Positions 1-32,000 of a stretch of DNA of 32,000 nt are shown here, piece after piece. Positions within the stretch are counted from its first letter, which is position 1, and each line of letters begins with the position of its first letter. Both the position numbers and the translations under genes were made by a program. The notes beneath the pieces are model-generated. The model searched no databases, was not told where the DNA came from, and saw only the letters and a list, made by a program, of their open reading frames with translations. The stretch lies in contig NZ_CP066020.1 of assembly GCF_016127575.1 (NCBI RefSeq), positions 360,001 to 392,000 on the forward strand, read 5' to 3'. The stretch is from Cupriavidus necator. GTDB lineage: Bacteria > Pseudomonadota > Gammaproteobacteria > Burkholderiales > Burkholderiaceae.

Positions 1-2233
1 GGTACCGCGGCAGGTTGCCGATCTTGGGCACTTCGCGCTTGGCCCCATCCTGCAGGCTTTCGGCAAATTCCCACGTCACCCATTCCAGCACCACAAAGTC
101 GCTGCGGAAACGGTCAATGCCGCGCTCGGCATGCTGCACTGAAGCAAGCCAGTTCGCTTCCAGGTAGCCACGCCGGTAGCCATATGGCTGGGCCGCCGTG
201 CCGTCACCGCCCGTGAACGCGATCAGTCCGAAGATATCGCGCGGATAGCTGGCAATCGGGCTGCCGGTCAGGATATAGCGCCGCTTCGCCGACAGCTGCC
301 AGAGCGCGCGGCTCTGGTCGCTGGCAGGGTTGGACAGGCGCTCACCCTCATCGGCCACCAGCAGGCCGATGCGACGGCGCAGCCGGTGCGCGTACGTGAC
401 GCGGCGCGAGGCCTGCCGGTCGACGGGCATGCGCAAGCGCTCATAGGCGATCAGATTGAGGCGGCCCAGATGCACCAGATCCTCAGGCGACTGAATTACG
501 TGGACGTCCGATGCTGGCATGACTTGCTCCAGTTCGGCACGCATCTCGGCGATCAGGCGTGCCTCGACAACGATGAGGCCGTGCTTCACGCCGGACAGCA
601 GGATCAGGCCCGCCGCGAGACGCGACTTGCCGCAGCCCTGCTCCCACGCGGCCACAGCACCGTTGGGCTTGAGCAGCAGCTCAACCAGGTCTTCCTGTTG
701 GAATTGCCAGTCCAGCCACCGGTCAATGCCCAGCGCCAGCAGCCGCTTGCGCAGCCGCTCGGCCTGCCCGGGATAGCGCACGGCCATCCCCTCGTGCACG
801 ATCTCCCACGCCTGCGCCGATTTCTCGACGCTGTAGCGGGTGGTGATCTCGTCCAACGAGACGACATAACACTTGTCCCGCACCGTGTACTGGTAGCGGC
901 CGTCGGGCTGCCGATCGAAGCGCACCGTCTGGCCGGCCTTGATAACCGGGCCGCCCCAAACCGACGAGTCGACCAGATGCGTCTTCGTGGCCGTACCGAC
1001 GATGGTATCGGCGGCGCCTACGCCGGTCGTCCAGACCGCATGGCGCAAGGGCAACGCCTGACGCATGCTGCGACGCAGACGCTGGCGGAAGTGCTCGAGA
1101 AAGCCCGGTGCAAACTCCGGCTCACCGCCGGCAGACTTCACCATGGCAACGAGCGTCCCCAATGCCCCGATCGGATCAGGCTGCACCAGATAGGCCTCCA
1201 GATCCAGCCGGCCCGTGCCTGCGTAGCGAAAGCCACGGGGCAGGCGCTGGCCCTCCAGCGACACGATGCGGCGCTCCAGCACACGATTGAGCACCATCGC
1301 CTCGACGAACCCGCACTCGAATCCGAGCACGATGCGGCGCCCGTCATGCGAGATGCGTACCCGTTTCTGCGAGGTCACCGGACGCGTGATAGCGGGCCCT
1401 TCGTCATCCAGCAGCTGGTGGCCAAGCCGCGGTTCGCCATAGAGACGATCCTCGGCCTGCAGTTCCAGCGCAGGCAGCGGCTCGGCCAAATCCGACACGG
1501 CTTGCCGCACGAAATCGCGGGCGCGCATGCGGTAGCGCGCGAATACCGCAATGGAGGTGCGCACCTCCGCCCCTTCCTCCCGGAAGGCGCTCGTTGGCAG
1601 GTCGAACACGCCGACCACACGCCTTGCCGCATCGGCGAAGGGTTCGCCGTGGCCGATCACCAGGCCGGCGAACTTGTCGACGAAGGTTGTGGGCAGCAGT
1701 GCCACCACGATCTGCGCCGCGTCGAGTGCCTGGTACAGCCCATATTCATGACTCAGGGCGCTGGTGTTGGCCCCAAATCGGCCCCAGGTAGTGCAGTCGT
1801 AGGGCTTCAGGTGCGGCGACTCCAGATGGATGGAGAACGGCGGGTTAATGAGGGCAACATCGAAGCGCGTCGGATGGATTTCCTCCATGCCGGCGTGCCG
1901 AAAGCTGCCGTCAAAGCCAGCAGCCTCGATGGCATGCTGCACCGCCTCGATCGTTGGTTGGTGCACGTCTACGCCATAGAGGCTGTGCGTGCCCGGGTCC
2001 GCGAACTGCAGCAGGCGGGCCGAGCCGACCGAATTATCGAGTATCGACACCTTCCGGTTAGGCTGCCAGTGGGTTACCGCGCCCCACATCAGGCGGGCAA
2101 TGGCATCGGGCGTGAAAAACTGCGACAGATGGCGCTGACGCGCCGCGTGTAGCTCGCCCTGGTGCGCGATTTTCTCGGCCTGAGAGCCAAGGCTGACAAG
2201 CGCCCGCAAGGGCGCATACCAAGTATTAGACAT
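1..2233 (-). CDS. N6-adenine DNA methyltransferase fused to an SNF2/SF2 helicase. The N-terminal ~744 aa lie in the window; the gene continues past the left edge.
   Basis: My own translation from the ATG at 2233-2231 is an open frame to position 1: MSNTWYAPLRAL... It carries FFTPDAIARLMW, ILDNSVGSARLL (SAM motif I) and LINPPF (motif IV), then WEQGCGKSRLAAG (Walker A-like) and LLVADEGERLSN (motif II). The ORF is missing from the supplied track, which instead shows an antisense shadow ORF at 386..2152. Confidence 0.85.
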   Translation of the reverse strand, partial: MSNTWYAPLRALVSLGSQAEKIAHQGELHAARQRHLSQFFTPDAIARLMWGAVTHWQPNRKVSILDNSVGSARLLQFADPGTHSLYGVDVHQPTIEAVQHAIEAAGFDGSFRHAGMEEIHPTRFDVALINPPFSIHLESPHLKPYDCTTWGRFGANTSALSHEYGLYQALDAAQIVVALLPTTFVDKFAGLVIGHGEPFADAARRVVGVFDLPTSAFREEGAEVRTSIAVFARYRMRARDFVRQAVSDLAEPLPALELQAEDRLYGEPRLGHQLLDDEGPAITRPVTSQKRVRISHDGRRIVLGFECGFVEAMVLNRVLERRIVSLEGQRLPRGFRYAGTGRLDLEAYLVQPDPIGALGTLVAMVKSAGGEPEFAPGFLEHFRQRLRRSMRQALPLRHAVWTTGVGAADTIVGTATKTHLVDSSVWGGPVIKAGQTVRFDRQPDGRYQYTVRDKCYVVSLDEITTRYSVEKSAQAWEIVHEGMAVRYPGQAERLRKRLLALGIDRWLDWQFQQEDLVELLLKPNGAVAAWEQGCGKSRLAAGLILLSGVKHGLIVVEARLIAEMRAELEQVMPASDVHVIQSPEDLVHLGRLNLIAYERLRMPVDRQASRRVTYAHRLRRRIGLLVADEGERLSNPASDQSRALWQLSAKRRYILTGSPIASYPRDIFGLIAFTGGDGTAAQPYGYRRGYLEANWLASVQHAERGIDRFRSDFVVLEWVTWEFAESLQDGAKREVPKIGNLPRY

Positions 2234-2245
2234 GATGGGTTCCAG

Positions 2246-2284
2246 AAAAGAAAAAGCCCCGTCGGTGAAAGTCACTGACGGGGC
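2246..2284 (-). terminator. Rho-independent terminator-like hairpin on the - strand, 12 nt upstream of the MTase-SNF2 start
   Basis: GCCCCGTCGGTGA-AAG-TCACTGACGGGGC forms a 13-bp stem with one G-T pair (2256-2284). It is followed on the - strand by CTTTTTCTTTTC. Confidence 0.55.
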
Positions 2285-2310
2285 GTAAGGGGGATGCAAC
2301 CCGTGGTCGG

Positions 2311-3018
2311 CTATGCGGACTGAGGTGAAATGCCGACGTGCCGCTGGACGAACGCCAGAAGCGTGTCAGCGACTGGCGTGGCGAAGCGCAACTCCCAATA
2401 CTCGTTGTACTGAATGACGTCGAGGCCTGGGAAGGTGCGCCGCTGCTGCGACTCAAACACATCGGCGGGATGGAACTGCGCGAGGCAGCTCGCCAGAACG
2501 GCGTGGCCATTGCGGCGTGCAAAGACCGCGAGTGCAGCGAACGCCTGCGTAACAGGCTCCAACGAGCCGAAATGCAATTGACGCGAGGGCCGCGAGGCAT
2601 CGCTGACCGTCTCCGATATCGCAATGAGCTTGAGCCGAACGAAGACGGTGGAGCGGCGCACGGCCGAACTGCTGGCCAGGCCGAAGGCACGAACGAGTGT
2701 GGCCGCCATCTGCTGCTCGGCTTTCTCCGGCCCATCAGCCTCGTACGTGTCGCGCAGCAGGTTCCAGAAGCGATCCAGGTCCGGCACGACACCGGCCCGG
2801 ATGGCCTCCCAGATATTGGGATAGCCGTCGACAGCCAGGCGTGTTTCGTCGATGGCGATGGGGGCACCGTCGATGCCAAACTCGACGCCGGCCCGCTGGA
2901 TCATCTCGGCGACCTGCTTGCGGCAGAACCGCTTGAGGTCAGCCGACGCTGGCGTCATAGCTTGGAATCCGGAAAGGGTCTCCTCTGCGCGGAATGCCTC
3001 AATGCGTGCGTTGTACAT
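2311..3018 (-). CDS. Hypothetical protein (235 aa), paralog of the gene at 3081..3866
   Basis: ATG start with GGAG 10 nt upstream. It shares blocks with its neighbour: FCR, IRAGVVPDLDRFW vs LRAGKVPDIDGLW, FGL, and FPGLDVIQYNEYWELRFATPVADTLLAF vs YPGLDIVFFKDAWEFKVSHQVADDLMLF. Confidence 0.75.
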   Translation of the reverse strand: MYNARIEAFRAEETLSGFQAMTPASADLKRFCRKQVAEMIQRAGVEFGIDGAPIAIDETRLAVDGYPNIWEAIRAGVVPDLDRFWNLLRDTYEADGPEKAEQQMAATLVRAFGLASSSAVRRSTVFVRLKLIAISETVSDASRPSRQLHFGSLEPVTQAFAALAVFARRNGHAVLASCLAQFHPADVFESQQRRTFPGLDVIQYNEYWELRFATPVADTLLAFVQRHVGISPQSA

Positions 3019-3080
3019 GTACTTCTACTCCAGGAAGACGAGGCGCCCTTAGGCGCCACACGTAAAAGTTTACATGGGGC

Positions 3081-3866
3081 CTACGCGGCTTCCTGCATGA
3101 AGGCCTCGCCGTACTCGCCGAGGAATAGCATCAAATCGTCTGCAACCTGGTGAGAGACCTTGAACTCCCAGGCGTCCTTAAAGAACACGATGTCCAGACC
3201 GGGGTAGCTGAGCTTCTCGCGGTAGTTGTACTCGACGTCGTGCACGTTGACCTGGCTGAGCGCGCCTGCCAGCAGCTGATGACCCGCCTTGGCGGCAAAG
3301 GTGGCGAGGCCAGACAGGCAGTCTGCCGTGCTCTGGTAGCTGTAGTAGCCCACCTTGCGCGCCGTCCGCCGATAGCAGGCTTCGGAGGTGACGTGCTTGC
3401 GCAGGACCACCGCCGAGGCGGTGCGCTTGACTTCGCGCTTGCGGTTGAGGCCGAAGCCGGAAATGATCCGCTGGGCAGCCTGCTGGTAGGCCAGCTCCGC
3501 GCCGCCATGGCCGCCGTAGCGGCGGGCCATCGATGCCCAGAGCCCGTCGATGTCTGGGACCTTCCCAGCCCTCAGGGCTGCGTCGATATCCAGCCCAGCG
3601 CGCTTGTACTCGTCCTCGTGGGCAATATCGAGACGGGCGCCCTGCGGGGCAAACTCGCGCCGGGCGCGATTGACGACGCCGCTGGCGACCGAGCGGCAGA
3701 ACTTCTCCAGCTCTTGCGCCGTACGGTATTCGCTACGGAGTTCAACCGATCGATAGTGGTCAGGGATCGCGGCGACGGTCTCGCGCTCGAAAGCTGCGGC
3801 CGCGGCATACGCGGCGTGGGCTGCTTTCTGGGCGGCGATGAACTGCTCAATGATTTCCTTGTACAT
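3081..3866 (-). CDS. Hypothetical protein (261 aa), paralog of the gene at 2311..3018
   Basis: ATG start, good high-GC third-position codon usage, and the shared sequence blocks listed for 2311..3018. Confidence 0.8.
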   Translation of the reverse strand: MYKEIIEQFIAAQKAAHAAYAAAAAFERETVAAIPDHYRSVELRSEYRTAQELEKFCRSVASGVVNRARREFAPQGARLDIAHEDEYKRAGLDIDAALRAGKVPDIDGLWASMARRYGGHGGAELAYQQAAQRIISGFGLNRKREVKRTASAVVLRKHVTSEACYRRTARKVGYYSYQSTADCLSGLATFAAKAGHQLLAGALSQVNVHDVEYNYREKLSYPGLDIVFFKDAWEFKVSHQVADDLMLFLGEYGEAFMQEAA

Positions 3867-3899
3867 GGTGGTCTCTCAAGAAATGTATAGGAGACCACC
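3867..3899 (-). promoter_or_regulatory. Hairpin abutting the start codon that places the purine-rich SD-like sequence in its 3' arm
   Basis: - strand reads GGTGGTCTC-(15 nt)-GAGACCACC-ATG: a 9-bp perfect stem with a 15-nt loop. Confidence 0.4.
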
Positions 3900-3982
3900 C
3901 GACGGGAGGTCTCCCGAACGGGCCAATAAGGGATAGCAGGCTGACCGGCCGAGTCGCCGATCTCGTCTACCGTAAGGCTGGA

Positions 3983-4465
3983 TCAGTGGAACGCCAGCGC
4001 CGGGCCGGTAGGCATCGGCACGAGACCCAGCGCCAGCCAGTGCGCGACCGGATGATCGGGAAAATCCGGAATCGTTCCAAGTCGGTACAGGGCTGGCACG
4101 TCCAGCAGCTCGCAGTCGCCATCCCGCAGCAAGCGGCGGTAGCGATCGCTCAAGCACAGCCAGGCCAGTTCGGCCCGGGCGGCGTGATCCCACTGCGCAG
4201 GCAAGCGCGACTCATCGAACAGCGCATGGCCTGCCGCATTCATGCAGGCCACCACTTCGTGATAGCGGCCGAAATCGTGGGGGAAGCTCCTGCGCACGAA
4301 TGACAGCACTTCCGGCGCGTGCACGCCGAAGATCCGGCCCAGTTGGCGGATGTACACCGCGCACTCCATTGGAGAGCGCTTGGCATAGTCATCGCTGCCG
4401 ACCTGCGCGCATTCTTCTTCCCACGGTGCGGGACCGACTTCGATTTCGAGGAATTTCTGGAACAT
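3983..4465 (-). CDS. Hypothetical protein (160 aa)
   Basis: Internal ATG of the 229-aa track ORF (MFQKFLEIEVGPAPWEEECAQVG...), preceded by AAGGAAACGCC. The upstream 69 codons of the track ORF are Arg/Pro/Ser-rich junk. Confidence 0.7.
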   Translation of the reverse strand: MFQKFLEIEVGPAPWEEECAQVGSDDYAKRSPMECAVYIRQLGRIFGVHAPEVLSFVRRSFPHDFGRYHEVVACMNAAGHALFDESRLPAQWDHAARAELAWLCLSDRYRRLLRDGDCELLDVPALYRLGTIPDFPDHPVAHWLALGLVPMPTGPALAFH

Positions 4466-4498
4466 GGCGTTTCCTTGGATGTAACTTGGGGAAACGCC
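4466..4498 (-). promoter_or_regulatory. Hairpin abutting the start codon with the SD in its 3' arm
   Basis: - strand reads GGCGTTTCC-(15 nt)-GGAAACGCC-ATG: a 9-bp perfect stem with a 15-nt loop. The geometry is the same as at 3867-3899. Confidence 0.4.
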
Positions 4499-4550
4499 CC
4501 ACCGGGGAGCGTTCCCCGGTGGGTAGTGGATTGGCGGCTGACCAGGACGG

Positions 4551-4760
4551 TCAGCCCGCAGTGGCAGGCTTCTGATCCAGATGCAGCAGCTTCGCGAGAA
4601 GCCAGCTGATGAGAACCAGGAACTCGATTTCGGCAACGAGGTGCAGCTGCATGGCAGCAAGGCGATCGTCACCAGTGGTCACAAGGAAGTACAGCGCCGC
4701 GAACAGATTGATGACGGTCGCGAGAACAGCCAGCGTGCTGATACGGGATGAAATACGCAT
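4551..4760 (-). CDS. Small membrane protein (69 aa, two hydrophobic helices)
   Basis: MRISSRISTLAVLATVINLFAALYFLVTTGDDRLAAMQLHLVAEIEFLVLISWLLAKLL..., with GGAG 7 nt upstream of the ATG at 4760. This is the 3' part of the 260-aa track ORF. Confidence 0.5.
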   Translation of the reverse strand: MRISSRISTLAVLATVINLFAALYFLVTTGDDRLAAMQLHLVAEIEFLVLISWLLAKLLHLDQKPATAG

Positions 4761-4926
4761 GAGAAGGCTCCGAAAACGGGGCCTTCCCCATTGGGAAAAG
4801 CCCCAATGGGTGAAAAAGCAGATGGCCGGTACGCCGGCAGGGTCGATGCGCAGTAGCGCGGAGAGTGGACGAATCTTACCGCGCGTCGAACGCCGGGACA
4901 AGGACCGAACCGCGGGCCACGCAAAC

Positions 4927-5448
4927 TCAGCCGCGCTTTGCCCCGATGCGATCTCGTCGGTTGGCCTCGCGTAGCCGGTCGACCACGGCCCAGCGCCGCT
5001 GCGCAACCTCCTCGGGGTTCTCCAGATTGGAGAAGTCAGGCAATGGGCCATCGTCGAAGGCCTGGTAGTCGTCGGGGATCTTGCCTGTGGCCTTGAGTTC
5101 CGATCGAAGCCGCTTCGATAGCCCGTAGTTGATCTCGGTGATCGCCACGTAGTCCCACCGGGCGGGCAACGCTTGTTCCGAAAACCATACCTCGCCCTCG
5201 CCTGGCGCAACCAGCGCCACCACGTCATAGATTCTGCCCGCCGGCGAGGGCACGGCCCGCACTTCGAAGCGCAGCACCTCGCTACGCGGATGCCAGAAGA
5301 CACGATCCAGATAGCGCCGGAAGGTGAGTGCATCCATCAGCGCGATATCGTCGTAGGACGGATCGCCCGGTGGAATGGCTTCGCGCTCGCCCTTTGGGCG
5401 CGCGCCGAGGGACACCTCGCGGAACTTGAGAATGGGGAGCTCAGACAT
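4927..5448 (-). CDS. Hypothetical protein (173 aa)
   Basis: ATG at 5448 (MSELPILKFREV...) with GGAAAG upstream. The track start at 5472 is a TTG. Composition is protein-like. Confidence 0.7.
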   Translation of the reverse strand: MSELPILKFREVSLGARPKGEREAIPPGDPSYDDIALMDALTFRRYLDRVFWHPRSEVLRFEVRAVPSPAGRIYDVVALVAPGEGEVWFSEQALPARWDYVAITEINYGLSKRLRSELKATGKIPDDYQAFDDGPLPDFSNLENPEEVAQRRWAVVDRLREANRRDRIGAKRG

Positions 5449-5550
5449 GGCTTTCCGTGAAAGACGCGGCAAATTCTAAAGCTTTCGCCTTCAGGTGCGG
5501 CGGAAATCAGCCTGAGAATGATACGCGGCGCAACATGCGCGCCGGCCGCC

Positions 5551-5577
5551 TTGACTTCTCGACGGCCTCGGTATCTT
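5551..5577 (+). promoter_or_regulatory. Promoter-like element TTGACT-N15-TATCTT for the helicase operon
   Basis: CTTGACTTCTCGACGGCCTCGGTATCTT, ending 30 nt before the ATG at 5608. It shares the CTTGACTTC core with the sites at 16498 and 26961. Confidence 0.45.
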
Positions 5578-5607
5578 GGATGTAAGAGCAATCCAAACCT
5601 TCCCGCC

Positions 5608-6057
5608 ATGCGCTTCTCTTGCCTCGAACGCCACACCCCCATCGACTTCAATACCCGTCGCCAGGCCGCCTTCGCGCGCAAACAGCAGCGCGAGCGCGAC
5701 AGGTACCCGCTCTTTGCGGATCACGTGGCCGCCGAGCAGCATTCTCCCGACGAGGAACTTGCCCGTCGGCAACGGCGCTCCGACAACCTTGAAAGGACAA
5801 CGCGCGCCTTGCACGCACGCGTCTGGCGAGAGAAGCGCGCCATCTACTTCTCGCTCTCCGATGAACAACGTGCGGAGATCCGCGCAAAGTGGAAGGCATG
5901 GACCGGGCCTACAACCGCCCTCTACTTCGCCTACATCGTCGACACGGTCAGTGGCGAGTATGAGCGACGCTCGGAAGCCGCACGTGCAGACACACTGGCC
6001 ATCCGCCGACGCGTTCTAGCCTCGCTGCCCGAGCAAACTGCATTGGAGATCGCCTGA
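5608..6057 (+). CDS. Hypothetical protein (149 aa), first gene of the helicase operon
   Basis: ATG at 5608 (MRFSCLERHTPIDF...) lies downstream of the promoter-like motif. Its stop overlaps the helicase start (TGATG at 6055-6059). No clear SD. Confidence 0.6.
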   Translation: MRFSCLERHTPIDFNTRRQAAFARKQQRERDRYPLFADHVAAEQHSPDEELARRQRRSDNLERTTRALHARVWREKRAIYFSLSDEQRAEIRAKWKAWTGPTTALYFAYIVDTVSGEYERRSEAARADTLAIRRRVLASLPEQTALEIA

Positions 6058-7517
6058 TGGTCCCCACCGACGAACAGGCTTCCGTTGTCGACGCGGTCAA
6101 GGCCGGCGGGCCGCTGAAAGTCAAGGCGTATGCGGGCGCCGGCAAGACGTCGACGCTACGCCTGGCTGCCGAGGCCCGCGGCCGCGCGCGAGGGCTGTAT
6201 CTGGCCTTCAACAAGGACATCGCCAACGAGGCTGCCCAGAAATTCCCGCAGAACACCCGCTGCCGTACCGTCCACTCGCTCGCGTACAGCGCCACGCCGC
6301 CGGAACTCACCCGCAAGCTCAAGAACCCGGTCGAGCCGCCGCATCAGCTCGCTTTGCGCTACGGTCTCGCCAAGCTGCGCCTGCCGACGACGATCGGCAA
6401 GGATCTCGAACTGAGCGCCAGCAAGGTCGCCCGAATAGTGATGGACGGCGCGGCGCGTTTCTGCCGCTCCGCACAGGCCGAGCCTCTTGCGTGGCACATT
6501 CCAGTGGAGTCGATCGTGAAGGAGGAGGAGGCCGAGCATCTGCGCGACTCGCTGCTGCCCTACGTCAAGCGGCTCTGGGGTGAATACCTCGACCCCGCTT
6601 CCCCGTCAGCGATCGTTCACGACGTCTACGTAAAGAGGTGGGAGCGCAGCCGGCCGCGCATTGGTGCCGACTTCATCCTGTTCGACGAAGCGCAGGATGC
6701 CGATGGCCTGATGCTGTCGGTGCTGCGCGCGCAGCAGTCCCAGGTCATCTACGTCGGCGACCCGTACCAGCAGATCTACGAATGGCGCGGCGCGGTCAAC
6801 GCCATGGAGCATATTCGTGCACCTGAATGCGCTCTCACCGAATCGTTCCGTTTCGGCCCGGCCATCGCTCAACTGGCCAGCCGCGTGCTGCGGCTCATGG
6901 ACGAGGAAACGCCCGTCCGTGGACAGGACCACGTTGAGTCCCGGATCCTGCACGACTCAACGCCAGGACAGGATCGCTTCGACGCCATCCTGTGCCGCAA
7001 GAACGCGACGGTCCTGACGCACCTTGCCCAGGGCATCGGCCGGGGCGATCGCGTGGCGGTGCGCGCCAACGTCGACGAGCTCCGCGCCTTTGCCGACGGC
7101 GCCGAGCAGCTCATGCGCGGCCAGCGCATCGGCTACCCCGCCACCCTCGCCCTGTTCGAAACGTGGGAAGAGGTCCAGGAATATGCCGAATCGTTCGCCG
7201 GCCGCGACCTGAAGCCCCTCGTCACGTTGATCGACAACGAGGGCGTGGACTATCTGCGCCTGATCCTCACCCGCGTCTCGCCAGAGGATGAGGCCGACTA
7301 CATCGTGTCGACCGTCCACCGGGCCAAGGGCCTCGAATGGGAGCGCGTGCAGCTCGCCGGCGACTTCAAGTTCAAGACCGGCGACGACGGCGAACTCACC
7401 ATGGCACCGGAAGAGATGCGCCTGCTTTACGTCGCCATGACACGCGCGAAGCGCCTGCTCGATGTGAGCGAGATCCGGCGCGACCTCTACACCATGTTCC
7501 GGGAAGCCGGTGTCTAA
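6057..7517 (+). CDS. UvrD/Rep-like superfamily 1 DNA helicase (486 aa)
   Basis: Walker A YAGAGKTSTL, motif II ILFDEAQD, YQQIYEWRGA, and motif VI TVHRAKGLEWERV followed by LLYVAMTRAK. Confidence 0.9.
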   Translation: MVPTDEQASVVDAVKAGGPLKVKAYAGAGKTSTLRLAAEARGRARGLYLAFNKDIANEAAQKFPQNTRCRTVHSLAYSATPPELTRKLKNPVEPPHQLALRYGLAKLRLPTTIGKDLELSASKVARIVMDGAARFCRSAQAEPLAWHIPVESIVKEEEAEHLRDSLLPYVKRLWGEYLDPASPSAIVHDVYVKRWERSRPRIGADFILFDEAQDADGLMLSVLRAQQSQVIYVGDPYQQIYEWRGAVNAMEHIRAPECALTESFRFGPAIAQLASRVLRLMDEETPVRGQDHVESRILHDSTPGQDRFDAILCRKNATVLTHLAQGIGRGDRVAVRANVDELRAFADGAEQLMRGQRIGYPATLALFETWEEVQEYAESFAGRDLKPLVTLIDNEGVDYLRLILTRVSPEDEADYIVSTVHRAKGLEWERVQLAGDFKFKTGDDGELTMAPEEMRLLYVAMTRAKRLLDVSEIRRDLYTMFREAGV

Positions 7518-7527
7518 AGGAGAGACC

Positions 7528-8757
7528 ATGATCACCGTGCGGATTGGCGGGAACGAGTACCCGCTGGATGAGGTTTTGGAAGATCCCGGCCGCTACGCGC
7601 GCCACCTCGAGCGTGCCAAGACGATCCAGGGATTCGCGGAATGCGGCTGCGCAGAGGGCCGGCCGCGGCCCAAACTGGTGATCCGGCGACACCGCGATAT
7701 TTTCCTGCTCGCGCGCTGGCCGGAACAGGCGTTCCGGCACGCCGAAGGATGCCCCTTCCACCGGAAGACCCAGACAACGCCCGGCGCCGCCGACAGTCTC
7801 GACGCATTTCGCATGCGCGATGGCCGCCACGATATCCGCCTCGACGCCTCACTTTCGGTCAGCACCCACACACCGGCCAAAACCGTCCAGCGAACGCCGA
7901 AGGGCCAGTTCACAAAGCCGCAACGGCGATCCGCAGGCCTGCTGGCGCTCCTCGAATTCGCTTGGGAGCAGGCCGGTCTTAATGTCTGGCCTGGTACCGG
8001 TGCCCGCAGCTGGAACGGCTGCTGGTCACAGTTGACGGCCGAACTGGACGATTGCAGGATCAATGGCAAGGACGCCGACGGCCTGCTGCACGTCATGCAG
8101 CGGTGGGACCCGGCGCGGAAGTCCGAAATCCTGGCCGAGTTCGAGGCGTGGCAGGCTAGGCTTTCGCCTACCGCCGCCGGGAATCCCCGCGGCATTCTGA
8201 TCGGCGAAATCGAGTCGCACGCCGCCACCCAGTACGGAGGGAAGGTCGTCCTGCGCCAGAGCACGCAGCGGTTCTTCATGTCCTCGGGACTGTACGAACG
8301 CCTGCAGGCTTCCTTTGGCACCGCGCTGGCCGGCATCGGACGGGCCGAGCAACGGTGTGTCGCTGTCCTGCTCGTTGAGAAGTCCCGCTCGAACTACCTG
8401 ACGGTCGTCGATATTGGCGCCATGCTGGCAAACCGGCAGTTCCTGCCTTGCGACTCCTCCCATGAGGTCGCCATGGCCGATCACCTGGTCGCTCTGCGCC
8501 GGGCATTTCGCAAGCCGCTGCGGCATATCGGCCGAGCGGAGGTACACCCCGACTTCGTCCTGACCGATGTCCAGCCCGAAACGGTCATCGAAGTACTCGG
8601 CATGGCCGGCAATCCCGCGTACGACGCTCGGACGGCGAGCAAGCGCCAGCACTACCAGACTGCCGGCGTTCCATTTCTGGAATGGGATGCGGTAGCCACG
8701 TCGATTTCCAGCGTCCGCGTGCCGCCGGCTGGCACACGGGCAGCCGATGCACGCTGA
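7528..8757 (+). CDS. DUF1173-like protein (409 aa) with an N-terminal CxC...CxxH cluster and a C-terminal PD-(D/E)xK-like segment
   Basis: ATG at 7528 preceded by AAAGGAGAG. ECGCAEG...(35 aa)...GCPFH resembles a SWIM-type metal site. The C-terminal VHPDFVLTDVQPETVIEVLG resembles nuclease motifs II and III. The family assignment is from memory of ICE annotations. Confidence 0.75.
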   Translation: MITVRIGGNEYPLDEVLEDPGRYARHLERAKTIQGFAECGCAEGRPRPKLVIRRHRDIFLLARWPEQAFRHAEGCPFHRKTQTTPGAADSLDAFRMRDGRHDIRLDASLSVSTHTPAKTVQRTPKGQFTKPQRRSAGLLALLEFAWEQAGLNVWPGTGARSWNGCWSQLTAELDDCRINGKDADGLLHVMQRWDPARKSEILAEFEAWQARLSPTAAGNPRGILIGEIESHAATQYGGKVVLRQSTQRFFMSSGLYERLQASFGTALAGIGRAEQRCVAVLLVEKSRSNYLTVVDIGAMLANRQFLPCDSSHEVAMADHLVALRRAFRKPLRHIGRAEVHPDFVLTDVQPETVIEVLGMAGNPAYDARTASKRQHYQTAGVPFLEWDAVATSISSVRVPPAGTRAADAR

Positions 8758-9118
8758 TCGGATCCCGATCGCCGACGCCCTGTATGGCAAGGCGCTGGAA
8801 CTGGTGCATCAGCACCGCGCCGCGTCAGTTGCGCTTCTGGAGCGCCATCTCGGCCTCGGGCTGGACATGGCTGAAGCGCTGCTGCAACGAATGGCCAGGG
8901 AAACCACAGCCGTGCGACGCGTGCCGAGCGGCCTGTATCTCTACACACACGGCCCCATCGGAGAAGAGTTGGCGGCACTCCACGGGTTCGCGCAGGAGGT
9001 CCTCGCAGCGCTCGCAAGCGACAGTGTGGATGTCGCCGATCTGCGAGCCGCTGCAGGCCGCTACGGTCTCCCGGTTCCGCGCCAGGCTGCCCCAACGCGA
9101 CCGCCGCGCCGCCGCTGA
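8747..9118 (+). CDS. FtsK-gamma-like winged-helix protein (123 aa)
   Basis: DALYGKALELVHQHRAASVALLERHLGLGLDMAEALLQRMARETTAVRRV matches the FtsK gamma pattern (D.L...A...V.....S...LQR....G...A....M......V). The start overlaps the upstream gene by 11 nt. Confidence 0.65.
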   Translation: MHADRIPIADALYGKALELVHQHRAASVALLERHLGLGLDMAEALLQRMARETTAVRRVPSGLYLYTHGPIGEELAALHGFAQEVLAALASDSVDVADLRAAAGRYGLPVPRQAAPTRPPRRR

Positions 9119-9125
9119 ACATGGC

Positions 9126-9308
9126 TCAGGCGTCCACGACCTGAGCCAGACAAAGCGGATCGTCCTCACCTCGTTCCGTCGGCCCTACTCGGCGCAGCGG
9201 ATTTCGATGGCCGCATCCCTTGCAGATGAAAAAGAAGCCTCTCTCGTCCAGTTCTGGATCGGCCGCCGAAAACATCACCGACAGCCGGCATTCGGTGCAG
9301 GTCCACAT
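9126..9308 (-). CDS. Small zinc-ribbon protein (60 aa)
   Basis: MWTCTECRLSV...FFFICKGCGHRNPL has CxxC...CxxC, with GGGGGA 6 nt upstream of the ATG at 9308. The rest of the 252-aa track ORF is Arg-rich junk. Confidence 0.55.
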   Translation of the reverse strand: MWTCTECRLSVMFSAADPELDERGFFFICKGCGHRNPLRRVGPTERGEDDPLCLAQVVDA

Positions 9309-9322
9309 AGCAGTCCCCCGTC

Positions 9323-9349
9323 TTGACAATGCCCACCGCGCGATACGCT
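9323..9349 (+). promoter_or_regulatory. Promoter-like element TTGACA-N15-TACGCT upstream of the DUF5131/MTase operon
   Basis: CTTGACAATGCCCACCGCGCGATACGCT has the same geometry as four other sites. It gives a 240-nt leader to the ATG at 9590. Confidence 0.35.
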
Positions 9350-9589
9350 GACTCCAATGTAGCCGCGCACAAGCTAACCAGCCAGCCCAATGAAACCTGC
9401 CGCCCCTCATATCTCCCCGAAGACACCTGCCGCTACGGACATCGGCCGCGCGTCGCAGCCGCACTCGCCAGTCAGCGTCGGGCGAGGTGTCTGCGAGCTT
9501 TGCGGCTCGATTGCATCGCACCTCCACGTCGAGGCCAACCGGCCCGAGCGCGACACACGAACCCTGGACCTGTTCGAGGACCACCAACA

Positions 9590-10711
9590 ATGAGCGAAAA
9601 CACAAAGATCGAATGGACCGACCACAGCTGGAATCCGTGGGAGGGCTGCCAGCACGTTGGCCCTGGCTGTGACCACTGCTACGCGGAGACCCGTAATGCC
9701 CGCTTTGGCGGTGGCCAGGCCCAGAACTGGGGGCCCGGCGCCCCGCGCCGGCGCACGTCCGCCACCAACTGGCGCAAGCCGTTCCGCTGGAACCTGGCGC
9801 ACGCTGCCTTCGCCGCGGTGCACGGGCGCCGCCAGCGCGTCTTCTGCGCGAGCTTGGCCGATGTGTTCGACAACGAGGTGCCAATCGAATGGTTCATCGA
9901 CATGCTCGATGTGTGGCGGCAGACCCCAAACCTCGACAAGCTCGTGCTGACCAAGCGCATCGGCAACGCCATGAAGCGGCTGGGCGAAGCGTTCAATGCA
10001 CTGATGCTGCGCGACGACTGCGCGGAGAATCCCTTGGTGCCGTGGCTGGCCACGTGGATCGCAGGCAACGCACCCGCGGATATCTGGTTGGGGGCCACGA
10101 TCGTCAATCAGGCCGAAGCGGTACGAGACATTCCGAAGCTGTTGCGTGTCCCCGCCAAGACCCGCTTCCTGTCCATGGAGCCCCTGCTCGGCCACGTCGA
10201 CGTGTTCTCGACAATCACGGGCGAGCTGCTACACACGTCCGGCAACGATTACAACCCTGGTTCGATCGACTGGATCATCGCAGGCGGTGAGAGCGGAAGC
10301 GACGCACGCCCGATGCACCCTGCCTGGTCGCGCAGCTTGCGGGACCAGTGCGCAGCGGCGGGCGTGCCCTTCCTCCTAAAGCAGTGGGGCGAGTGGCATA
10401 CCGCTTCCGTGCTCACGACCTCTGGCGAGCCGGCATTCCGAACGTTCGAGACGTTTGAGCAATGGGTAAACAAGGCCAGCACCTGGGTCGGCGGCGGCAT
10501 CTGCCTCGACAAGCACGGCCAGCAGCTACAGAAGGGAGACGATTTCATCCGAGCACGCGACGAATGCCGCTTCCCAGTCACCGTCATGGACCGGGTGGGC
10601 AAGAAGGCAGCAGGCCGGCAACTCGACGGGATGCTGCATGACGCTTTCCCTGTGACCTCGTTGGACGTGGCGGAGGCCTGCCACCGCGCCCTGGGTCGTG
10701 GAGCAGTCTGA
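9590..10711 (+). CDS. Phage Gp37/Gp68 family (DUF5131) protein, long form (373 aa)
   Basis: The hallmark N-terminus is present: MSENTKIEWTDHSWNPWEGCQHVGPGCDHCYAE (three-Cys motif). The C-terminal ending is GRQLDGMLHDAFP. GAGGA lies 9 nt upstream of the ATG at 9590; the track start at 9323 is an extension. Confidence 0.85.
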   Translation: MSENTKIEWTDHSWNPWEGCQHVGPGCDHCYAETRNARFGGGQAQNWGPGAPRRRTSATNWRKPFRWNLAHAAFAAVHGRRQRVFCASLADVFDNEVPIEWFIDMLDVWRQTPNLDKLVLTKRIGNAMKRLGEAFNALMLRDDCAENPLVPWLATWIAGNAPADIWLGATIVNQAEAVRDIPKLLRVPAKTRFLSMEPLLGHVDVFSTITGELLHTSGNDYNPGSIDWIIAGGESGSDARPMHPAWSRSLRDQCAAAGVPFLLKQWGEWHTASVLTTSGEPAFRTFETFEQWVNKASTWVGGGICLDKHGQQLQKGDDFIRARDECRFPVTVMDRVGKKAAGRQLDGMLHDAFPVTSLDVAEACHRALGRGAV

Positions 10712-11952
10712 TGCGCCAACTAGACCTGTTCGCACACGTCGCCGCGGCGTTTGCAGACGCGTCCGAAGATGGGCTCTCCACCGGCGCTCTCTACGATATT
10801 GTGGCGCGTTCGGCGGGCATCGATCACAGCGCGGCCACGGCGCGCGTTCCGATCGGGACTGCAAAGGCACTGCATAGCCCATTCAAGCGTGCGGTTCGCT
10901 GGCACCAGCAGACGCTCAAGACGCTCGGTGTTGTCGAGCGTGTCGCCGATCGCACGGGATTCTGGCGCCTCACGCAGCCGGTCACCAAGGACCTCGACCG
11001 TGCAGCTGACGGCGTCAAGCTGGTCGCGTTCAGCACGATGCTCGGCATGGCCATCTGGGCTCGAAATGAGGATGTGTTTCGAGGATTGGCGGAACCCATC
11101 GCCTTGTGCGTCACGTCGCCGCCATACCCACTGCGGCAAGCCAGGGCATATGGCAATCCTACGGATAACCAGTATGTCGACTTCATCTGCGGGGCGCTCG
11201 AGCCGATCGTTGCCAATCTCGTGACCGGCGGCAGCATCGTCCTGAACATTTCCAACGACATCTTCCAGCACCGCAGTCCCGCCCGATCCCTCTATATGGA
11301 GCGGCTTGTGCTGGCCCTTCATGACCGACTCGGCTTGGCGCTGATGGACCGCATTCCATGGGTGAACTACAGCAAGCCGCCGGGCCCGACTCGATGGGCA
11401 TGCGTGGACCGTGTCCACCTCGCAACGGCATACGAGCCATTACTATGGCTGACGAACGATCCAGGCCGTGTCCGTGCCGACAACCGCCGCGTGCTGCAGG
11501 CCCATACCGAACGGCATCGGCGGCTGCTCGAAGCCGGTGGCGAACAGCGGTCAGCCAGTTACGGTGATGGTGCCTATCGGATCCGACCCCAGTCCTTTGG
11601 CAATCCGACATCCGGCCGGCTTTCCCGCAATGTCGTCGAACGCGGCCACCGCTGCGCCGACACCCTGGCCTACCGCAGGGCGGCCGCGACGCTTGGATTG
11701 CCCGCGCAAGGCGCCATGCAGCCTACCGCCATCCCGGACTTCTTTACAAGATTCCTGACCGAGCCTGGCGACCTGGTCGTCGATCCGTTCGGCGGCACGA
11801 TCCGTACGGGCCTCGCCGCCGAGCGATTGGGCAGGCGCTGGATCGTCACGGAATGGATCCTCCAGTATGCTCGCGGCGCCGCCGAGCTGTTTCGTCAGTC
11901 CGACGGCTTCCTGATGCACCCCGCCCTCCAATGGGCTTCCCAAGGTCGATAG
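10711..11952 (+). CDS. Beta-class N4/N6 DNA methyltransferase (413 aa) with an extra ~115-aa N-terminal domain
   Basis: Motif IV CVTSPPYPL precedes motif I LVVDPFGGTIRTGLAAERLGRRW, the order typical of the N6_N4_Mtase family. The start overlaps the DUF5131 stop (TGATG at 10709-10713). Confidence 0.9.
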   Translation: MRQLDLFAHVAAAFADASEDGLSTGALYDIVARSAGIDHSAATARVPIGTAKALHSPFKRAVRWHQQTLKTLGVVERVADRTGFWRLTQPVTKDLDRAADGVKLVAFSTMLGMAIWARNEDVFRGLAEPIALCVTSPPYPLRQARAYGNPTDNQYVDFICGALEPIVANLVTGGSIVLNISNDIFQHRSPARSLYMERLVLALHDRLGLALMDRIPWVNYSKPPGPTRWACVDRVHLATAYEPLLWLTNDPGRVRADNRRVLQAHTERHRRLLEAGGEQRSASYGDGAYRIRPQSFGNPTSGRLSRNVVERGHRCADTLAYRRAAATLGLPAQGAMQPTAIPDFFTRFLTEPGDLVVDPFGGTIRTGLAAERLGRRWIVTEWILQYARGAAELFRQSDGFLMHPALQWASQGR

Positions 11953-11954
11953 CA

Positions 11955-12227
11955 ATGCAGCACCACGACAACGAAGACAGAGAATTTCCCGAGCCCGAGA
12001 CCGTCCTTGCCATTCGGGGGGCAATCGCCACCGGCCGGATGGGCGGCCCGATGGGCGAGCCCGGCCACTGGCTCAACGAGTTCTGGCAGGTCGGCGCGGC
12101 GTTGCGTGATCACGCTGAGATCCTCCAGGGTGTCCAGGGCGCAAATCGAAGAGCCTTCCTGAGCACCACAGCCGACTATCTGGCTGCCAGCGAAACAACT
12201 TCTGAACACGCCGGCGACCGGAACTGA
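11955..12227 (+). CDS. Hypothetical protein (90 aa)
   Basis: The ATG lies 2 nt after the MTase stop. MQHHDNEDREFPEPETVLAIRG..., GC-rich third positions, weak SD. Confidence 0.45.
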   Translation: MQHHDNEDREFPEPETVLAIRGAIATGRMGGPMGEPGHWLNEFWQVGAALRDHAEILQGVQGANRRAFLSTTADYLAASETTSEHAGDRN

Positions 12228-12284
12228 CCGAGCCCCAGCCGCGGGCAGGCATAATTCCGGCATTTTTCAGCACTGGATCTCGCC

Positions 12285-12875
12285 ATGCCTAGCGGCCTCT
12301 TTCAATGCGCGCACTGCGGCGGCGCGCCCACCTACGTCGCCGGCCGGCTCCAGGCCGTCATCGCCTGCGACGAATGCGGGATGTCAACGCCGCCGGTCGA
12401 GAACGATCCCAGGAATAGGGACGCCGCCTTCCCGCGACTCAGCGCCATCTGGAACAGCCGCGTCGACCTTCGCCCGGCCGACAAGGAAGCCATCTCCATG
12501 ATCGCCCGGCGTGCGCTGACCTCCTCCGACATCCCCTATTTCCTCAATCTTCTCGCCTCCACAACCAGCGACTGGGAAGCCAACGGACCGATGTTCGCGA
12601 CGATGGCTGCAGCCCTTACCCAGCCCGGCTACGAGTTCAAGCACGTCGGCCCGCCCGAAACTGTTCTCTCGCAAGCCGCCCGCTACCAGAAGCTGCTGCA
12701 GCGCGCGAAGGTCATCCATATCGATGGCGCTCCGATGGTGCGCTTTGAGCATGTGCCGGCCTTGGCCGCGGAAGTCGCGGAGGAGGGTCTGGCGGATCAG
12801 GATTGGCCGCTCCTCGACATGGAAGAATTCGTCGGTAAGGCCATCGACAGCCTGCCGGATCATTGGCAGCCTTGA
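12285..12875 (+). CDS. Protein with an N-terminal Lar-like (restriction alleviation) zinc ribbon (196 aa)
   Basis: FQCAHCGGAPTYVAG...VIACDECGMSTPP...RLSAIWNSR matches the Lar family pattern CxxCGG...CxxC...WNxR. The C-terminal ~125 aa are unassigned. Confidence 0.65.
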   Translation: MPSGLFQCAHCGGAPTYVAGRLQAVIACDECGMSTPPVENDPRNRDAAFPRLSAIWNSRVDLRPADKEAISMIARRALTSSDIPYFLNLLASTTSDWEANGPMFATMAAALTQPGYEFKHVGPPETVLSQAARYQKLLQRAKVIHIDGAPMVRFEHVPALAAEVAEEGLADQDWPLLDMEEFVGKAIDSLPDHWQP

Positions 12876-12932
12876 CTTTGCCCAGCGGCGGGCAAGCTGA
12901 AGGCGTATCCACTTCAACGGAATTCCCCTCAG

Positions 12933-13822
12933 ATGACCCGCCAGCTTCTCGCAGCAGTCGTTCTCTCCCTTGCATCCCTCACGGCAAGCGCACGGGACAC
13001 GGGACAGGCCTGTGCTCACGTCCTGCCTACGGGCCAACCCACGACTCAACCAGCGGGCCGCACGCAGTTGCTGTGCTACCGCGCCTACGCCGTTCTCTAT
13101 TCGAGCCAGACACGCACCGCGCTGTGGTCTGCCGAGCGTCTCACGCGGGAGGCCGTCGACGCCGCGCGCAAGCTGCCACGCGACAGCGACTTCTACGAAG
13201 AGGAGCGACTGCCCGAAGCCGACCGCGCCAGGCTGGCCGACTACCGACGCGGATCGGGCATGGATCGAGGGCCCCGAGCGGCGACTTCCCGGACAAGGCG
13301 TCCCAAGCCGAGAGCTTCAGCCTCGCGAACGTTATCCCCCAACACAGCGTGTCGAACCGCCGCACCTGGAGTCACATCGAGACGTCCACACGCAGGCTGG
13401 CCCGCCAGCACGGTGCGATCCAGGTGGTGACCGGCCCCGCATTCGTCGGCACCCCGAGGACGCTGGGCCACGTGCACATCCCCGACTTCATTTGGAAAGC
13501 GATCCACGTGCCAGGCATTGGCGCCGCCGTCTACCTTGTCCGCAACGACGCGACGCCCGCGTACAGTGTCATTAGCGTCGCAGAATTGCGGCACTTTGCA
13601 GGGATCGACCCGTTTCCGACACTCCCCAAGGCCATGAACGCCACGGCGATGGACCTGCCCCTTCCCACCCCGCACCCTGGTGAGAAGGCGGCGCGCCGCG
13701 TCGCGTTCGCATGGCTTGCATCGGGCGAAGCCGCCGCGGCCTCGCGCGCGACGGAGCCTCTCCACCAAGCCATCCGGGACGCAAGTGCAATCCTGTCGCT
13801 GGCCCTCGCCCACGCACGTTAG
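12933..13822 (+). pseudogene. Secreted DNA/RNA non-specific (DRGH-type) endonuclease, frameshifted within the catalytic motif
   Basis: The frame from 12933 gives a signal peptide (MTRQLLAAVVLSLASLTASA) and ...LADYRRGSGMDRG, then degenerates. The -1 frame continues APSGDFPDKASQAESFSLANVIPQHSVSNRRTWSHIETSTRRLA...VVTGPAF to 13822. The break is at the C4 run at 13272-13275. Confidence 0.8.
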
Positions 13823-13840
13823 CCAGCCATCTCGACCGCG

Positions 13841-13858
13841 GAAGGAACATGTTCCTTC
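13841..13858. repeat. Perfect 18-nt palindrome GAAGGAACATGTTCCTTC, copy 1 of a 16-nt core that recurs at 22723
   Basis: Read directly. The AAGGAACATGTTCCTT core is identical at both sites. Confidence 0.9.
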
Positions 13859-13868
13859 AGAAAAAGCG

Positions 13869-13895
13869 AAAGGCACGCCAAAAGACGTGCCTTTT
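13869..13895. terminator. Bidirectional intrinsic terminator between the convergent nuclease and HU genes
   Basis: AAAGGCACG-CCAAAAGA-CGTGCCTTTT forms a 9-bp stem flanked by an A-run and a T-run. Confidence 0.7.
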
Positions 13896-13922
13896 GCATG
13901 CAAACACTGCTCCGGATGCTGA

Positions 13923-14204
13923 TCACTCCTGATTGACAGCCTCTCGGAATCGCTGCCCGGCCTTGAACTTCACGGTCCTGGCAGCTTCAACCTTGATCTC
14001 CTCGCCGGTGCGCGGGTTACGAGCCATGCGCTCGGCCCGCTCGCCCTTGCTGAATGTTCCGAAACCTACCAGGGAAAGCGCGTCGCCCTTGGCCACGGCA
14101 TCCATGATGGCGTGCAAGGTCACGTTCAGCGCTTCTTCGGCCTTGGCCTTCGTCAACCCGTCTACACCGGCGGCGATCGCTTCGATCAGTTCGGCTTTCG
14201 TCAT
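13923..14204 (-). CDS. HU/IHF-family DNA-binding protein (93 aa)
   Basis: MTKAELIEAIAAG...LVGFGTFSKGERAERMARNPRTGEEIKVEAARTVKFKAGQRFREAV, with AAGGAGA upstream of the ATG at 14204. Confidence 0.9.
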   Translation of the reverse strand: MTKAELIEAIAAGVDGLTKAKAEEALNVTLHAIMDAVAKGDALSLVGFGTFSKGERAERMARNPRTGEEIKVEAARTVKFKAGQRFREAVNQE

Positions 14205-14452
14205 GATTCTCCTTTTCCATGGAAACAACAGACATTGTCTTCCAGGCAATGCCGCTCTTGTCTGCAAATACTATGAGTCCTTGATGAGCTTTCCGAAGAA
14301 GCTCAGCATGCTCAACCCTCCCTACAGATCTCCGACTTGGTAGTATCCGCCTTTTCCGACGACGACCGCTGGCCGCTCTCGGACAGCATAGACAAGTGTC
14401 CTCCACCGTATTCGTCCAGTTGCCCAGAGAGCAATCACTCGCGCCGTCTGCC

Positions 14453-15610
14453 TCATCGACCCACCTCTTGCGCGAGAATCCGATACAGCTTCGTTCGCGA
14501 TATCCCAAGCTCGCGTGCCGCGACAGCCTTGTTCCCACCCGCCGCGGCGATCGCAGCTTTGACATCCTCCAGCGTTGGATCAGTCCGTCCGATTGACAGC
14601 TGAGTAGCGTACGTCGACAGATACGCGTTCGCTTTCGTGGCCCGGCTGTGTCCTGCCGCCTCCACCACCTTGCGCATAGCTTCGCGGTGCGCCTGGACAT
14701 CGACCACCTTCCCTCCACCCTTCACCGCTGCGGCCTGGCCGCTCTCCCGCTGGTACATCTGCTGCAGGAACTGGTGGCGCAGTCCGTGTGCCGTTACGCC
14801 CTGACCATTCTTGGTTACCCCGTGCTTCTCCAGGACGGTATAGAAGCGCCGGCGCCAACGGATCTGGGTGTACGTAGCAGGAATCAGCGTCCCCTTTTCC
14901 GGATTGGTGGCATAAGCGAGTGTCGCAGCCTTGCCAAGCAATTCGTACTGCCAGCCGAATTCGATCGGGACGCGGCGGGGCCTTCCACCCTTCGTGCCGT
15001 CGTGCACATGCAGCATCCCTGATGGGAGCACGTCCAAAGCCGGCCGCAACCGCCAACTTTCCATGGCCCGCAGACCAAAAGCAGCCTCAAGCTTGAGCTG
15101 CAGCGCGACATGGGCGTCCGTGACCTCGATCTCGGCGATTTTTGCCGCCGCGTCAATGCCCTTACCTTCCCAGGATTTGTCCTCGCGTGCGATATAGCTC
15201 CGTGCATAACCGGCCGGCCGCTCTACATAGTCGTCGATCCGCCCAACCACGTTGGTCTTGCCCATCCACGACATCAGTGCACGCAGGTGGGTGAGGCGCA
15301 GCTCCACCGTGCCTGCGTTCAACTTCCGGTCACCCACCCAGTACTGGACCAGCCAGCGGACGTGCTTCTGCCGGATGCTATATGGCGAATTCACGGCCAT
15401 GCCGCCGACGCTGCGCAGCTCTACGAACATTGCGAGCAGGGCCTGCAGGCGCTGGCGCTGCGACATTTGCGACAGCGACCTGCCGCTCACTCGCGTTCCG
15501 CTATGCGGTAGGTGCAAATGCTCCGCAGCCAGCAATGCAAACTCAGTCTTGAACCGTTCTGGTAGGTTGTACTGGTTAATGATGGGGCGCAGGTGGATAG
15601 TCTTGATCAT
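14453..15610 (-). CDS. Tyrosine recombinase (385 aa) with a C-terminal Fis-type helix-turn-helix
   Basis: AFGLRAMES (box I Arg), TAHGLRHQF (HxxR), AAGHSRATKANAYLSTY (His and Tyr nucleophile region), and C-terminal GGNKAVAARELGISRTKLYRIL. GAGGA lies 5 nt upstream of the ATG at 15610. Confidence 0.9.
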   Translation of the reverse strand: MIKTIHLRPIINQYNLPERFKTEFALLAAEHLHLPHSGTRVSGRSLSQMSQRQRLQALLAMFVELRSVGGMAVNSPYSIRQKHVRWLVQYWVGDRKLNAGTVELRLTHLRALMSWMGKTNVVGRIDDYVERPAGYARSYIAREDKSWEGKGIDAAAKIAEIEVTDAHVALQLKLEAAFGLRAMESWRLRPALDVLPSGMLHVHDGTKGGRPRRVPIEFGWQYELLGKAATLAYATNPEKGTLIPATYTQIRWRRRFYTVLEKHGVTKNGQGVTAHGLRHQFLQQMYQRESGQAAAVKGGGKVVDVQAHREAMRKVVEAAGHSRATKANAYLSTYATQLSIGRTDPTLEDVKAAIAAAGGNKAVAARELGISRTKLYRILAQEVGR

Positions 15611-16178
15611 ACGGTCCTCGGAAGGTTGCGCTTCGCGCATGCGGCGCCAGGCGAATGCCCGCCCATGGACGCCCGCCGCTCATTGCTGGACAGCGCCGAC
15701 CCCGATCCGGCATTGCCCCCTCGGTGCACCGGGGTACCACCCCCGGCTTACCGGCCCACCCAGCCGGTCCCGCCACTACCTTCCTGTCCTTTAGCGATGC
15801 CAAACCGATCAGCCCTGAGCATGGAAGCAATGCGTCGTGACTGTCCGCTGTGCGCGTGAAGGCCTCCGCCTTCACGCCGCTGCGCGGCCACCCTATCCGG
15901 TGCATCTCGCGATGCCGGTCCGGATGGCGCCAGGATCAAGTCCTGAATGCCTCCGGCCTATGCCGTGATGGGTGATTACTTGTTGCGCCGTTCTGGTACC
16001 GGTAGCGCCCCCCGGGTCGATATTGCTCAGAAGCTTGCGTCCACCGTCGTATCGGTACGTACCAGCTCCCCGCCCCAAAGCCGGATCATTCCCGCCGCGG
16101 TGTGTCGGGCTTCGTGATCCGCGCCCAGCCAACTGGCTGAAAGGGCGTCTGGCATTCGTGGAAATTCGACAGAGCACC

Positions 16179-16271
16179 TGTCCGGTGTCCGGCTTCGGAA
16201 TTGTCCACACTACGGTCTATTTTCACGAACAGACCGCCAATCGGCTTGGTATCGCGGTGTCCGGTGTCCTC
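16179..16271. repeat. Two tandem pairs of a TGTCCGG-type heptamer plus single related copies
   Basis: TGTCCGGTGTCCGG at 16179-16192 and TGTCCGGTGTCCT at 16258-16270. Related singles: TGTCCAC at 16202 and TGTCGGG at 16103. All lie in non-coding DNA. Confidence 0.8.
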
Positions 16272-16497
16272 ACTATCCAACACGGTCCACTTGATTTGAT
16301 TGAAAAAAATGCCGGTTCAATTTCCGGCGTGAACAACTGGCACCGCAAGGCCCGGTTGCCCGGCTTTGGGTGTTGAATTTGCCGCGCAGATGTCGGCGAG
16401 GTCGATGCGTCGGGGACGCTGAAGGTATGCCAAGCATAAACCAAAGCTCCGAGCCGTCGCAACGAAATCGCCGGCAATTTCGCGAGCTTTCGAAAAC

Positions 16498-16524
16498 TTG
16501 ACTTCGCGACGCAAGGAGTAGATT
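16498..16524 (+). promoter_or_regulatory. Promoter-like element TTGACT-N15-TAGATT upstream of the ParM-like operon
   Basis: CTTGACTTCGCGACGCAAGGAGTAGATT, giving a 176-nt leader to the ATG at 16701. Confidence 0.4.
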
Positions 16525-16541
16525 CGAAGGGGATCGGAGAG

Positions 16542-16626
16542 CAGGTGTTAGCTGCGGGTCAACAGGTCTCAACAGGTGATAGCTGTTCACACCCTGGTGT
16601 CACTTGCTTACACTTGGTGACACCAG
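16542..16626. repeat. Operator or centromere-like cluster of direct and inverted repeats in the ParM-like leader
   Basis: Direct repeat CAGGTGTTAGCTG (16542-16554) and CAGGTGATAGCTG (16573-16585). TCAACAGGT occurs twice, 10 bp apart (16559, 16569). Perfect inverted repeat CTGGTGTCAC (16594-16603) and GTGACACCAG (16617-16626). CACTTG occurs twice. Confidence 0.75.
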
Positions 16627-16700
16627 ATAGCCCGTGCTGTCATAGGTCTAACATCACCACCGCGCTCCGACTACGTTCAACTTGCCAAGGAGAGCTTCAA

Positions 16701-17699
16701 ATGAGCACCAATACCATTGCGGTCGATGTCGGCTATGGAAACACCAAATTTGCCTTCCCCCTCGGCGCAGACGTGGCAGCCAGCATGTTTCCGTCGCTGG
16801 CCCCCACGCGCTCGGCATCCAGCCTTGCCAGCCACGGCGGTGGCTACTTCCAGGCTCGCGATGTGGTCCATGTGACTGTTGATGGCGCCGAATACGAGGT
16901 GGGCCCAGACGTCTCGATCACCTCGGCCTATGGCAACAACGGGCGCACCTTGTCGGAAGATTTCGTTACCACGCCTGAGTATGCAGCCCTGCTGTTTGGT
17001 GCGCTTCACTATTCCCAGGCCAGGGACGTAGGCCAACTCATCCTCGGCCTTCCCGTCCATACGCTGCAGAAGTACGCCGGCGCCTTGCAGGAGCGATTCA
17101 CCGGCGCCCATGACTTCGGCGCCGGCGACGTCACGATCAAGCGGGTCGTCGCGCTTCCCCAACCCCTCGGCTCGCTGGTGACCTTTATGCGCCAGTCGGG
17201 GAAGGAACTGGATCCCGACGACAATTGCCTGATCGTGGATGTCGGCTACTTCACCACCGACTGGGTTGTCGCCCGCGGCTACATGATGGACGACACCCGT
17301 AGCGGCGGCGTGCCGGGTGGGTCCTCTCGGATCTACAAGCAGGTGGCCACGCTCCTCTCCGCCGACGAAGGCGGCGAGCCAACCGGAGACATTGAGCGCA
17401 TCGACAAGGCGCTGCGCCAGGGAAAGCTTATGCGCTACTACGAAAAGATGGTCGACCTGCGGCCGTACTTCGAAGTCGCCAAGGCCCAGTGCCAAATGGC
17501 TGTGAAGGAGATGCAGACCCGGGTGGGTCGCACGGAAGATATTGCGGCGATCGTCCTGACCGGTGGCGGTAGCGCCCTATACTCCGGCGCCATCCGCGCG
17601 GCCTTCCCGCGCTCGCACATCGTCGCCATGGATTCCCCCTGCTTCGCCAATGTCCGGGGCTTCTTCGACATCGGCAGCGCGCGTCAAGCCCGGGGCTGA
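16701..17699 (+). CDS. ParM/StbA-like actin-fold segregation ATPase (332 aa)
   Basis: IAVDVGYGNTKFA (phosphate 1), LIVDVGYFTTDW (phosphate 2), IVLTGGGSALY (adenosine motif). AAGGAGAG lies upstream of the ATG at 16701. Confidence 0.85.
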   Translation: MSTNTIAVDVGYGNTKFAFPLGADVAASMFPSLAPTRSASSLASHGGGYFQARDVVHVTVDGAEYEVGPDVSITSAYGNNGRTLSEDFVTTPEYAALLFGALHYSQARDVGQLILGLPVHTLQKYAGALQERFTGAHDFGAGDVTIKRVVALPQPLGSLVTFMRQSGKELDPDDNCLIVDVGYFTTDWVVARGYMMDDTRSGGVPGGSSRIYKQVATLLSADEGGEPTGDIERIDKALRQGKLMRYYEKMVDLRPYFEVAKAQCQMAVKEMQTRVGRTEDIAAIVLTGGGSALYSGAIRAAFPRSHIVAMDSPCFANVRGFFDIGSARQARG

Positions 17700-17709
17700 G
17701 TAACTGACT

Positions 17710-18261
17710 ATGGAAAAGCTCGCGATCAAAGTTGCCCTCAGCCCGCTGACGACACCGCGGCTTTGCGCACAACTCGCCGAGATCAGCGATCCCCGCCTGC
17801 GGGCGGAGGTGCTCCGTCGCCTGGCGGAGTTGGGCGCGGAAGCAATTCTTTCGGCGGGTAGCGGCGCAGCTGTGCAACCGCCCGCCGGCGGGATCCTTGC
17901 TGCGCTTACCTACCGGCCAGACAGAAATCCCCCTCCCACCCCTGCACCTGCACCTGCACCTACCCCTGCACCTGCACCTACACCTACACCTACACCTACA
18001 CCTACACCTGCGCCTGCACCTACACCTGCGCCTGCACCGGGTCCGGCTCCGGCTCCGGTTCAGGCGCTGGCTCCGTCCAGCGCAGCCCCAACTCGCCTCG
18101 AAGCCCAGCCAGCAGACACCATTGCCATGAGCTCGCAAGCCGCCTCCCAGGCATCGGTCAGCAACATTGCGCCCCAGGAACCTGAGGGCCAAACGGTTGG
18201 CCCTCAGGGCAATCTGGACCTGAACGCTGTGAACTCGGCGATGTCCAGGTTCTTCGATTGA
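17710..18261 (+). CDS. Protein with a ~45-aa N-terminal domain, a long Pro-Ala/Pro-Thr linker and a C-terminal tail (183 aa); positional equivalent of a ParM adaptor
   Basis: The start is 10 nt after the ParM-like stop. Contains ...PPPTPAPAPAPTPAPAPTPTPTPTPTPAPAPTPAPAPGPAPAPV... Confidence 0.7.
   Translation: MEKLAIKVALSPLTTPRLCAQLAEISDPRLRAEVLRRLAELGAEAILSAGSGAAVQPPAGGILAALTYRPDRNPPPTPAPAPAPTPAPAPTPTPTPTPTPAPAPTPAPAPGPAPAPVQALAPSSAAPTRLEAQPADTIAMSSQAASQASVSNIAPQEPEGQTVGPQGNLDLNAVNSAMSRFFD
17935..18057 (+). repeat. In-frame tandem hexanucleotide repeat (CCTRCA/CCTGCG/CCGGCT), about 20 units
   Basis: Read directly: cctgcacctgcacctgcacctacccctgcacctgcacctacacctacacctacacctacacctacacctgcgcctgcacc... 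Confidence 0.9.
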
Positions 18262-18338
18262 GCCCGAACGGTTACCCTTGACTCCCCCGAATTCCATGGC
18301 AATCTAGAATCAACCAACCAGCCAAAGGAACCATCAAC

Positions 18339-18470
18339 ATGCAGTTCTTCGACTATCTATCGACCAATCATGACATCAATCGCTTCGTGTTCGCAGTAGT
18401 GATCTGCTATTGCGTCATCGAGGCGGTGGTGCACTGCTATCGCGGTGCCAAGGCACGGAAGGCAGGCTGA
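18339..18470 (+). CDS. Small hydrophobic protein (43 aa), below the ORF-track size cutoff
   Basis: My own translation is MQFFDYLSTNHDINRFVFAVVICYCVIEAVVHCYRGAKARKAG. AAGGA lies 9 nt upstream, and the terminator at 18505 follows. Confidence 0.45.
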   Translation: MQFFDYLSTNHDINRFVFAVVICYCVIEAVVHCYRGAKARKAG

Positions 18471-18504
18471 ACTCGCAGCCGGCGTCCCGGCCGTAAACGA
18501 AAAT

Positions 18505-18532
18505 AGCCCAGCAATTGCTGGGCTTTGTCGTT
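18505..18532. terminator. Bidirectional terminator between the convergent + and - strand operons
   Basis: AGCCCAGC-AATT-GCTGGGCT forms an 8-bp stem, preceded by GAAAAT and followed by TTGTCGTT. Confidence 0.6.
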
Positions 18533-18547
18533 AATGGGAAGGCCGGC

Positions 18548-18754
18548 TCAGTGCAGCGTCGGCAAGCAGAAATCGAATGCAGAGTCGAGAGACAGGCTGC
18601 GTTCTACCAACACCATCCGGCCGGATTCGTCGCGGCGATAGATGTGGAAGAACTGGGCCTCCGACTGGCCAGCCTGCACATCACGGTTCGGCGTGCTCCG
18701 CATGGCGTGAATGTGCAGTCTGTTGACGATCATGGTGAAGCCCTTCTGCGGCAT
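18548..18754 (-). CDS. Hypothetical small protein (68 aa)
   Basis: ATG at 18754 with GGAG 7 nt upstream. MPQKGFTMIVNRLHIHAMRSTPNRDVQAGQSEAQFFHIYRRDESGRMVLVERSL... The start is uncertain; an alternative ATG lies at 18733. Confidence 0.45.
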   Translation of the reverse strand: MPQKGFTMIVNRLHIHAMRSTPNRDVQAGQSEAQFFHIYRRDESGRMVLVERSLSLDSAFDFCLPTLH

Positions 18755-18856
18755 TGCATTCTCCAGAGAGACCTGCCACGCGGGGGACTCCGCCCCTGTG
18801 GGGCGGACCCACAGGGCAGAGGTTGAAAGTGATGCCACCAGGCGGTGGCGGAAAGG

Positions 18857-19939
18857 TCAGGCTGCGACGGCAGCCGGTTGGGACATCTGGCGAAGTTGGT
18901 ACTCCGTTCGCCACTGATCGCAAAAGTCCGTGCCACGGACTTTCGGGCGATGCAGCACAACAGTAAAGCCAGCGGCGCGCAACCGTTTCTGCAGCGTCAG
19001 TGCGTCGGCCATCCCGGGGGACTTGCCCGTCTTCACGTCGACCGTGTCGAAGTCCGCAAAGATGTGCACGGTATGGATGCCCAAGCCATCTGGCACAACA
19101 AATCTGCTCAGCTCGACGCGGTTCAGACAGAACCAGGTCGGCACGCGGAAAAGCATGTAGGCGGCATACGCGCTCTCGAGGCCCTCGGCGACGCCGATCT
19201 CCCCGTTACGCGGTGACATCAAGCGCACTGCCCCACCATCAAGCGGCAACGCTGTCAGGTAGTTTCGCTTCGAGGGTAAGATCTCGCCGTCCTTTGAAAT
19301 GACGAGTGCCTTCTCAGCCTTGTGAGGATCCAACGAAGTCCGGTGGACCGTCGCAATCCTTCCATCTGGCAGACGATACTCAGCAACGATCGTTGGATAC
19401 CGACCTACGATCTCCTTCTCATGCCAGTACTCCTGTGTTGCCAGCCGCAATCCCTGCGGCAATGGCGCGCACAAGCCAGGAACACGGGTAGCCAGGTAAC
19501 GCATGCCATGGTCACCCGCCGTCAATGGCTTCGACGTACTGACTTGCTTCATCACGCAGCGCAACAGATCTGCGGGACTCATAGCCTCCCGTCGTGATGG
19601 CCGCGGCTTATGGGAGACGACCGGAACGGGATCAATGGACTGGCCGTTCAGCCGGCACTTCAACTCCAAGTAAGACATGTCGGTGTATCGCCGGACAAGC
19701 TCAAGGCCGTCGCCGCCAGCAGGGCTGCCGTCGTTGCACTTTCGGCATACCCAATCCCCGCGATTCCGCTTGCGGGTGTAGGTAAATCGATCGCGCCCAC
19801 CACACATCGGACACGGTCCAGGGCGGCCGCGCCAGAAGGCGTCGGTAAGGGCGGACGCTGGCAGGTACTGCGCAACCAGAGCGTCCCATTGGTCAGACGA
19901 CCAGCTCGCAACAATTTCACTAAGGTCTTTCATCTTCAT
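18857..19939 (-). CDS. Primase-like protein with a P4-alpha-type zinc ribbon plus a Toprim-like domain (360 aa)
   Basis: GPCPMCGGRDRFTYTRKRNRGDWVCRKCNDGSPAGGDGLELV is the CPxCGGxDRF primase zinc-binding signature. The C-terminal half contains GVAEGLESA and IFADFD acidic motifs. GGAG lies 8 nt upstream of the ATG at 19939. Confidence 0.85.
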   Translation of the reverse strand: MKMKDLSEIVASWSSDQWDALVAQYLPASALTDAFWRGRPGPCPMCGGRDRFTYTRKRNRGDWVCRKCNDGSPAGGDGLELVRRYTDMSYLELKCRLNGQSIDPVPVVSHKPRPSRREAMSPADLLRCVMKQVSTSKPLTAGDHGMRYLATRVPGLCAPLPQGLRLATQEYWHEKEIVGRYPTIVAEYRLPDGRIATVHRTSLDPHKAEKALVISKDGEILPSKRNYLTALPLDGGAVRLMSPRNGEIGVAEGLESAYAAYMLFRVPTWFCLNRVELSRFVVPDGLGIHTVHIFADFDTVDVKTGKSPGMADALTLQKRLRAAGFTVVLHRPKVRGTDFCDQWRTEYQLRQMSQPAAVAA

Positions 19940-20094
19940 GGGATGACTCCGGGTGGAGTAGGTTTGTCGATGCCTGAGACAGGCGGAGAAACGCTTGCTC
20001 AAAAGACATCCCGGCAGAAGCCAGAAGGTCTTTTCAGCATCGCGTATGCGAAAGCGAATGGGGAATGGCCGAAATGGCCGGGAAAAGGAGACTG

Positions 20095-20119
20095 CTGCTA
20101 CCGGTGGATCCGGTAGCAG
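20095..20119 (-). terminator. Hairpin downstream of ssb (possible attenuator or terminator)
   Basis: CTGCTACCGG-TGGAT-CCGGTAGCAG forms a perfect 10-bp stem. The - strand T-run (CCTTTTCC) starts only 8 nt after the stem. Confidence 0.35.
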
Positions 20120-20152
20120 GCAGTTAAAACAGATGCGTCGACGAGCTGCACG

Positions 20153-20719
20153 TCAGTACCGCGGCGCGCCGTCGTTGCGGAACGGAATGCCATCGAGCGC
20201 GGCAGGCCGGGCGAAGGGGATGTCTTCGTTGAAATCTCCGAAGCCATTCGACGGCGGCTGTGCAGGCTGTCGACGCGCCGGCGGCTGGCGCTGCCCCGTT
20301 GGGGCCGACCGCTGCGCACTGGCAGGACTTTGCTGCGACGCCGAGCGATCCGTACCGGAATCGCTATCGCCATCGCTGGCACCTCCGCGACCGCCAAGCA
20401 TTTGCATCTGATCTGCGACGATCTCGGTGCTGTACTTGTCCTGGCCGGACTGGTCCTGCCACTTGCGCGTACGAATGCGGCCCTCGATGTAGACCGACGA
20501 GCCCTTGCGCAGGTACTGGCCAGCAATCTCTGCCAGCTTGCCGAACATCGAGACGCGGTGCCACTCAGTGGCTTCCTTCATCTCGCCACTCTGCTTGTCC
20601 TTGTACCGATCGGTGGTAGCGATGCGAAGATTCGCCACAGCGTCGCCACTGGGCATGTACCGGACTTCGGGGTCAGCTCCGAGGTTGCCGACGAGAATCA
20701 CTTTGTTCACGGATGCCAT
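20153..20719 (-). CDS. ssb: Single-stranded DNA-binding protein (188 aa) with an extended C-terminus
   Basis: [56 protein letters not shown] is an OB fold, followed by a Gly/Ser/Gln/Pro linker, then FNEDIPF followed by 19 further residues. AAGGAAA lies upstream. Confidence 0.95.
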
Positions 20720-20731
20720 GTTGTTTCCTTG

Positions 20732-21517
20732 TCAATGAATGCGGTTCACTTGCCAGACCCACCGGTCCCAAAGCTTTTGTTCGCCGGTGGCAGGGTCCAG
20801 AATTGGGCGCCCGGTCGCATGATGGAAGGCGGGCACCTTCTCCTTGTGCAAGCGCTTGATACCTACGCGGTCGCCGATGTTGCAAGCGACGTCAGCCAGG
20901 GCGTCTTTCAGACCTTCACCTTGTAGCGTCTTCTCGCCGGCACTAGTGTCCAACCTGACCGCAAAGGATGTGTACGTCGCCTTGCCGCCGGGCTTGCGAT
21001 TCGGGAATTCCATTTCGCCCCACTCGATCAGCGTGCCGACCGTATAGTTGGACCGGGAGGCATGCCCTTCTTGACGGGCCTCCGCCGAATTGGCCGGTGC
21101 GCGGTGCGGCATCTGACGCTCAGCGCGGCCTGATTGTCGCGAGTCGGCCGAGTTCTCTGGGCCTGCAGGCGTTGCCACGGGCTGGCGCTCCTTCGCCTGG
21201 CGCATGACGGATTCGGCGACGGACTGCGGCGTTACGCCATCGCCCTCGTGCCGCCCGAGCTTGCTCCAGCGCGGAACGACTTCCGGAAGGACCTTGTCGC
21301 CGTATGCCGTATGCTGAATCTGGCTATCGAAGACGGCAACGAAGTGAACGACATGGTCGCCTTCATCACGAAACAGGTTCGGGACGCCATTGATCTGGAT
21401 CTGGTACTCATTGTCCGCGCCGGTGCCCACCGGGACTTCATCCGCGCGCAGCGACGGCGCAGCCGGCTGGCCCATGATGGCGGCAGCGGCTTGCTTGATG
21501 ACCTGGAACAGTGTCAT
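20732..21517 (-). CDS. Hypothetical protein (261 aa) with two globular parts joined by a low-complexity linker
   Basis: ATG at 21517, 8 nt after the upstream stop. MTLFQVIKQAAAAIMG... The C-terminal part is YTVGTLIEWGEMEFPNRKPGGKATYTSFAVRLDTSAGEKTLQGEGLKDALADVACNIGDRVGIKRL. Confidence 0.7.
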   Translation of the reverse strand: MTLFQVIKQAAAAIMGQPAAPSLRADEVPVGTGADNEYQIQINGVPNLFRDEGDHVVHFVAVFDSQIQHTAYGDKVLPEVVPRWSKLGRHEGDGVTPQSVAESVMRQAKERQPVATPAGPENSADSRQSGRAERQMPHRAPANSAEARQEGHASRSNYTVGTLIEWGEMEFPNRKPGGKATYTSFAVRLDTSAGEKTLQGEGLKDALADVACNIGDRVGIKRLHKEKVPAFHHATGRPILDPATGEQKLWDRWVWQVNRIH

Positions 21518-21525
21518 GGTTTGGC

Positions 21526-21954
21526 TCAAAGAAGAGACCCGCAGCACATGCGCTTCACTCCATCGAGGTCGGCACGCAAGCGGGCGTTGTTGAGAATCAC
21601 GTCCTGCAAGACTTCCGGGCTAACCCCGCAGACTGCACAGACATAGCTATAGGGAAGTGCTCCATCCCAGTATCCAAAGATCCAGCCCAAAGTCATGGAG
21701 TACTCCTCCAGTTCCAGTGGCTTGTTCTTGATACGGGCGCGCAGCAACTCAGCGCAGTCGATCAGCGATTCCGGCATGTTGTCGCCGCGGCGACTGTCGC
21801 AGGCCAGGCTGATCAAGGCGTCGACCATCCCTTCTCTTACCGATTCGCTCCAAAGCGAGGGGTCCGGTAATGGCTCGACCTTGGGAGGGGGGAGAACGAT
21901 GACGGCAGCTTCACCAAAGAAGTCCAGCTGCCATCCTGCTGTCGTTGATTCCAT
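21526..21954 (-). CDS. Hypothetical protein (142 aa)
   Basis: ATG at 21954 with GGAG 7 nt upstream; protein-like composition. Confidence 0.65.
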   Translation of the reverse strand: MESTTAGWQLDFFGEAAVIVLPPPKVEPLPDPSLWSESVREGMVDALISLACDSRRGDNMPESLIDCAELLRARIKNKPLELEEYSMTLGWIFGYWDGALPYSYVCAVCGVSPEVLQDVILNNARLRADLDGVKRMCCGSLL

Positions 21955-21957
21955 GAT

Positions 21958-21983
21958 GGTCTCCGGACAGGCACCCGGAGACC
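21958..21983 (-). promoter_or_regulatory. SD-containing hairpin 3 nt upstream of the start codon
   Basis: - strand reads GGTCTCCGG-(8 nt)-CCGGAGACC-atc-ATG: a 9-bp perfect stem with the GGAG inside the 3' arm. Confidence 0.4.
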
Positions 21984-22054
21984 CACCTGTCGGCGGGTAA
22001 CGAGTACCCGTGACAGGTGGAATAGGGCCGCCCAGGGGACTGGGCGGCTGGAGG

Positions 22055-22363
22055 CTAGGAACGATCGTGCGTCCCTGTACGACGGATTGGCGTCACAACT
22101 GCTGAGCGCTCGTACTTCTGCTCAGAAGGCTCCGCGGGTTGGTCAGGCGATGGTTTCGGCCCGGAGTTGTGCTCCGGCATCGAGACCTTCGGCGCGGCCG
22201 GTACTGCCCTGCTCCACTGAATCGCCTTCTCCTTCAAGTAGAAGAACGCGACTGCGGCAACAAACACACCGACGATGAAAGACTGAGAAGCCAGATACAG
22301 CGCCATGCAAAAGGCGAAGAGCTTGAGCGGGCGCTTGATCAGGTTATTGGCAAAGGATTCCAT
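22055..22363 (-). CDS. Small membrane protein (102 aa)
   Basis: LKLFAFCMALYLASQSFIVGVFVAAVAFFYL forms two hydrophobic helices, followed by a Pro/Ser/Glu-rich tail. Confidence 0.6.
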   Translation of the reverse strand: MESFANNLIKRPLKLFAFCMALYLASQSFIVGVFVAAVAFFYLKEKAIQWSRAVPAAPKVSMPEHNSGPKPSPDQPAEPSEQKYERSAVVTPIRRTGTHDRS

Positions 22364-22722
22364 GGTTTCTCACGAGAAACAGTCAAAGGGATTTCCTGGA
22401 CGGATGCCAGGCGATTATTCGATGCTCGGAAGAGCAAGGAATCCAATGAGGCGCGCTTAGAACGGCAACGCGCTTGCGACATGCCATGCATGTCGTAAGG
22501 ACGCTGCCCGAATGCGGCAATAAATGGAATGTGGCGGACCGCCAAACGGGCCTGTGCAGCCCAAGCGGAATGTCAGTGCAATCTAACCGCCGAGTCGATG
22601 CGTCAAAGACGCTAGAGGTGTCTGCACTCTACACGGCTAGTCAATGCATGACAAGTTCGCCGCATTCACATCGAGCATCGAATCGAATCGCGAGTCCAAA
22701 TCCCGAGTATTCGCAATTTCGA

Positions 22723-22738
22723 AAGGAACATGTTCCTT
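22723..22738. repeat. Perfect 16-nt palindrome AAGGAACATGTTCCTT, copy 2
   Basis: Read directly. It is identical to the core at 13842-13857 and lies in the 690-bp intergenic region. Confidence 0.9.
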
Positions 22739-22972
22739 CCAAAACTCCCGCTAACTCCCAGCAGTGGGGTTCACTTGTCTATACAACTCTACCCGTCTGA
22801 AGAGGGTGATACCTAAAATTCGATTGGTCCAAGTCGTTAAAAAGCACAGCGAAGCACTGCTGATTCGAGCTTGACTTTCGAAAGCTATCTGTTTTTCCCA
22901 AGCTTTTGAGCCATTCTGCCCCTCGACATCGGCATATGCTTCCGACCCAAGATCGCCGCATCCGTTGTCTGC

Positions 22973-22999
22973 TTGACATTTGCTTCTACCGTGTAAGTT
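22973..22999 (+). promoter_or_regulatory. Promoter-like element TTGACA-N15-TAAGTT upstream of the coiled-coil/FlhDC-like operon
   Basis: CTTGACATTTGCTTCTACCGTGTAAGTT, ending 53 nt before the ATG at 23053. Confidence 0.4.
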
Positions 23000-23052
23000 G
23001 AAGTGGCTGCCGCGATCACCGGGGCTACAACACCATTCCGTAGGGGCAACCA

Positions 23053-24219
23053 ATGAAGAAGAAAGAAGAAGAAAGTCGCGAATTCAACCTGGTCGATCCA
23101 AAGTCGCCAAACGCTATGCGCGAACTGGTGACCCAGCAACTGGGTCACTTTATCGACGCCGGCGCCATCGGGCGCATCGTGCAGGCAGCGCAGGAGATCG
23201 AGCTCTCCCGGAAACGCATCCTGGCCGAACACACCGCCATCGGGTCTCGGCTATTCCAGATCTACCACTCCATCCTGACGTGCGTGCAAAAGCGATTGGG
23301 CGACACGCCGCGCGCCCGCCAGGAAGCCGATGACAGTCTGTACGCCCTCGCCGTCAGGGGCATGCGCATTTCACGCGCCTCGGTAATCAAGTATCTGCAG
23401 GCATTTCATCACTTCTCAGAGAACCACGACGCCTTGACGTTTCTGAACCTTGGCGAACTGACGATCCTCAAGCGTTCGGACATCACCAACGAGGAAGTAC
23501 AGCGGTTCATCGACGCGCGCAAGAACGATGAATCCTATTCGCGCAAGGAGATCCTGCCTTATATCGAGTGGTCTCGACGCACGCACCAGGACCTCAATCA
23601 CGTCATGGCCACGCTGGAAGCCGCGGAAGAGCAACTGAACGAGAGTCTGGAGCGCCAGCGCGATCTCGAAGCCCAGATGCGCCACATGCGTGAGCAAATG
23701 AACTCTGCGGACGCGCTCAATGCTGCGCAGAAGGATCAACTGGATCGCACTTCTGGCGCACTCACGTCCCAGCAGCACGCCATGGACAGCCTGCAGCTCT
23801 CCATCACCAGATTGAACGAAGAGCGACAAGCCTTGCAGAAGGCATTAGCAGATTCAAGGATCCGAGAGGTAGTGAGGGAGGTGAAGGTCGAAGTCGTTCC
23901 CGCTGAATACAAAGACCTCTCCGACGCCGTCATCGGTGAAAGCAGCAAGCTCGACGCCACAAAAGCGCAAGTCAAGGAAGCTGAGCGACGACTGGCGGAG
24001 GTCAACGCCGAACTTGAGCAACACGAGGCAAAGGAGGCTGACTCAAGAAGCCTGGCGCTGCGCATCGACGGCCTGAAGGCCGATCTCGATGATGCGCTCG
24101 CCAAGCTTCGAAGCTCCGTCAAGGCAATCAAGGTAAAGGAGCATGGCGCCGCGCTGTTGTCCTTGCGCCGCAGTGCGGAGGCATTCCACAACGAACTGAT
24201 CGCTATCACCGGAGCTTGA
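23053..24219 (+). CDS. Coiled-coil protein (388 aa) with an N-terminal, possibly ParB/KorB-like HTH region
   Basis: The N-terminal ~170 aa are globular (RISRASVIKYLQAFHHFSENHDALTFLNLGELTILKR). Residues ~185-388 are heptad-like and rich in E/Q/L/A/R/K. AGGGG lies 7 nt upstream. Confidence 0.8.
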   Translation: MKKKEEESREFNLVDPKSPNAMRELVTQQLGHFIDAGAIGRIVQAAQEIELSRKRILAEHTAIGSRLFQIYHSILTCVQKRLGDTPRARQEADDSLYALAVRGMRISRASVIKYLQAFHHFSENHDALTFLNLGELTILKRSDITNEEVQRFIDARKNDESYSRKEILPYIEWSRRTHQDLNHVMATLEAAEEQLNESLERQRDLEAQMRHMREQMNSADALNAAQKDQLDRTSGALTSQQHAMDSLQLSITRLNEERQALQKALADSRIREVVREVKVEVVPAEYKDLSDAVIGESSKLDATKAQVKEAERRLAEVNAELEQHEAKEADSRSLALRIDGLKADLDDALAKLRSSVKAIKVKEHGAALLSLRRSAEAFHNELIAITGA

Positions 24220-24221
24220 CG

Positions 24222-25394
24222 ATGCAATCCACGCTTACCCGTTCCATCTTTGAGCAGTTTGTTCTCCCGGCCTGGGTGCGAGATCGCGTGCTTTCCGCGA
24301 ATCTCCGGATCAGCAACTACGTCCTGAACACGGTATCGGTGCATCCGACGCTGGAGAACGTTTTCAGGGTCTCCAGCGAAAACCTTCGGTCGCTTCGTGA
24401 AAATATCGGCCAGTCGTCGAAGGTACTGGGGACGTCATTCCTTGCTTACGCACCGACGCTCACGACCGTGGAGGACTGGCGTTCGTTCATTGAGGGCAGG
24501 ATGCCGACGGTCACGATGGAACGCCTCAAAGCAATGGTGCCTCACAGCCTATCAGTGGTGGACAGGCTGGCGCTCGAGCACACCAACCGCTCGTACATCA
24601 ATGCTGTGTACGACCTCCTGAACATGTCGGTGTTGGCAGCACCGCTGATCGGCATCTCCAACGAATTGGCGTCGTACCTGCGCTCAATTCCGCAGCACCA
24701 ATTCGACGTGGCCATGACCGAGCGTCTGATACCGCTCTTCCATTGGCGCTTTGCGGACGAGATGTTCTGGCTGGAAATCCACACAGGCCGACTCTCGCGG
24801 GAGATGATTGCCCACTACCTGATGGAGACCTCGCCGCTCCGCTCGGACCGCTTGCCCCACTCTGGCGTATGGGGCAAGTTCCGCCTGGAGACGTTCGAGC
24901 GCGATGCTCTGTTCGAAGCGTTTCTGTCCTTTAGCTGTCGGGCCATGAGCGTTTGTTCACTGTTCAATACCAGCATTGAGCATACGAGGAAGACCTACCA
25001 GCGCATACACGGGAAGTCCTCACCATCCGGCCAACCTCCTGCTTCGCTGATGTGGTACCTCGAATCCGCGCAACGCCGCGTTCAGGCGACATTCCAGATC
25101 TGGCTGTTTCGGTCCGCTATCGCCTGTGACGTCTCGACGCCGGAAAGCTTCGTCGCAATGCTAGACATTCACCGGGCCTTTTTTGCGGACGATTGCAATG
25201 TCCCGGCCGAGCGCTCCCTGCATCTGGCCCGCTCCATGTCGACGAGCGAGGAACTTGCGGTTTGGCCCTGCCGGAAGTGCGGCACACCCTATCTGGCATC
25301 GAACTCCTCCGCGAAGATCGAGCTTTCGCAGTCGTTCCTTTGCCCGTGCTGCAACGGGACGTTGATCCCCTCGCGTGGCGGGCGCCGGAACTAA
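24222..25394 (+). CDS. Putative transcriptional activator with FlhD-like and FlhC-like regions in one polypeptide (390 aa)
   Basis: ATG at 24222 with GGAG 7 nt upstream and a 2-nt gap after the preceding stop. Residues ~120-180 ([55 protein letters not shown]) resemble FlhD. Residues ~225-385 ([28 protein letters not shown] ... LHLARSMS ... [11 protein letters not shown] ... SFLCPCC) resemble FlhC, including its Cys4 zinc site. Confidence 0.8.
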   Translation: [390 protein letters not shown]

Positions 25395-26428
25395 TGCGAA
25401 ACTACTTCGTCATCGCAGCGTGCTGCGCGGGCCCGGTTTGGGCAACTGGGAGCGCGCCACCGCCCGTCCAGTTGCCCGAGGCGCCCGCGGCAGCTGCGCT
25501 CAGGATGAACGTGGCCGATCCAACCTACTCCGAAGGCTCTGGACAGCTCGCGCTCTTCAAGGGCGTCAACACCTTGCGCCAGAAGCTTGGTGTCGGGCTG
25601 CTCGCGCAGGACGCCGCGCTCGACACAGCTGCCCAGGCACATGCCGTCTATCTCAGTGCCCACAGCGTGGCGCAGCATGACCAGACACCTGGGTCTCAGC
25701 ATTTCTACGAGGCCACGCCACTGCTGCGCGCGCAGAAGGCCGGTATCGGGGATTCCCAGTGGGTAGCCGAAGTCGTGGGCGCGGCCAGGGGGCCGAACGA
25801 CCGTGAGATTGGCCTCGGCTGCATCGACCAGTGGTACCACACCGTCTATCACCTGCAGTCCCTTGTGACCAACCAGGAATCCATCGGTATTGGGTACAGC
25901 AGCATAGGTGCCTTAGGCCTGAACCATTGCGTTCTGGACTTTGGCACGAGCACTGCCACGCAGCCAAGCCCTACCCCCAACGGCGTGCCCTACGGGGGCG
26001 GTCAGCAGTTTGACGCTGAAACTTTCGTCACTGTGCCGGCGGACGGCGACATCGGTGTGCAGGGCGGGTTCAATTTCGCCGGCGAGTCGCCAAATCCCGC
26101 GCCAGACCTGCCTACGCCGGGCCGGCCTCTGATGGTGTACGCCAACGGCGCGCTCGCGGAAGTGCTATCCGTGACGGCCTTCAAACTTGTGGCCAGAAAC
26201 GGCGCCGAGATGCCTGCACGCGTATTGGTGTCCCCCGCCGCGAAGGCGGATGGTTCTGCTGGTGTTGCCGACGAGTACCTACGCAACAATGCGGCCTTCC
26301 TGCTCCCGCTCGCGCCCTTGGCTGATCGTGAGACCTACACGGCTTCTTTCACGGGCACTCGGGCCGGTAAGCCGGTGAGCCTTTCCTGGACCTTCAGGAC
26401 TGCAGCACCCACCACGGCCTTGCGATAG
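25394..26428 (+). CDS. Secreted CAP/SCP-domain protein (344 aa), paralog of 27040..28062
   Basis: The start overlaps the upstream stop (TAATG). Signal-like MRNYFVIAACCAGPVWA. CAP-like FKGVNTLRQKLGVGLLAQDAALDTAAQAHAVYL. Blocks shared with the paralog: VYHLQSLVTNQESIG, GESPNPAPDL, SWTF. Confidence 0.8.
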   Translation: MRNYFVIAACCAGPVWATGSAPPPVQLPEAPAAAALRMNVADPTYSEGSGQLALFKGVNTLRQKLGVGLLAQDAALDTAAQAHAVYLSAHSVAQHDQTPGSQHFYEATPLLRAQKAGIGDSQWVAEVVGAARGPNDREIGLGCIDQWYHTVYHLQSLVTNQESIGIGYSSIGALGLNHCVLDFGTSTATQPSPTPNGVPYGGGQQFDAETFVTVPADGDIGVQGGFNFAGESPNPAPDLPTPGRPLMVYANGALAEVLSVTAFKLVARNGAEMPARVLVSPAAKADGSAGVADEYLRNNAAFLLPLAPLADRETYTASFTGTRAGKPVSLSWTFRTAAPTTALR

Positions 26429-26482
26429 CCCGCTCCTCCGAGCAGAAGGGGCTGGTGAAGCGCCATAACAGGAGATTGAGAG

Positions 26483-26815
26483 ATGGAATGGATCACGATT
26501 GCGATCGCTTTCGCATTGCCCGCGTACCTCGCGTTCAAATGGGCCAGGCAGGAGGATCGCTGGGCTTGGCCATGGGCGATCGCGTGCATGGTCTTCTCGT
26601 ACTTTGGCTTGCTCGCATTCGTGTTGACCCGCGAGGGCCTGCCCACGGTGAGTGAATATGCCCGCAAGTATCCGACTTGCGTGACGGAGCGCGGCATGTC
26701 CTGCTATCGGTGCGGATCACGGAGTATTCGCCTTTGGCGTGAACAGCCCTTCATCGCCGTGCACCAATGGCACATCTGCAACAGCTGCGGAACGTCGCTG
26801 TACCGTTCGCGGTAG
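26483..26815 (+). CDS. Membrane protein with a C-terminal zinc ribbon (110 aa)
   Basis: Two hydrophobic helices, then CYRCGSRS...CNSCGTS. GGAG lies 8 nt upstream. Confidence 0.65.
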   Translation: MEWITIAIAFALPAYLAFKWARQEDRWAWPWAIACMVFSYFGLLAFVLTREGLPTVSEYARKYPTCVTERGMSCYRCGSRSIRLWREQPFIAVHQWHICNSCGTSLYRSR

Positions 26816-26960
26816 CACGCCCTGGACCAGAGGTCACTCCGAAAATCGAGCCGATAGGTAGGGACACCCCACTTTCCGGGGGTCAAATTCGGCTCCTATT
26901 CGCCGTCTTGGTGTTGGTCGCCTTCGTGTATTCTCACGTCCGGCCGGGGATTGCGGGCAC

Positions 26961-26987
26961 TTGACTTCGCACAGCGATGGGTAAGCT
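26961..26987 (+). promoter_or_regulatory. Promoter-like element TTGACT-N15-TAAGCT upstream of the CAP lipoprotein gene
   Basis: CTTGACTTCGCACAGCGATGGGTAAGCT, ending 52 nt before the ATG at 27040. Confidence 0.4.
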
Positions 26988-27039
26988 AAAAGTAACGGTC
27001 GATCCCCGGCCGGCAAAAGTCAGAGGAAGAAAAACAAAC

Positions 27040-28062
27040 ATGCAAAACTCCAAACTCACTCTTTCGGTGCTGGCCACGGCCATGACGCTCGCTCTTGCAG
27101 CGTGCGGTGGCGGCGGCGGTGACGATGGTGGCTCCAAAAACCCCACCACTCCTCCCACTACACCGACCACCCCGACGACTCCGCAAGTGCCGACGTCGGT
27201 GCCGCCCGCCACTAGCGTCGGCACTCCTACTTACCCTGCTGGAGACTTCCGCCTCGCTAGCTATACCGACCTCAACAACTATCGCCTTGCGATGGGCGTC
27301 GGCGCATTGCGGCAGGACGCTTTCCTGGACGCGGCCGCTGATAATCATCTCGCCTACATGAAGGCGAACGCATTGCTTGCACATGAGGAAACCGTTGGCA
27401 AGCCAGGCTTCACGGGCGTGAACCCGTATGAGCAGGCGGTGGCAGCAGGAGCATCGAAGAATCAGTGGGTCAGCCAGTCAGCGTCCATGTCTGCATTCTG
27501 CGTCGATAGCTTCAAGAACTCGGTCTACCACCTGCAAGGTATCACCAGCAACCAAGAAACGATCGGTGTTGCTAACCGAGATGGCTATTGCGTAATCAAT
27601 TTTGGACTGTCTACCGGCGCGAACGGCAGCGGCTACGGCCTTCCGTCGTGGGGTGGCCAGCAACTTCCCGCGGGAGGCATGGCCTACTCGCCTGTTGACG
27701 GCGAACGAGTTGTTGGTTCCTTTACCCCTGCTGGTGAGTCCCCTAACCCGGCTCCGGATTTGACTGCTGCCGGACATCCAATCATGTTCCGCGTCCCCGC
27801 TCCGGAATCCACCGATGTTCTGACTGTGTCGAACTTTTCGCTGGCTGGTCCTGGTGGCGCTGTGGTCCCGGTGCGCGTTTTGGTTCCCTCCAAAGCGAAG
27901 TCCGGATCTGTTTCGAACGCCGTCGAGGATGCCCGCCTGTTTGCCGGTGTGGTGTTCATGCTTCCCACCCAGCCGCTTTCTGCCGGCACGTACACAGCAA
28001 CATTTAGCGGCGCCCGCAATGGCATTGCAATCAACAAATCTTGGAGCTTCACCGCGTTCTGA
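27040..28062 (+). CDS. CAP/SCP-domain lipoprotein (340 aa)
   Basis: MQNSKLTLSVLATAMTLALAAC has a lipobox (LAAC), followed by a Gly/Thr/Pro linker and the CAP-like LNNYRLAMGVGALRQDAFLDAAADNHLAYM. Paralog blocks: VYHLQGITSNQETIG, GESPNPAPDL, SWSF. Confidence 0.85.
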   Translation: MQNSKLTLSVLATAMTLALAACGGGGGDDGGSKNPTTPPTTPTTPTTPQVPTSVPPATSVGTPTYPAGDFRLASYTDLNNYRLAMGVGALRQDAFLDAAADNHLAYMKANALLAHEETVGKPGFTGVNPYEQAVAAGASKNQWVSQSASMSAFCVDSFKNSVYHLQGITSNQETIGVANRDGYCVINFGLSTGANGSGYGLPSWGGQQLPAGGMAYSPVDGERVVGSFTPAGESPNPAPDLTAAGHPIMFRVPAPESTDVLTVSNFSLAGPGGAVVPVRVLVPSKAKSGSVSNAVEDARLFAGVVFMLPTQPLSAGTYTATFSGARNGIAINKSWSFTAF

Positions 28063-28081
28063 AGCGATCCCCGTAACAGGC

Positions 28082-28115
28082 AAGGGCCCGCAGATTTTGC
28101 GGGCCCTTTTGTTTT
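28082..28115 (+). terminator. Strong rho-independent terminator
   Basis: AAGGGCCCGCA-GATTT-TGCGGGCCCTT forms an 11-bp stem, followed by TTGTTTTT. Confidence 0.8.
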
Positions 28116-28165
28116 TCCTTGCTTGGCGGATCTGCGTACTGGAGTCCGGTATTTTCGGGCTGCCA

Positions 28166-28654
28166 TTACTTCCTACAAACTTCGTACACACCGAGTCCCA
28201 TGTTGTTGCCGTTGCTTAGGTAGCTCGCTTTGTTAGTTCCCACGCGATATCCGCTGGCGTCAATGCCGGCCGACGCCAGAGAATTCAGCTCCGGCCACTC
28301 CATGTAGCCGCTCCACATTTGAGAGGCTACAACGCTTCCACCCCAGAGAATTTGATAACCCTTGCCCTCGCAGCCGCCATCGGCCGTGCATTGACCCATA
28401 TCGCCAATAGCAATGCTATAGGCACCCGGCGAATACTGGCAGGCCGGCGGCGGTGGCGGGGCACAGCAAGGCGGTGGCGGCGGCGCGGGAGGAATCGGTG
28501 TATCGCAGTATGGCAAGCCATTGCTCCGCCGCATCCAGACCTGGCCAGCTCGACAGTCAGCCACGGTCATCGCCGGCGCCGGAAACGAATAGAGCTGTGC
28601 CTCGGCTGCGGAAAAGCTAGCCATCAAGGTGCACGCTACAAAAATGCGCTTCAT
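28166..28654 (-). CDS. Secreted Cys- and Pro-rich protein (162 aa), last gene of the pil block
   Basis: Signal peptide MKRIFVACTLMASFSAAEA. Contains PIPPAPPPPPCCAPPPPPAC and eight further Cys. AAGGAA lies upstream, and the start is 10 nt after the pilV stop. Confidence 0.7.
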   Translation of the reverse strand: MKRIFVACTLMASFSAAEAQLYSFPAPAMTVADCRAGQVWMRRSNGLPYCDTPIPPAPPPPPCCAPPPPPACQYSPGAYSIAIGDMGQCTADGGCEGKGYQILWGGSVVASQMWSGYMEWPELNSLASAGIDASGYRVGTNKASYLSNGNNMGLGVYEVCRK

Positions 28655-28664
28655 ATTTGATTCC

Positions 28665-29912
28665 TTAAAACGTACAGCCCGTTGTGACCGTGCCCACTAG
28701 TTGCCCTCCAAGCGCGCCCGTATCGTTGCCGCTATACCAGGCCGCAGGAGAGATAGCGCTCGCTTGTGCGTACCAGAAGGTCCCGTTGTCGTTCATAGAG
28801 AAGAAGGTGCCTTGAATGGGAGGTATCACGTTGCCGGTGATATTCACCATTTCCTGCTTCGGCGTGTACATCGCCCATGCAGTACCACCCGGGCAGTTAT
28901 CCTTAGGAAACGTCATGCCGTCCGTCACGTTTTCAAACTTTCGAGTGACGTTCATATTCCCTAACGCGTTGTTGAGCGTGATATACCGGTTGCCTTTGCA
29001 CACGTAGCCAACATTGGTCGCGCTCGTTGCGATCTGACCATTGTTTCCGCAACCTAGGCCTTCGAAGATGTTTGCTACAGCCGTCCCAACCGCCTGCCAT
29101 ATGCCCCCTGAACAGATCACATGGCCGGTGCCTGAGGTACTCCTGCGGGTAGAGGTATCAACCGCGCACGCAGTCCCGGGGGCGCCTGTACTAGTGAGAT
29201 AAGTGTCGCCTTGGCTGGTCAAAGCCGTTGTCGCCGTCACCCGACCTGCGTTGTTCACGTCGTTCCCAGCCATGTCAATCGACGTCTGCATCCGATTTAG
29301 TTCCGGATGACCCGGAACCTGCGCCCGATACAAATAGCCGTTGTTGGCCTGCACGCCGGTAAATGCGAGCAACGACGCAAGCCTGCCGCTTCCGGGGTTC
29401 GTGTAGTTCGCCAGCGGAACTTGCCACGCCCCATACGCTCCATACGCCCTATTAGCCACCATCGTCGGATCGCCGTTCTGCCCCGCGTAGGGCACGAAGC
29501 CACCCTGCGCGCCGGCCTGCGCAGCGATCTGCACGAGCTGGCGGGTGTCCGTGATCGCACGCCCACCTTGGGAAGTGACAAGCGCCTGCAGGTTGTTCGG
29601 CGTCGGTTGCAGAACCTGGAGGAGCCACGTCTGGCCAAACACGTTGGTCGCCGAGAATCCGGCAGGGAGATAGCCGCCATTGATCAGCATCGCCGGCGTA
29701 ATGTTGACGGGCACGCTTGGCGTCGCCTGCGCGACCAGTGTCGCCGCCTCGTCCTGCACGAACTGCAGGGCTGCCTTGTCGAACACAAGCATCTGGCTCG
29801 CCGCAGCCGCGGTCTGCACGTTCGTGACACCCGCCTTCGCCCACGTCACAAAGCCGGCAAAGCTCAGCATCGAGAGCATCAGTGCGATGAGATATCCGAG
29901 TATGGCTTCCAT
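28665..29912 (-). CDS. pilV: PilV-type minor pilin/tip adhesin of a type IVb conjugative pilus (415 aa)
   Basis: Hydrophobic N-terminus, and GYLYRAQVPGHPELNRMQTSIDMAGNDVNNAGRV matches the shufflon-protein N-terminal constant region signature (VPGxPELNxM...DMxGN). Confidence 0.8.
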   Translation of the reverse strand: MEAILGYLIALMLSMLSFAGFVTWAKAGVTNVQTAAAASQMLVFDKAALQFVQDEAATLVAQATPSVPVNITPAMLINGGYLPAGFSATNVFGQTWLLQVLQPTPNNLQALVTSQGGRAITDTRQLVQIAAQAGAQGGFVPYAGQNGDPTMVANRAYGAYGAWQVPLANYTNPGSGRLASLLAFTGVQANNGYLYRAQVPGHPELNRMQTSIDMAGNDVNNAGRVTATTALTSQGDTYLTSTGAPGTACAVDTSTRRSTSGTGHVICSGGIWQAVGTAVANIFEGLGCGNNGQIATSATNVGYVCKGNRYITLNNALGNMNVTRKFENVTDGMTFPKDNCPGGTAWAMYTPKQEMVNITGNVIPPIQGTFFSMNDNGTFWYAQASAISPAAWYSGNDTGALGGQLVGTVTTGCTF

Positions 29913-29919
29913 GCAATTC

Positions 29920-30399
29920 TCAGGTGTTCAGCTGGACCCAATGAACCAGCGCCCCAACGGGAATGGTCGAAGGCACGCTGTATGCGATGCCGGTGGAAAT
30001 ATTGATGGCCGTACCCTGGCTACGGACCCGGAACCACGCGAGACTGCCTTGCGTGCTCCCAAGCAGCGCGGCGCCGGCGCCTGACTTAACGCGGACGTAG
30101 CCGTACACGTCGCGCCCGCCACCCGGGTTGGCTACGGCCATGCAGCCCGCACCAGTCGGCGCCGCCATCCCGGAGGGCAGCGCCGGGATCAGGCTGGCAC
30201 CAACGAGGCCAGGCGTTGCGTCGGCGGTCGACACGCACGCCGCCCCATAGGCCTGGGCCTGCTGCGCGGTGACCGTTGCGACGGAGTCCATGCGTCCGGG
30301 CACGCCGGCTCCCGGCGCTGCTTGTGATAGTTGCCAGCTCTGCGCCACGATGCCAAGGCTGAACAGGACCGCCGCGATCGGCAAGATGAGATAGCCCAT
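29920..30399 (-). CDS. Membrane-anchored pilus-cluster protein (159 aa), function not recognisable
   Basis: Strong SD (GAGGAGGAG). N-terminal anchor MGYLILPIAAVLFSLGIVA, then Ala/Gly-rich sequence. It sits between pilS and pilV. Confidence 0.65.
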   Translation of the reverse strand: MGYLILPIAAVLFSLGIVAQSWQLSQAAPGAGVPGRMDSVATVTAQQAQAYGAACVSTADATPGLVGASLIPALPSGMAAPTGAGCMAVANPGGGRDVYGYVRVKSGAGAALLGSTQGSLAWFRVRSQGTAINISTGIAYSVPSTIPVGALVHWVQLNT

Positions 30400-30435
30400 A
30401 GTCTCCTCCTCAGATAGTGGCGATAGCGCCGGAGA

Positions 30436-30936
30436 TCACTGGAAAGTGAGGGTGAAGGTGGCAGTCGCGCTGCACACGGCGCCAGCGGTCGCCTGATCCG
30501 GCAGGTTCGCCTGAGTGAACGTGGTGGTTCCCACGGCCAGCGAGACGTAGTCCTTTAGGCCCATGGCCGTGCTGACACACTGCTTCGCAGTTTGGGCATT
30601 GCCTCCGCCGAATCGGATCACGCCTTGTGAGCCGGCACTTGCGGCAGACAACGTCACCGCGTTGCCCCATGGATCCAAGAGCGTGGTGCCGCGCACCATG
30701 TCGGACGGGAACATCCCGCCGGTGATCATTGCCGGAATGTTGGCAGTGGTGAAGTTGGTGTACCCGTTGCTCCCCTGAGAGAAGCCCGCGCGGGCGTTCG
30801 TGATCAGCTGCGAGATGTTGGTGGCCACCACGCTTGCCTTGTGGTTCTGGAAGCCGTTATAGCCTGCATAGGCGATACCAGCGAGCGCGAGCAGGCCCAG
30901 CACGATGGCAACGATCCGCCCGAGAATCCCATCCAT
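30436..30936 (-). CDS. pilS: PilS-like type IVb major pilin, copy 2 (166 aa)
   Basis: ATG at 30936 with GGGGA upstream. The protein differs from copy 1 at about 21 of 166 positions, and the first 41 residues are identical. Confidence 0.75.
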   Translation of the reverse strand: MDGILGRIVAIVLGLLALAGIAYAGYNGFQNHKASVVATNISQLITNARAGFSQGSNGYTNFTTANIPAMITGGMFPSDMVRGTTLLDPWGNAVTLSAASAGSQGVIRFGGGNAQTAKQCVSTAMGLKDYVSLAVGTTTFTQANLPDQATAGAVCSATATFTLTFQ

Positions 30937-31027
30937 GTCATTTCCCCAAACAATGCACGCCCTGATTTGCGACGCTTCACCATCGTGGACGCGATACCGC
31001 TGGTGGAGCGTAGTTTCCGATGCCTGG

Positions 31028-31528
31028 TTACTGAAACGTGAGTGTGAACGTCGAGGTGGCGCTGCATGCCGCACCTGCGGTGGCCTGGTCGGGCAGGTTG
31101 GTCTGATTGAAGGTCGTCGATCCGATCGCCAGCGTCACGTAGTCCTTGAGGCCAAGGGCGGTGCTGACACACTGTTTTGCCGTCTGCGCATTGCCGCCGC
31201 CGAAGGTGATCACCCCCTGCGATCCGCTATTGGCCGACGCGAGCGTGACCGCATTTCCCCAGGAGTCGATCAGCGTGGTACCGCGCACCATGTCGGACGG
31301 GAACATGCCGCTCGTGATCATCGATGCGACGTTTGCCGTAGTAAAGTTGGTATAGCCGTTGTTGCCCTGCGAGAACCCGGCGCGAGCGTTTGTGATCAGC
31401 TGCGCGATGTTGGTCGCCACCACACTGGCCTTGTGGTTCTGGAACCCGTTGTAGCCCGCATAGGCAATTCCAGCCAGTGCGAGAAGGCCCAAGACGATGG
31501 CGACAATGCGCCCGAGAATGCCATCCAT
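31028..31528 (-). CDS. pilS: PilS-like type IVb major pilin, copy 1 (166 aa)
   Basis: AGGAG 7 nt upstream. MDGILGRIVAIVLGLLALAGIAYAGYNGF is a hydrophobic pilin-type N-terminus. A Cys pair (C119, C155) is typical of a pilin D-region. The gene sits directly after pilR. Confidence 0.75.
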   Translation of the reverse strand: MDGILGRIVAIVLGLLALAGIAYAGYNGFQNHKASVVATNIAQLITNARAGFSQGNNGYTNFTTANVASMITSGMFPSDMVRGTTLIDSWGNAVTLASANSGSQGVITFGGGNAQTAKQCVSTALGLKDYVTLAIGSTTFNQTNLPDQATAGAACSATSTFTLTFQ

Positions 31529-31564
31529 GTGAAGCTCCTAAATGTGTATGAATAACGGCGATTG

Positions 31565-32000
31565 TTAGAACTGGCCCGTCGAGGACGTGAGGATCGATGA
31601 GAGTGAGTTGGAGCCTAGCTGCAGCACCACGAAAGCAAGGAACATCAGGCCGGTGAAGATCGCCGACATCACCATCCCTTTGGCGAGCAACTGGCGTTCG
31701 ATGACTTCGGCGTTCTGACGCACTGCGACCGTGATCTTTTCGGTGAAGTCATCAAAGCCCGCATACGCGCCGACCTCGTCGATCAGGTCCAGCGACGGAA
31801 ACCCGTTCCCGGTCTGCCGCATGGATTCCGCCAGGTCCAGGCCATCGGCCAGTCCGAGGCGAATCGGTCTCAGACGAGAGGCCAGCCATGGCGATGCCGA
31901 GCCGATCTGTCCCTCCAGCGCGGCAATGTCCGGCACCTTGGCCCGCAACAGCGCCACAAACGACATCGCCCAGGTGAAGCCGGTGATTTCGCGGTACGCC
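31565..32000 (-). CDS. pilR: PilR/GspF-family inner-membrane platform protein, C-terminal part (gene starts beyond the right edge)
   Basis: The frame stays open upstream of the track's internal Met to position 32000 (AYREITGFTWAMSFVALL...). C-terminal TM segment GMVMSAIFTGLMFLAFVVLQL. The position is immediately upstream of pilS. Confidence 0.7.
   Translation of the reverse strand, partial: AYREITGFTWAMSFVALLRAKVPDIAALEGQIGSASPWLASRLRPIRLGLADGLDLAESMRQTGNGFPSLDLIDEVGAYAGFDDFTEKITVAVRQNAEVIERQLLAKGMVMSAIFTGLMFLAFVVLQLGSNSLSSILTSSTGQF

Follow-up and report, generated by a model that had tools for sequence, protein, structure and literature searches.

Related Promoters and Plasmid Regulons

KorA/KorB of IncP-1 plasmids and the repressor network of R388 are global regulons of broad-host-range plasmid backbones. 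Like the set proposed here for Cupriavidus necator megaplasmid pHG1, they place one regulatory signature on many backbone operons, which are held down once the plasmid is established; however, they use palindromic operators for known repressors on canonical promoters, whereas the six pHG1 promoters showed neither a common operator nor a common activator box upstream. SetCD of SXT/R391 reportedly controls an FlhC-type master-activator regulon of a conjugative element. The AcaCD (IncC) and BisDC (ICEclc) regulons are of the same type and, like pHG1, combine a single DNA motif ahead of numerous operons, a MOBH-type element, and an FlhC-related regulator. Regulator self-activation is possible in all three of these systems, as it is for pHG1 promoter P5 (see below), but the pHG1 partner resembles neither FlhD nor ParB. 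Going by the published descriptions, the AcaCD and BisDC motifs are activator boxes adjacent to the core promoter or farther upstream, whereas the pHG1 motif would be the core promoter itself; the BisC consensus is a 15-nt sequence with a weak dyad (PMC12409273).

RpoD promoters of C. metallidurans (TTGACA-17-TATAAT; Grosse et al. 2022, PMC9045368) share with the pHG1 sites a two-block layout, a −35 TTGAC(A/T), A and T as the second and sixth bases of the −10, and placement 30–250 nt ahead of genes. They differ in having spacers of 16–20 nt (mode 17) in 48 housekeeping promoters, while the pHG1 spacer is fixed at 15 nt; the pHG1 sites also show further conservation (a C preceding TTGAC, TT(C/T)G following it, and G-R-A past the −10), are restricted to a single strand of a single plasmid backbone, and have no detected start at four pMOL28 counterparts. 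In the sba promoters of C. metallidurans, a correct −10 is combined with a misplaced −35, and the authors propose reliance on activators, other promoter elements, or competing σ factors (Nies et al. 2026, PMC13492112). The pHG1 sites resemble these in that their −35 and −10 are too close together for RpoD polymerase to be positioned efficiently; however, sba is a loose genome-wide category derived from mapped starts with variable offsets, whereas the pHG1 set has an exact offset, a near-perfect −35, a conserved plasmid regulon, and starts that are predicted only. For E. coli, a physical mechanism by which 15-nt spacers gain on relaxed DNA and lose at high negative supercoiling has been described both in vitro and in vivo with model promoters, together with a genome-wide statistical trend (Forquet et al. 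2022, PMC9303308); that work covers neither plasmid regulons nor Burkholderiaceae. We found no published description of the promoter class reported here.

A Two-Block Element Precedes Same-Strand Operons of pHG1

The window analyzed here (32,000 nt) is part of pHG1, the 452,156-bp conjugative megaplasmid of C. necator H16, and not of an ICE as the first-pass annotation had proposed. Here, the pattern CTTGACW-N15-TANNNT occurs exactly five times, on the + strand in every case (5550, 9322, 16497, 22972, and 26960; each 1 nt below the coordinate initially assigned), which confirms the identical geometry described earlier for five sites; an 11-nt core, CTTGACTTC(G/T)C, is indeed present in three of them. 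By comparison, 100 dinucleotide-preserving shuffles of the window averaged 0.03 matches, with fewer than five in each. As previously indicated, all five sites are intergenic and face a + strand gene, with 30, 240, 176, 53, and 52 nt, respectively, between the −10 and the annotated start.

A scan with a weight matrix built from relatives recovered a sixth + strand member at 12871–12898 (CTTGACTTTGCCCAGCGGCGGGCAAGCT), upstream of a nuclease gene. This site had been missed because its −10, CAAGCT, falls outside TANNNT; the element is real, non-random, and oriented, as first reported, and better supported than initially claimed, but precedes six rather than five + strand operons, which lie in the pHG1 region for maintenance and transfer. 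The six sites score 23–34 bits; elsewhere in the window, no position on either strand exceeds 9.2. At 22606, the − strand has a loose match that is not considered a member because of its low score (5.2) and because it is kept only in a nearly identical C. oxalaticus plasmid. The whole of pHG1 contains just seven sites of at least 20 bits, on one strand only. When spacing was varied (TTGACN-Nx-TANNNT; x from 11 to 22), pHG1 had six + strand matches and one − strand match at x = 15 and no more than three per strand at any other spacing. These data support a genuine promoter-like two-block element in front of + strand transcription units.

The Six Predicted Promoters and Their Operons

All six sites are on the + strand. 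P1 (5550–5577; CTTGACT-N15-TATCTT; exact match, matrix score 31.7) has a predicted start at approximately 5584 and, according to Pfam and annotation, precedes genes for a hypothetical protein (5608–6057), a UvrD-like helicase/exonuclease (6057–7517), a DUF1173 protein (7528–8757), and another hypothetical protein (8747–9118); orthologous sites are found in C. oxalaticus, C. taiwanensis, and C. necator N-1. P2 (9322–9349; CTTGACA-N15-TACGCT; exact match, 23.4; predicted start ~9356) precedes an unannotated 67-codon open reading frame (9390–9593), read from the sequence, whose end shares an ATGA overlap with the start of the DUF5131 gene (9590–10711); counting this frame, the gap to the first gene is 41 nt instead of 240 nt. 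Pfam assigns the remainder of this operon to a DNA methyltransferase (10711–11952), a hypothetical protein, and Lar (12285–12875). The spacers of P2 orthologues differ in sequence. P3 (12871–12898; CTTGACT-N15-CAAGCT; 27.1; predicted start ~12905) precedes a + strand gene for a DNA/RNA non-specific endonuclease (ATG at 12933), and the CAnnnT variant is also found upstream of nuclease or NERD genes on pMOL28, pBB2, and Ralstonia, Burkholderia, and Paraburkholderia plasmids. The endonuclease gene itself is frameshifted in H16.

P4 (16497–16524; CTTGACT-N15-TAGATT; exact match, 28.5; predicted start ~16531) precedes the + strand gene for a ParM-like PRTRC-D protein (16701–17699) and further open reading frames, up to a terminator at 18505–18524. 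P5 (22972–22999; CTTGACA-N15-TAAGTT; exact match, 28.1; predicted start ~23006), which also occurs in the family loci, is followed on the + strand by genes for a 388-aa coiled-coil protein (23053–24219), an FlhC-family regulator (24222–25394), CAP-domain protein 1 (25505–26428), and a hypothetical protein (26483–26815). P6 (26960–26987; CTTGACT-N15-TAAGCT; exact match; predicted start ~26994) has the highest score in the window (34.2) and precedes a + strand gene for a CAP-domain lipoprotein (27040–28062) that ends at a terminator (28082–28108); nearly all family loci have this CAP-gene site. The shared element points to these six operons as a putative co-regulated gene set, in which one promoter class would drive same-strand "DNA-handling and establishment" operons of the pHG1/pMOL28-type backbone (helicase/DUF1173, DUF5131/methylase/Lar, nuclease, ParM-like, FlhC-family regulator, and CAP lipoprotein).

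Conservation Across Burkholderiaceae Plasmids

The element, enriched in the window, is also kept in 44 related Burkholderiaceae loci, where 139 sites were identified at a cut-off of at least 18 bits, all on the strand of the FlhC-family gene. The nine annotated loci contributed 46 sites, 40 of them no more than 300 nt ahead of a + strand coding sequence (median 61 nt), and 35 further, independently fetched loci contributed 93; most family sites are 30–250 nt before orthologous genes. No − strand site was found in either group, in agreement with the earlier observation that − strand operons are not preceded by an equivalent motif. Using tblastn, we located the PRTRC-D gene in 36 loci, 34 of which have a site 130–244 nt upstream; CTTGACTT and TAGA.T are 97–100% conserved in these promoters and the spacer 30–75%, while shuffled 460-nt regions reached at most 12.2 bits. 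The motif was absent from out-group plasmids with ParM/PRTRC-D homologues.

The pattern was defined post hoc, after inspection of the sequence, as might be expected of a chance or compositional artefact, and the window has genes typical of leading regions (SSB, primase, anti-restriction Lar, methylase), as would fit single-strand (Frpo-type) hairpin promoters. Both readings are effectively refuted and appear extremely improbable: the shuffles yield almost no matches, independent loci validate the pattern with a strand bias of 139:0, and folding of 150 nt of single-stranded DNA around each of the six sites gave z-scores of −1.7 to 0, with no special hairpins.

The spacer is 15 nt in the 139 sites, and in the 35 independently fetched relatives x = 15 gave 75 + strand and no − strand matches, as compared to no more than seven at other spacings. 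Since this length dominates while the spacer sequences of orthologues differ, spacer length is the selected feature, with spacer sequence free to vary. The extended −35, CTTGACTT, is present in 111 of the 139 sites. Position −12 is T in 107 sites, C in 27, G in four, and A in one, and −13 is mainly G; A-11 and T-7 are unvarying in 31 distinct PRTRC-D promoter orthologues located via protein homology, although in the full 139-site set these two bases are fixed by site selection itself. By sequence, this pattern of near-invariant bases follows σ70 logic. Conservation also extends past the −35 hexamer (the C at position 0 and the TT(C/T)G that follows TTGAC) and past the −10 (G-R-A); the additional bases around the −35 could mark a protein-binding site.

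Spacer Length and Transcription Starts

The first-pass annotation had compared the 15-nt spacer with the canonical 17 ± 1 of σ70 promoters; it is indeed below the host norm as well: among the 48 housekeeping RpoD promoters of the sister species C. metallidurans none has this length (PMC9045368 Table 2), and the authors' own value of 15.8 counts up to a −10 motif beginning 2 nt ahead of the hexamer. On balance, we favor the reading that the pHG1 sites are σ70 (RpoD)-type core promoters that are weak or silent by design and fire conditionally. Because a 15-bp spacer suits RpoD poorly, a reader other than plain RpoD holoenzyme is nevertheless a real possibility, if a rather unlikely one; 15 bp would then be an optimum and not a handicap, and the reader might be an alternative σ factor of the host, a divergent σ-like protein of the plasmid, or RNA polymerase with region 4 repositioned by a plasmid factor. 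A spacer this rigid would be expected of an optimum, the geometry is foreign to host housekeeping promoters, the extended −35 (C at 0, TT at 6–7, G at 9) is unusually information-rich, and the motif is limited to this plasmid family. However, the boxes fit RpoD (XTTGACA/TAnnnT) better than the RpoH, RpoS, FliA, or ECF consensus of Cupriavidus (PMC13492112 Table 4), and the prevalent G at −13 differs from the C expected for RpoS. In addition, annotation shows no σ factor gene anywhere on pHG1 or among the family loci fetched, and Pfam and NCBIfam scans revealed no σ domains in the hypothetical proteins of the window.

The published map of transcription starts in unstressed cells, 5,763 in number and reaching down to weak ones (scores <30), has none at the four predicted pMOL28 sites. 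Silence under these conditions would fit conditional activity, would be compatible with a different reader, and argues against ordinary constitutive RpoD promoters of modest strength, in which 15 bp tunes down activity, with neither a switch nor common regulation. The latter reading, which we consider less probable still, is favored by the 15–19 nt spacers of natural E. coli promoters (PMC9303308), by a near-perfect −35 and a good discriminator that could offset the short spacer, and by the lack of a common operator or activator box among the six promoters; against it, the same geometry recurs in front of six unlike operons and in all genera of the family, which points to selection on a common property rather than to six separate adjustments. 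The four silent positions would also fit non-functional sequences. A neighboring, divergent canonical promoter on the − strand of the window (22626–22654; TTGTCA-17-TAGAGT; identified by consensus scan), upstream of an operon extending from a 102-aa hypothetical protein through SSB to primase, provides a contrast: it is conserved with its 17-nt spacer in 10 Cupriavidus-type loci, and on pMOL28 a start has been mapped for its orthologue, 7 nt past the −10 (TSS_137004-5); ranked 28th among the 5,763, this start is one of the strongest in that cell. The initial proposal of weak, activator-dependent, or alternative-σ promoters under common control is consistent with these data but unproven.

Proposed Conditional Activity and the FlhC-Family Regulator

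The sites combine an almost perfect extended −35, a (T/C)AnnnT −10, and a G-R-A discriminator with a rigid 15-bp spacer. If they are indeed conditional RpoD promoters, the boxes would be approximately 2 bp too close and out of rotational register, since host housekeeping RpoD promoters use 17–18 bp. RNA polymerase would probably dock on the strong −35 and isomerize poorly, so that, once the plasmid is established and negatively supercoiled, these promoters would be weak or silent; we infer that transcription would start at all of them jointly once a common condition corrects the geometry. One candidate condition is relaxed DNA, for example in newly transferred or newly replicated plasmid copies. 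The other is a plasmid-encoded activator, for which the FlhC-family protein is the obvious candidate; because P5 precedes its own operon, activation by this protein would imply positive feedback.

The designation of this operon as FlhDC-like holds for the regulator, whose C-terminal domain is homologous to FlhC (profile against PDB FlhC, E = 3e-7) and keeps four invariant cysteines, but not for its 388-aa coiled-coil partner, in which no FlhD or ParB similarity was detected. It is conceivable, though doubtful, that CTTGACTT(C/T)G is instead a site for a plasmid-encoded class-II activator that replaces the −35, with σ reading the −10 only; the FlhC-family protein and its coiled-coil partner would be the candidates, and the likeness to TTGACA would be partly coincidental. 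AcaCD acts as a class-2 activator of a multi-operon regulon (PMC4207636) and BisC binds ICEclc promoters (PMC12409273); the FlhC homology and its cysteines, the motif at the regulator's own operon, conserved bases running past the hexamer, and a box centered near −30 rather than −33 would also fit such an activator. On the other hand, the box is non-palindromic, has no second half-site, and matches the best possible RpoD −35 at 5–6 of six positions. The 27-bp ICEclc motif lies approximately 152 bp upstream of the mapped start and is, because of this distance, another kind of element. Furthermore, IS1086 has inserted on pMOL28 between the regulator operon and its promoter, yet the motif sites are still intact.

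Genomic Context and Gene Content

The window is 100% identical to positions 328857–360856 of the megaplasmid pHG1 of Cupriavidus necator H16 (NC_005241.1, 452,156 bp), which is typed in PLSDB as conjugative, with MOBH/MOBP relaxases and an MPF_T mating-pair formation system; the window is thus a segment of plasmid backbone and not, as the first-pass annotation had proposed, part of an ICE. Pfam and RefSeq annotation were concordant for its gene content. The + strand carries a hypothetical gene with genes for a UvrD-like helicase and a DUF1173 protein; genes for a DUF5131 protein, an N6/N4 methyltransferase, and Lar; a non-specific nuclease gene; a ParM-like gene annotated as PRTRC system protein D (PRTRC-D; 16701–17699); a gene for a 388-aa protein (23053–24219) followed by an FlhC-family regulator gene (24222–25394); and genes for two CAP-domain proteins. 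The − strand carries genes for an SNF2/methylase helicase and small hypothetical proteins, HU, an integrase with a Fis-type HTH, the primase and SSB operon, and PilV and other type IVb pilus proteins. Many short inverted repeats are found directly downstream of pilV, which encodes a shufflon N-terminal domain protein; together with the integrase-domain protein with the Fis-type HTH, these repeats could form a shufflon-like switching system (28166–28660 and 14453–15610).

Six Sites with a 15-nt Spacer on One Strand

The five occurrences of the promoter-like motif CTTGACW-N15-TANNNT listed in the first-pass annotation are all real and all on the + strand, although each coordinate had been placed one base too high (the correct positions are 5550, 9322, 16497, 22972, and 26960). 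Dinucleotide-preserving shuffles gave a mean of 0.03 occurrences per window, as compared to the five found, and all five sites are intergenic and oriented toward the next + strand gene, as had been described. A generic σ70 scan with spacers of 16–18 nt reported none of these sites, confirming that TTGACW and TANNNT are separated by 15 nt; when the −10 was read in other registers, giving a spacer of 16–18 nt, no hexamer had both A as its second and T as its sixth base. We built a weight matrix of 32 columns from 32 sites in the window and eight related plasmids; these sites were selected by regular expression, such that TTGAC and TA...T were fixed and the remaining columns were free. Scanning the window with this matrix yielded six sites scoring 23.4–34.2 bits, with the next best score on either strand at 9.2, and the count of five was therefore raised to six. 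The added site (12871–12898, CTTGACTTTGCCCAGCGGCGGGCAAGCT), which has C as the first base of its −10, lies where the Lar gene ends, with the nuclease ATG 35 nt further on. A − strand sequence at 22606 (TTGACG-N15-TAGATT) was rejected as a member; it scored 5.2 bits, lacks the conserved flanking bases, is located just downstream of the predicted start of a canonical promoter, and is kept only in the near-identical C. oxalaticus plasmid.

Across the whole of pHG1, assembled from ten pieces, seven sites scored at least 20 bits when both strands were scanned, all on one strand and six of them in the window; the scores below these seven were about 13, the level of shuffled sequence. The seventh site (pHG1 216282–216313, L018:16282–16313; 30.3 bits, CTTGACTTTGCCGGTGTGTCGGTAATCTGGAA) is located 55 nt upstream of the hypothetical gene H16_RS32475, in a part of pHG1 rich in integrase and toxin-antitoxin genes; a paralogue of this gene, 69% identical (L005:23561–23950), has no detectable site. 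When the spacer of TTGACN-Nx-TANNNT was varied from 11 to 22, x = 15 gave six + strand and one − strand occurrences on pHG1, and every other length gave at most three per strand. The motif was missing in front of the pHG1 hydrogenase, Calvin-cycle, denitrification, replication, partition, type IV secretion, and pilus operons.

Conservation of the Proposed Promoter Class in Burkholderiaceae

Homologues of the FlhC-family regulator (33–95% identity) were found on 69 plasmids of Cupriavidus, Ralstonia, Burkholderia, Paraburkholderia, Caballeronia, and Robbsia, and gene order around the regulator gene is conserved. Nine annotated loci contained 46 sites of at least 18 bits on the strand of the FlhC-family gene and none on the opposite strand; for 40 of the 46, an annotated same-strand CDS begins no more than 300 nt downstream (median distance 61 nt), and among the other six are cases of an IS insertion and of a pseudogene lacking annotation. 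Scanning a single genome from each species provided 35 further loci (660 kb), all from Burkholderiaceae, in which all 93 sites are on the FlhC-gene strand; the histogram of spacings for these loci showed 75 occurrences at a spacing of 15 and at most seven at any other. The family total of 139 sites versus none bears out the earlier observation that the motif is lacking on the − strand. Because family loci were chosen through the FlhC-family gene, co-occurrence of motif and regulator is not independent; our main results rest on the spacing histogram and strand bias in independent loci and on protein-anchored orthologues.

The same operons follow the sites in every genus (i.e., those for the ParM-like protein, CAP proteins, coiled-coil/FlhC proteins, DUF1173, and Lar/nuclease), except that the site may instead precede a NERD nuclease gene placed before the coiled-coil/FlhC operon. 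With tblastn as the only means of locating the ParM-like gene, a site of 19.7–37.3 bits was found 130–244 nt upstream in 34 of 36 loci, while shuffled versions of these upstream regions reached at most 12.2 bits. Among 31 distinct orthologues of this promoter, CTTGACTT and TAGA.T were kept at 97–100%, as compared to 30–75% for spacer positions; the ParM-like proteins themselves are 47–65% identical outside the closest relatives. No site was found on two plasmids from the out-groups Methylobacter and Delftia that carry ParM/PRTRC-D homologues, a comparison that is confounded by phylogenetic distance.

σ70-Like Pattern of Constraint in the Element

The −35 is TTGAC(T/A) in all six window sites, the extended −35 block kept in the ParM-like orthologues is present in 111 of the 139 family sites, and the −10 is TAnnnT or CAnnnT in all sites; the −12 base is T in 107 family sites, C in 27, G in four, and A in one, while A-11 and T-7 are 100% conserved in the 31 protein-anchored PRTRC-D promoters. 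Among the 32 aligned sites, the free columns of the matrix were also conserved, with C before TTGAC in 30, TT after it in 26 and 28, respectively, followed by C/T and G; G-G precedes the −10, G-R-A follows it, and A is enriched 7–8 nt past the −10, where transcription would be predicted to start. This pattern of constraint, as read from the alignments, is that of a predicted σ70-family promoter, with two blocks, a fixed-length spacer of free sequence, and invariant A-11 and T-7.

An alternative is that a different σ factor or a remodelled polymerase reads these promoters. Compared by eye with the Cupriavidus consensus sequences (PMC13492112 Table 4), the −35 block fits RpoD better than RpoH, RpoS, FliA, or ECF; the RpoS consensus is GCTGACA / GCTAAACT and that of RpoH is CTTGAAA / CxTATTTT, and the −13 base of the 32 aligned sites is G-rich and not C. 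No σ factor gene is annotated on pHG1 or on the fetched family loci, and no σ domain was found in domain scans of the hypothetical proteins of the window. Single-strand hairpin promoters of the Frpo type were excluded, since folding of template-strand DNA (150 nt around each of the six sites) was not unusual (z from 0.01 to −1.73).

Spacer Length and Transcription Start Sites

The spacer is exactly 15 nt in every site, outside the σ70 norm of 17 ± 1. Among 48 housekeeping promoters with mapped starts in the sister species C. metallidurans, spacers range from 16 to 20 nt, with 17 in sixteen, 18 in thirteen, and 15 in none (PMC9045368 Table 2); the value of 15.8 given by the authors of that study was measured to a −10 motif beginning two bases ahead of the hexamer. 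With 15 nt as compared to 17–18 nt in C. metallidurans, the plasmid promoter class is 2–3 bp short of the host optimum.

Start-site data are available for pMOL28, a related C. metallidurans plasmid. Its SSB/primase operon (− strand) has a start (TSS_137004-5) ranked 28 of 5,763, located 7 nt past the −10 of TTGCCA-17-TAGAGT; the pHG1 orthologue of this promoter is TTGTCA-17-TAGAGT (22654–22626). At four predicted motif positions on pMOL28, no start in the expected range was found in unstressed cells (Grosse 2022 supplement), and the starts of the coiled-coil/FlhC operon are weak and all upstream of the motif. Among the rows covered from the table of Maertens 2020, there was no plasmid-scale match at the predicted positions, and no genome-wide map of start sites in C. 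necator H16 was located in the literature. On the pMOL28 data, the 17-nt promoter is thus strongly active in plasmid-bearing cells without stress, in which the 15-nt promoters fall below detection. Alternatively, the latter may simply be weak constitutive promoters.

Putative Mechanism of Regulation

We propose that the sites are promoters of the RpoD type. Their extended −35, which is close to perfect, and their favourable discriminator would be combined with a spacer that sets the two boxes out of register; basal activity would be low, and the six units would respond jointly to whatever corrects the geometry. One candidate trigger is the FlhC-family protein, which has the motif before its own operon, such that positive feedback may occur, as in ICEclc. 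The operon downstream of the site at 22972 had been described as FlhDC-like, and only the FlhC part of that description holds. The C-terminal domain of the regulator is homologous to FlhC, with four invariant cysteines; a profile of the family matched PDB FlhC structures over residues 221–378 (8j56_C, E = 3.2e-7; 2avu_E, E = 1.9e-4), and the Pfam FlhC score (23.4 bits) is under the 27-bit cut-off. The 388-aa partner showed no similarity to FlhD or ParB in Pfam, NCBIfam, or PDB searches, with coiled-coil (SMC/Rad50-type) noise only. No upstream activator box common to the six promoters was found, and information upstream of position −1 is low in the 32 aligned sites; the missing shared box and the partner without FlhD or ParB similarity argue against a classical activator. 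An activator box that mimics a −35 would be another explanation; the shared motif is the −35/−10 pair itself, and it is non-palindromic.

The second candidate trigger for the proposed out-of-register RpoD promoters is DNA relaxation, which in E. coli gives 15-nt spacers an advantage over those of 19 nt, in vitro as well as in vivo (PMC9303308). We consider it possible, although rather unlikely, that the rigid 15-bp spacer is a built-in sensor, with promoters that would fire only on relaxed plasmid DNA or would be read by RNA polymerase whose geometry is altered by a putative plasmid factor. If relaxed DNA were sensed, the promoters would be active on copies newly made double-stranded in a recipient or newly replicated and off once gyrase supercoils the plasmid, and would thus represent a protein-free timer of “zygotic induction” for establishment genes; either form of sensor, if true, would represent a dedicated promoter class that defines a megaplasmid-wide regulon across Burkholderiaceae.

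Comparison with Known Systems

Three known concepts come closest to the plasmid class. It differs from the first, canonical RpoD promoters, in its fixed 15-nt spacer and extended conservation. The second is that of the “sba” promoters of C. metallidurans (PMC13492112), a recently described, loose category with misplaced −35 boxes. In the third, the master-activator regulons of MOBH-type elements (AcaCD, SetCD, and BisDC), the shared motif is an activator box, whereas here it is the core promoter. No description of the motif or of transfer regulation in pHG1-type plasmids was found in the searchable literature, and searches on the motif string and on PRTRC returned nothing relevant.

Hydrogen oxidation, metal resistance, nodulation, and catabolic traits are encoded on plasmids of this kind, namely pHG1, pMOL28, the symbiotic plasmid of C. 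taiwanensis, and numerous megaplasmids of Burkholderia and Paraburkholderia; the promoter class provides a precise, testable handle on control of their transfer and maintenance genes. This handle consists of six short pHG1 sequences with predicted starts, in which spacer length is a single variable to manipulate, and of a predicted regulon comprising helicase/DUF1173, methylase/Lar/nuclease, ParM-like, FlhC-type regulator, and CAP lipoprotein genes. Natural promoters that keep a non-optimal spacer length as a conserved feature are a rare set; with more than 130 of them, ideas on spacer length, DNA topology, and activators can be tested outside E. coli. The sites may also be useful as host-native conditional promoters in C. 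necator engineering.

Features Associated with Individual Promoters

An unannotated 67-codon ORF (9390–9593, + strand) starts 41 nt after the site at 9322, and it ends in an overlap with the start codon of the DUF5131 gene (ATGA at 9590), which suggests that the two are translationally coupled; in C. taiwanensis, a gene for a 123-aa protein is annotated at this position. The H16 non-specific endonuclease gene (12863–13822) appears frameshifted; ATG 12933 opens an ORF (12933–13430) with a signal-peptide-like sequence, while the Endonuclease_NS domain is in the 12863–13822 frame. This region has no CDS in the plasmid gene table, and relatives have an intact gene of about 300 aa.

Upstream of the ParM-like promoter, blocks conserved in 31 orthologues (16463–16491) include CGAAA at −34 to −30, AA at −20/−19, and GCTTTC at −11 to −6, relative to the C of CTTGAC; in H16 these blocks form the palindromes CGAAATcgccggcAATTTCG and AGCTTTCGAA and may represent an operator for a ParR-like or other regulator. 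The 176-nt ParM-like leader contains a perfect 10-nt inverted repeat (CTGGTGTCAC / GTGACACCAG, 16594–16603 and 16617–16626) as well as repeated CAACAGGT words, and these could serve as a centromere or an operator. At 1.1 kb, the intergenic region that precedes the ParM-like gene (15611–16700) is unusually large. In IncC and SXT elements, mobI is a marker of the oriT region, and on the out-group Delftia plasmid (L055:19053–20990) a ParM/StbA homologue is divergently paired with mobI(A/C), which hints, by analogy, that 15611–16700 could hold oriT.

An orphan extended −35-like box (CTTGACTTTCGAAAGC, 22870–22885, + strand) is located 100 nt upstream of the coiled-coil/FlhC promoter and has no −10 at 15 nt (score 6.5); within it is the palindrome GCTTTCGAAAGC, similar to the GCTTTC block described above for the ParM-like promoter. 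The site at 26960, upstream of the CAP lipoprotein gene, is bracketed by a perfect 12-nt inverted repeat (CCGGCCGGGGAT / ATCCCCGGCCGG, 26940–26951 and 27002–27013), the downstream arm of which falls just past the predicted start; the inner parts are kept in close relatives, and the repeat could act as paired operators or form a structure in RNA from read-through transcription. CAP-gene promoters from four genera share a conserved stretch after the −10 (about +1 to +13; consensus (A/T)TCAAG(C/G)GGTTCG(A/C)), found at L006:21892–21910, L009:21895–21912, L010:21894–21910, L011:23183–23200, and most CAP-gene sites of loci L019–L053; this stretch could represent an initial-transcript element or a CAP-gene-specific operator.

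Follow-up and report, generated by a model that had tools for sequence, protein, structure and literature searches.

The four tightly coupled genes at positions 5608-9118 of the window, the 32,000-nucleotide stretch of Cupriavidus necator DNA analysed here, lie in the backbone of the C. necator H16 conjugative megaplasmid pHG1, and appear to be a set put together in this lineage from plasmid families that are distributed separately, not a conserved defence system. With middling confidence, we read the operon as part of an establishment and anti-restriction array in which the DUF1173 protein would be a backbone nuclease that acts on single-stranded or branched DNA, with the helicase as its optional partner. 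The part worth pursuing is DUF1173: about 2,500 sequenced plasmids carry this predicted nuclease, which is uncharacterised.

Operon structure and megaplasmid setting

The window matches pHG1 at 100% identity. The ICE that the first-pass annotation had proposed as the carrier is replaced by a conjugative megaplasmid backbone of the pHG1/pMOL28/pRALTA family; Cupriavidus and Ralstonia megaplasmids have a common backbone (PMC2864759). The same cluster occurs, in syntenic position, in pMOL28 and further Cupriavidus/Ralstonia megaplasmids, adjoining the PRTRC cassette; in the window the array runs co-directionally through ORF1, the helicase, DUF1173, the FtsK-gamma-like gene, DUF5131, an N6/N4 methyltransferase, a small ORF and Lar. 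The operon and its flanks contain the following features:

4927-5472, minus strand: 181-aa gene, diverging from ORF1
5473..5607, no strand: divergent intergenic region between the 181-aa gene and ORF1, presumed operon promoter
5608..6057, plus strand: ORF1, 149-aa Arg-rich protein, first operon gene (ATG...TGA)
6057..7517, plus strand: SF1A UvrD-like helicase, 486 aa, stop TAA (RefSeq name '3'-5' exonuclease')
7516..7524, plus strand: Shine-Dalgarno-like AAAGGAGAG, overlapping the helicase stop, 3 nt before the DUF1173 ATG at 7528
7528..8757, plus strand: DUF1173 protein, 409 aa (PF06666)
8747..9118, plus strand: FtsK-gamma-type protein, 123 aa, with a winged helix at ~residues 8-60 (nt 8768-8926)
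14453-15640, minus strand: integrase-like gene, 5 kb downstream, conserved

The original description of the four ORFs and their three junctions is exact, and all four ORF boundaries coincide with RefSeq CDS boundaries of pHG1. The genes are co-directional and start/stop-coupled: the helicase start and ORF1 stop have one base in common (TGATG, 6055-6059), a 10-nt spacer (7518-7527) separates the helicase stop from the DUF1173 start, and the fourth-gene ATG at 8747 lies 11 nt inside the DUF1173 end. They look like real genes because GC3 (0.72-0.84) exceeds GC2 (0.44-0.51) across all four, and because each has homologues at the protein level in related plasmids (40-97% identity). The promoter in the divergent intergenic region is only presumed, since a consensus scan of this region gave no sigma-70-like site. 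The junctions in pMOL28 are similar in type (4-nt overlap, 11-nt gap, 14-nt overlap), and tight coupling is kept in the intact-helicase relatives whose junctions were read.

The operon resembles the leading-region or establishment gene arrays of plasmids, with their anti-restriction genes, orphan methyltransferases, SSB and PsiB (general concept in PMC11541004), in being a dense, co-directional run of small, tightly packed genes. Near these families, here and on other plasmids, lie Lar, orphan N6/N4/C5 methyltransferases, a methyltransferase-SNF2 fusion, SSB, PsiA and H-NS. Unlike those arrays, however, the pHG1 operon is placed by gene content alone, because the pHG1 origin of transfer is unmapped and its MOBH relaxase gene lies ~42 kb from the operon. 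The main text and accessible supplements of the leading-region anti-defence survey make no mention of the four families (PMC11541004).

By its behaviour, DUF1173 is read as a backbone gene. The family has ~2,000 representatives at 50% identity and occurs on 2,473 PLSDB plasmids, 1,665 of them conjugative. Its position is constant in Cupriavidus, Ralstonia, Paraburkholderia and Caballeronia elements (37-93% identity), near Lar-like genes (23 loci), the integrase-like gene (18) and DUF5131 (~20). Elsewhere it follows an orphan Dcm methyltransferase on an IncHI2 plasmid, lies among thermonuclease, PLD, H-NS and PsiA genes on a Klebsiella IncHI1B/FIB plasmid, and in Streptomyces comes after a TrwC relaxase (six loci) or an AbiEii-like gene (ten).

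DUF1173 is a predicted nuclease

The protein matches PF06666 at 128 bits (E = 4e-37; cut-off 25 bits). An AF2 model of its full length (pLDDT 87.4, pTM 0.86) consists, in order, of a Zn module, a helical region, an OB-like barrel and a C-terminal PD-(D/E)xK-fold domain, placed as follows:

7642..7752, plus strand: predicted Zn ligands C39, C41, H71 and C75 (C39-x-C41...H71-x3-C75) in the N-terminal domain, ~residues 1-110
8182..8433, plus strand: OB-fold-like beta-barrel, ~residues 219-302 (beta1-3, helix, beta4-5, from DSSP of the model)
8440..8697, plus strand: C-terminal PD-(D/E)xK-fold domain, ~residues 305-390 (domain model pLDDT 87)

The N-terminal Cys/His cluster reported in the first-pass annotation is present, but its CxC...CxxH order was misread, because H78 is not conserved; the ligands run CxC...HxxxC, and with this order and zero SWIM matches the cluster is not SWIM-like. 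In a set of 191 family members with identities as low as 22%, every sequence has H71 and C75, and C39 and C41 are missing only at alignment gaps. For the barrel, Foldseek returned OB matches to PolD DP1, LysRS/AspRS, Stn1, RPA32 and RecO (probability up to 1.0, E at least 3.6e-3), and BFVD, a set of predicted viral structures, gave OB-type matches to LEF-3 and the ExoVII large subunit; we would place these matches on residues ~219-302.

The C-terminus, earlier likened to PD-(D/E)xK motifs, does model as that fold, with PDF (D342) and IEV (E355) as conserved motifs. All top Foldseek matches of this domain in the PDB are PD-(D/E)xK nucleases, led by Bax1 (6p66_B; E = 1.5e-3, probability 1.0, TM ~0.46, 20% identity) and including bunyavirus endonucleases, the R2 endonuclease, VRR_NUC and Hjc. 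Searching the PDB with a sequence profile gave zero matches, and Uma2, DUF2726, DUF790, Vsr and DUF1064 appear as sub-threshold Pfam matches; the structural resemblance to nucleases, drawn from predicted models, is modest. That DUF1173 lacks an assigned function, as first stated, is true, although a 2011 study had already described the Zn motif and the relationship to nuclease folds, with HHsearch tying the family to DUF790 (PMC3045609).

That 2011 analysis judged the family to be without an active-site signature (PMC3045609), and its suggestion that DUF1173 is a catalytically dead nuclease fold that only binds DNA would also agree with the missing canonical ExK lysine (position 357 is L, Y or W). 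We nevertheless think a dead enzyme unlikely. Across the same 191 members, E313, K329-P330, P341-D342, D347, E355, G358, Y365, K372 and W386 are at least 90% conserved, and the set E313, D342, D347, E355, K329 and K372 is 91-96% conserved, the pattern expected of a working metal site with a moved lysine. DUF1173 may thus be an active metal-dependent nuclease, cutting via E313, D342 and E355 with K329 or K372 in place of the ExK lysine, while its Zn module and OB-like barrel would hold single-stranded or branched DNA.

Minimal PD-(D/E)xK endonucleases of the Vsr, DUF559 and DUF2726 families offer one comparison: BFVD gave a Vsr-like mismatch endonuclease (probability 1.0, 23% identity) as well as DUF559 and DUF2726. 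These families, too, are not known to have a standard ExK lysine. However, the Pfam matches are only sub-threshold, and DUF1173, at four times their size, also contains Zn and OB modules. In E. coli vsr follows dcm, as DUF1173 follows a Dcm methyltransferase on the IncHI2 plasmid, but most DUF1173 copies are not beside a cytosine methyltransferase.

The helicase and the question of defence

The first reading of a short SF1 UvrD-type helicase is borne out. Motifs Q, I (GAGKT), Ia, II (DEAQD), III (GDPYQQIY), IV, V and VI (VAMTRAK) are complete in the translation; UvrD_C, UvrD-helicase, UvrD_C_2, AAA_30 and AAA_19 score above their Pfam cut-offs; and the protein matches the phage DNA helicase family phrog_1967 over its full length (E = 8.5e-93). 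Among solved structures human FBH1 (F-box DNA helicase 1) matches best (E = 3e-40), and with all SF1 motifs and these UvrD matches the protein comes closest to the UvrD/Rep/PcrA SF1A helicases, in particular their FBH1-like branch. It differs from them in being only 486 aa long, plasmid-borne and without an F-box, and its scores come nowhere near the NCBIfam equivalog cut-offs for UvrD, Rep, PcrA, RecB and AddA.

A helicase encoded with a nuclease is a common defence architecture, and defence genes are frequent on plasmids, so that an anti-phage or anti-mobile-element system, with the helicase as sensor or motor and the nuclease as effector, comparable to Gabija or Hachiman, has to be weighed. 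Weak matches of GajB models to the helicase (E ~1e-16) and of the PADLOC candidate PDC-S68 to the DUF1173 C-terminus (E = 4.5e-6) point this way. The GajB matches, however, reflect generic UvrD similarity, with FBH1 matching far better, and there is no GajA, HamA or HamB-type partner; the defence-model search gave no complete system, in keeping with the initial remark that no named system fits. The fixed syntenic backbone position across genera is not that of a variable island, and the neighbours (Lar, orphan methyltransferases, PsiA, SSB) are of anti-restriction and establishment types instead of defence genes. We consider a defence role quite improbable.

The FtsK-gamma-like protein

The fourth protein scores 25.3 bits against FtsK_gamma (PF09397), below the cut-off of 30.6. 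All 10 of 10 homologues match PF09397 (best E = 2.6e-10), and a PDB search with a profile of these homologues ranks FtsK-gamma structures at the top (E = 1e-6), with the XerD-gamma fusion 5dcf among those matched, which upholds the proposed FtsK-gamma-type winged helix. In some sources close homologues go under 'FtsK gamma domain-containing protein' or 'DNA translocase FtsK'. The alignment to FtsK-gamma of P. aeruginosa and E. coli covers helices 1 and 2 and the overall winged-helix pattern, but the pHG1 protein stands alone, with no translocase motor and with an extra conserved helical tail of ~55 aa. In FtsK the alpha2-loop-alpha3 surface contacts KOPS DNA and XerD (PMC5052618); here its basic stretch, KIGYNRAAR, is replaced by neutral and acidic residues (GLGLDMAEA). 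Because these contact residues are replaced, sequence reading in the manner of FtsK, which the first-pass annotation associated with this fold, is unlikely. The protein is most likely an adaptor with an altered binding surface.

The same substitution speaks against a part of the operon in multimer resolution, with the FtsK-gamma-like protein activating XerD or the nearby plasmid tyrosine recombinase and the helicase and nuclease processing recombination intermediates, a reading that we hold to be extremely improbable. An isolated FtsK-gamma domain does suffice to activate XerD (PMC5052618, PMC3130261), the profile match to 5dcf and the nuclease domain's structural matches to Hjc-type junction resolvases would suit such a role, and the integrase-like gene is close by. 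That gene, however, is conserved in many elements without the gamma gene, which in PLSDB is found on only 20 plasmids, all Cupriavidus.

Conservation of the four genes together

A joint helicase, nuclease and winged-helix system, as first proposed, largely fails on comparison with related elements: helicase and DUF1173 are adjacent on 18 of the 4,246 PLSDB plasmids having either gene, and the 17 of these 18 that are among the matches listed all come from Cupriavidus or Ralstonia. Three Cupriavidus relatives have a deleted or truncated helicase gene; two loci (L011, L014) have lost it with DUF1173 intact, and another (L012) keeps both but is missing the FtsK-gamma gene. The helicase family occurs on 1,837 PLSDB plasmids, and neither of the two examined, one an IncC plasmid and one from B. 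glumae, has DUF1173 within 6 kb of it. All four families are found alone on other plasmids, beside orphan methyltransferases, Lar, PsiA, H-NS or relaxases.

The tight translational coupling also fits a genuine local complex, and a Cupriavidus/Ralstonia-specific machine, in which the UvrD/FBH1-like motor, DUF1173, the FtsK-gamma-like protein and perhaps ORF1 together unwind and cut DNA, is a tentative alternative that we judge somewhat unlikely. Such a machine would resemble archaeal XPB-Bax1 or a split AddA/RecB. Bax1 (Pfam DUF790), whose nuclease domain is the best solved match to both the full-length and C-terminal DUF1173 models, is of PD-(D/E)xK type and is encoded beside, and works bound to, a helicase; the coupling recurs in pMOL28 and other relatives; and the pHG1 helicase motifs are all intact. 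One Paraburkholderia-like contig has the two genes in one region as separate operons, 5 kb apart on opposite strands, and the Streptomyces relaxase preceding DUF1173 has its own SF1 helicase domain. The archaeal partner is, however, an SF2 XPB whereas the pHG1 neighbour is an SF1 UvrD-like protein, DUF1173 adds its Zn module and barrel, the match is a weak one, and the pHG1 genes sit on a bacterial plasmid. Nor is the pairing a conserved one: the majority of DUF1173 genes and the examined helicase genes stand alone, and the losses described above leave DUF1173 without its motor or the pair without the gamma gene.

We therefore favour the establishment-array reading, in which four independent plasmid families would have been assembled in the Cupriavidus/Ralstonia lineage, with DUF1173 as the constant element. 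DUF1173 may act on the plasmid's own DNA, processing or protecting it at entry, establishment or maintenance, and the intact 3'-5' helicase, by analogy with XPB-Bax1, probably supplies it with unwound DNA while being dispensable.

ORF1 has no family assignment in Pfam, PHROG or PADLOC; homologues (53-93% identity) occur at 14 of 55 related loci. Its family is present on 219 PLSDB plasmids, where its neighbours are a Dcm methyltransferase, Lar/ParB arrays or the PRTRC cassette and the other three genes of the operon are absent.

Structure and genomic setting of the operon

On re-reading of the sequence, four co-directional genes and their three junctions lie precisely where the first-pass annotation had put them, and the ORF boundaries are identical to the RefSeq CDS boundaries:

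5608-6057, plus strand: ORF1, 149 aa
6057-7517, plus strand: helicase, 486 aa
7528-8757, plus strand: DUF1173 protein, 409 aa
8747-9118, plus strand: FtsK-gamma-like protein ('gamma-like protein'), 123 aa

ORF1 and the helicase gene meet in a TGATG overlap (6055-6059), a 10-nt spacer carrying AAAGGAGAG precedes the ATG of DUF1173 at 7528, and the last two genes overlap by 11 nt (8747-8757). All four ORFs have a coding-type composition (GC3 of 0.72-0.84 vs GC2 of 0.44-0.51) and protein-level homologues in related plasmids, and pMOL28 has kept all four genes, there joined by a 4-nt overlap, an 11-nt gap and a 14-nt overlap. The operon structure is thus real. Its promoter we only infer, because a consensus scan of 5300-9700 found none; terminator-like sites in the same scan were as frequent as expected from shuffled sequence. 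Searching the intergenic flanks for repeats gave nothing convincing, and an Rfam scan of the full window gave no matches.

From 5400 to 9300 the sequence is 100% identical to pHG1, the megaplasmid of Cupriavidus necator H16 (NC_005241.1; subtracting 328,856 from a record position gives the window position). Plasmid typing classes pHG1 as conjugative and assigns it MOBH and MOBP relaxases and mating-pair formation of type T. The element, initially read as an ICE, is therefore a 452-kb megaplasmid, matched by the window at 100% identity, whose backbone is common to pHG1, pMOL28 and pRALTA (PMC2864759). RefSeq and UniProt already describe the four products as a hypothetical protein, a 3'-5' exonuclease/helicase, a DUF1173 family protein and, in some records, an FtsK-gamma-domain protein. 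We regard the finding as an operon of the plasmid backbone, made up of DNA-processing genes that are uncharacterised; its gene structure, families, fold, conserved residues and distribution are what the analysis shows.

ORF1 and the helicase

No family was assigned to ORF1 in Pfam, NCBIfam, PADLOC or PHROGs, and NCBIfam likewise had no matches for the DUF1173 and gamma-like proteins. The helicase is an SF1A UvrD-like enzyme: it scores above threshold against PF13361 (47.4 bits, cut-off 25.6), PF00580 (38.4, cut-off 23) and PF13538 (37.5, cut-off 27.4), covering the UvrD N- and C-domain models, and its translation carries a complete set of SF1 motifs Q, I, Ia and II-VI, with GAGKT, DEAQD, GDPYQQIY and VAMTRAK all readable. 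Orthology to UvrD, Rep, PcrA, RecB or AddA can be dismissed, as the best score against the corresponding NCBIfam equivalogs is 42 bits, far under cut-offs of 543-1697. By sequence, its nearest solved relative is human F-box DNA helicase 1 (FBH1, 9xzj_F; E = 3e-40), the UvrD, Rep and GajB structures being far weaker matches at about 1e-4, and the protein is a short branch of its own, with FBH1 nearest to it. A phage family, phrog_1967, covers it over its full length (E = 8.5e-93); beyond this, PHROGs gave only weak FtsK-like matches across the four proteins. The '3'-5' exonuclease' of RefSeq is an annotation label; a separate exonuclease domain was not found in Pfam.

Fold and conserved site of the DUF1173 protein

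Membership of the DUF1173 protein in PF06666 is clear (128.4 bits, cut-off 25, with residues 24-367 matching profile positions 16-366 of 386). A full-length model built from an alignment of 35 sequences (pLDDT 87.4, pTM 0.86) predicts the following parts, from N to C terminus:

Module with C39, C41, H71 and C75
Helical region
Barrel, residues about 219-302, beta1-3/helix/beta4-5 (predicted model)
Alpha-beta-beta-beta-alpha-beta domain

The four predicted zinc ligands of the first part are essentially invariant among 191 family members with identities down to 22%. The first-pass annotation had seen here a SWIM-like cluster, a reading that does not hold: SWIM fingers follow CxCxnCxH, the ligands of DUF1173 are ordered CxC...HxxxC with H78 variable, and Pfam gave no SWIM match (PF04434) at E <= 0.1.

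Searched at full length with Foldseek, the model matched nothing at E < 1e-3 in the PDB or in BFVD, a set of predicted viral structures; the archaeal nuclease Bax1 headed the list, followed by many OB-fold domains, and the BFVD list comprised Vsr-like, DUF559, DUF2726 and restriction-enzyme matches together with OB proteins. When a sequence profile of the aligned DUF1173 family was run against the PDB, there were no matches even at E <= 10. Because the full-length search lacked a match at E < 1e-3, residues 297-409 were modelled on their own (pLDDT 87), giving the order H-E-E-E-H-E. The top PDB matches of this domain are all PD-(D/E)xK nucleases, with Bax1 best (E = 1.5e-3, probability 1.0, TM about 0.46), accompanied by bunyavirus cap-snatching endonucleases, the R2 endonuclease, VRR_NUC and Hjc, and the sub-threshold Pfam matches of DUF1173 C-terminal domains are to members of the PD-(D/E)xK clan only. 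The expectation that the C terminus would model as a nuclease fold was thus confirmed, as a predicted PD-(D/E)xK core with modest statistics. The likeness to Bax1 (DUF790) is structural only, DUF790 appearing below threshold in two of 22 C-terminal domains.

The link between the DUF1173 C terminus and PD-(D/E)xK nucleases dates from a study of 2011, which also noted the CxC...HxxxC pattern and judged the active-site signature not to be conserved (PMC3045609). New here are the domain model (zinc module, OB-like barrel and nuclease) and a site conserved throughout the family. Among the 191 members, conservation is 90% or higher at E313, K329, P341-D342, D347, E355, G358, Y365, K372 and W386, which include the candidate acidic ligands P341-D342 (95%), E355 (93%) and E313 (96%). 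The canonical lysine of the ExK motif is absent, position 357 being L, Y or W, and K329 (93%) and K372 (91%) are predicted as candidate substitutes, a pattern which suggests that the acidic residues have been conserved and the lysine alone has moved. That the protein is instead catalytically dead seems unlikely given that both acidic and basic residues are conserved family-wide; DUF1173 is probably an active metal-dependent nuclease.

The gamma-like protein

The product of the fourth gene scores 25.3 bits against FtsK_gamma (PF09397), below the cut-off of 30.6. All ten of its homologues match this family (best E = 2.6e-10), and a PDB search with their profile placed 2j5o, 2ve8 and 2j5p on top (E = 1e-6), so that homology to FtsK gamma is well indicated at the sequence level. 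The first-pass annotation had also called this the fold that reads KOPS, and here sequence reading in the manner of FtsK is unlikely, as the KOPS-contact residues have been replaced. In FtsK, the 'IGYNRAAR' stretch (alpha2-loop-alpha3, a basic surface) contacts both KOPS DNA and XerD (PMC5052618); the corresponding stretch is 'LGLDMAEA' in the gamma-like protein, and where FtsK RKLKIGYNRAARMI aligns with the family consensus 'RhLrvgleaaealL', it has RHLGLGLDMAEALL. The basic contact surface is accordingly missing. The alignments point to a fold derived from FtsK gamma whose known functional surface has been lost, and activation of Xer recombination by this protein is very unlikely with that surface gone. 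The winged helix is followed by a conserved tail of about 55 aa, and most simply the protein would be an adaptor with a new binding surface. A protein of 168-195 aa encoded after DUF1173 in Paraburkholderia and Caballeronia was considered as a diverged FtsK-gamma domain and rejected (hhalign probability 0.1%).

Distribution of the four genes

Co-conservation of the four genes in related elements, on which the first-pass annotation had staked its reading, is contradicted by their distribution. Among 55 genomic loci found by a DUF1173 profile search, a full-length helicase lies beside DUF1173 in 11, all from Cupriavidus, Ralstonia or close relatives, and in the Paraburkholderia, Caballeronia and actinobacterial loci of this set there is no helicase within 6 kb; one Paraburkholderia-like contig carries a helicase, 54% identical, 5 kb from DUF1173 on the opposite strand. 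Querying PLSDB with the concatenated helicase and DUF1173 proteins, and counting pairs that are adjacent and collinear, we matched 4,246 plasmids and found adjacency in 18, of which the 17 listed are all from Cupriavidus or Ralstonia. Taken singly, the genes have quite different ranges: DUF1173 occurs on 2,473 PLSDB plasmids (1,665 typed conjugative; 878 Klebsiella, 403 Escherichia and 349 Salmonella records among them), the helicase family on 1,837, IncC plasmids included, ORF1 on 219 (133 from Pseudomonas) and the gamma-like protein on 20, all from Cupriavidus. The component genes do not co-occur and stay adjacent across distant elements in the way that those of a conserved multi-gene system would, and the combination is thus a lineage-specific assembly in which the association with the helicase and gamma-like genes is local. 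This local character, and the scale of the DUF1173 family on plasmids, are likewise new. As a local mosaic, the four-gene combination is little remarkable in itself.

Natural decay of the operon is visible in four of the compared loci. The helicase is cleanly missing from L011 and cut down to its last 45 residues in L014, and in L032 a deletion fuses its first 49 aa to residues 255-403, the C-terminal third, of DUF1173. In L008 there are two overlapping helicase alignments, suggesting a duplication or a frameshift.

Gene neighbourhoods

In pHG1-type plasmids the operon is flanked on one side by a PRTRC cassette, a methyltransferase-SNF2 fusion and N6 methyltransferases, and on the other by co-directional genes for DUF5131, an N6/N4 methyltransferase, a small ORF and Lar, beyond which come HU, integrase-like, ParM-like, primase-like and SSB genes. 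In the window these and further features are:

1-2233, minus strand: large methyltransferase-SNF2 fusion ('helicase-related protein'), extending past the window start
9590-12875, plus strand: DUF5131 to Lar array, downstream of the operon
About 13923-14204: HU-family gene
14453-15640, minus strand: integrase-like gene (Integrase_1 and Fis-type HTH_8), conserved in 18 related loci
16701-17699, plus strand: ParM/actin-like 'PRTRC system protein D', apart from the other PRTRC genes
18548-21547, minus strand: primase-like gene, SSB gene and two hypothetical genes
About 28165-32000, minus strand: type IVb conjugative pilus genes, with a PilV shufflon-type tip adhesin (about 28665-29912) and two prepilin genes

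The full PRTRC cassette, with ParB- and ThiF-related genes and their partners, lies upstream in pHG1 (1184-7019 of L001, one of the compared loci), and the cassette is conserved in pMOL28 and in Burkholderia plasmids. DUF5131 belongs to the phage Gp37/Gp68 family, and its stop overlaps the start of the N6/N4 methyltransferase gene at 10711. The integrase-like gene may serve as pHG1's own resolution or recombination function. Across Burkholderiaceae, the companions of DUF1173 are wider spread than the helicase (Lar-like genes in 23 loci, DUF5131 in about 20 and the integrase-like gene in 18).

Farther afield the company changes in detail. Two IncHI2 plasmids (L059, L060) have a Dcm orphan cytosine methyltransferase, a small ORF and DUF1173 in succession, with a divergent thermonuclease gene, and a Klebsiella IncHI1B/FIB plasmid (L058) has DUF1173 amid thermonuclease, PLD-family nuclease, H-NS and PsiA genes. 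Among the Streptomyces loci (L036, L038, L041, L048, L053 and L055, and L035-L056), DUF1173 follows straight after a TrwC relaxase-helicase of 1,560-1,633 aa in six, and in ten its start and the stop of the preceding gene overlap. That gene encodes 455 aa and matches AbiEii nucleotidyltransferases at a borderline level, and the pair is flanked by two conserved large proteins that match no family. Homologues of ORF1 are found after Dcm methyltransferase genes, inside Lar/ParB arrays or by PRTRC genes. Such company is typical of plasmid establishment and anti-restriction regions (PMC11541004), and from gene content we infer a 'leading region' placement for the operon; the MOBH relaxase gene of pHG1 is about 42 kb away. 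DUF1173, DUF5131 and FtsK_gamma go unmentioned in the main text and the supplements covered of the leading-region anti-defence survey (PMC11541004), and literature on 'PRTRC' contained nothing on these four genes. The neighbouring methyltransferases also raised a classical restriction-enzyme role for DUF1173, which was set aside as many copies have no adjacent methyltransferase.

Possible roles

The helicase-nuclease pairing invites comparison with defence systems, and the initial view that it matches none that can be named is upheld by PADLOC, which identified no system in the four proteins. Its matches were a generic UvrD assignment of the helicase (GajB model, E about 1e-16) and a weak one of the DUF1173 C terminus to the candidate PDC-S68. 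In Gabija, GajB stands next to GajA, an OLD-type ATPase-TOPRIM nuclease, whereas here the helicase gives only generic GajB-model matches and PADLOC found no GajA among the four proteins. Hachiman combines HamA, a DUF1837 nuclease, with the SF2 helicase HamB, whereas the operon helicase is SF1; HamA and HamB are absent among the PADLOC matches listed, the best 25 of 48 families for the helicase being all GajB or RTasHel. With no PADLOC system matching, its backbone position fixed and its neighbours anti-restriction genes, the operon is unlikely, and distinctly so, to be a plasmid-borne defence system. Because the backbone position of DUF1173 is fixed across genera and incompatibility groups, we would argue that it serves the plasmid in handling its own DNA (on entry, in establishment or in maintenance) rather than in accessory defence.

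For such a role, the zinc module and OB-like barrel of DUF1173 might hold single-stranded or branched DNA, which the variant PD-(D/E)xK site would then cut. In pHG1-type plasmids the UvrD/FBH1-like helicase encoded just upstream could feed it unwound substrate, by analogy with XPB for Bax1, where the helicase partner is SF2 and not, as here, SF1; the helicase is dispensable, having been lost repeatedly in relatives. A dedicated local complex of helicase and nuclease is plausible, if tentative: coupling is kept in those relatives with an intact helicase whose junctions were read, and the nearest structure to DUF1173 is that of Bax1.

Joined together, these elements would make DUF1173 an unrecognised, widespread plasmid establishment nuclease, acting on transferred or newly replicated plasmid DNA and either required for efficient establishment or directed against a host barrier, for example restriction, SOS or nucleoid silencing. 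On pHG1-type plasmids an FBH1-like helicase and a re-purposed FtsK-gamma protein, the latter as adaptor, would have been recruited to it, the three forming a bacterial counterpart of the archaeal XPB-Bax1 machine. Nuclease activity, substrate, contacts between the proteins and biological role are deduced rather than observed, and as a whole this more ambitious reading is possible but doubtful. The more useful outcome is DUF1173 itself, a predicted nuclease that models with a good fold, keeps its active site conserved and holds fixed backbone positions in conjugative plasmids, including clinically important groups such as IncHI2 and the Klebsiella IncHI1B/FIB resistance and virulence plasmids. 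Its neighbours are always genes that assist a plasmid in entering a new host and settling there. Should DUF1173 turn out to act in establishment or anti-defence, the set of factors known for these tasks would gain a new class of enzyme, and efforts to limit the spread of plasmids a possible target.

The helicase-coupled DUF1173 of pHG1 and pMOL28 offers a natural system in which to ask which DNA structure the nuclease uses. pHG1 also has a second 'ATP-dependent helicase' beyond the window, between the transfer genes and rep/parAB (record positions 384767-386494; 32768-34495 of the compared locus L061), which is distinct from the operon helicase and apparently the 'uvrD' described before parAB in the pMOL28 literature (PMC2864759).

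Follow-up and report, generated by a model that had tools for sequence, protein, structure and literature searches.

The 32-kb window (the whole stretch of DNA that was analysed) derives from the pHG1 megaplasmid of Cupriavidus necator H16 (identity 100%). Between 9590 and 12875 it carries one tight same-strand operon of four genes, as the original prediction had it, with ORFs and junctions exactly where they had been placed. On the + strand, the genes encode a 373-aa long-form DUF5131 (Gp37/Gp68 family) protein (9590-10711, WP_011154236, old name PHG324), a 413-aa orphan DNA methyltransferase (10711-11952, WP_011154237), a conserved 90-aa protein (11955-12227) and a 196-aa Lar-like protein (12285-12875). 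Direct reading of the first junction (GTC TGA TGC) confirms a TGATG overlap at 10709-10713 (+ strand), where the DUF5131 stop (TGA, 10709-10711) shares one base with the methyltransferase start (ATG, 10711-10713). The ATG of the 90-aa ORF lies 2 nt past the methyltransferase stop (TAG, 11950-11952) and a 57-nt gap then separates this ORF from the Lar-like ATG. Divergent from the operon, on the - strand, a small 60-aa ORF with a CxxC...CxxC zinc ribbon (9126-9308) corresponds to the C-terminal part of a longer minus-strand ORF (9126-9884); the same 183-nt gene is contained in the C. oxalaticus X32 annotation. The 281-bp gap between this ORF and position 9590 is likely the promoter region of the operon; upstream of the operon, scanning for the sigma-70 consensus gave no promoter, and no hairpin of the single-strand promoter type was seen (z=0.2).

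On its other side, the operon is followed by a DNA/RNA non-specific endonuclease gene (12933-13822, + strand; PF01223, E=4e-18 on the 3' frame), which is a frameshifted pseudogene in H16 and is missing from the CDS list of the H16 record. When the intact X32 endonuclease was used in tblastn, the match split in H16 near 13255-13270, with aa 1-113 in frame 2 and aa 110-285 in frame 1. The endonuclease gene closes the conserved gene order. The operon occupies a variable slot of a conserved Burkholderiaceae megaplasmid backbone, which runs from DUF1173 through the small ORF with the Lar-like gene and the endonuclease to an integrase-like gene. In pHG1 the surroundings are a PRTRC/SSB/primase neighbourhood, with SSB and primase genes ~8 kb downstream of the operon.

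The methyltransferase matches PF01555 at 68.2 bits (cut-off 26.7; E=1.3e-18) and the PADLOC profile MTase_II at E=2e-41. Its motif IV (TSPPY, aa 135-139, with SPPY at 11116-11127) precedes motif I (DPFGGT, aa 358-363, 11782-11799), and SPP[YF] is kept in 105 of 120 homologues. The catalytic domain aligns with M.PvuII (PDB 1BOO), a type II enzyme and its closest characterised relative, at E=2.4e-36 over aa 127-396 (270 residues), as against only 1.7e-5 for CcrM. Shared motif order, SPP[YF] and this alignment thus place the protein, by sequence, as a beta-class N4-cytosine enzyme of the M.PvuII type, in agreement with what the SPPY motif had been taken to suggest. The anticipated additional N-terminal domain was also recovered: it spans about the first 125 residues and resembles an Mrr_N winged helix (about 10768-10977; E=5e-4, sub-threshold). 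This domain sets the pHG1 enzyme apart from M.PvuII, as do its plasmid-backbone location and the lack of a cognate endonuclease or C protein. Because profile searches found no restriction endonuclease or nuclease domain in the neighbouring DUF5131, 90-aa and Lar-like proteins, we consider the enzyme an orphan. In its published summary, the H16 PacBio methylome contains two m6A motifs only and no m4C motif; the methyltransferase may therefore be silent, inactive or active at a low level in culture. The locus tags given in that paper for an orphan methyltransferase are inconsistent.

The first gene product is an unambiguous member of its family, with PF07505 matching at 294.1 bits (cut-off 28.9; E=1.1e-87), model positions 1-243 being spread over aa 4-354. 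The predicted cysteine triad is present (C20-x6-C27-x2-C30, CQHVGPGCDHC, 9647-9679), together with GGESG (10283-10297), and the triad and GGE[SL]G are kept in 117 of 120 homologues. The protein had also been thought unusually long. At 373 aa it does exceed the 243-position Pfam model, but this length is ordinary for its subfamily: the 120 closest homologues measure 298-412 aa (median 350), and the excess consists of two insertions common to this group. The DUF5131 family is huge and borne on mobile elements; its long forms reside in prophages and plasmids with varying neighbours. We found it in 214 plasmid records, mostly of Burkholderiaceae, and in pBCJ2315 it lies within an F-type tra operon.

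The two downstream genes are both present on the same strand, as foreseen; the Lar-type identity of the second holds less well. The 90-aa protein gave no match in family-profile searches. It is 72-84% identical in Cupriavidus plasmids and travels with the Lar-like gene, which a homologue (40% identity, E=2.5e-18) also precedes in Ralstonia pickettii pRp12D0. The Lar-like protein scores below both cut-offs, at 22.7 bits for Pfam Lar_restr_allev (cut-off 28.6; E=1.2e-4) and 18 bits for NCBIfam TIGR03655 (cut-off 39.6; E=2.7e-3), with only aa 7-59 matched. What it appears to share with Lar, the restriction alleviation protein of the Rac prophage (PF14354/TIGR03655), is an N-terminal CxxC...CxxC ribbon of ~55 residues (four cysteines, C8, C11, C28 and C31, invariant in 14 homologues; zinc ribbon at 12306-12377), along with a mobile-element setting and an adjoining methyltransferase, and the assignment is thus a weak resemblance confined to this ribbon. 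It differs from Lar in being three times longer, and its C-terminal region (~135 aa; poor AF2 model, pLDDT 52) is unrelated. Its family consists of 40 proteins, exclusively from Cupriavidus; tblastn matched 68 Burkholderiaceae plasmids, and close homologues occur only in such plasmids. RefSeq names the 12285-12875 product a Lar family protein, despite the sub-cut-off scores.

The original prediction further took the overlap to imply stoichiometric co-expression and suggested that DUF5131, as a partner, might guide or broaden the modification. Cooperation of this kind, for example a radical-SAM-like enzyme that would extend or redirect the methyl mark into a non-canonical, restriction-evading modification, would fit the one-base stop/start overlap and the fact that both proteins are SAM-related, and the two genes remain adjacent in pHG1, C. 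taiwanensis, C. metallidurans CP151112 and C. numazuensis. When PF07505/PF01555 co-occurrence was surveyed, however, conserved adjacency was largely lacking elsewhere: it is confined to pHG1-type Cupriavidus plasmids, and two other Cupriavidus plasmids carry both genes 29-41 kb apart. Among 160 diverse DUF5131 loci, a DNA methyltransferase of any kind was immediately adjacent in only 8 (none in the other 152), and DUF5131 was missing from 5 of 6 sampled contexts of methyltransferase orthologues outside the pHG1 lineage. The methyltransferase family is also ~10 times more widespread in plasmids than DUF5131, of which the IncC backbone carries no copy.

Within the pHG1-type plasmids themselves, the methyltransferase is lost alone. 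It is absent from C. oxalaticus X32, reduced to remnants in T2 (aa 347-413) and pMOL28 (aa 294-411) and split in EM10, while DUF5131 is intact in all four, so that, judging from these sequences, the methyltransferase was deleted, truncated or broken at least three times independently. The DUF5131 genes retained in plasmids with a decayed or lost methyltransferase show dN/dS values of 0.117, 0.089 and 0.099, consistent with purifying selection. In P. atlantica pBC201, DUF5131 adjoins the Lar-like gene with no methyltransferase, and R. pickettii and B. cenocepacia plasmids carry the Lar-like gene without either of the other two. Altogether, these comparisons indicate that DUF5131 and the methyltransferase are independent plasmid genes, gained and lost separately, and not a dedicated pair; a coupled modification module is not supported, and we consider cooperation between the two proteins improbable. 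A looser functional link between long-form DUF5131 proteins and DNA methyltransferases may nonetheless exist. Among long-form loci, 10 of 60 genomic and 20 of 80 viral ones (17-25%) have a methyltransferase, of one of several classes, on the same strand within 5 kb, against 1 of 20 loci linked to TcmP. Two pairings are also tight: in Solimonas marina (L024) the DUF5131 gene shares 4 nt with another kind of methyltransferase, a DPPY enzyme, and in L176 DUF5131 is embedded in a three-methyltransferase array (C5/N4C/D12).

The usual partner of the family is a different protein, TcmP (TIGR04474), with which short DUF5131 forms (251-320 aa) pair in genomic loci of diverse bacteria; these pairs correspond to the PADLOC candidates PDC-M30 and PDC-M41. 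The short forms share the family and its Cx6Cx2C and GGE[ST]G motifs with the pHG1 protein, which itself matches PDC-M41B (E=2.6e-47) and PDC-M30B (E=1.2e-45). As the TcmP neighbours match PDC-M30A/M41A and TIGR04474, and a D[GL]F[AS]G stretch of TcmP aligns locally with motif I of the methyltransferase, the operon could be read as a related defence pair, in which DUF5131 would act as effector and the methyltransferase would stand in for TcmP in self-marking or sensing. We regard this as highly unlikely. The comparison of TcmP with the methyltransferase by hhalign was non-significant (probability 0.3-1.7%), and TcmP pairs only with short DUF5131, whereas the pHG1 protein, a long form carrying two insertions, belongs to a prophage and plasmid group. 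TcmP was found in none of 80 viral long-form loci, our own TcmP profile matched no ORF of the window and PDC-M30A/M41A matched none of the DUF5131 neighbours there. Moreover, sister plasmids carry DUF5131 by itself with no toxicity, and the setting is a plasmid backbone and not a defence island.

The methyltransferase belongs to a family typical of conjugative elements. Orthologues were found in 2,239 plasmid records, among them plasmids of Klebsiella, Escherichia, Salmonella and Enterobacter; of these records, 1,883 are predicted to be conjugative. The IncC protein (WP_000098294.1; SPPF in motif IV) and its relatives on conjugative elements of Pseudomonas, Vibrio, Burkholderia and Acidithiobacillus have the same two-domain architecture (~415 aa) and 57-66% identity to the pHG1 enzyme over 93-98% of the protein; we found no report of their specificity in the literature. 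Unlike in pHG1, they have no DUF5131 neighbour, and many lie in C5/N6 methyltransferase arrays. More broadly, orthologues often occur in orphan-methyltransferase arrays beside SSB or relaxase genes and almost always without DUF5131, as in one context with C5, N6 and N4C methyltransferases and SSB (L177) and another with C5 and N4C enzymes (L178).

These contexts recall the leading regions of conjugative plasmids, where orphan methyltransferases are one of the leading functional classes (Samuel et al. 2024, PMC11541004). Like those enzymes, of which M.EcoGIX of pESBL is cited there, the pHG1 methyltransferase is an orphan on a conjugative plasmid, where it clusters with genes for SSB, ParB-like and putative anti-restriction proteins. 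In L010, an orthologue with a C5 methyltransferase after it is ~4 kb away from a relaxase/NikA pair. M.EcoGIX is a promiscuous m6A enzyme, in contrast to the N4-cytosine type of the pHG1 enzyme. Because the methyltransferase is an orphan of a family typical of conjugative elements, the self-protection or anti-restriction role first proposed for the locus is reasonable, and the operon as an anti-restriction or establishment cassette is plausible from this analysis.

Orphan methyltransferases are often regulatory (review PMC13201069), and the enzyme could instead serve chiefly in epigenetic or housekeeping control of the plasmid (replication, partition or transfer) and not in anti-restriction. 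The IncC orthologue is indeed a backbone gene adjoining ParB-like and parA/korB genes, and a leading-region position is not demonstrable in pHG1, in which MOBH TraI/TraD lie ~40 kb from the operon. Repeated loss from otherwise intact pHG1-type backbones argues against such a function, as does the vegetative H16 methylome, which reports no matching motif. Orthologues also commonly share an array, next to SSB or a relaxase gene, with C5 and N6 enzymes that differ in specificity, which fits broad protection better than regulation; a mainly regulatory role seems rather unlikely.

We therefore favour, as the probable reading, a compact operon of independent 'establishment' cargo genes, with no joint machine, in a variable megaplasmid slot. 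The methyltransferase would act alone: its winged-helix and target-recognition parts would bind a DNA site, and the M.PvuII-like catalytic domain would methylate cytosine at N4 with SAM as the donor. The resulting m4C marks may pre-protect the plasmid against restriction in new hosts, perhaps with expression timed to establishment, and the same role is proposed for the orthologues in IncC plasmids and in the multi-methyltransferase arrays of conjugative elements. DUF5131 would be a separate enzyme of the radical SAM superfamily, with Cx6Cx2C as a putative cluster motif and GGE as a putative SAM motif, and would act independently, most probably on nucleic acid, as it would in the many prophages and plasmids that have no methyltransferase. 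The small ORF and the Lar-like protein may form a third independent unit. The TGATG overlap would then reflect the dense packing usual for mobile-element operons and imply no obligate complex.

DUF5131 is linked to radical SAM enzymes by its conserved cysteine triad and GGE motif and by classification: the family is a subgroup at RadicalSAM.org/SFLD, in a megacluster with spore photoproduct lyase (PMC9477430), a radical SAM DNA repair enzyme (PDB 4FHC/4FHG). TIGR04471 (radical SAM mobile-pair protein) also matches the pHG1 protein weakly. The canonical CX3CX2C motif, present in spore photoproduct lyase, is absent from the DUF5131 protein, where the spacing is CX6CX2C. Its AF2 model (pLDDT 84) shows alternating beta/alpha elements, and its top radical-SAM matches are spore photoproduct lyase and LIAS, the former being the best but non-significant (probability 0.7-0.8, TM 0.33-0.39, E>0.01). 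Foldseek gave no match at E<=0.001, and a sequence-level search against PDB chains gave none. One phage record labels its DUF5131 homologue 'spore photoproduct lyase'.

A broader proposal, to which we give little credence, is that long-form DUF5131 proteins are radical-SAM-type enzymes that alter or repair mobile-element DNA during establishment, as general companions of orphan-methyltransferase arrays. If this were true, pHG1 and L176 would show two instances of cooperation between DUF5131 and methyltransferases, and the companion role of the long-form proteins would amount to a novel type of DNA modification or of anti-restriction activity.

The operon lies in what is an ordinary plasmid backbone: positions 9300-13000 of the window are 100% identical to 338156-341856 of pHG1 from C. 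necator H16 (NC_005241.1), a plasmid of 452 kb with a conjugative prediction (MOBH/MOBP). All four genes (+ strand) had been annotated in RefSeq before, as 'phage Gp37/Gp68 family protein' (DUF5131, 9590-10711), 'site-specific DNA-methyltransferase' (10711-11952), 'hypothetical protein' (the 90-aa ORF, 11955-12227) and 'Lar family restriction alleviation protein' (the Lar-like gene, 12285-12875). On the 5' side, the backbone encodes a PRTRC ParB, a large helicase, a UvrD-like protein, DUF1173 and an FtsK-gamma-like protein; on the 3' side, a frameshifted non-specific endonuclease, HU, an integrase-domain protein, PRTRC protein D, a primase, SSB and an FlhC-like regulator. Another 20-40 kb on come the genes for the type IV pilus and T4SS/TraI/TraD. 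The ORFs and the TGATG junction were as described in the original prediction, with one A shared by the TGA (10709-10711) and the ATG (10711-10713). This overlap, which had been taken to imply stoichiometric co-expression, is packing normal for mobile-element operons; the methyltransferase/90-aa ORF junction is equally tight, the ORF starting 2 nt past the methyltransferase stop and being followed by 57 nt before the Lar-like gene. GC content is level across the operon (0.63-0.66), so composition is uninformative on recent insertion. A sigma-70 scan yielded weak terminator-like sites but no promoter, and the 300 nt upstream showed no folding advantage over shuffled sequence (z=0.2) and held only two weak inverted repeats; a Frpo-like single-strand promoter is thus unsupported.

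Several neighbouring genes were also recorded. Divergent from the operon, positions 9126-9308 (- strand) hold an unannotated 60-aa CxxC...CxxC zinc-ribbon ORF (MWTCTECRLSV...) whose counterpart in C. oxalaticus X32 is annotated; a role in regulating the operon is possible. The last gene of the conserved order, at 12933-13822 (+), encodes a secreted-type DNA/RNA non-specific endonuclease. H16 carries a frameshift in it near 13255-13270, which puts residues 1-113 and residues 110-285 in different frames; the gene is undamaged in the plasmids of C. oxalaticus and R. pickettii and in pMOL28, and C. taiwanensis has it as two CDS. Further upstream (6057-8757, +), Gabija GajB profiles match the UvrD-like protein (E about 1e-16), and DUF1173 shows a weak match to PDC-S68, a PADLOC candidate (E=4.6e-6); plasmids of Cupriavidus, Paraburkholderia and Burkholderia keep the two genes on the upstream side of the Lar-like slot.

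The most telling evidence on the pairing of DUF5131 with the methyltransferase is provided by natural variants of the pHG1 lineage. C. taiwanensis keeps the order DUF1173, small protein, DUF5131, methyltransferase, 90-aa ORF, Lar-like, endonuclease, HU and integrase-like. In C. oxalaticus X32, an unrelated 109-aa gene (MPSSFSNWFVSTFG..., 6517-6846 of the sampled locus L002) stands in place of the methyltransferase, showing that the slot takes different cargo. The methyltransferase is reduced to residues 347-413 in strain T2 and to residues 294-411 in pMOL28, and in Cupriavidus sp. EM10 it is matched in two pieces with no annotated CDS. DUF5131 is nevertheless full length in X32 and T2, and its dN/dS relative to pHG1 (0.117 and 0.089, respectively) is the same as for the methyltransferase-positive C. 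taiwanensis plasmid (0.099). Both families are present 29-41 kb apart on two other Cupriavidus plasmids, the Lar-like gene directly follows DUF5131 without a methyltransferase in P. atlantica pBC201, and the DUF1173 ... Lar-like ... integrase frame persists in plasmids of R. pickettii and B. cenocepacia that lack both DUF5131 and the methyltransferase. The 90-aa ORF and the Lar-like gene travel together. Altogether, these variants indicate that the operon is a mosaic of three independent units in a variable slot.

We next surveyed DUF5131 neighbourhoods at 80 genomic loci (each from a different species) and 80 viral contigs, with genes called for this analysis. In the genomic set, the recurrent neighbour was TcmP (TIGR04474, E down to 8e-59), which occurs in forms of ~418 aa and ~290 aa, jointly at 20 of the 80 loci and mostly directly downstream of DUF5131. 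There, TcmP always accompanied a short DUF5131 (251-320 aa), and in PADLOC such pairs are the candidate systems PDC-M30 and PDC-M41; TcmP was found beside a long-form DUF5131 at none of the 80 viral loci, and none was found in the window. A profile-profile comparison of TcmP with the methyltransferase gave only a short local alignment over motif I (probability 0.3-1.7%), which we do not take as evidence that TcmP is a methyltransferase relative. A search of the PDB returned no sequence relative of TcmP, and its sole Pfam match is a sub-threshold GMT-like winged-helix domain.

Prophages and plasmids carry the long form of DUF5131, which has two insertions and measures about 300-430 aa. Prophage copies have an integrase one to four genes downstream and neighbours that vary by locus: a ~232-aa family, ParB-like proteins, a PF01555 fusion, C5 methyltransferases and YqaJ recombinases. 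The ~232-aa family (MTEHPILFSGPM...RKTQTRR...), which has no Pfam match, was the commonest immediate downstream neighbour of the long form (at +1/+2 in 12 of the 80 viral loci); by eye, it is apparently also present at three genomic loci (L015, L066 and L089). In the fusion, the PF01555 methyltransferase domain is C-terminal and the N-terminal half, with no Pfam match, looks helicase-like by eye. In B. cenocepacia J2315, plasmid pBCJ2315 carries DUF5131 within an F-type tra operon (6561-9482 of the sampled locus), with overlaps, between an HNH endonuclease gene and traH, an arrangement suggesting that in this plasmid family DUF5131 would be expressed along with the conjugation machinery. This plasmid family makes up most of the 95 Burkholderia plasmid matches.

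A census of methyltransferases around DUF5131, seeded with the N4/N6, C5, D12 and N6_Mtase classes and therefore giving lower bounds, detected a DNA methyltransferase within 5 kb at at least 1 of 20 TcmP-linked genomic loci (none immediately adjacent), at least 10 of the 60 other genomic loci (four adjacent) and at least 20 of the 80 viral loci (four adjacent). Every one of these enzymes shares the strand of DUF5131. Within the census, the pHG1-type enzyme was seen only in C. numazuensis; the methyltransferase of Solimonas marina, whose gene has a 4-nt overlap with DUF5131, is an unrelated enzyme of the DPPY kind. Taken with the changing neighbours, the census shows two kinds of gene that loosely share early or DNA-handling modules on mobile elements, and no conserved pair.

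The methyltransferase matches PF01555, with motif IV (TSPPY) preceding motif I (DPFGGT). Residues 127-396 align with M.PvuII, an N4-cytosine methyltransferase of solved structure (E=2.4e-36), while CcrM-type adenine enzymes reach about 1e-5 only, so homology backs the N4-cytosine type that had been read from the TSPPY motif. In the extra N-terminal domain, the first ~125 residues give a sub-threshold match to the Mrr_N winged helix, which precomputed annotation also places in most homologues. The family is large, with 1,654 matches among the 8,000 candidates scored, the best 120 of which are 57-98% identical. A tblastn search found it in 2,239 plasmid records, 1,883 of them predicted conjugative, and these include Klebsiella (669), Escherichia (443), Salmonella (324), Enterobacter (269) and Pseudomonas (142). 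On IncC plasmids, the orthologue WP_000098294.1 (SPPF motif) is a backbone gene among ParB-like and hypothetical genes, upstream of parA/korB, and no DUF5131 is found near it.

Six further orthologue contexts, all outside the pHG1 lineage, were sampled. The gene lies among H-NS genes in Ralstonia, adjoins an RNase H gene in Acidithiobacillus, and in B. cenocepacia is followed by a C5 methyltransferase, with a relaxase/NikA pair about 4 kb off. Two more contexts combine a C5 MTase, an N6 MTase/Eco57I, an N4C MTase and SSB (L177), or a C5 and an N4C MTase (L178). The sixth (L176, 510-6096, all on the same strand) holds a C5 MTase, DUF5131 (359 aa), a 186-aa protein, the pHG1-type N4C MTase and a Dam-like D12 MTase; this metagenomic contig is the sole non-Cupriavidus context with DUF5131 close to a pHG1-type methyltransferase. 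These contexts and the plasmid counts indicate that the methyltransferase is an orphan enzyme of conjugative elements, often within multi-methyltransferase arrays. Such enzymes are now recognised as common on conjugative elements, and here one adjoins unrelated cargo.

The proposal that DUF5131 and the methyltransferase form one machine is thus unsupported: across the census, the orthologue contexts and the pHG1-lineage losses, conserved adjacency in other genomes is largely missing, and we regard real functional cooperation between the two as improbable. A weaker link may hold, in which the early modules that carry long-form DUF5131 would also tend to carry methyltransferases, whatever their class. 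More broadly, an anti-restriction or establishment cassette is a reasonable, if unproven, reading of the operon. As for its other members, the 90-aa ORF encodes a conserved protein without a family match; the Lar-like protein has an N-terminal four-cysteine ribbon that scores under both curated cut-offs for 'Lar', no assignment was obtained for its remaining part, and its AF2 model is poor (pLDDT 52, C-terminal 100 residues below 50).

DUF5131 itself matches PF07505 over the full model (E=1.1e-87), and the family counts at least 8,000 matches. The Cys triad noted earlier (C20-x6-C27-x2-C30) and a GGESG motif are both kept in 117 of 120 homologues. At 373 residues the protein does exceed the 243-position Pfam model, but it is not unusually long among its nearest 120 homologues (298-412 aa, median 350), and the excess consists of two insertions common to the subfamily. 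Its profile had no match among PDB sequences, and Foldseek with the confident AF2 model (pLDDT 84, pTM 0.82) returned nothing significant; the best radical-SAM neighbour, itself a non-significant match, was spore photoproduct lyase. DUF5131 is classed in the radical SAM superfamily, in a megacluster that also holds this lyase. Altogether, the superfamily class, the three-Cys and GGE motifs and the non-significant structural match make an iron-sulfur enzyme that uses SAM and acts alone on nucleic acid the most likely identity of DUF5131. It is a very large radical-SAM-related family that splits into short TcmP-linked and long phage/plasmid forms. A literature search found no functional study of DUF5131/PF07505/Gp37Gp68, PHG324/325 or the operon's WP accessions.

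Homology and context suggest that the methyltransferase would be self-sufficient as an orphan N4-cytosine enzyme, that its winged helix and target-recognition region would choose the site, and that its task may be to shield the plasmid against restriction after transfer. In plasmid leading regions, orphan methyltransferases form one of the most prominent classes of gene and are thought to protect the incoming plasmid in this way (PMC11541004). The REBASE PacBio summary for H16 lists two m6A motifs and no m4C motif (PMC12645576), which fits a gene silent in vegetative growth; alternatively, the enzyme could be inactive. The same study assigns the GTWWAC orphan methyltransferase of H16 to conflicting tags, E6A55_RS13360 in the text and E6A55_RS33850 in Table S1 (PMC12645576); in current RefSeq, RS33850 denotes DUF1173, whose gene precedes the operon by 2 kb, and the pHG1 methyltransferase is RS33870.

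pHG1-type plasmids provide natural methyltransferase-plus and methyltransferase-minus backgrounds for testing DUF5131. Our literature search on m4C in IncC methyltransferases found nothing relevant, and the methyltransferase family, to which the backbone enzyme of IncC clinical resistance plasmids belongs, is very widespread and apparently uncharacterised; its recognition site and its role in restriction evasion would bear on plasmid host range.

Follow-up and report, generated by a model that had tools for sequence, protein, structure and literature searches.

The window (the whole stretch of DNA analysed, 32,000 nt) belongs to pHG1, the megaplasmid of Cupriavidus necator H16, and contains, between ssb/primase genes and the genes for a type IVb pilus and a T4SS, two consecutive genes encoding a coiled-coil protein, hereafter referred to as the partner, and a regulator annotated only as a member of the FlhC family (Table 1). 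Both open reading frames, with the 2-nt gap between them, were recovered as the first-pass annotation had described them. The regulator is co-transcribed with the partner gene and probably also translationally coupled to it; a GGAG sequence, read directly from the DNA, lies 7 nt upstream from its ATG. At the other end of the gene, the coupling proposed previously is also present in the window sequence, the TAA of the regulator and the ATG of a CAP-domain protein gene sharing the sequence TAATG (25392–25396). The CAP ORF beginning at this ATG has a lipoprotein-like signal (MRNYFVIAAC), whereas RefSeq places the start of the gene at 25505 rather than at 25394 as in the ORF map. The CAP gene was found downstream from the partner-regulator pair in most loci, with a small hypothetical gene intervening in many of them. 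Upstream from the partner gene, a long intergenic region, defined from the ORF map and RefSeq, separates it from the ssb/primase operon on the minus strand. This divergent layout is kept in 30 loci, and the region presumably contains the promoter and control region of the partner-regulator operon. The synteny of the locus is conserved inside the transfer and establishment backbone; typing assigned pHG1 to MOBH,MOBP with MPF_T, and the related plasmid pMOL28 to MOBH.

Table 1. Features of the regulator locus, with positions numbered from the first nucleotide of the window.
Feature	Position	Strand	Description
Divergent intergenic region, long	22364..23052	.	Between ssb/primase operon (minus strand) and partner gene
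Perfect 14-bp palindrome	22724..22737	.	AGGAACATGTTCCT; candidate operator
Partner gene	23053..24219	+	388 aa, WP_011154250.1
Partner/regulator junction	24211..24224	+	GGAG Shine-Dalgarno, TGA 24217-24219, 2-nt spacer, ATG 24222
Regulator gene (D'-D-C)	24222..25394	+	390 aa, WP_011154251.1; RefSeq label 'FlhC family transcriptional regulator'
Module 1 (D')	24261..24521	+	Residues 14-100; degenerate FlhD-like repeat
Module 2 (D)	24543..24836	+	Residues 108-205; FlhD-like by profile, hhalign and, in relatives, Pfam
Linker, D'-D to FlhC-like domain	24837..24899	+	Residues ~206-226; AF2 pLDDT < 50
FlhC-like domain	24894..25391	+	Residues ~225-390; Pfam, PDB sequence and Foldseek matches
Cys4 zinc-ribbon site	25269..25352	+	C350, C353, C374, C377; predicted from alignment to FlhC
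CAP-domain protein gene	25394..26428	+	Pfam CAP E = 4e-9; ATG overlaps regulator stop

The C-terminal part of the regulator was the easiest to assign. An FlhC pattern with a Cys4 site had been proposed for residues ~255–385, and the Pfam, cysteine and Foldseek evidence bears this out. The Pfam FlhC family (PF05280) matched 24 of 24 aligned family members, and the majority exceeded the cutoff, with scores reaching 48.3 bits (E = 1.2e-12). The window protein itself scored 23.4 bits (E = 5.7e-5), rising to 26.4 bits against a cutoff of 27 when this half was searched alone, as had been suggested. The best PDB sequence matches of the domain were 2avu_E and 8j56_C, and the top three Foldseek matches in the PDB were FlhC chains 8j56_C, 8j56_F and 2avu_E (probability 1.00, 1.00 and 0.98). 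The TM-scores of these matches were low (0.32–0.35), because the C-terminal domain was modelled by AF2 with low confidence (pLDDT ~50–65). The four cysteines are invariant across 24 diverse members and are aligned to the zinc cysteines of FlhC (CxxC...CxxC). About 100 standalone FlhC-sized proteins align to this part of the regulator only. The N-terminal segment of E. coli FlhC (I6, V7) is needed for FlhC dimerisation (Li et al., PMC3510510); no aligned counterpart of this segment was found, all the alignments beginning at about FlhC residue 16–19.

An FlhD-like core had also been recognised by eye at residues ~120–180, and BLASTP, hhalign and HMMER all selected the same segment, residues 118–182, which aligned to residues 10–74 of E. 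coli FlhD. The FHWRF sequence of this module (173–177) lines up with the CHFRF of FlhD (65–69), the position of FlhD Cys65 being occupied by Phe173, and R176 is invariant in 24 diverse members. The match to FlhD was significant only with the more diverse family profile, single-sequence tests remaining below threshold. With the window protein alone, BLASTP against FlhD gave an E-value of 0.073 and Pfam FlhD an E-value of 0.17 (12.6 bits) for the isolated module; phmmer of the window sequence against the PDB found no FlhD, and a profile built exclusively from Cupriavidus sequences yielded an hhalign probability of less than 1% against FlhD. By contrast, when the module 2 family profile was run against 177,635 PDB sequences, the top three matches were FlhD proteins: 8j56_A (C. 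necator FlhD, E = 1.5e-6), 5hxg_B (0.004) and 1g8e_A (0.007). The hhalign score to FlhD was 34.4, against a maximum of 24.2 among 150 column shuffles, and the comparison with standalone FlhD gave 97.6% (E = 4e-12). The Pfam check had a divided outcome: residues 101–215 of the window protein yielded no FlhD match, whereas Pfam FlhD (PF05247) matched three relatives within the module 2 region. With the full model, no FlhD chain was found among the 50 best Foldseek matches; this is weak negative evidence and may reflect the intertwined fold of the FlhD dimer.

The first-pass annotation considered the residues preceding this core to be an N-terminal extension of ~110 aa. Both hhalign and a free-standing relative (see below) identify them as a second, diverged FlhD-like module. 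Modules 1 and 2 aligned over 78 of 87 columns with a probability of 86% (E = 4.7e-6), and the score of 32.7 exceeded both the maximum of 150 shuffles (19.4) and the reversed control (8.6). In the AF2 model, the predicted helices and strands follow the same order in both modules, and an asparagine and a tryptophan are conserved at equivalent positions (N27/N122 and W86/W183). The model contains only two strands in the N-terminal region (76–78 and 173–175), both aligned to FlhD residues 65–67. FlhD residue 65 is located on the dimer axis, where a Cys65-Cys65' disulfide is formed (PMC3510510), and the two strands of the model suggest an intramolecular equivalent of this axis. It could be argued that the regulator has a single FlhD-like module, preceded by ~100 residues that form a helical domain of unrelated origin, involved for example in partner binding or signal sensing, the likeness between the modules being convergent or compositional. 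Such an explanation would account for the lack of a direct match between module 1 and FlhD, either in a PDB search or with a profile of enterobacterial FlhD, and for the weak relationship of this module to standalone FlhD (hhalign 15% probability, E = 0.0017). However, the score of the alignment between the modules relative to its controls, their common secondary-structure order and the shared Asn and Trp residues speak against it, and so does a free protein of 205 aa found in a relative, which is collinear with both modules (window residues 15–201; profile positions 16–202 of alignment A2) and has halves that are 40% identical and match each other with E = 1e-16. We therefore consider a single-module protein improbable. 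Since residues ~14–100 constitute a second FlhD-like module, the architecture of the regulator is D'-D-C rather than X-D-C.

The distribution of the fusion was investigated with a locus search profile made from a 10-sequence subset of the 24-sequence family alignment. The search yielded 32 genome loci from five genera, and the fused gene was a single intact ORF in 31 of them, as it was in each of the 69 plasmid matches; its carriers were all Burkholderiaceae, and it was always found inside a conjugative backbone. The only exception was a draft locus (L013) with a split regulator gene, which is the one observation compatible with a fusion created by a frameshift or an assembly error joining two genes. 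The primase and SSB hits of this draft are also duplicated or split, indicating a low-quality assembly, and the regulator sequence is identical in two independent H16 records. Thus, with the ORF intact in practically all the loci and plasmids, the fusion is not a sequencing artefact; that explanation, the case named in advance as refuting the fusion, is already refuted and has a negligible probability, close relatives keeping one ORF.

The search for orthologues revealed, in addition to the conserved fusion, split forms in relatives. These relatives form an evolutionary series, which runs from separate partner, FlhD and FlhC genes, in that order, through a partner gene followed by a free tandem D-D gene and FlhC, to the fused form. 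Loci L036, L040, L043 and L042, from metagenomes or unstudied genomes, contain the split triads and the tandem D-D intermediate. The D and C genes are separate in the split forms and overlap by 1–11 nt, and locus L042 has the partner gene followed by the free-standing tandem D-D gene, which encodes the 205-aa protein mentioned above, and then FlhC. These loci share with pHG1 a homologous partner, an FlhD related to module 2, an FlhC related to the C-terminal domain, the gene order and the setting in conjugative elements, and differ from it in their separate, overlapping D and C genes or, in L042, in the free D-D protein. The split triads adjoin the genes for a MOBH (TraI_2) relaxase and a coupling protein. 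A blastn search with a split triad gave no match among sequenced plasmids, and none of the plasmids matched by tblastn with the window protein (E <= 1e-3) was of the IncC or SXT type.

The partner consists of an N-terminal helical domain (~19–157) followed by long coiled-coil helices (~164–386), which confirms the coiled coil noted previously; its structure was modelled from a Cupriavidus-only alignment, and the model is modest. The partner gene was directly upstream from the regulator in 30 of 30 testable loci, and its product is homologous to the protein encoded upstream from the split FlhD/FlhC pairs (hhalign 98.9%, 97.6% and 95.6%); the partner thus accompanies both the split and the fused forms. 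In a distant relative (L037), the 294-aa protein encoded upstream from the fused gene had no detectable kinship to the partner. A ParB-like HTH had been suggested on the basis of a loose resemblance by eye (ISRASVIKYLQAF...LNLGELTIL). No ParB or HTH signal was obtained for the partner with Pfam (16 orthologues), Foldseek against the PDB or an N-domain profile against PDB sequences, and PHROGs returned coiled-coil noise only, so this motif was discarded, and the proposed analogy with BisD fails at the domain level.

This result bears on whether the two proteins form a pair of the BisDC type. BisDC of ICEclc is an activator pair in which BisD, a ParB-CTP clamp, is a large multi-domain upstream partner needed for activation and BisC is an FlhC-like protein with an extra N-terminal dimerisation domain (PMC12409273). 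By this analogy, the pHG1 partner would load at a parS-like site as a ParB/CTP clamp and from there slide along the DNA to promoters to which the FlhC-like protein is bound. The gene order, with a large partner preceding an FlhC-like protein that carries an additional N-terminal part, resembles bisD-bisC, and the recurrent 14-bp palindrome upstream from the partner gene could in principle be a loading site. However, in addition to the missing ParB signal, the regulator had no match to DUF2857, the Pfam family of BisC, at E <= 10, and it keeps the Cys4 zinc site that BisC lacks (PMC12409273). A BisDC-like mechanism is therefore already contradicted at the domain level, and we regard it as very improbable. 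Weak matches of two FlhD proteins to the N-terminal part of DUF2857 (E = 0.02 and 0.073) provide a lead, from sequence comparison, to the possibility that BisC is a D-C fusion as well.

An operator search left AGGAACATGTTCCT as the sole candidate. The 42-kb transfer region of pHG1, in which 0.08 copies of this palindrome would be expected, contains three, at window positions 22724 and 13843 and in the T4SS divergent region, and the palindrome is kept ~315–330 nt upstream from the partner gene both in pMOL28 and in four further relatives. Sites of the form CTTGACTTYG were also mildly more frequent than expected (10 vs 3.1), but they resemble ordinary sigma-70 promoters (CTTGAC-N16-TAnnnT) and were rejected as operators, as was a GAGCTTTCG element flanking the palindrome, the arrangement of which was inconsistent. 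An 11-mer conservation scan of 30 upstream regions yielded clade-specific words only and no universal motif.

These results leave some room for an FlhDC-type regulator that is not the master activator of transfer and instead controls only the CAP gene and type IVb pilus, or only the ssb/primase genes, or acts as a repressor. The most tightly conserved neighbours of the regulator are indeed the CAP gene, the pilus operon and the divergent ssb/primase operon, none of the sequences from the operator search was tied to T4SS or relaxase promoters, and the promoter-like sites nearby have good -35 boxes, which is atypical of activator-dependent promoters. Nevertheless, the split relatives directly adjoin relaxase and coupling-protein genes, and SetCD and AcaCD are reported to activate many transfer operons (PMC4207636, PMC4542580). 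We consider purely local control or repression unlikely, though it deserves serious consideration.

Taken as a whole, these data are best explained by a single-chain regulator of the FlhDC family, with the architecture D'-D-C, in which D' and D would form a pseudo-dimer, two chains would assemble into a D4C2-like homodimer, and the partner would act as a third component of an activator of transfer; we give this entire reading a probability of about 0.7. Its core, a polypeptide that contains both an FlhD-like and an FlhC-like region and is operon-coupled to a coiled-coil partner in a conjugative element, had been put forward in the first-pass annotation and withstood the analysis. With two FlhD-like modules and one FlhC-like domain in the same protein, the regulator is a natural counterpart, in one chain, of the FlhDC-type activators that have two subunits.

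FlhD4C2, the flagellar master regulator, is a textbook hetero-oligomeric activator. It is a ring with two FlhD subunits per FlhC, which binds DNA through FlhC (PMC3510510), and its structures from E. coli (2AVU) and C. necator (8J56) were the best sequence and fold matches of the FlhC-like domain. The pHG1 regulator shares with it the Cys4 zinc site, the homology of module 2 over FlhD residues ~10–97 and the presence of two D-type modules per C-type domain, which equals the 4:2 stoichiometry of the ring. It differs in being one polypeptide, with tandem diverged D copies, one of them highly degenerate, where FlhD is a small separate homodimeric subunit; in the replacement of FlhD Cys65 with Phe; in having no counterpart of the ~18 N-terminal residues of FlhC; and in being plasmid-borne among transfer rather than flagellar genes, with a coiled-coil partner encoded upstream. 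On this model, D' and D would most likely pack together and reproduce the FlhD homodimer within one chain, with the FlhC-like domain joined to them through a flexible linker; dimerisation of two D'-D-C chains would then give the composition of the FlhD4C2 ring, four FlhD to two FlhC, and DNA would be contacted through the FlhC domains. The coiled-coil partner would probably be the third component, as a co-factor or modulator.

SetCD of the SXT/R391 ICEs and AcaCD of the IncA/C plasmids are also FlhDC-family regulators of MOBH-type conjugative elements, and the TraI_2 relaxase genes next to the split relatives add to this likeness; each consists of two separate small subunits, unlike the single ORF of pHG1. 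To our knowledge, neither system has a coiled-coil third gene. By analogy with SetCD and AcaCD, and from its gene context, the regulator would most likely activate backbone or transfer operons of pHG1/pMOL28-type plasmids. We also put forward, tentatively and as a possibility with less than even odds, the broader idea that FlhDC-type regulators of MOBH elements are three-component systems, in which the coiled-coil protein of ~350–390 aa would be an obligate subunit (a scaffold, DNA bridge or gatekeeper), and that the Burkholderiaceae hard-wired FlhD2:FlhC into D'-D-C through the tandem D-D intermediate that still survives.

SetCD, AcaCD and BisDC serve as the master switches of elements by which resistance and catabolic genes are disseminated. 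The conservation of the coiled-coil partner suggests that present models of FlhDC-type switches lack a component, and the D'-D-C architecture explains why some elements appear, in annotation, to have an FlhC without an FlhD. The FlhC of the Delftia phn island has been reported to have no flhD next to it. If BisC also proves to be an FlhD-FlhC fusion, single-chain FlhDC would be a general, unrecognised solution among the master switches of ICEs and plasmids. The coexistence of split, tandem and fused forms provides a clear example of a hetero-oligomer becoming a multi-domain protein by subunit duplication followed by fusion, and a single chain, in which the subunit ratio is fixed genetically, is easier to study by structural and DNA-binding methods. 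The regulator gene, labelled only 'FlhC family', is present on at least 69 sequenced plasmids of Burkholderiaceae, among them plasmids from clinical Burkholderia and from C. necator H16, an industrial strain, and the regulator is an obvious handle for controlling the transfer of these plasmids.

At the sequence level, the evidence for an FlhC-like half firms up once relatives are added to the window protein. The 390-aa regulator alone matched Pfam FlhC over residues 251-388 with 23.4 bits (E = 5.7e-5), and its isolated C-terminal half with 26.4 bits, both just under the cutoff of 27; the NCBIfam FlhC model gave a similarly weak match. Pfam FlhC nevertheless matched all 24 members of a family alignment extending down to 19% identity (best E = 1.2e-12, 48 bits), and the two best PDB sequence matches of a profile of 19 Cupriavidus homologues were the FlhC chains 2avu_E and 8j56_C, spanning FlhC residues 19-161. 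The first-pass annotation had read an FlhC-like region with a Cys4 zinc site here; these cysteines (C350, C353, C374 and C377) were invariant in the 24-member alignment and aligned to the zinc cysteines of FlhC. A Foldseek search of the PDB with the AF2 model of the regulator also returned FlhC chains as its three best matches (probability 0.98-1.00). When 1.84 billion representatives were searched exhaustively with a profile, the matches of about 100 proteins (160-220 aa) were confined to profile positions ~225-390, so the C-terminal half behaves as an independent FlhC-sized unit. Nine proteins of ~340-420 aa (P0044, P0055, P0070, P0073, P0084, P0094, P0115, P0126 and P0141) each matched the FlhC-like profile in two stretches, and they appear to be tandem FlhC-FlhC proteins, which would represent a further single-chain architecture of the superfamily.

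The FlhD-like region, module 2, was below threshold for the window sequence alone (regulator against E. coli FlhD, BLASTP E = 0.073; isolated module against Pfam FlhD, E = 0.17), but the segment selected was always the one initially likened to FlhD, and it became significant with family information. Pfam FlhD matched the homologous region of three divergent full-length relatives, all three sharing one profile register (P0060 residues 115-193, E = 3.6e-5; P0029, 121-194; P0034, 120-193). A module 2 profile (window residues 108-205, 24 sequences) was searched against 177,635 distinct PDB sequences, and the top three were all FlhD: C. necator FlhD 8j56_A (E = 1.5e-6, FlhD residues 14-97 of 111), 5hxg_B (E = 0.004) and 1g8e_A (E = 0.007). 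Comparison with an enterobacterial FlhD alignment by hhalign scored 34.4 (probability 76%), against a mean of 12.8 and a maximum of 24.2 for 150 column shuffles and 21.8 for the reversed control. Residues F173-H174-W175-R176-F177 of the regulator aligned to C65-H66-F67-R68-F69 of FlhD, and R176 was invariant in the 24-member alignment.

The additional N-terminal part, previously described as an extension of ~110 aa, is present, but it reads as a second, degenerate FlhD-like module (module 1) rather than a mere extension, judging from an internal repeat and the predicted structure. The AF2 model was confident over residues ~20-200 (pLDDT 83-91), and its first series of elements (H17-40, H42-48, H52-60, H62-69, E76-78, H83-91) was followed by a second in the same order (H112-133, H139-143, H147-155, H158-168, E173-175, H180-188). 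The profiles of the two modules aligned over 78 of 87 columns (probability 86%, E = 4.7e-6) with a score of 32.7 (highest score among shuffled controls 19.4; reversed control 8.6), and conserved residues occupied equivalent positions (N27/N122, Y76/F173, W86/W183). Profile comparisons of module 1 with FlhD directly gave no match, so its likeness to FlhD follows by way of module 2. Independent support for two D modules comes from L042, a relative's locus where a partner homologue and an FlhC of 179 aa flank the gene for a protein of 205 aa, collinear with fused-family positions 16-202 (probability 94%, E = 1.4e-7, 182 columns). The two halves of this protein were 40% identical over 80 residues (BLASTP E = 1e-16), and on this basis we regard it as a free-standing tandem D-D, a natural intermediate.

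Comparing the genomic neighbourhoods of the nearest standalone FlhC-like relatives reveals an evolutionary series of three stages. In the split form (L036, L040, L043/L044), a partner of 354-368 aa precedes FlhD (104-110 aa, scoring over Pfam's FlhD cutoff) and FlhC (180-192 aa), with the D and C genes overlapping by 1-11 nt; the tandem form (L042) has partner, D-D and FlhC; and the fused form, the window family, has partner and a single D'-D-C chain, D' being module 1. The L036 standalone FlhD matched module 2 at 97.6% (E = 4e-12). Split and tandem modules directly adjoin TraI_2 (MOBH) relaxase and coupling-protein genes, and the coiled-coil proteins encoded upstream of them share homology with the window's partner along almost their entire length (hhalign 98.9%, E = 3e-17; 97.6%, E = 3e-12; 95.6%, E = 1.2e-8).

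A frameshift concealing two genes was not borne out by the orthologues. A one-genome-per-species scan identified 32 loci in Cupriavidus, Ralstonia, Caballeronia, Paraburkholderia and Burkholderia, and the whole regulator match lay inside one intact ORF in 31 of them; in the exception (L013), a poor assembly, the primase and SSB genes were split as well. A tblastn search of 72,556 plasmids yielded 69 records, all from Burkholderiaceae and 40 predicted to be conjugative, each covering 80% or more of the protein as a single stretch; nearly all were annotated as "FlhC family" only. The partner was directly upstream of the regulator in all 30 loci where the contig permits the test. The order, conserved throughout, begins with PRTRC-D, followed by primase, SSB and three hypotheticals on the minus strand; next come partner and regulator, in some loci a small hypothetical gene, and finally the CAP gene and a convergent pilus operon. 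A relative at 19% identity kept this layout.

The partner co-occurs with FlhD/FlhC modules in split and fused forms alike. Its predicted structure is all-helical, with an N-terminal domain (~19-157) and very long helices (164-218, 223-267, 284-356 and 361-386), and coiled-coil families alone matched it, as expected from the coiled coil noted at first. A ParB-like HTH, also suggested for it, was not recovered: a profile of the N-domain only found no ParB, KorB or other HTH protein in the PDB, and Foldseek gave no E better than 0.5, so the analogy with ParB and BisD is unsupported at the domain level.

The region 23053-25394 was 100% identical to megaplasmid pHG1 of C. necator H16 (NC_005241.1; window coordinates are NC_005241.1 coordinates minus 328,856), typed as conjugative (MOBH, MOBP; MPF_T), and 70-93% identical to plasmids of C. 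oxalaticus, C. taiwanensis, C. pauculus and to pMOL28 (C. metallidurans CH34). Both ORFs of the first-pass annotation were found, with the partner TGA (24217-24219) 2 nt before the regulator ATG (24222), which has GGAG 7 nt upstream. On one side lies a minus-strand operon with three hypotheticals, SSB and primase; downstream are CAP-domain genes, a type IVb pilus operon and VirB/Trb T4SS genes. The TAATG overlap (25392-25396) also held, the regulator TAA overlapping the ATG that opens a CAP-domain frame (CAP Pfam E = 4e-9). The RefSeq start of this gene (25505) is probably too late, since the ATG at 25394 adds a lipoprotein-type signal with a lipobox (N-terminus MRNYFVIAAC). In the pilus operon, 30438-30737 and 31030-31329 form a 300-nt direct repeat (76% identity) that corresponds to a neighbouring pair of paralogous genes for type IV prepilins. 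Elsewhere, tandem repeats of 6/12/18 nt (CCTGCACCTACA-like) run through 17923-18062, where a 44-nt unit recurs in 8 overlapping copies. They lie within ORFs of both strands and may encode a Pro/Ala/Thr-rich low-complexity linker, according to which frame is real.

Positions of the partner and regulator genes and of the palindrome copies
Feature	Position	Annotation or context
Partner gene	23053..24219	RefSeq: hypothetical protein, WP_011154250.1
Regulator gene	24222..25394	RefSeq: "FlhC family transcriptional regulator", WP_011154251.1
Palindrome AGGAACATGTTCCT, copy 1	13843-13856	
Palindrome AGGAACATGTTCCT, copy 2	22724-22737	329 nt upstream of partner start codon
Palindrome AGGAACATGTTCCT, copy 3	L001 41097-41110, outside the window	110 nt upstream of VirB11-like gene

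No operator could be defined for the regulator in our search. The 42-kb transfer region of pHG1 contains three copies of the perfect 14-bp palindrome AGGAACATGTTCCT, where 0.08 would be expected, and all three are intergenic. The palindrome is conserved in pMOL28, L004, L005, L006 and L012, there ~315-330 nt ahead of the partner gene, and looks like a candidate operator or centromere-like site. The first copy forms the end of ~1 kb without RefSeq annotation (12876-13922, between a Lar-family gene and the HU gene), which holds a 319-aa ORF (12863..13822, TTG start) and may be a missed gene or pseudogene. The sites at 5550, 12871, 16497 and 26960 (and a weaker one at 22870) share the layout CTTGAC-N16-TAnnnT and are probably the promoter-like sites noted initially. 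The CTTGACTTYG core was mildly enriched (10 against 3.1 expected), and the good -35 boxes suggest ordinary sigma-70 promoters rather than activator-dependent ones. A 26-nt element, GTCGATGCGTC-N3-GACGCT..AGGT, with a short inverted repeat, is shared by 16401-16426 and 22594-22619 (81% identical).

FlhD4C2 forms a ring of six members, two FlhD for each FlhC, in which an FlhC dimer provides the closure. DNA is bound through FlhC, at its basic patch and Zn-Cys cluster, and the FlhD dimer places Cys65 of one chain next to Cys65 of the other (PMC3510510). The D'-D-C chain likewise has two D-type modules per C domain, and the sole two strands predicted in its N-terminal half lie where the chain aligns with FlhD residues 65-67. 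From these two features, we infer as the simplest model that the D modules would pair within the chain as an FlhD pseudo-dimer, that residues 206-226 would be a flexible linker tethering this unit to the FlhC-like DNA-binding domain, and that two chains would assemble into a D4C2-like particle. The regulator lacks a counterpart of the N-terminal segment through which FlhC reportedly dimerises, so the ring may close in another way or with the help of the partner. Analogy with SetCD, AcaCD and BisDC, together with gene context, suggests both the activator role proposed in the first-pass annotation and the targets.

The FlhC relationship of the regulator is already in public annotation, and some genes of pMOL28 bear the colour of transcriptional activators in a figure from 2015, whose legend does not specify which. 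Targeted full-text searches, with subscription journals outside their coverage, found no published report of the FlhD-like modules, tandem duplication, fusion or conserved coiled-coil partner. The regulator belongs to the FlhDC family, to which both its parts are homologous, but it departs from the two-subunit organisation that defines the family, and its system has two further features, duplication of the D module and a conserved third component. In the BisC family (ICEclc), the N-terminal ~70 positions of Pfam DUF2857 weakly matched two bona fide FlhD proteins, those of E. coli and L036 (E = 0.02 and 0.073); the 'extra N-terminal dimerisation domain' of BisC may thus resemble FlhD, in which case BisC would itself be a D-C fusion. 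The phn island of Delftia sp. Cs1-4 contains an FlhC orthologue beside LexA-like and primase genes without an adjoining flhD, which puzzled its authors (PMC3318190). A fused D-D-C protein could explain such cases of FlhC without adjoining flhD, the Delftia island included.
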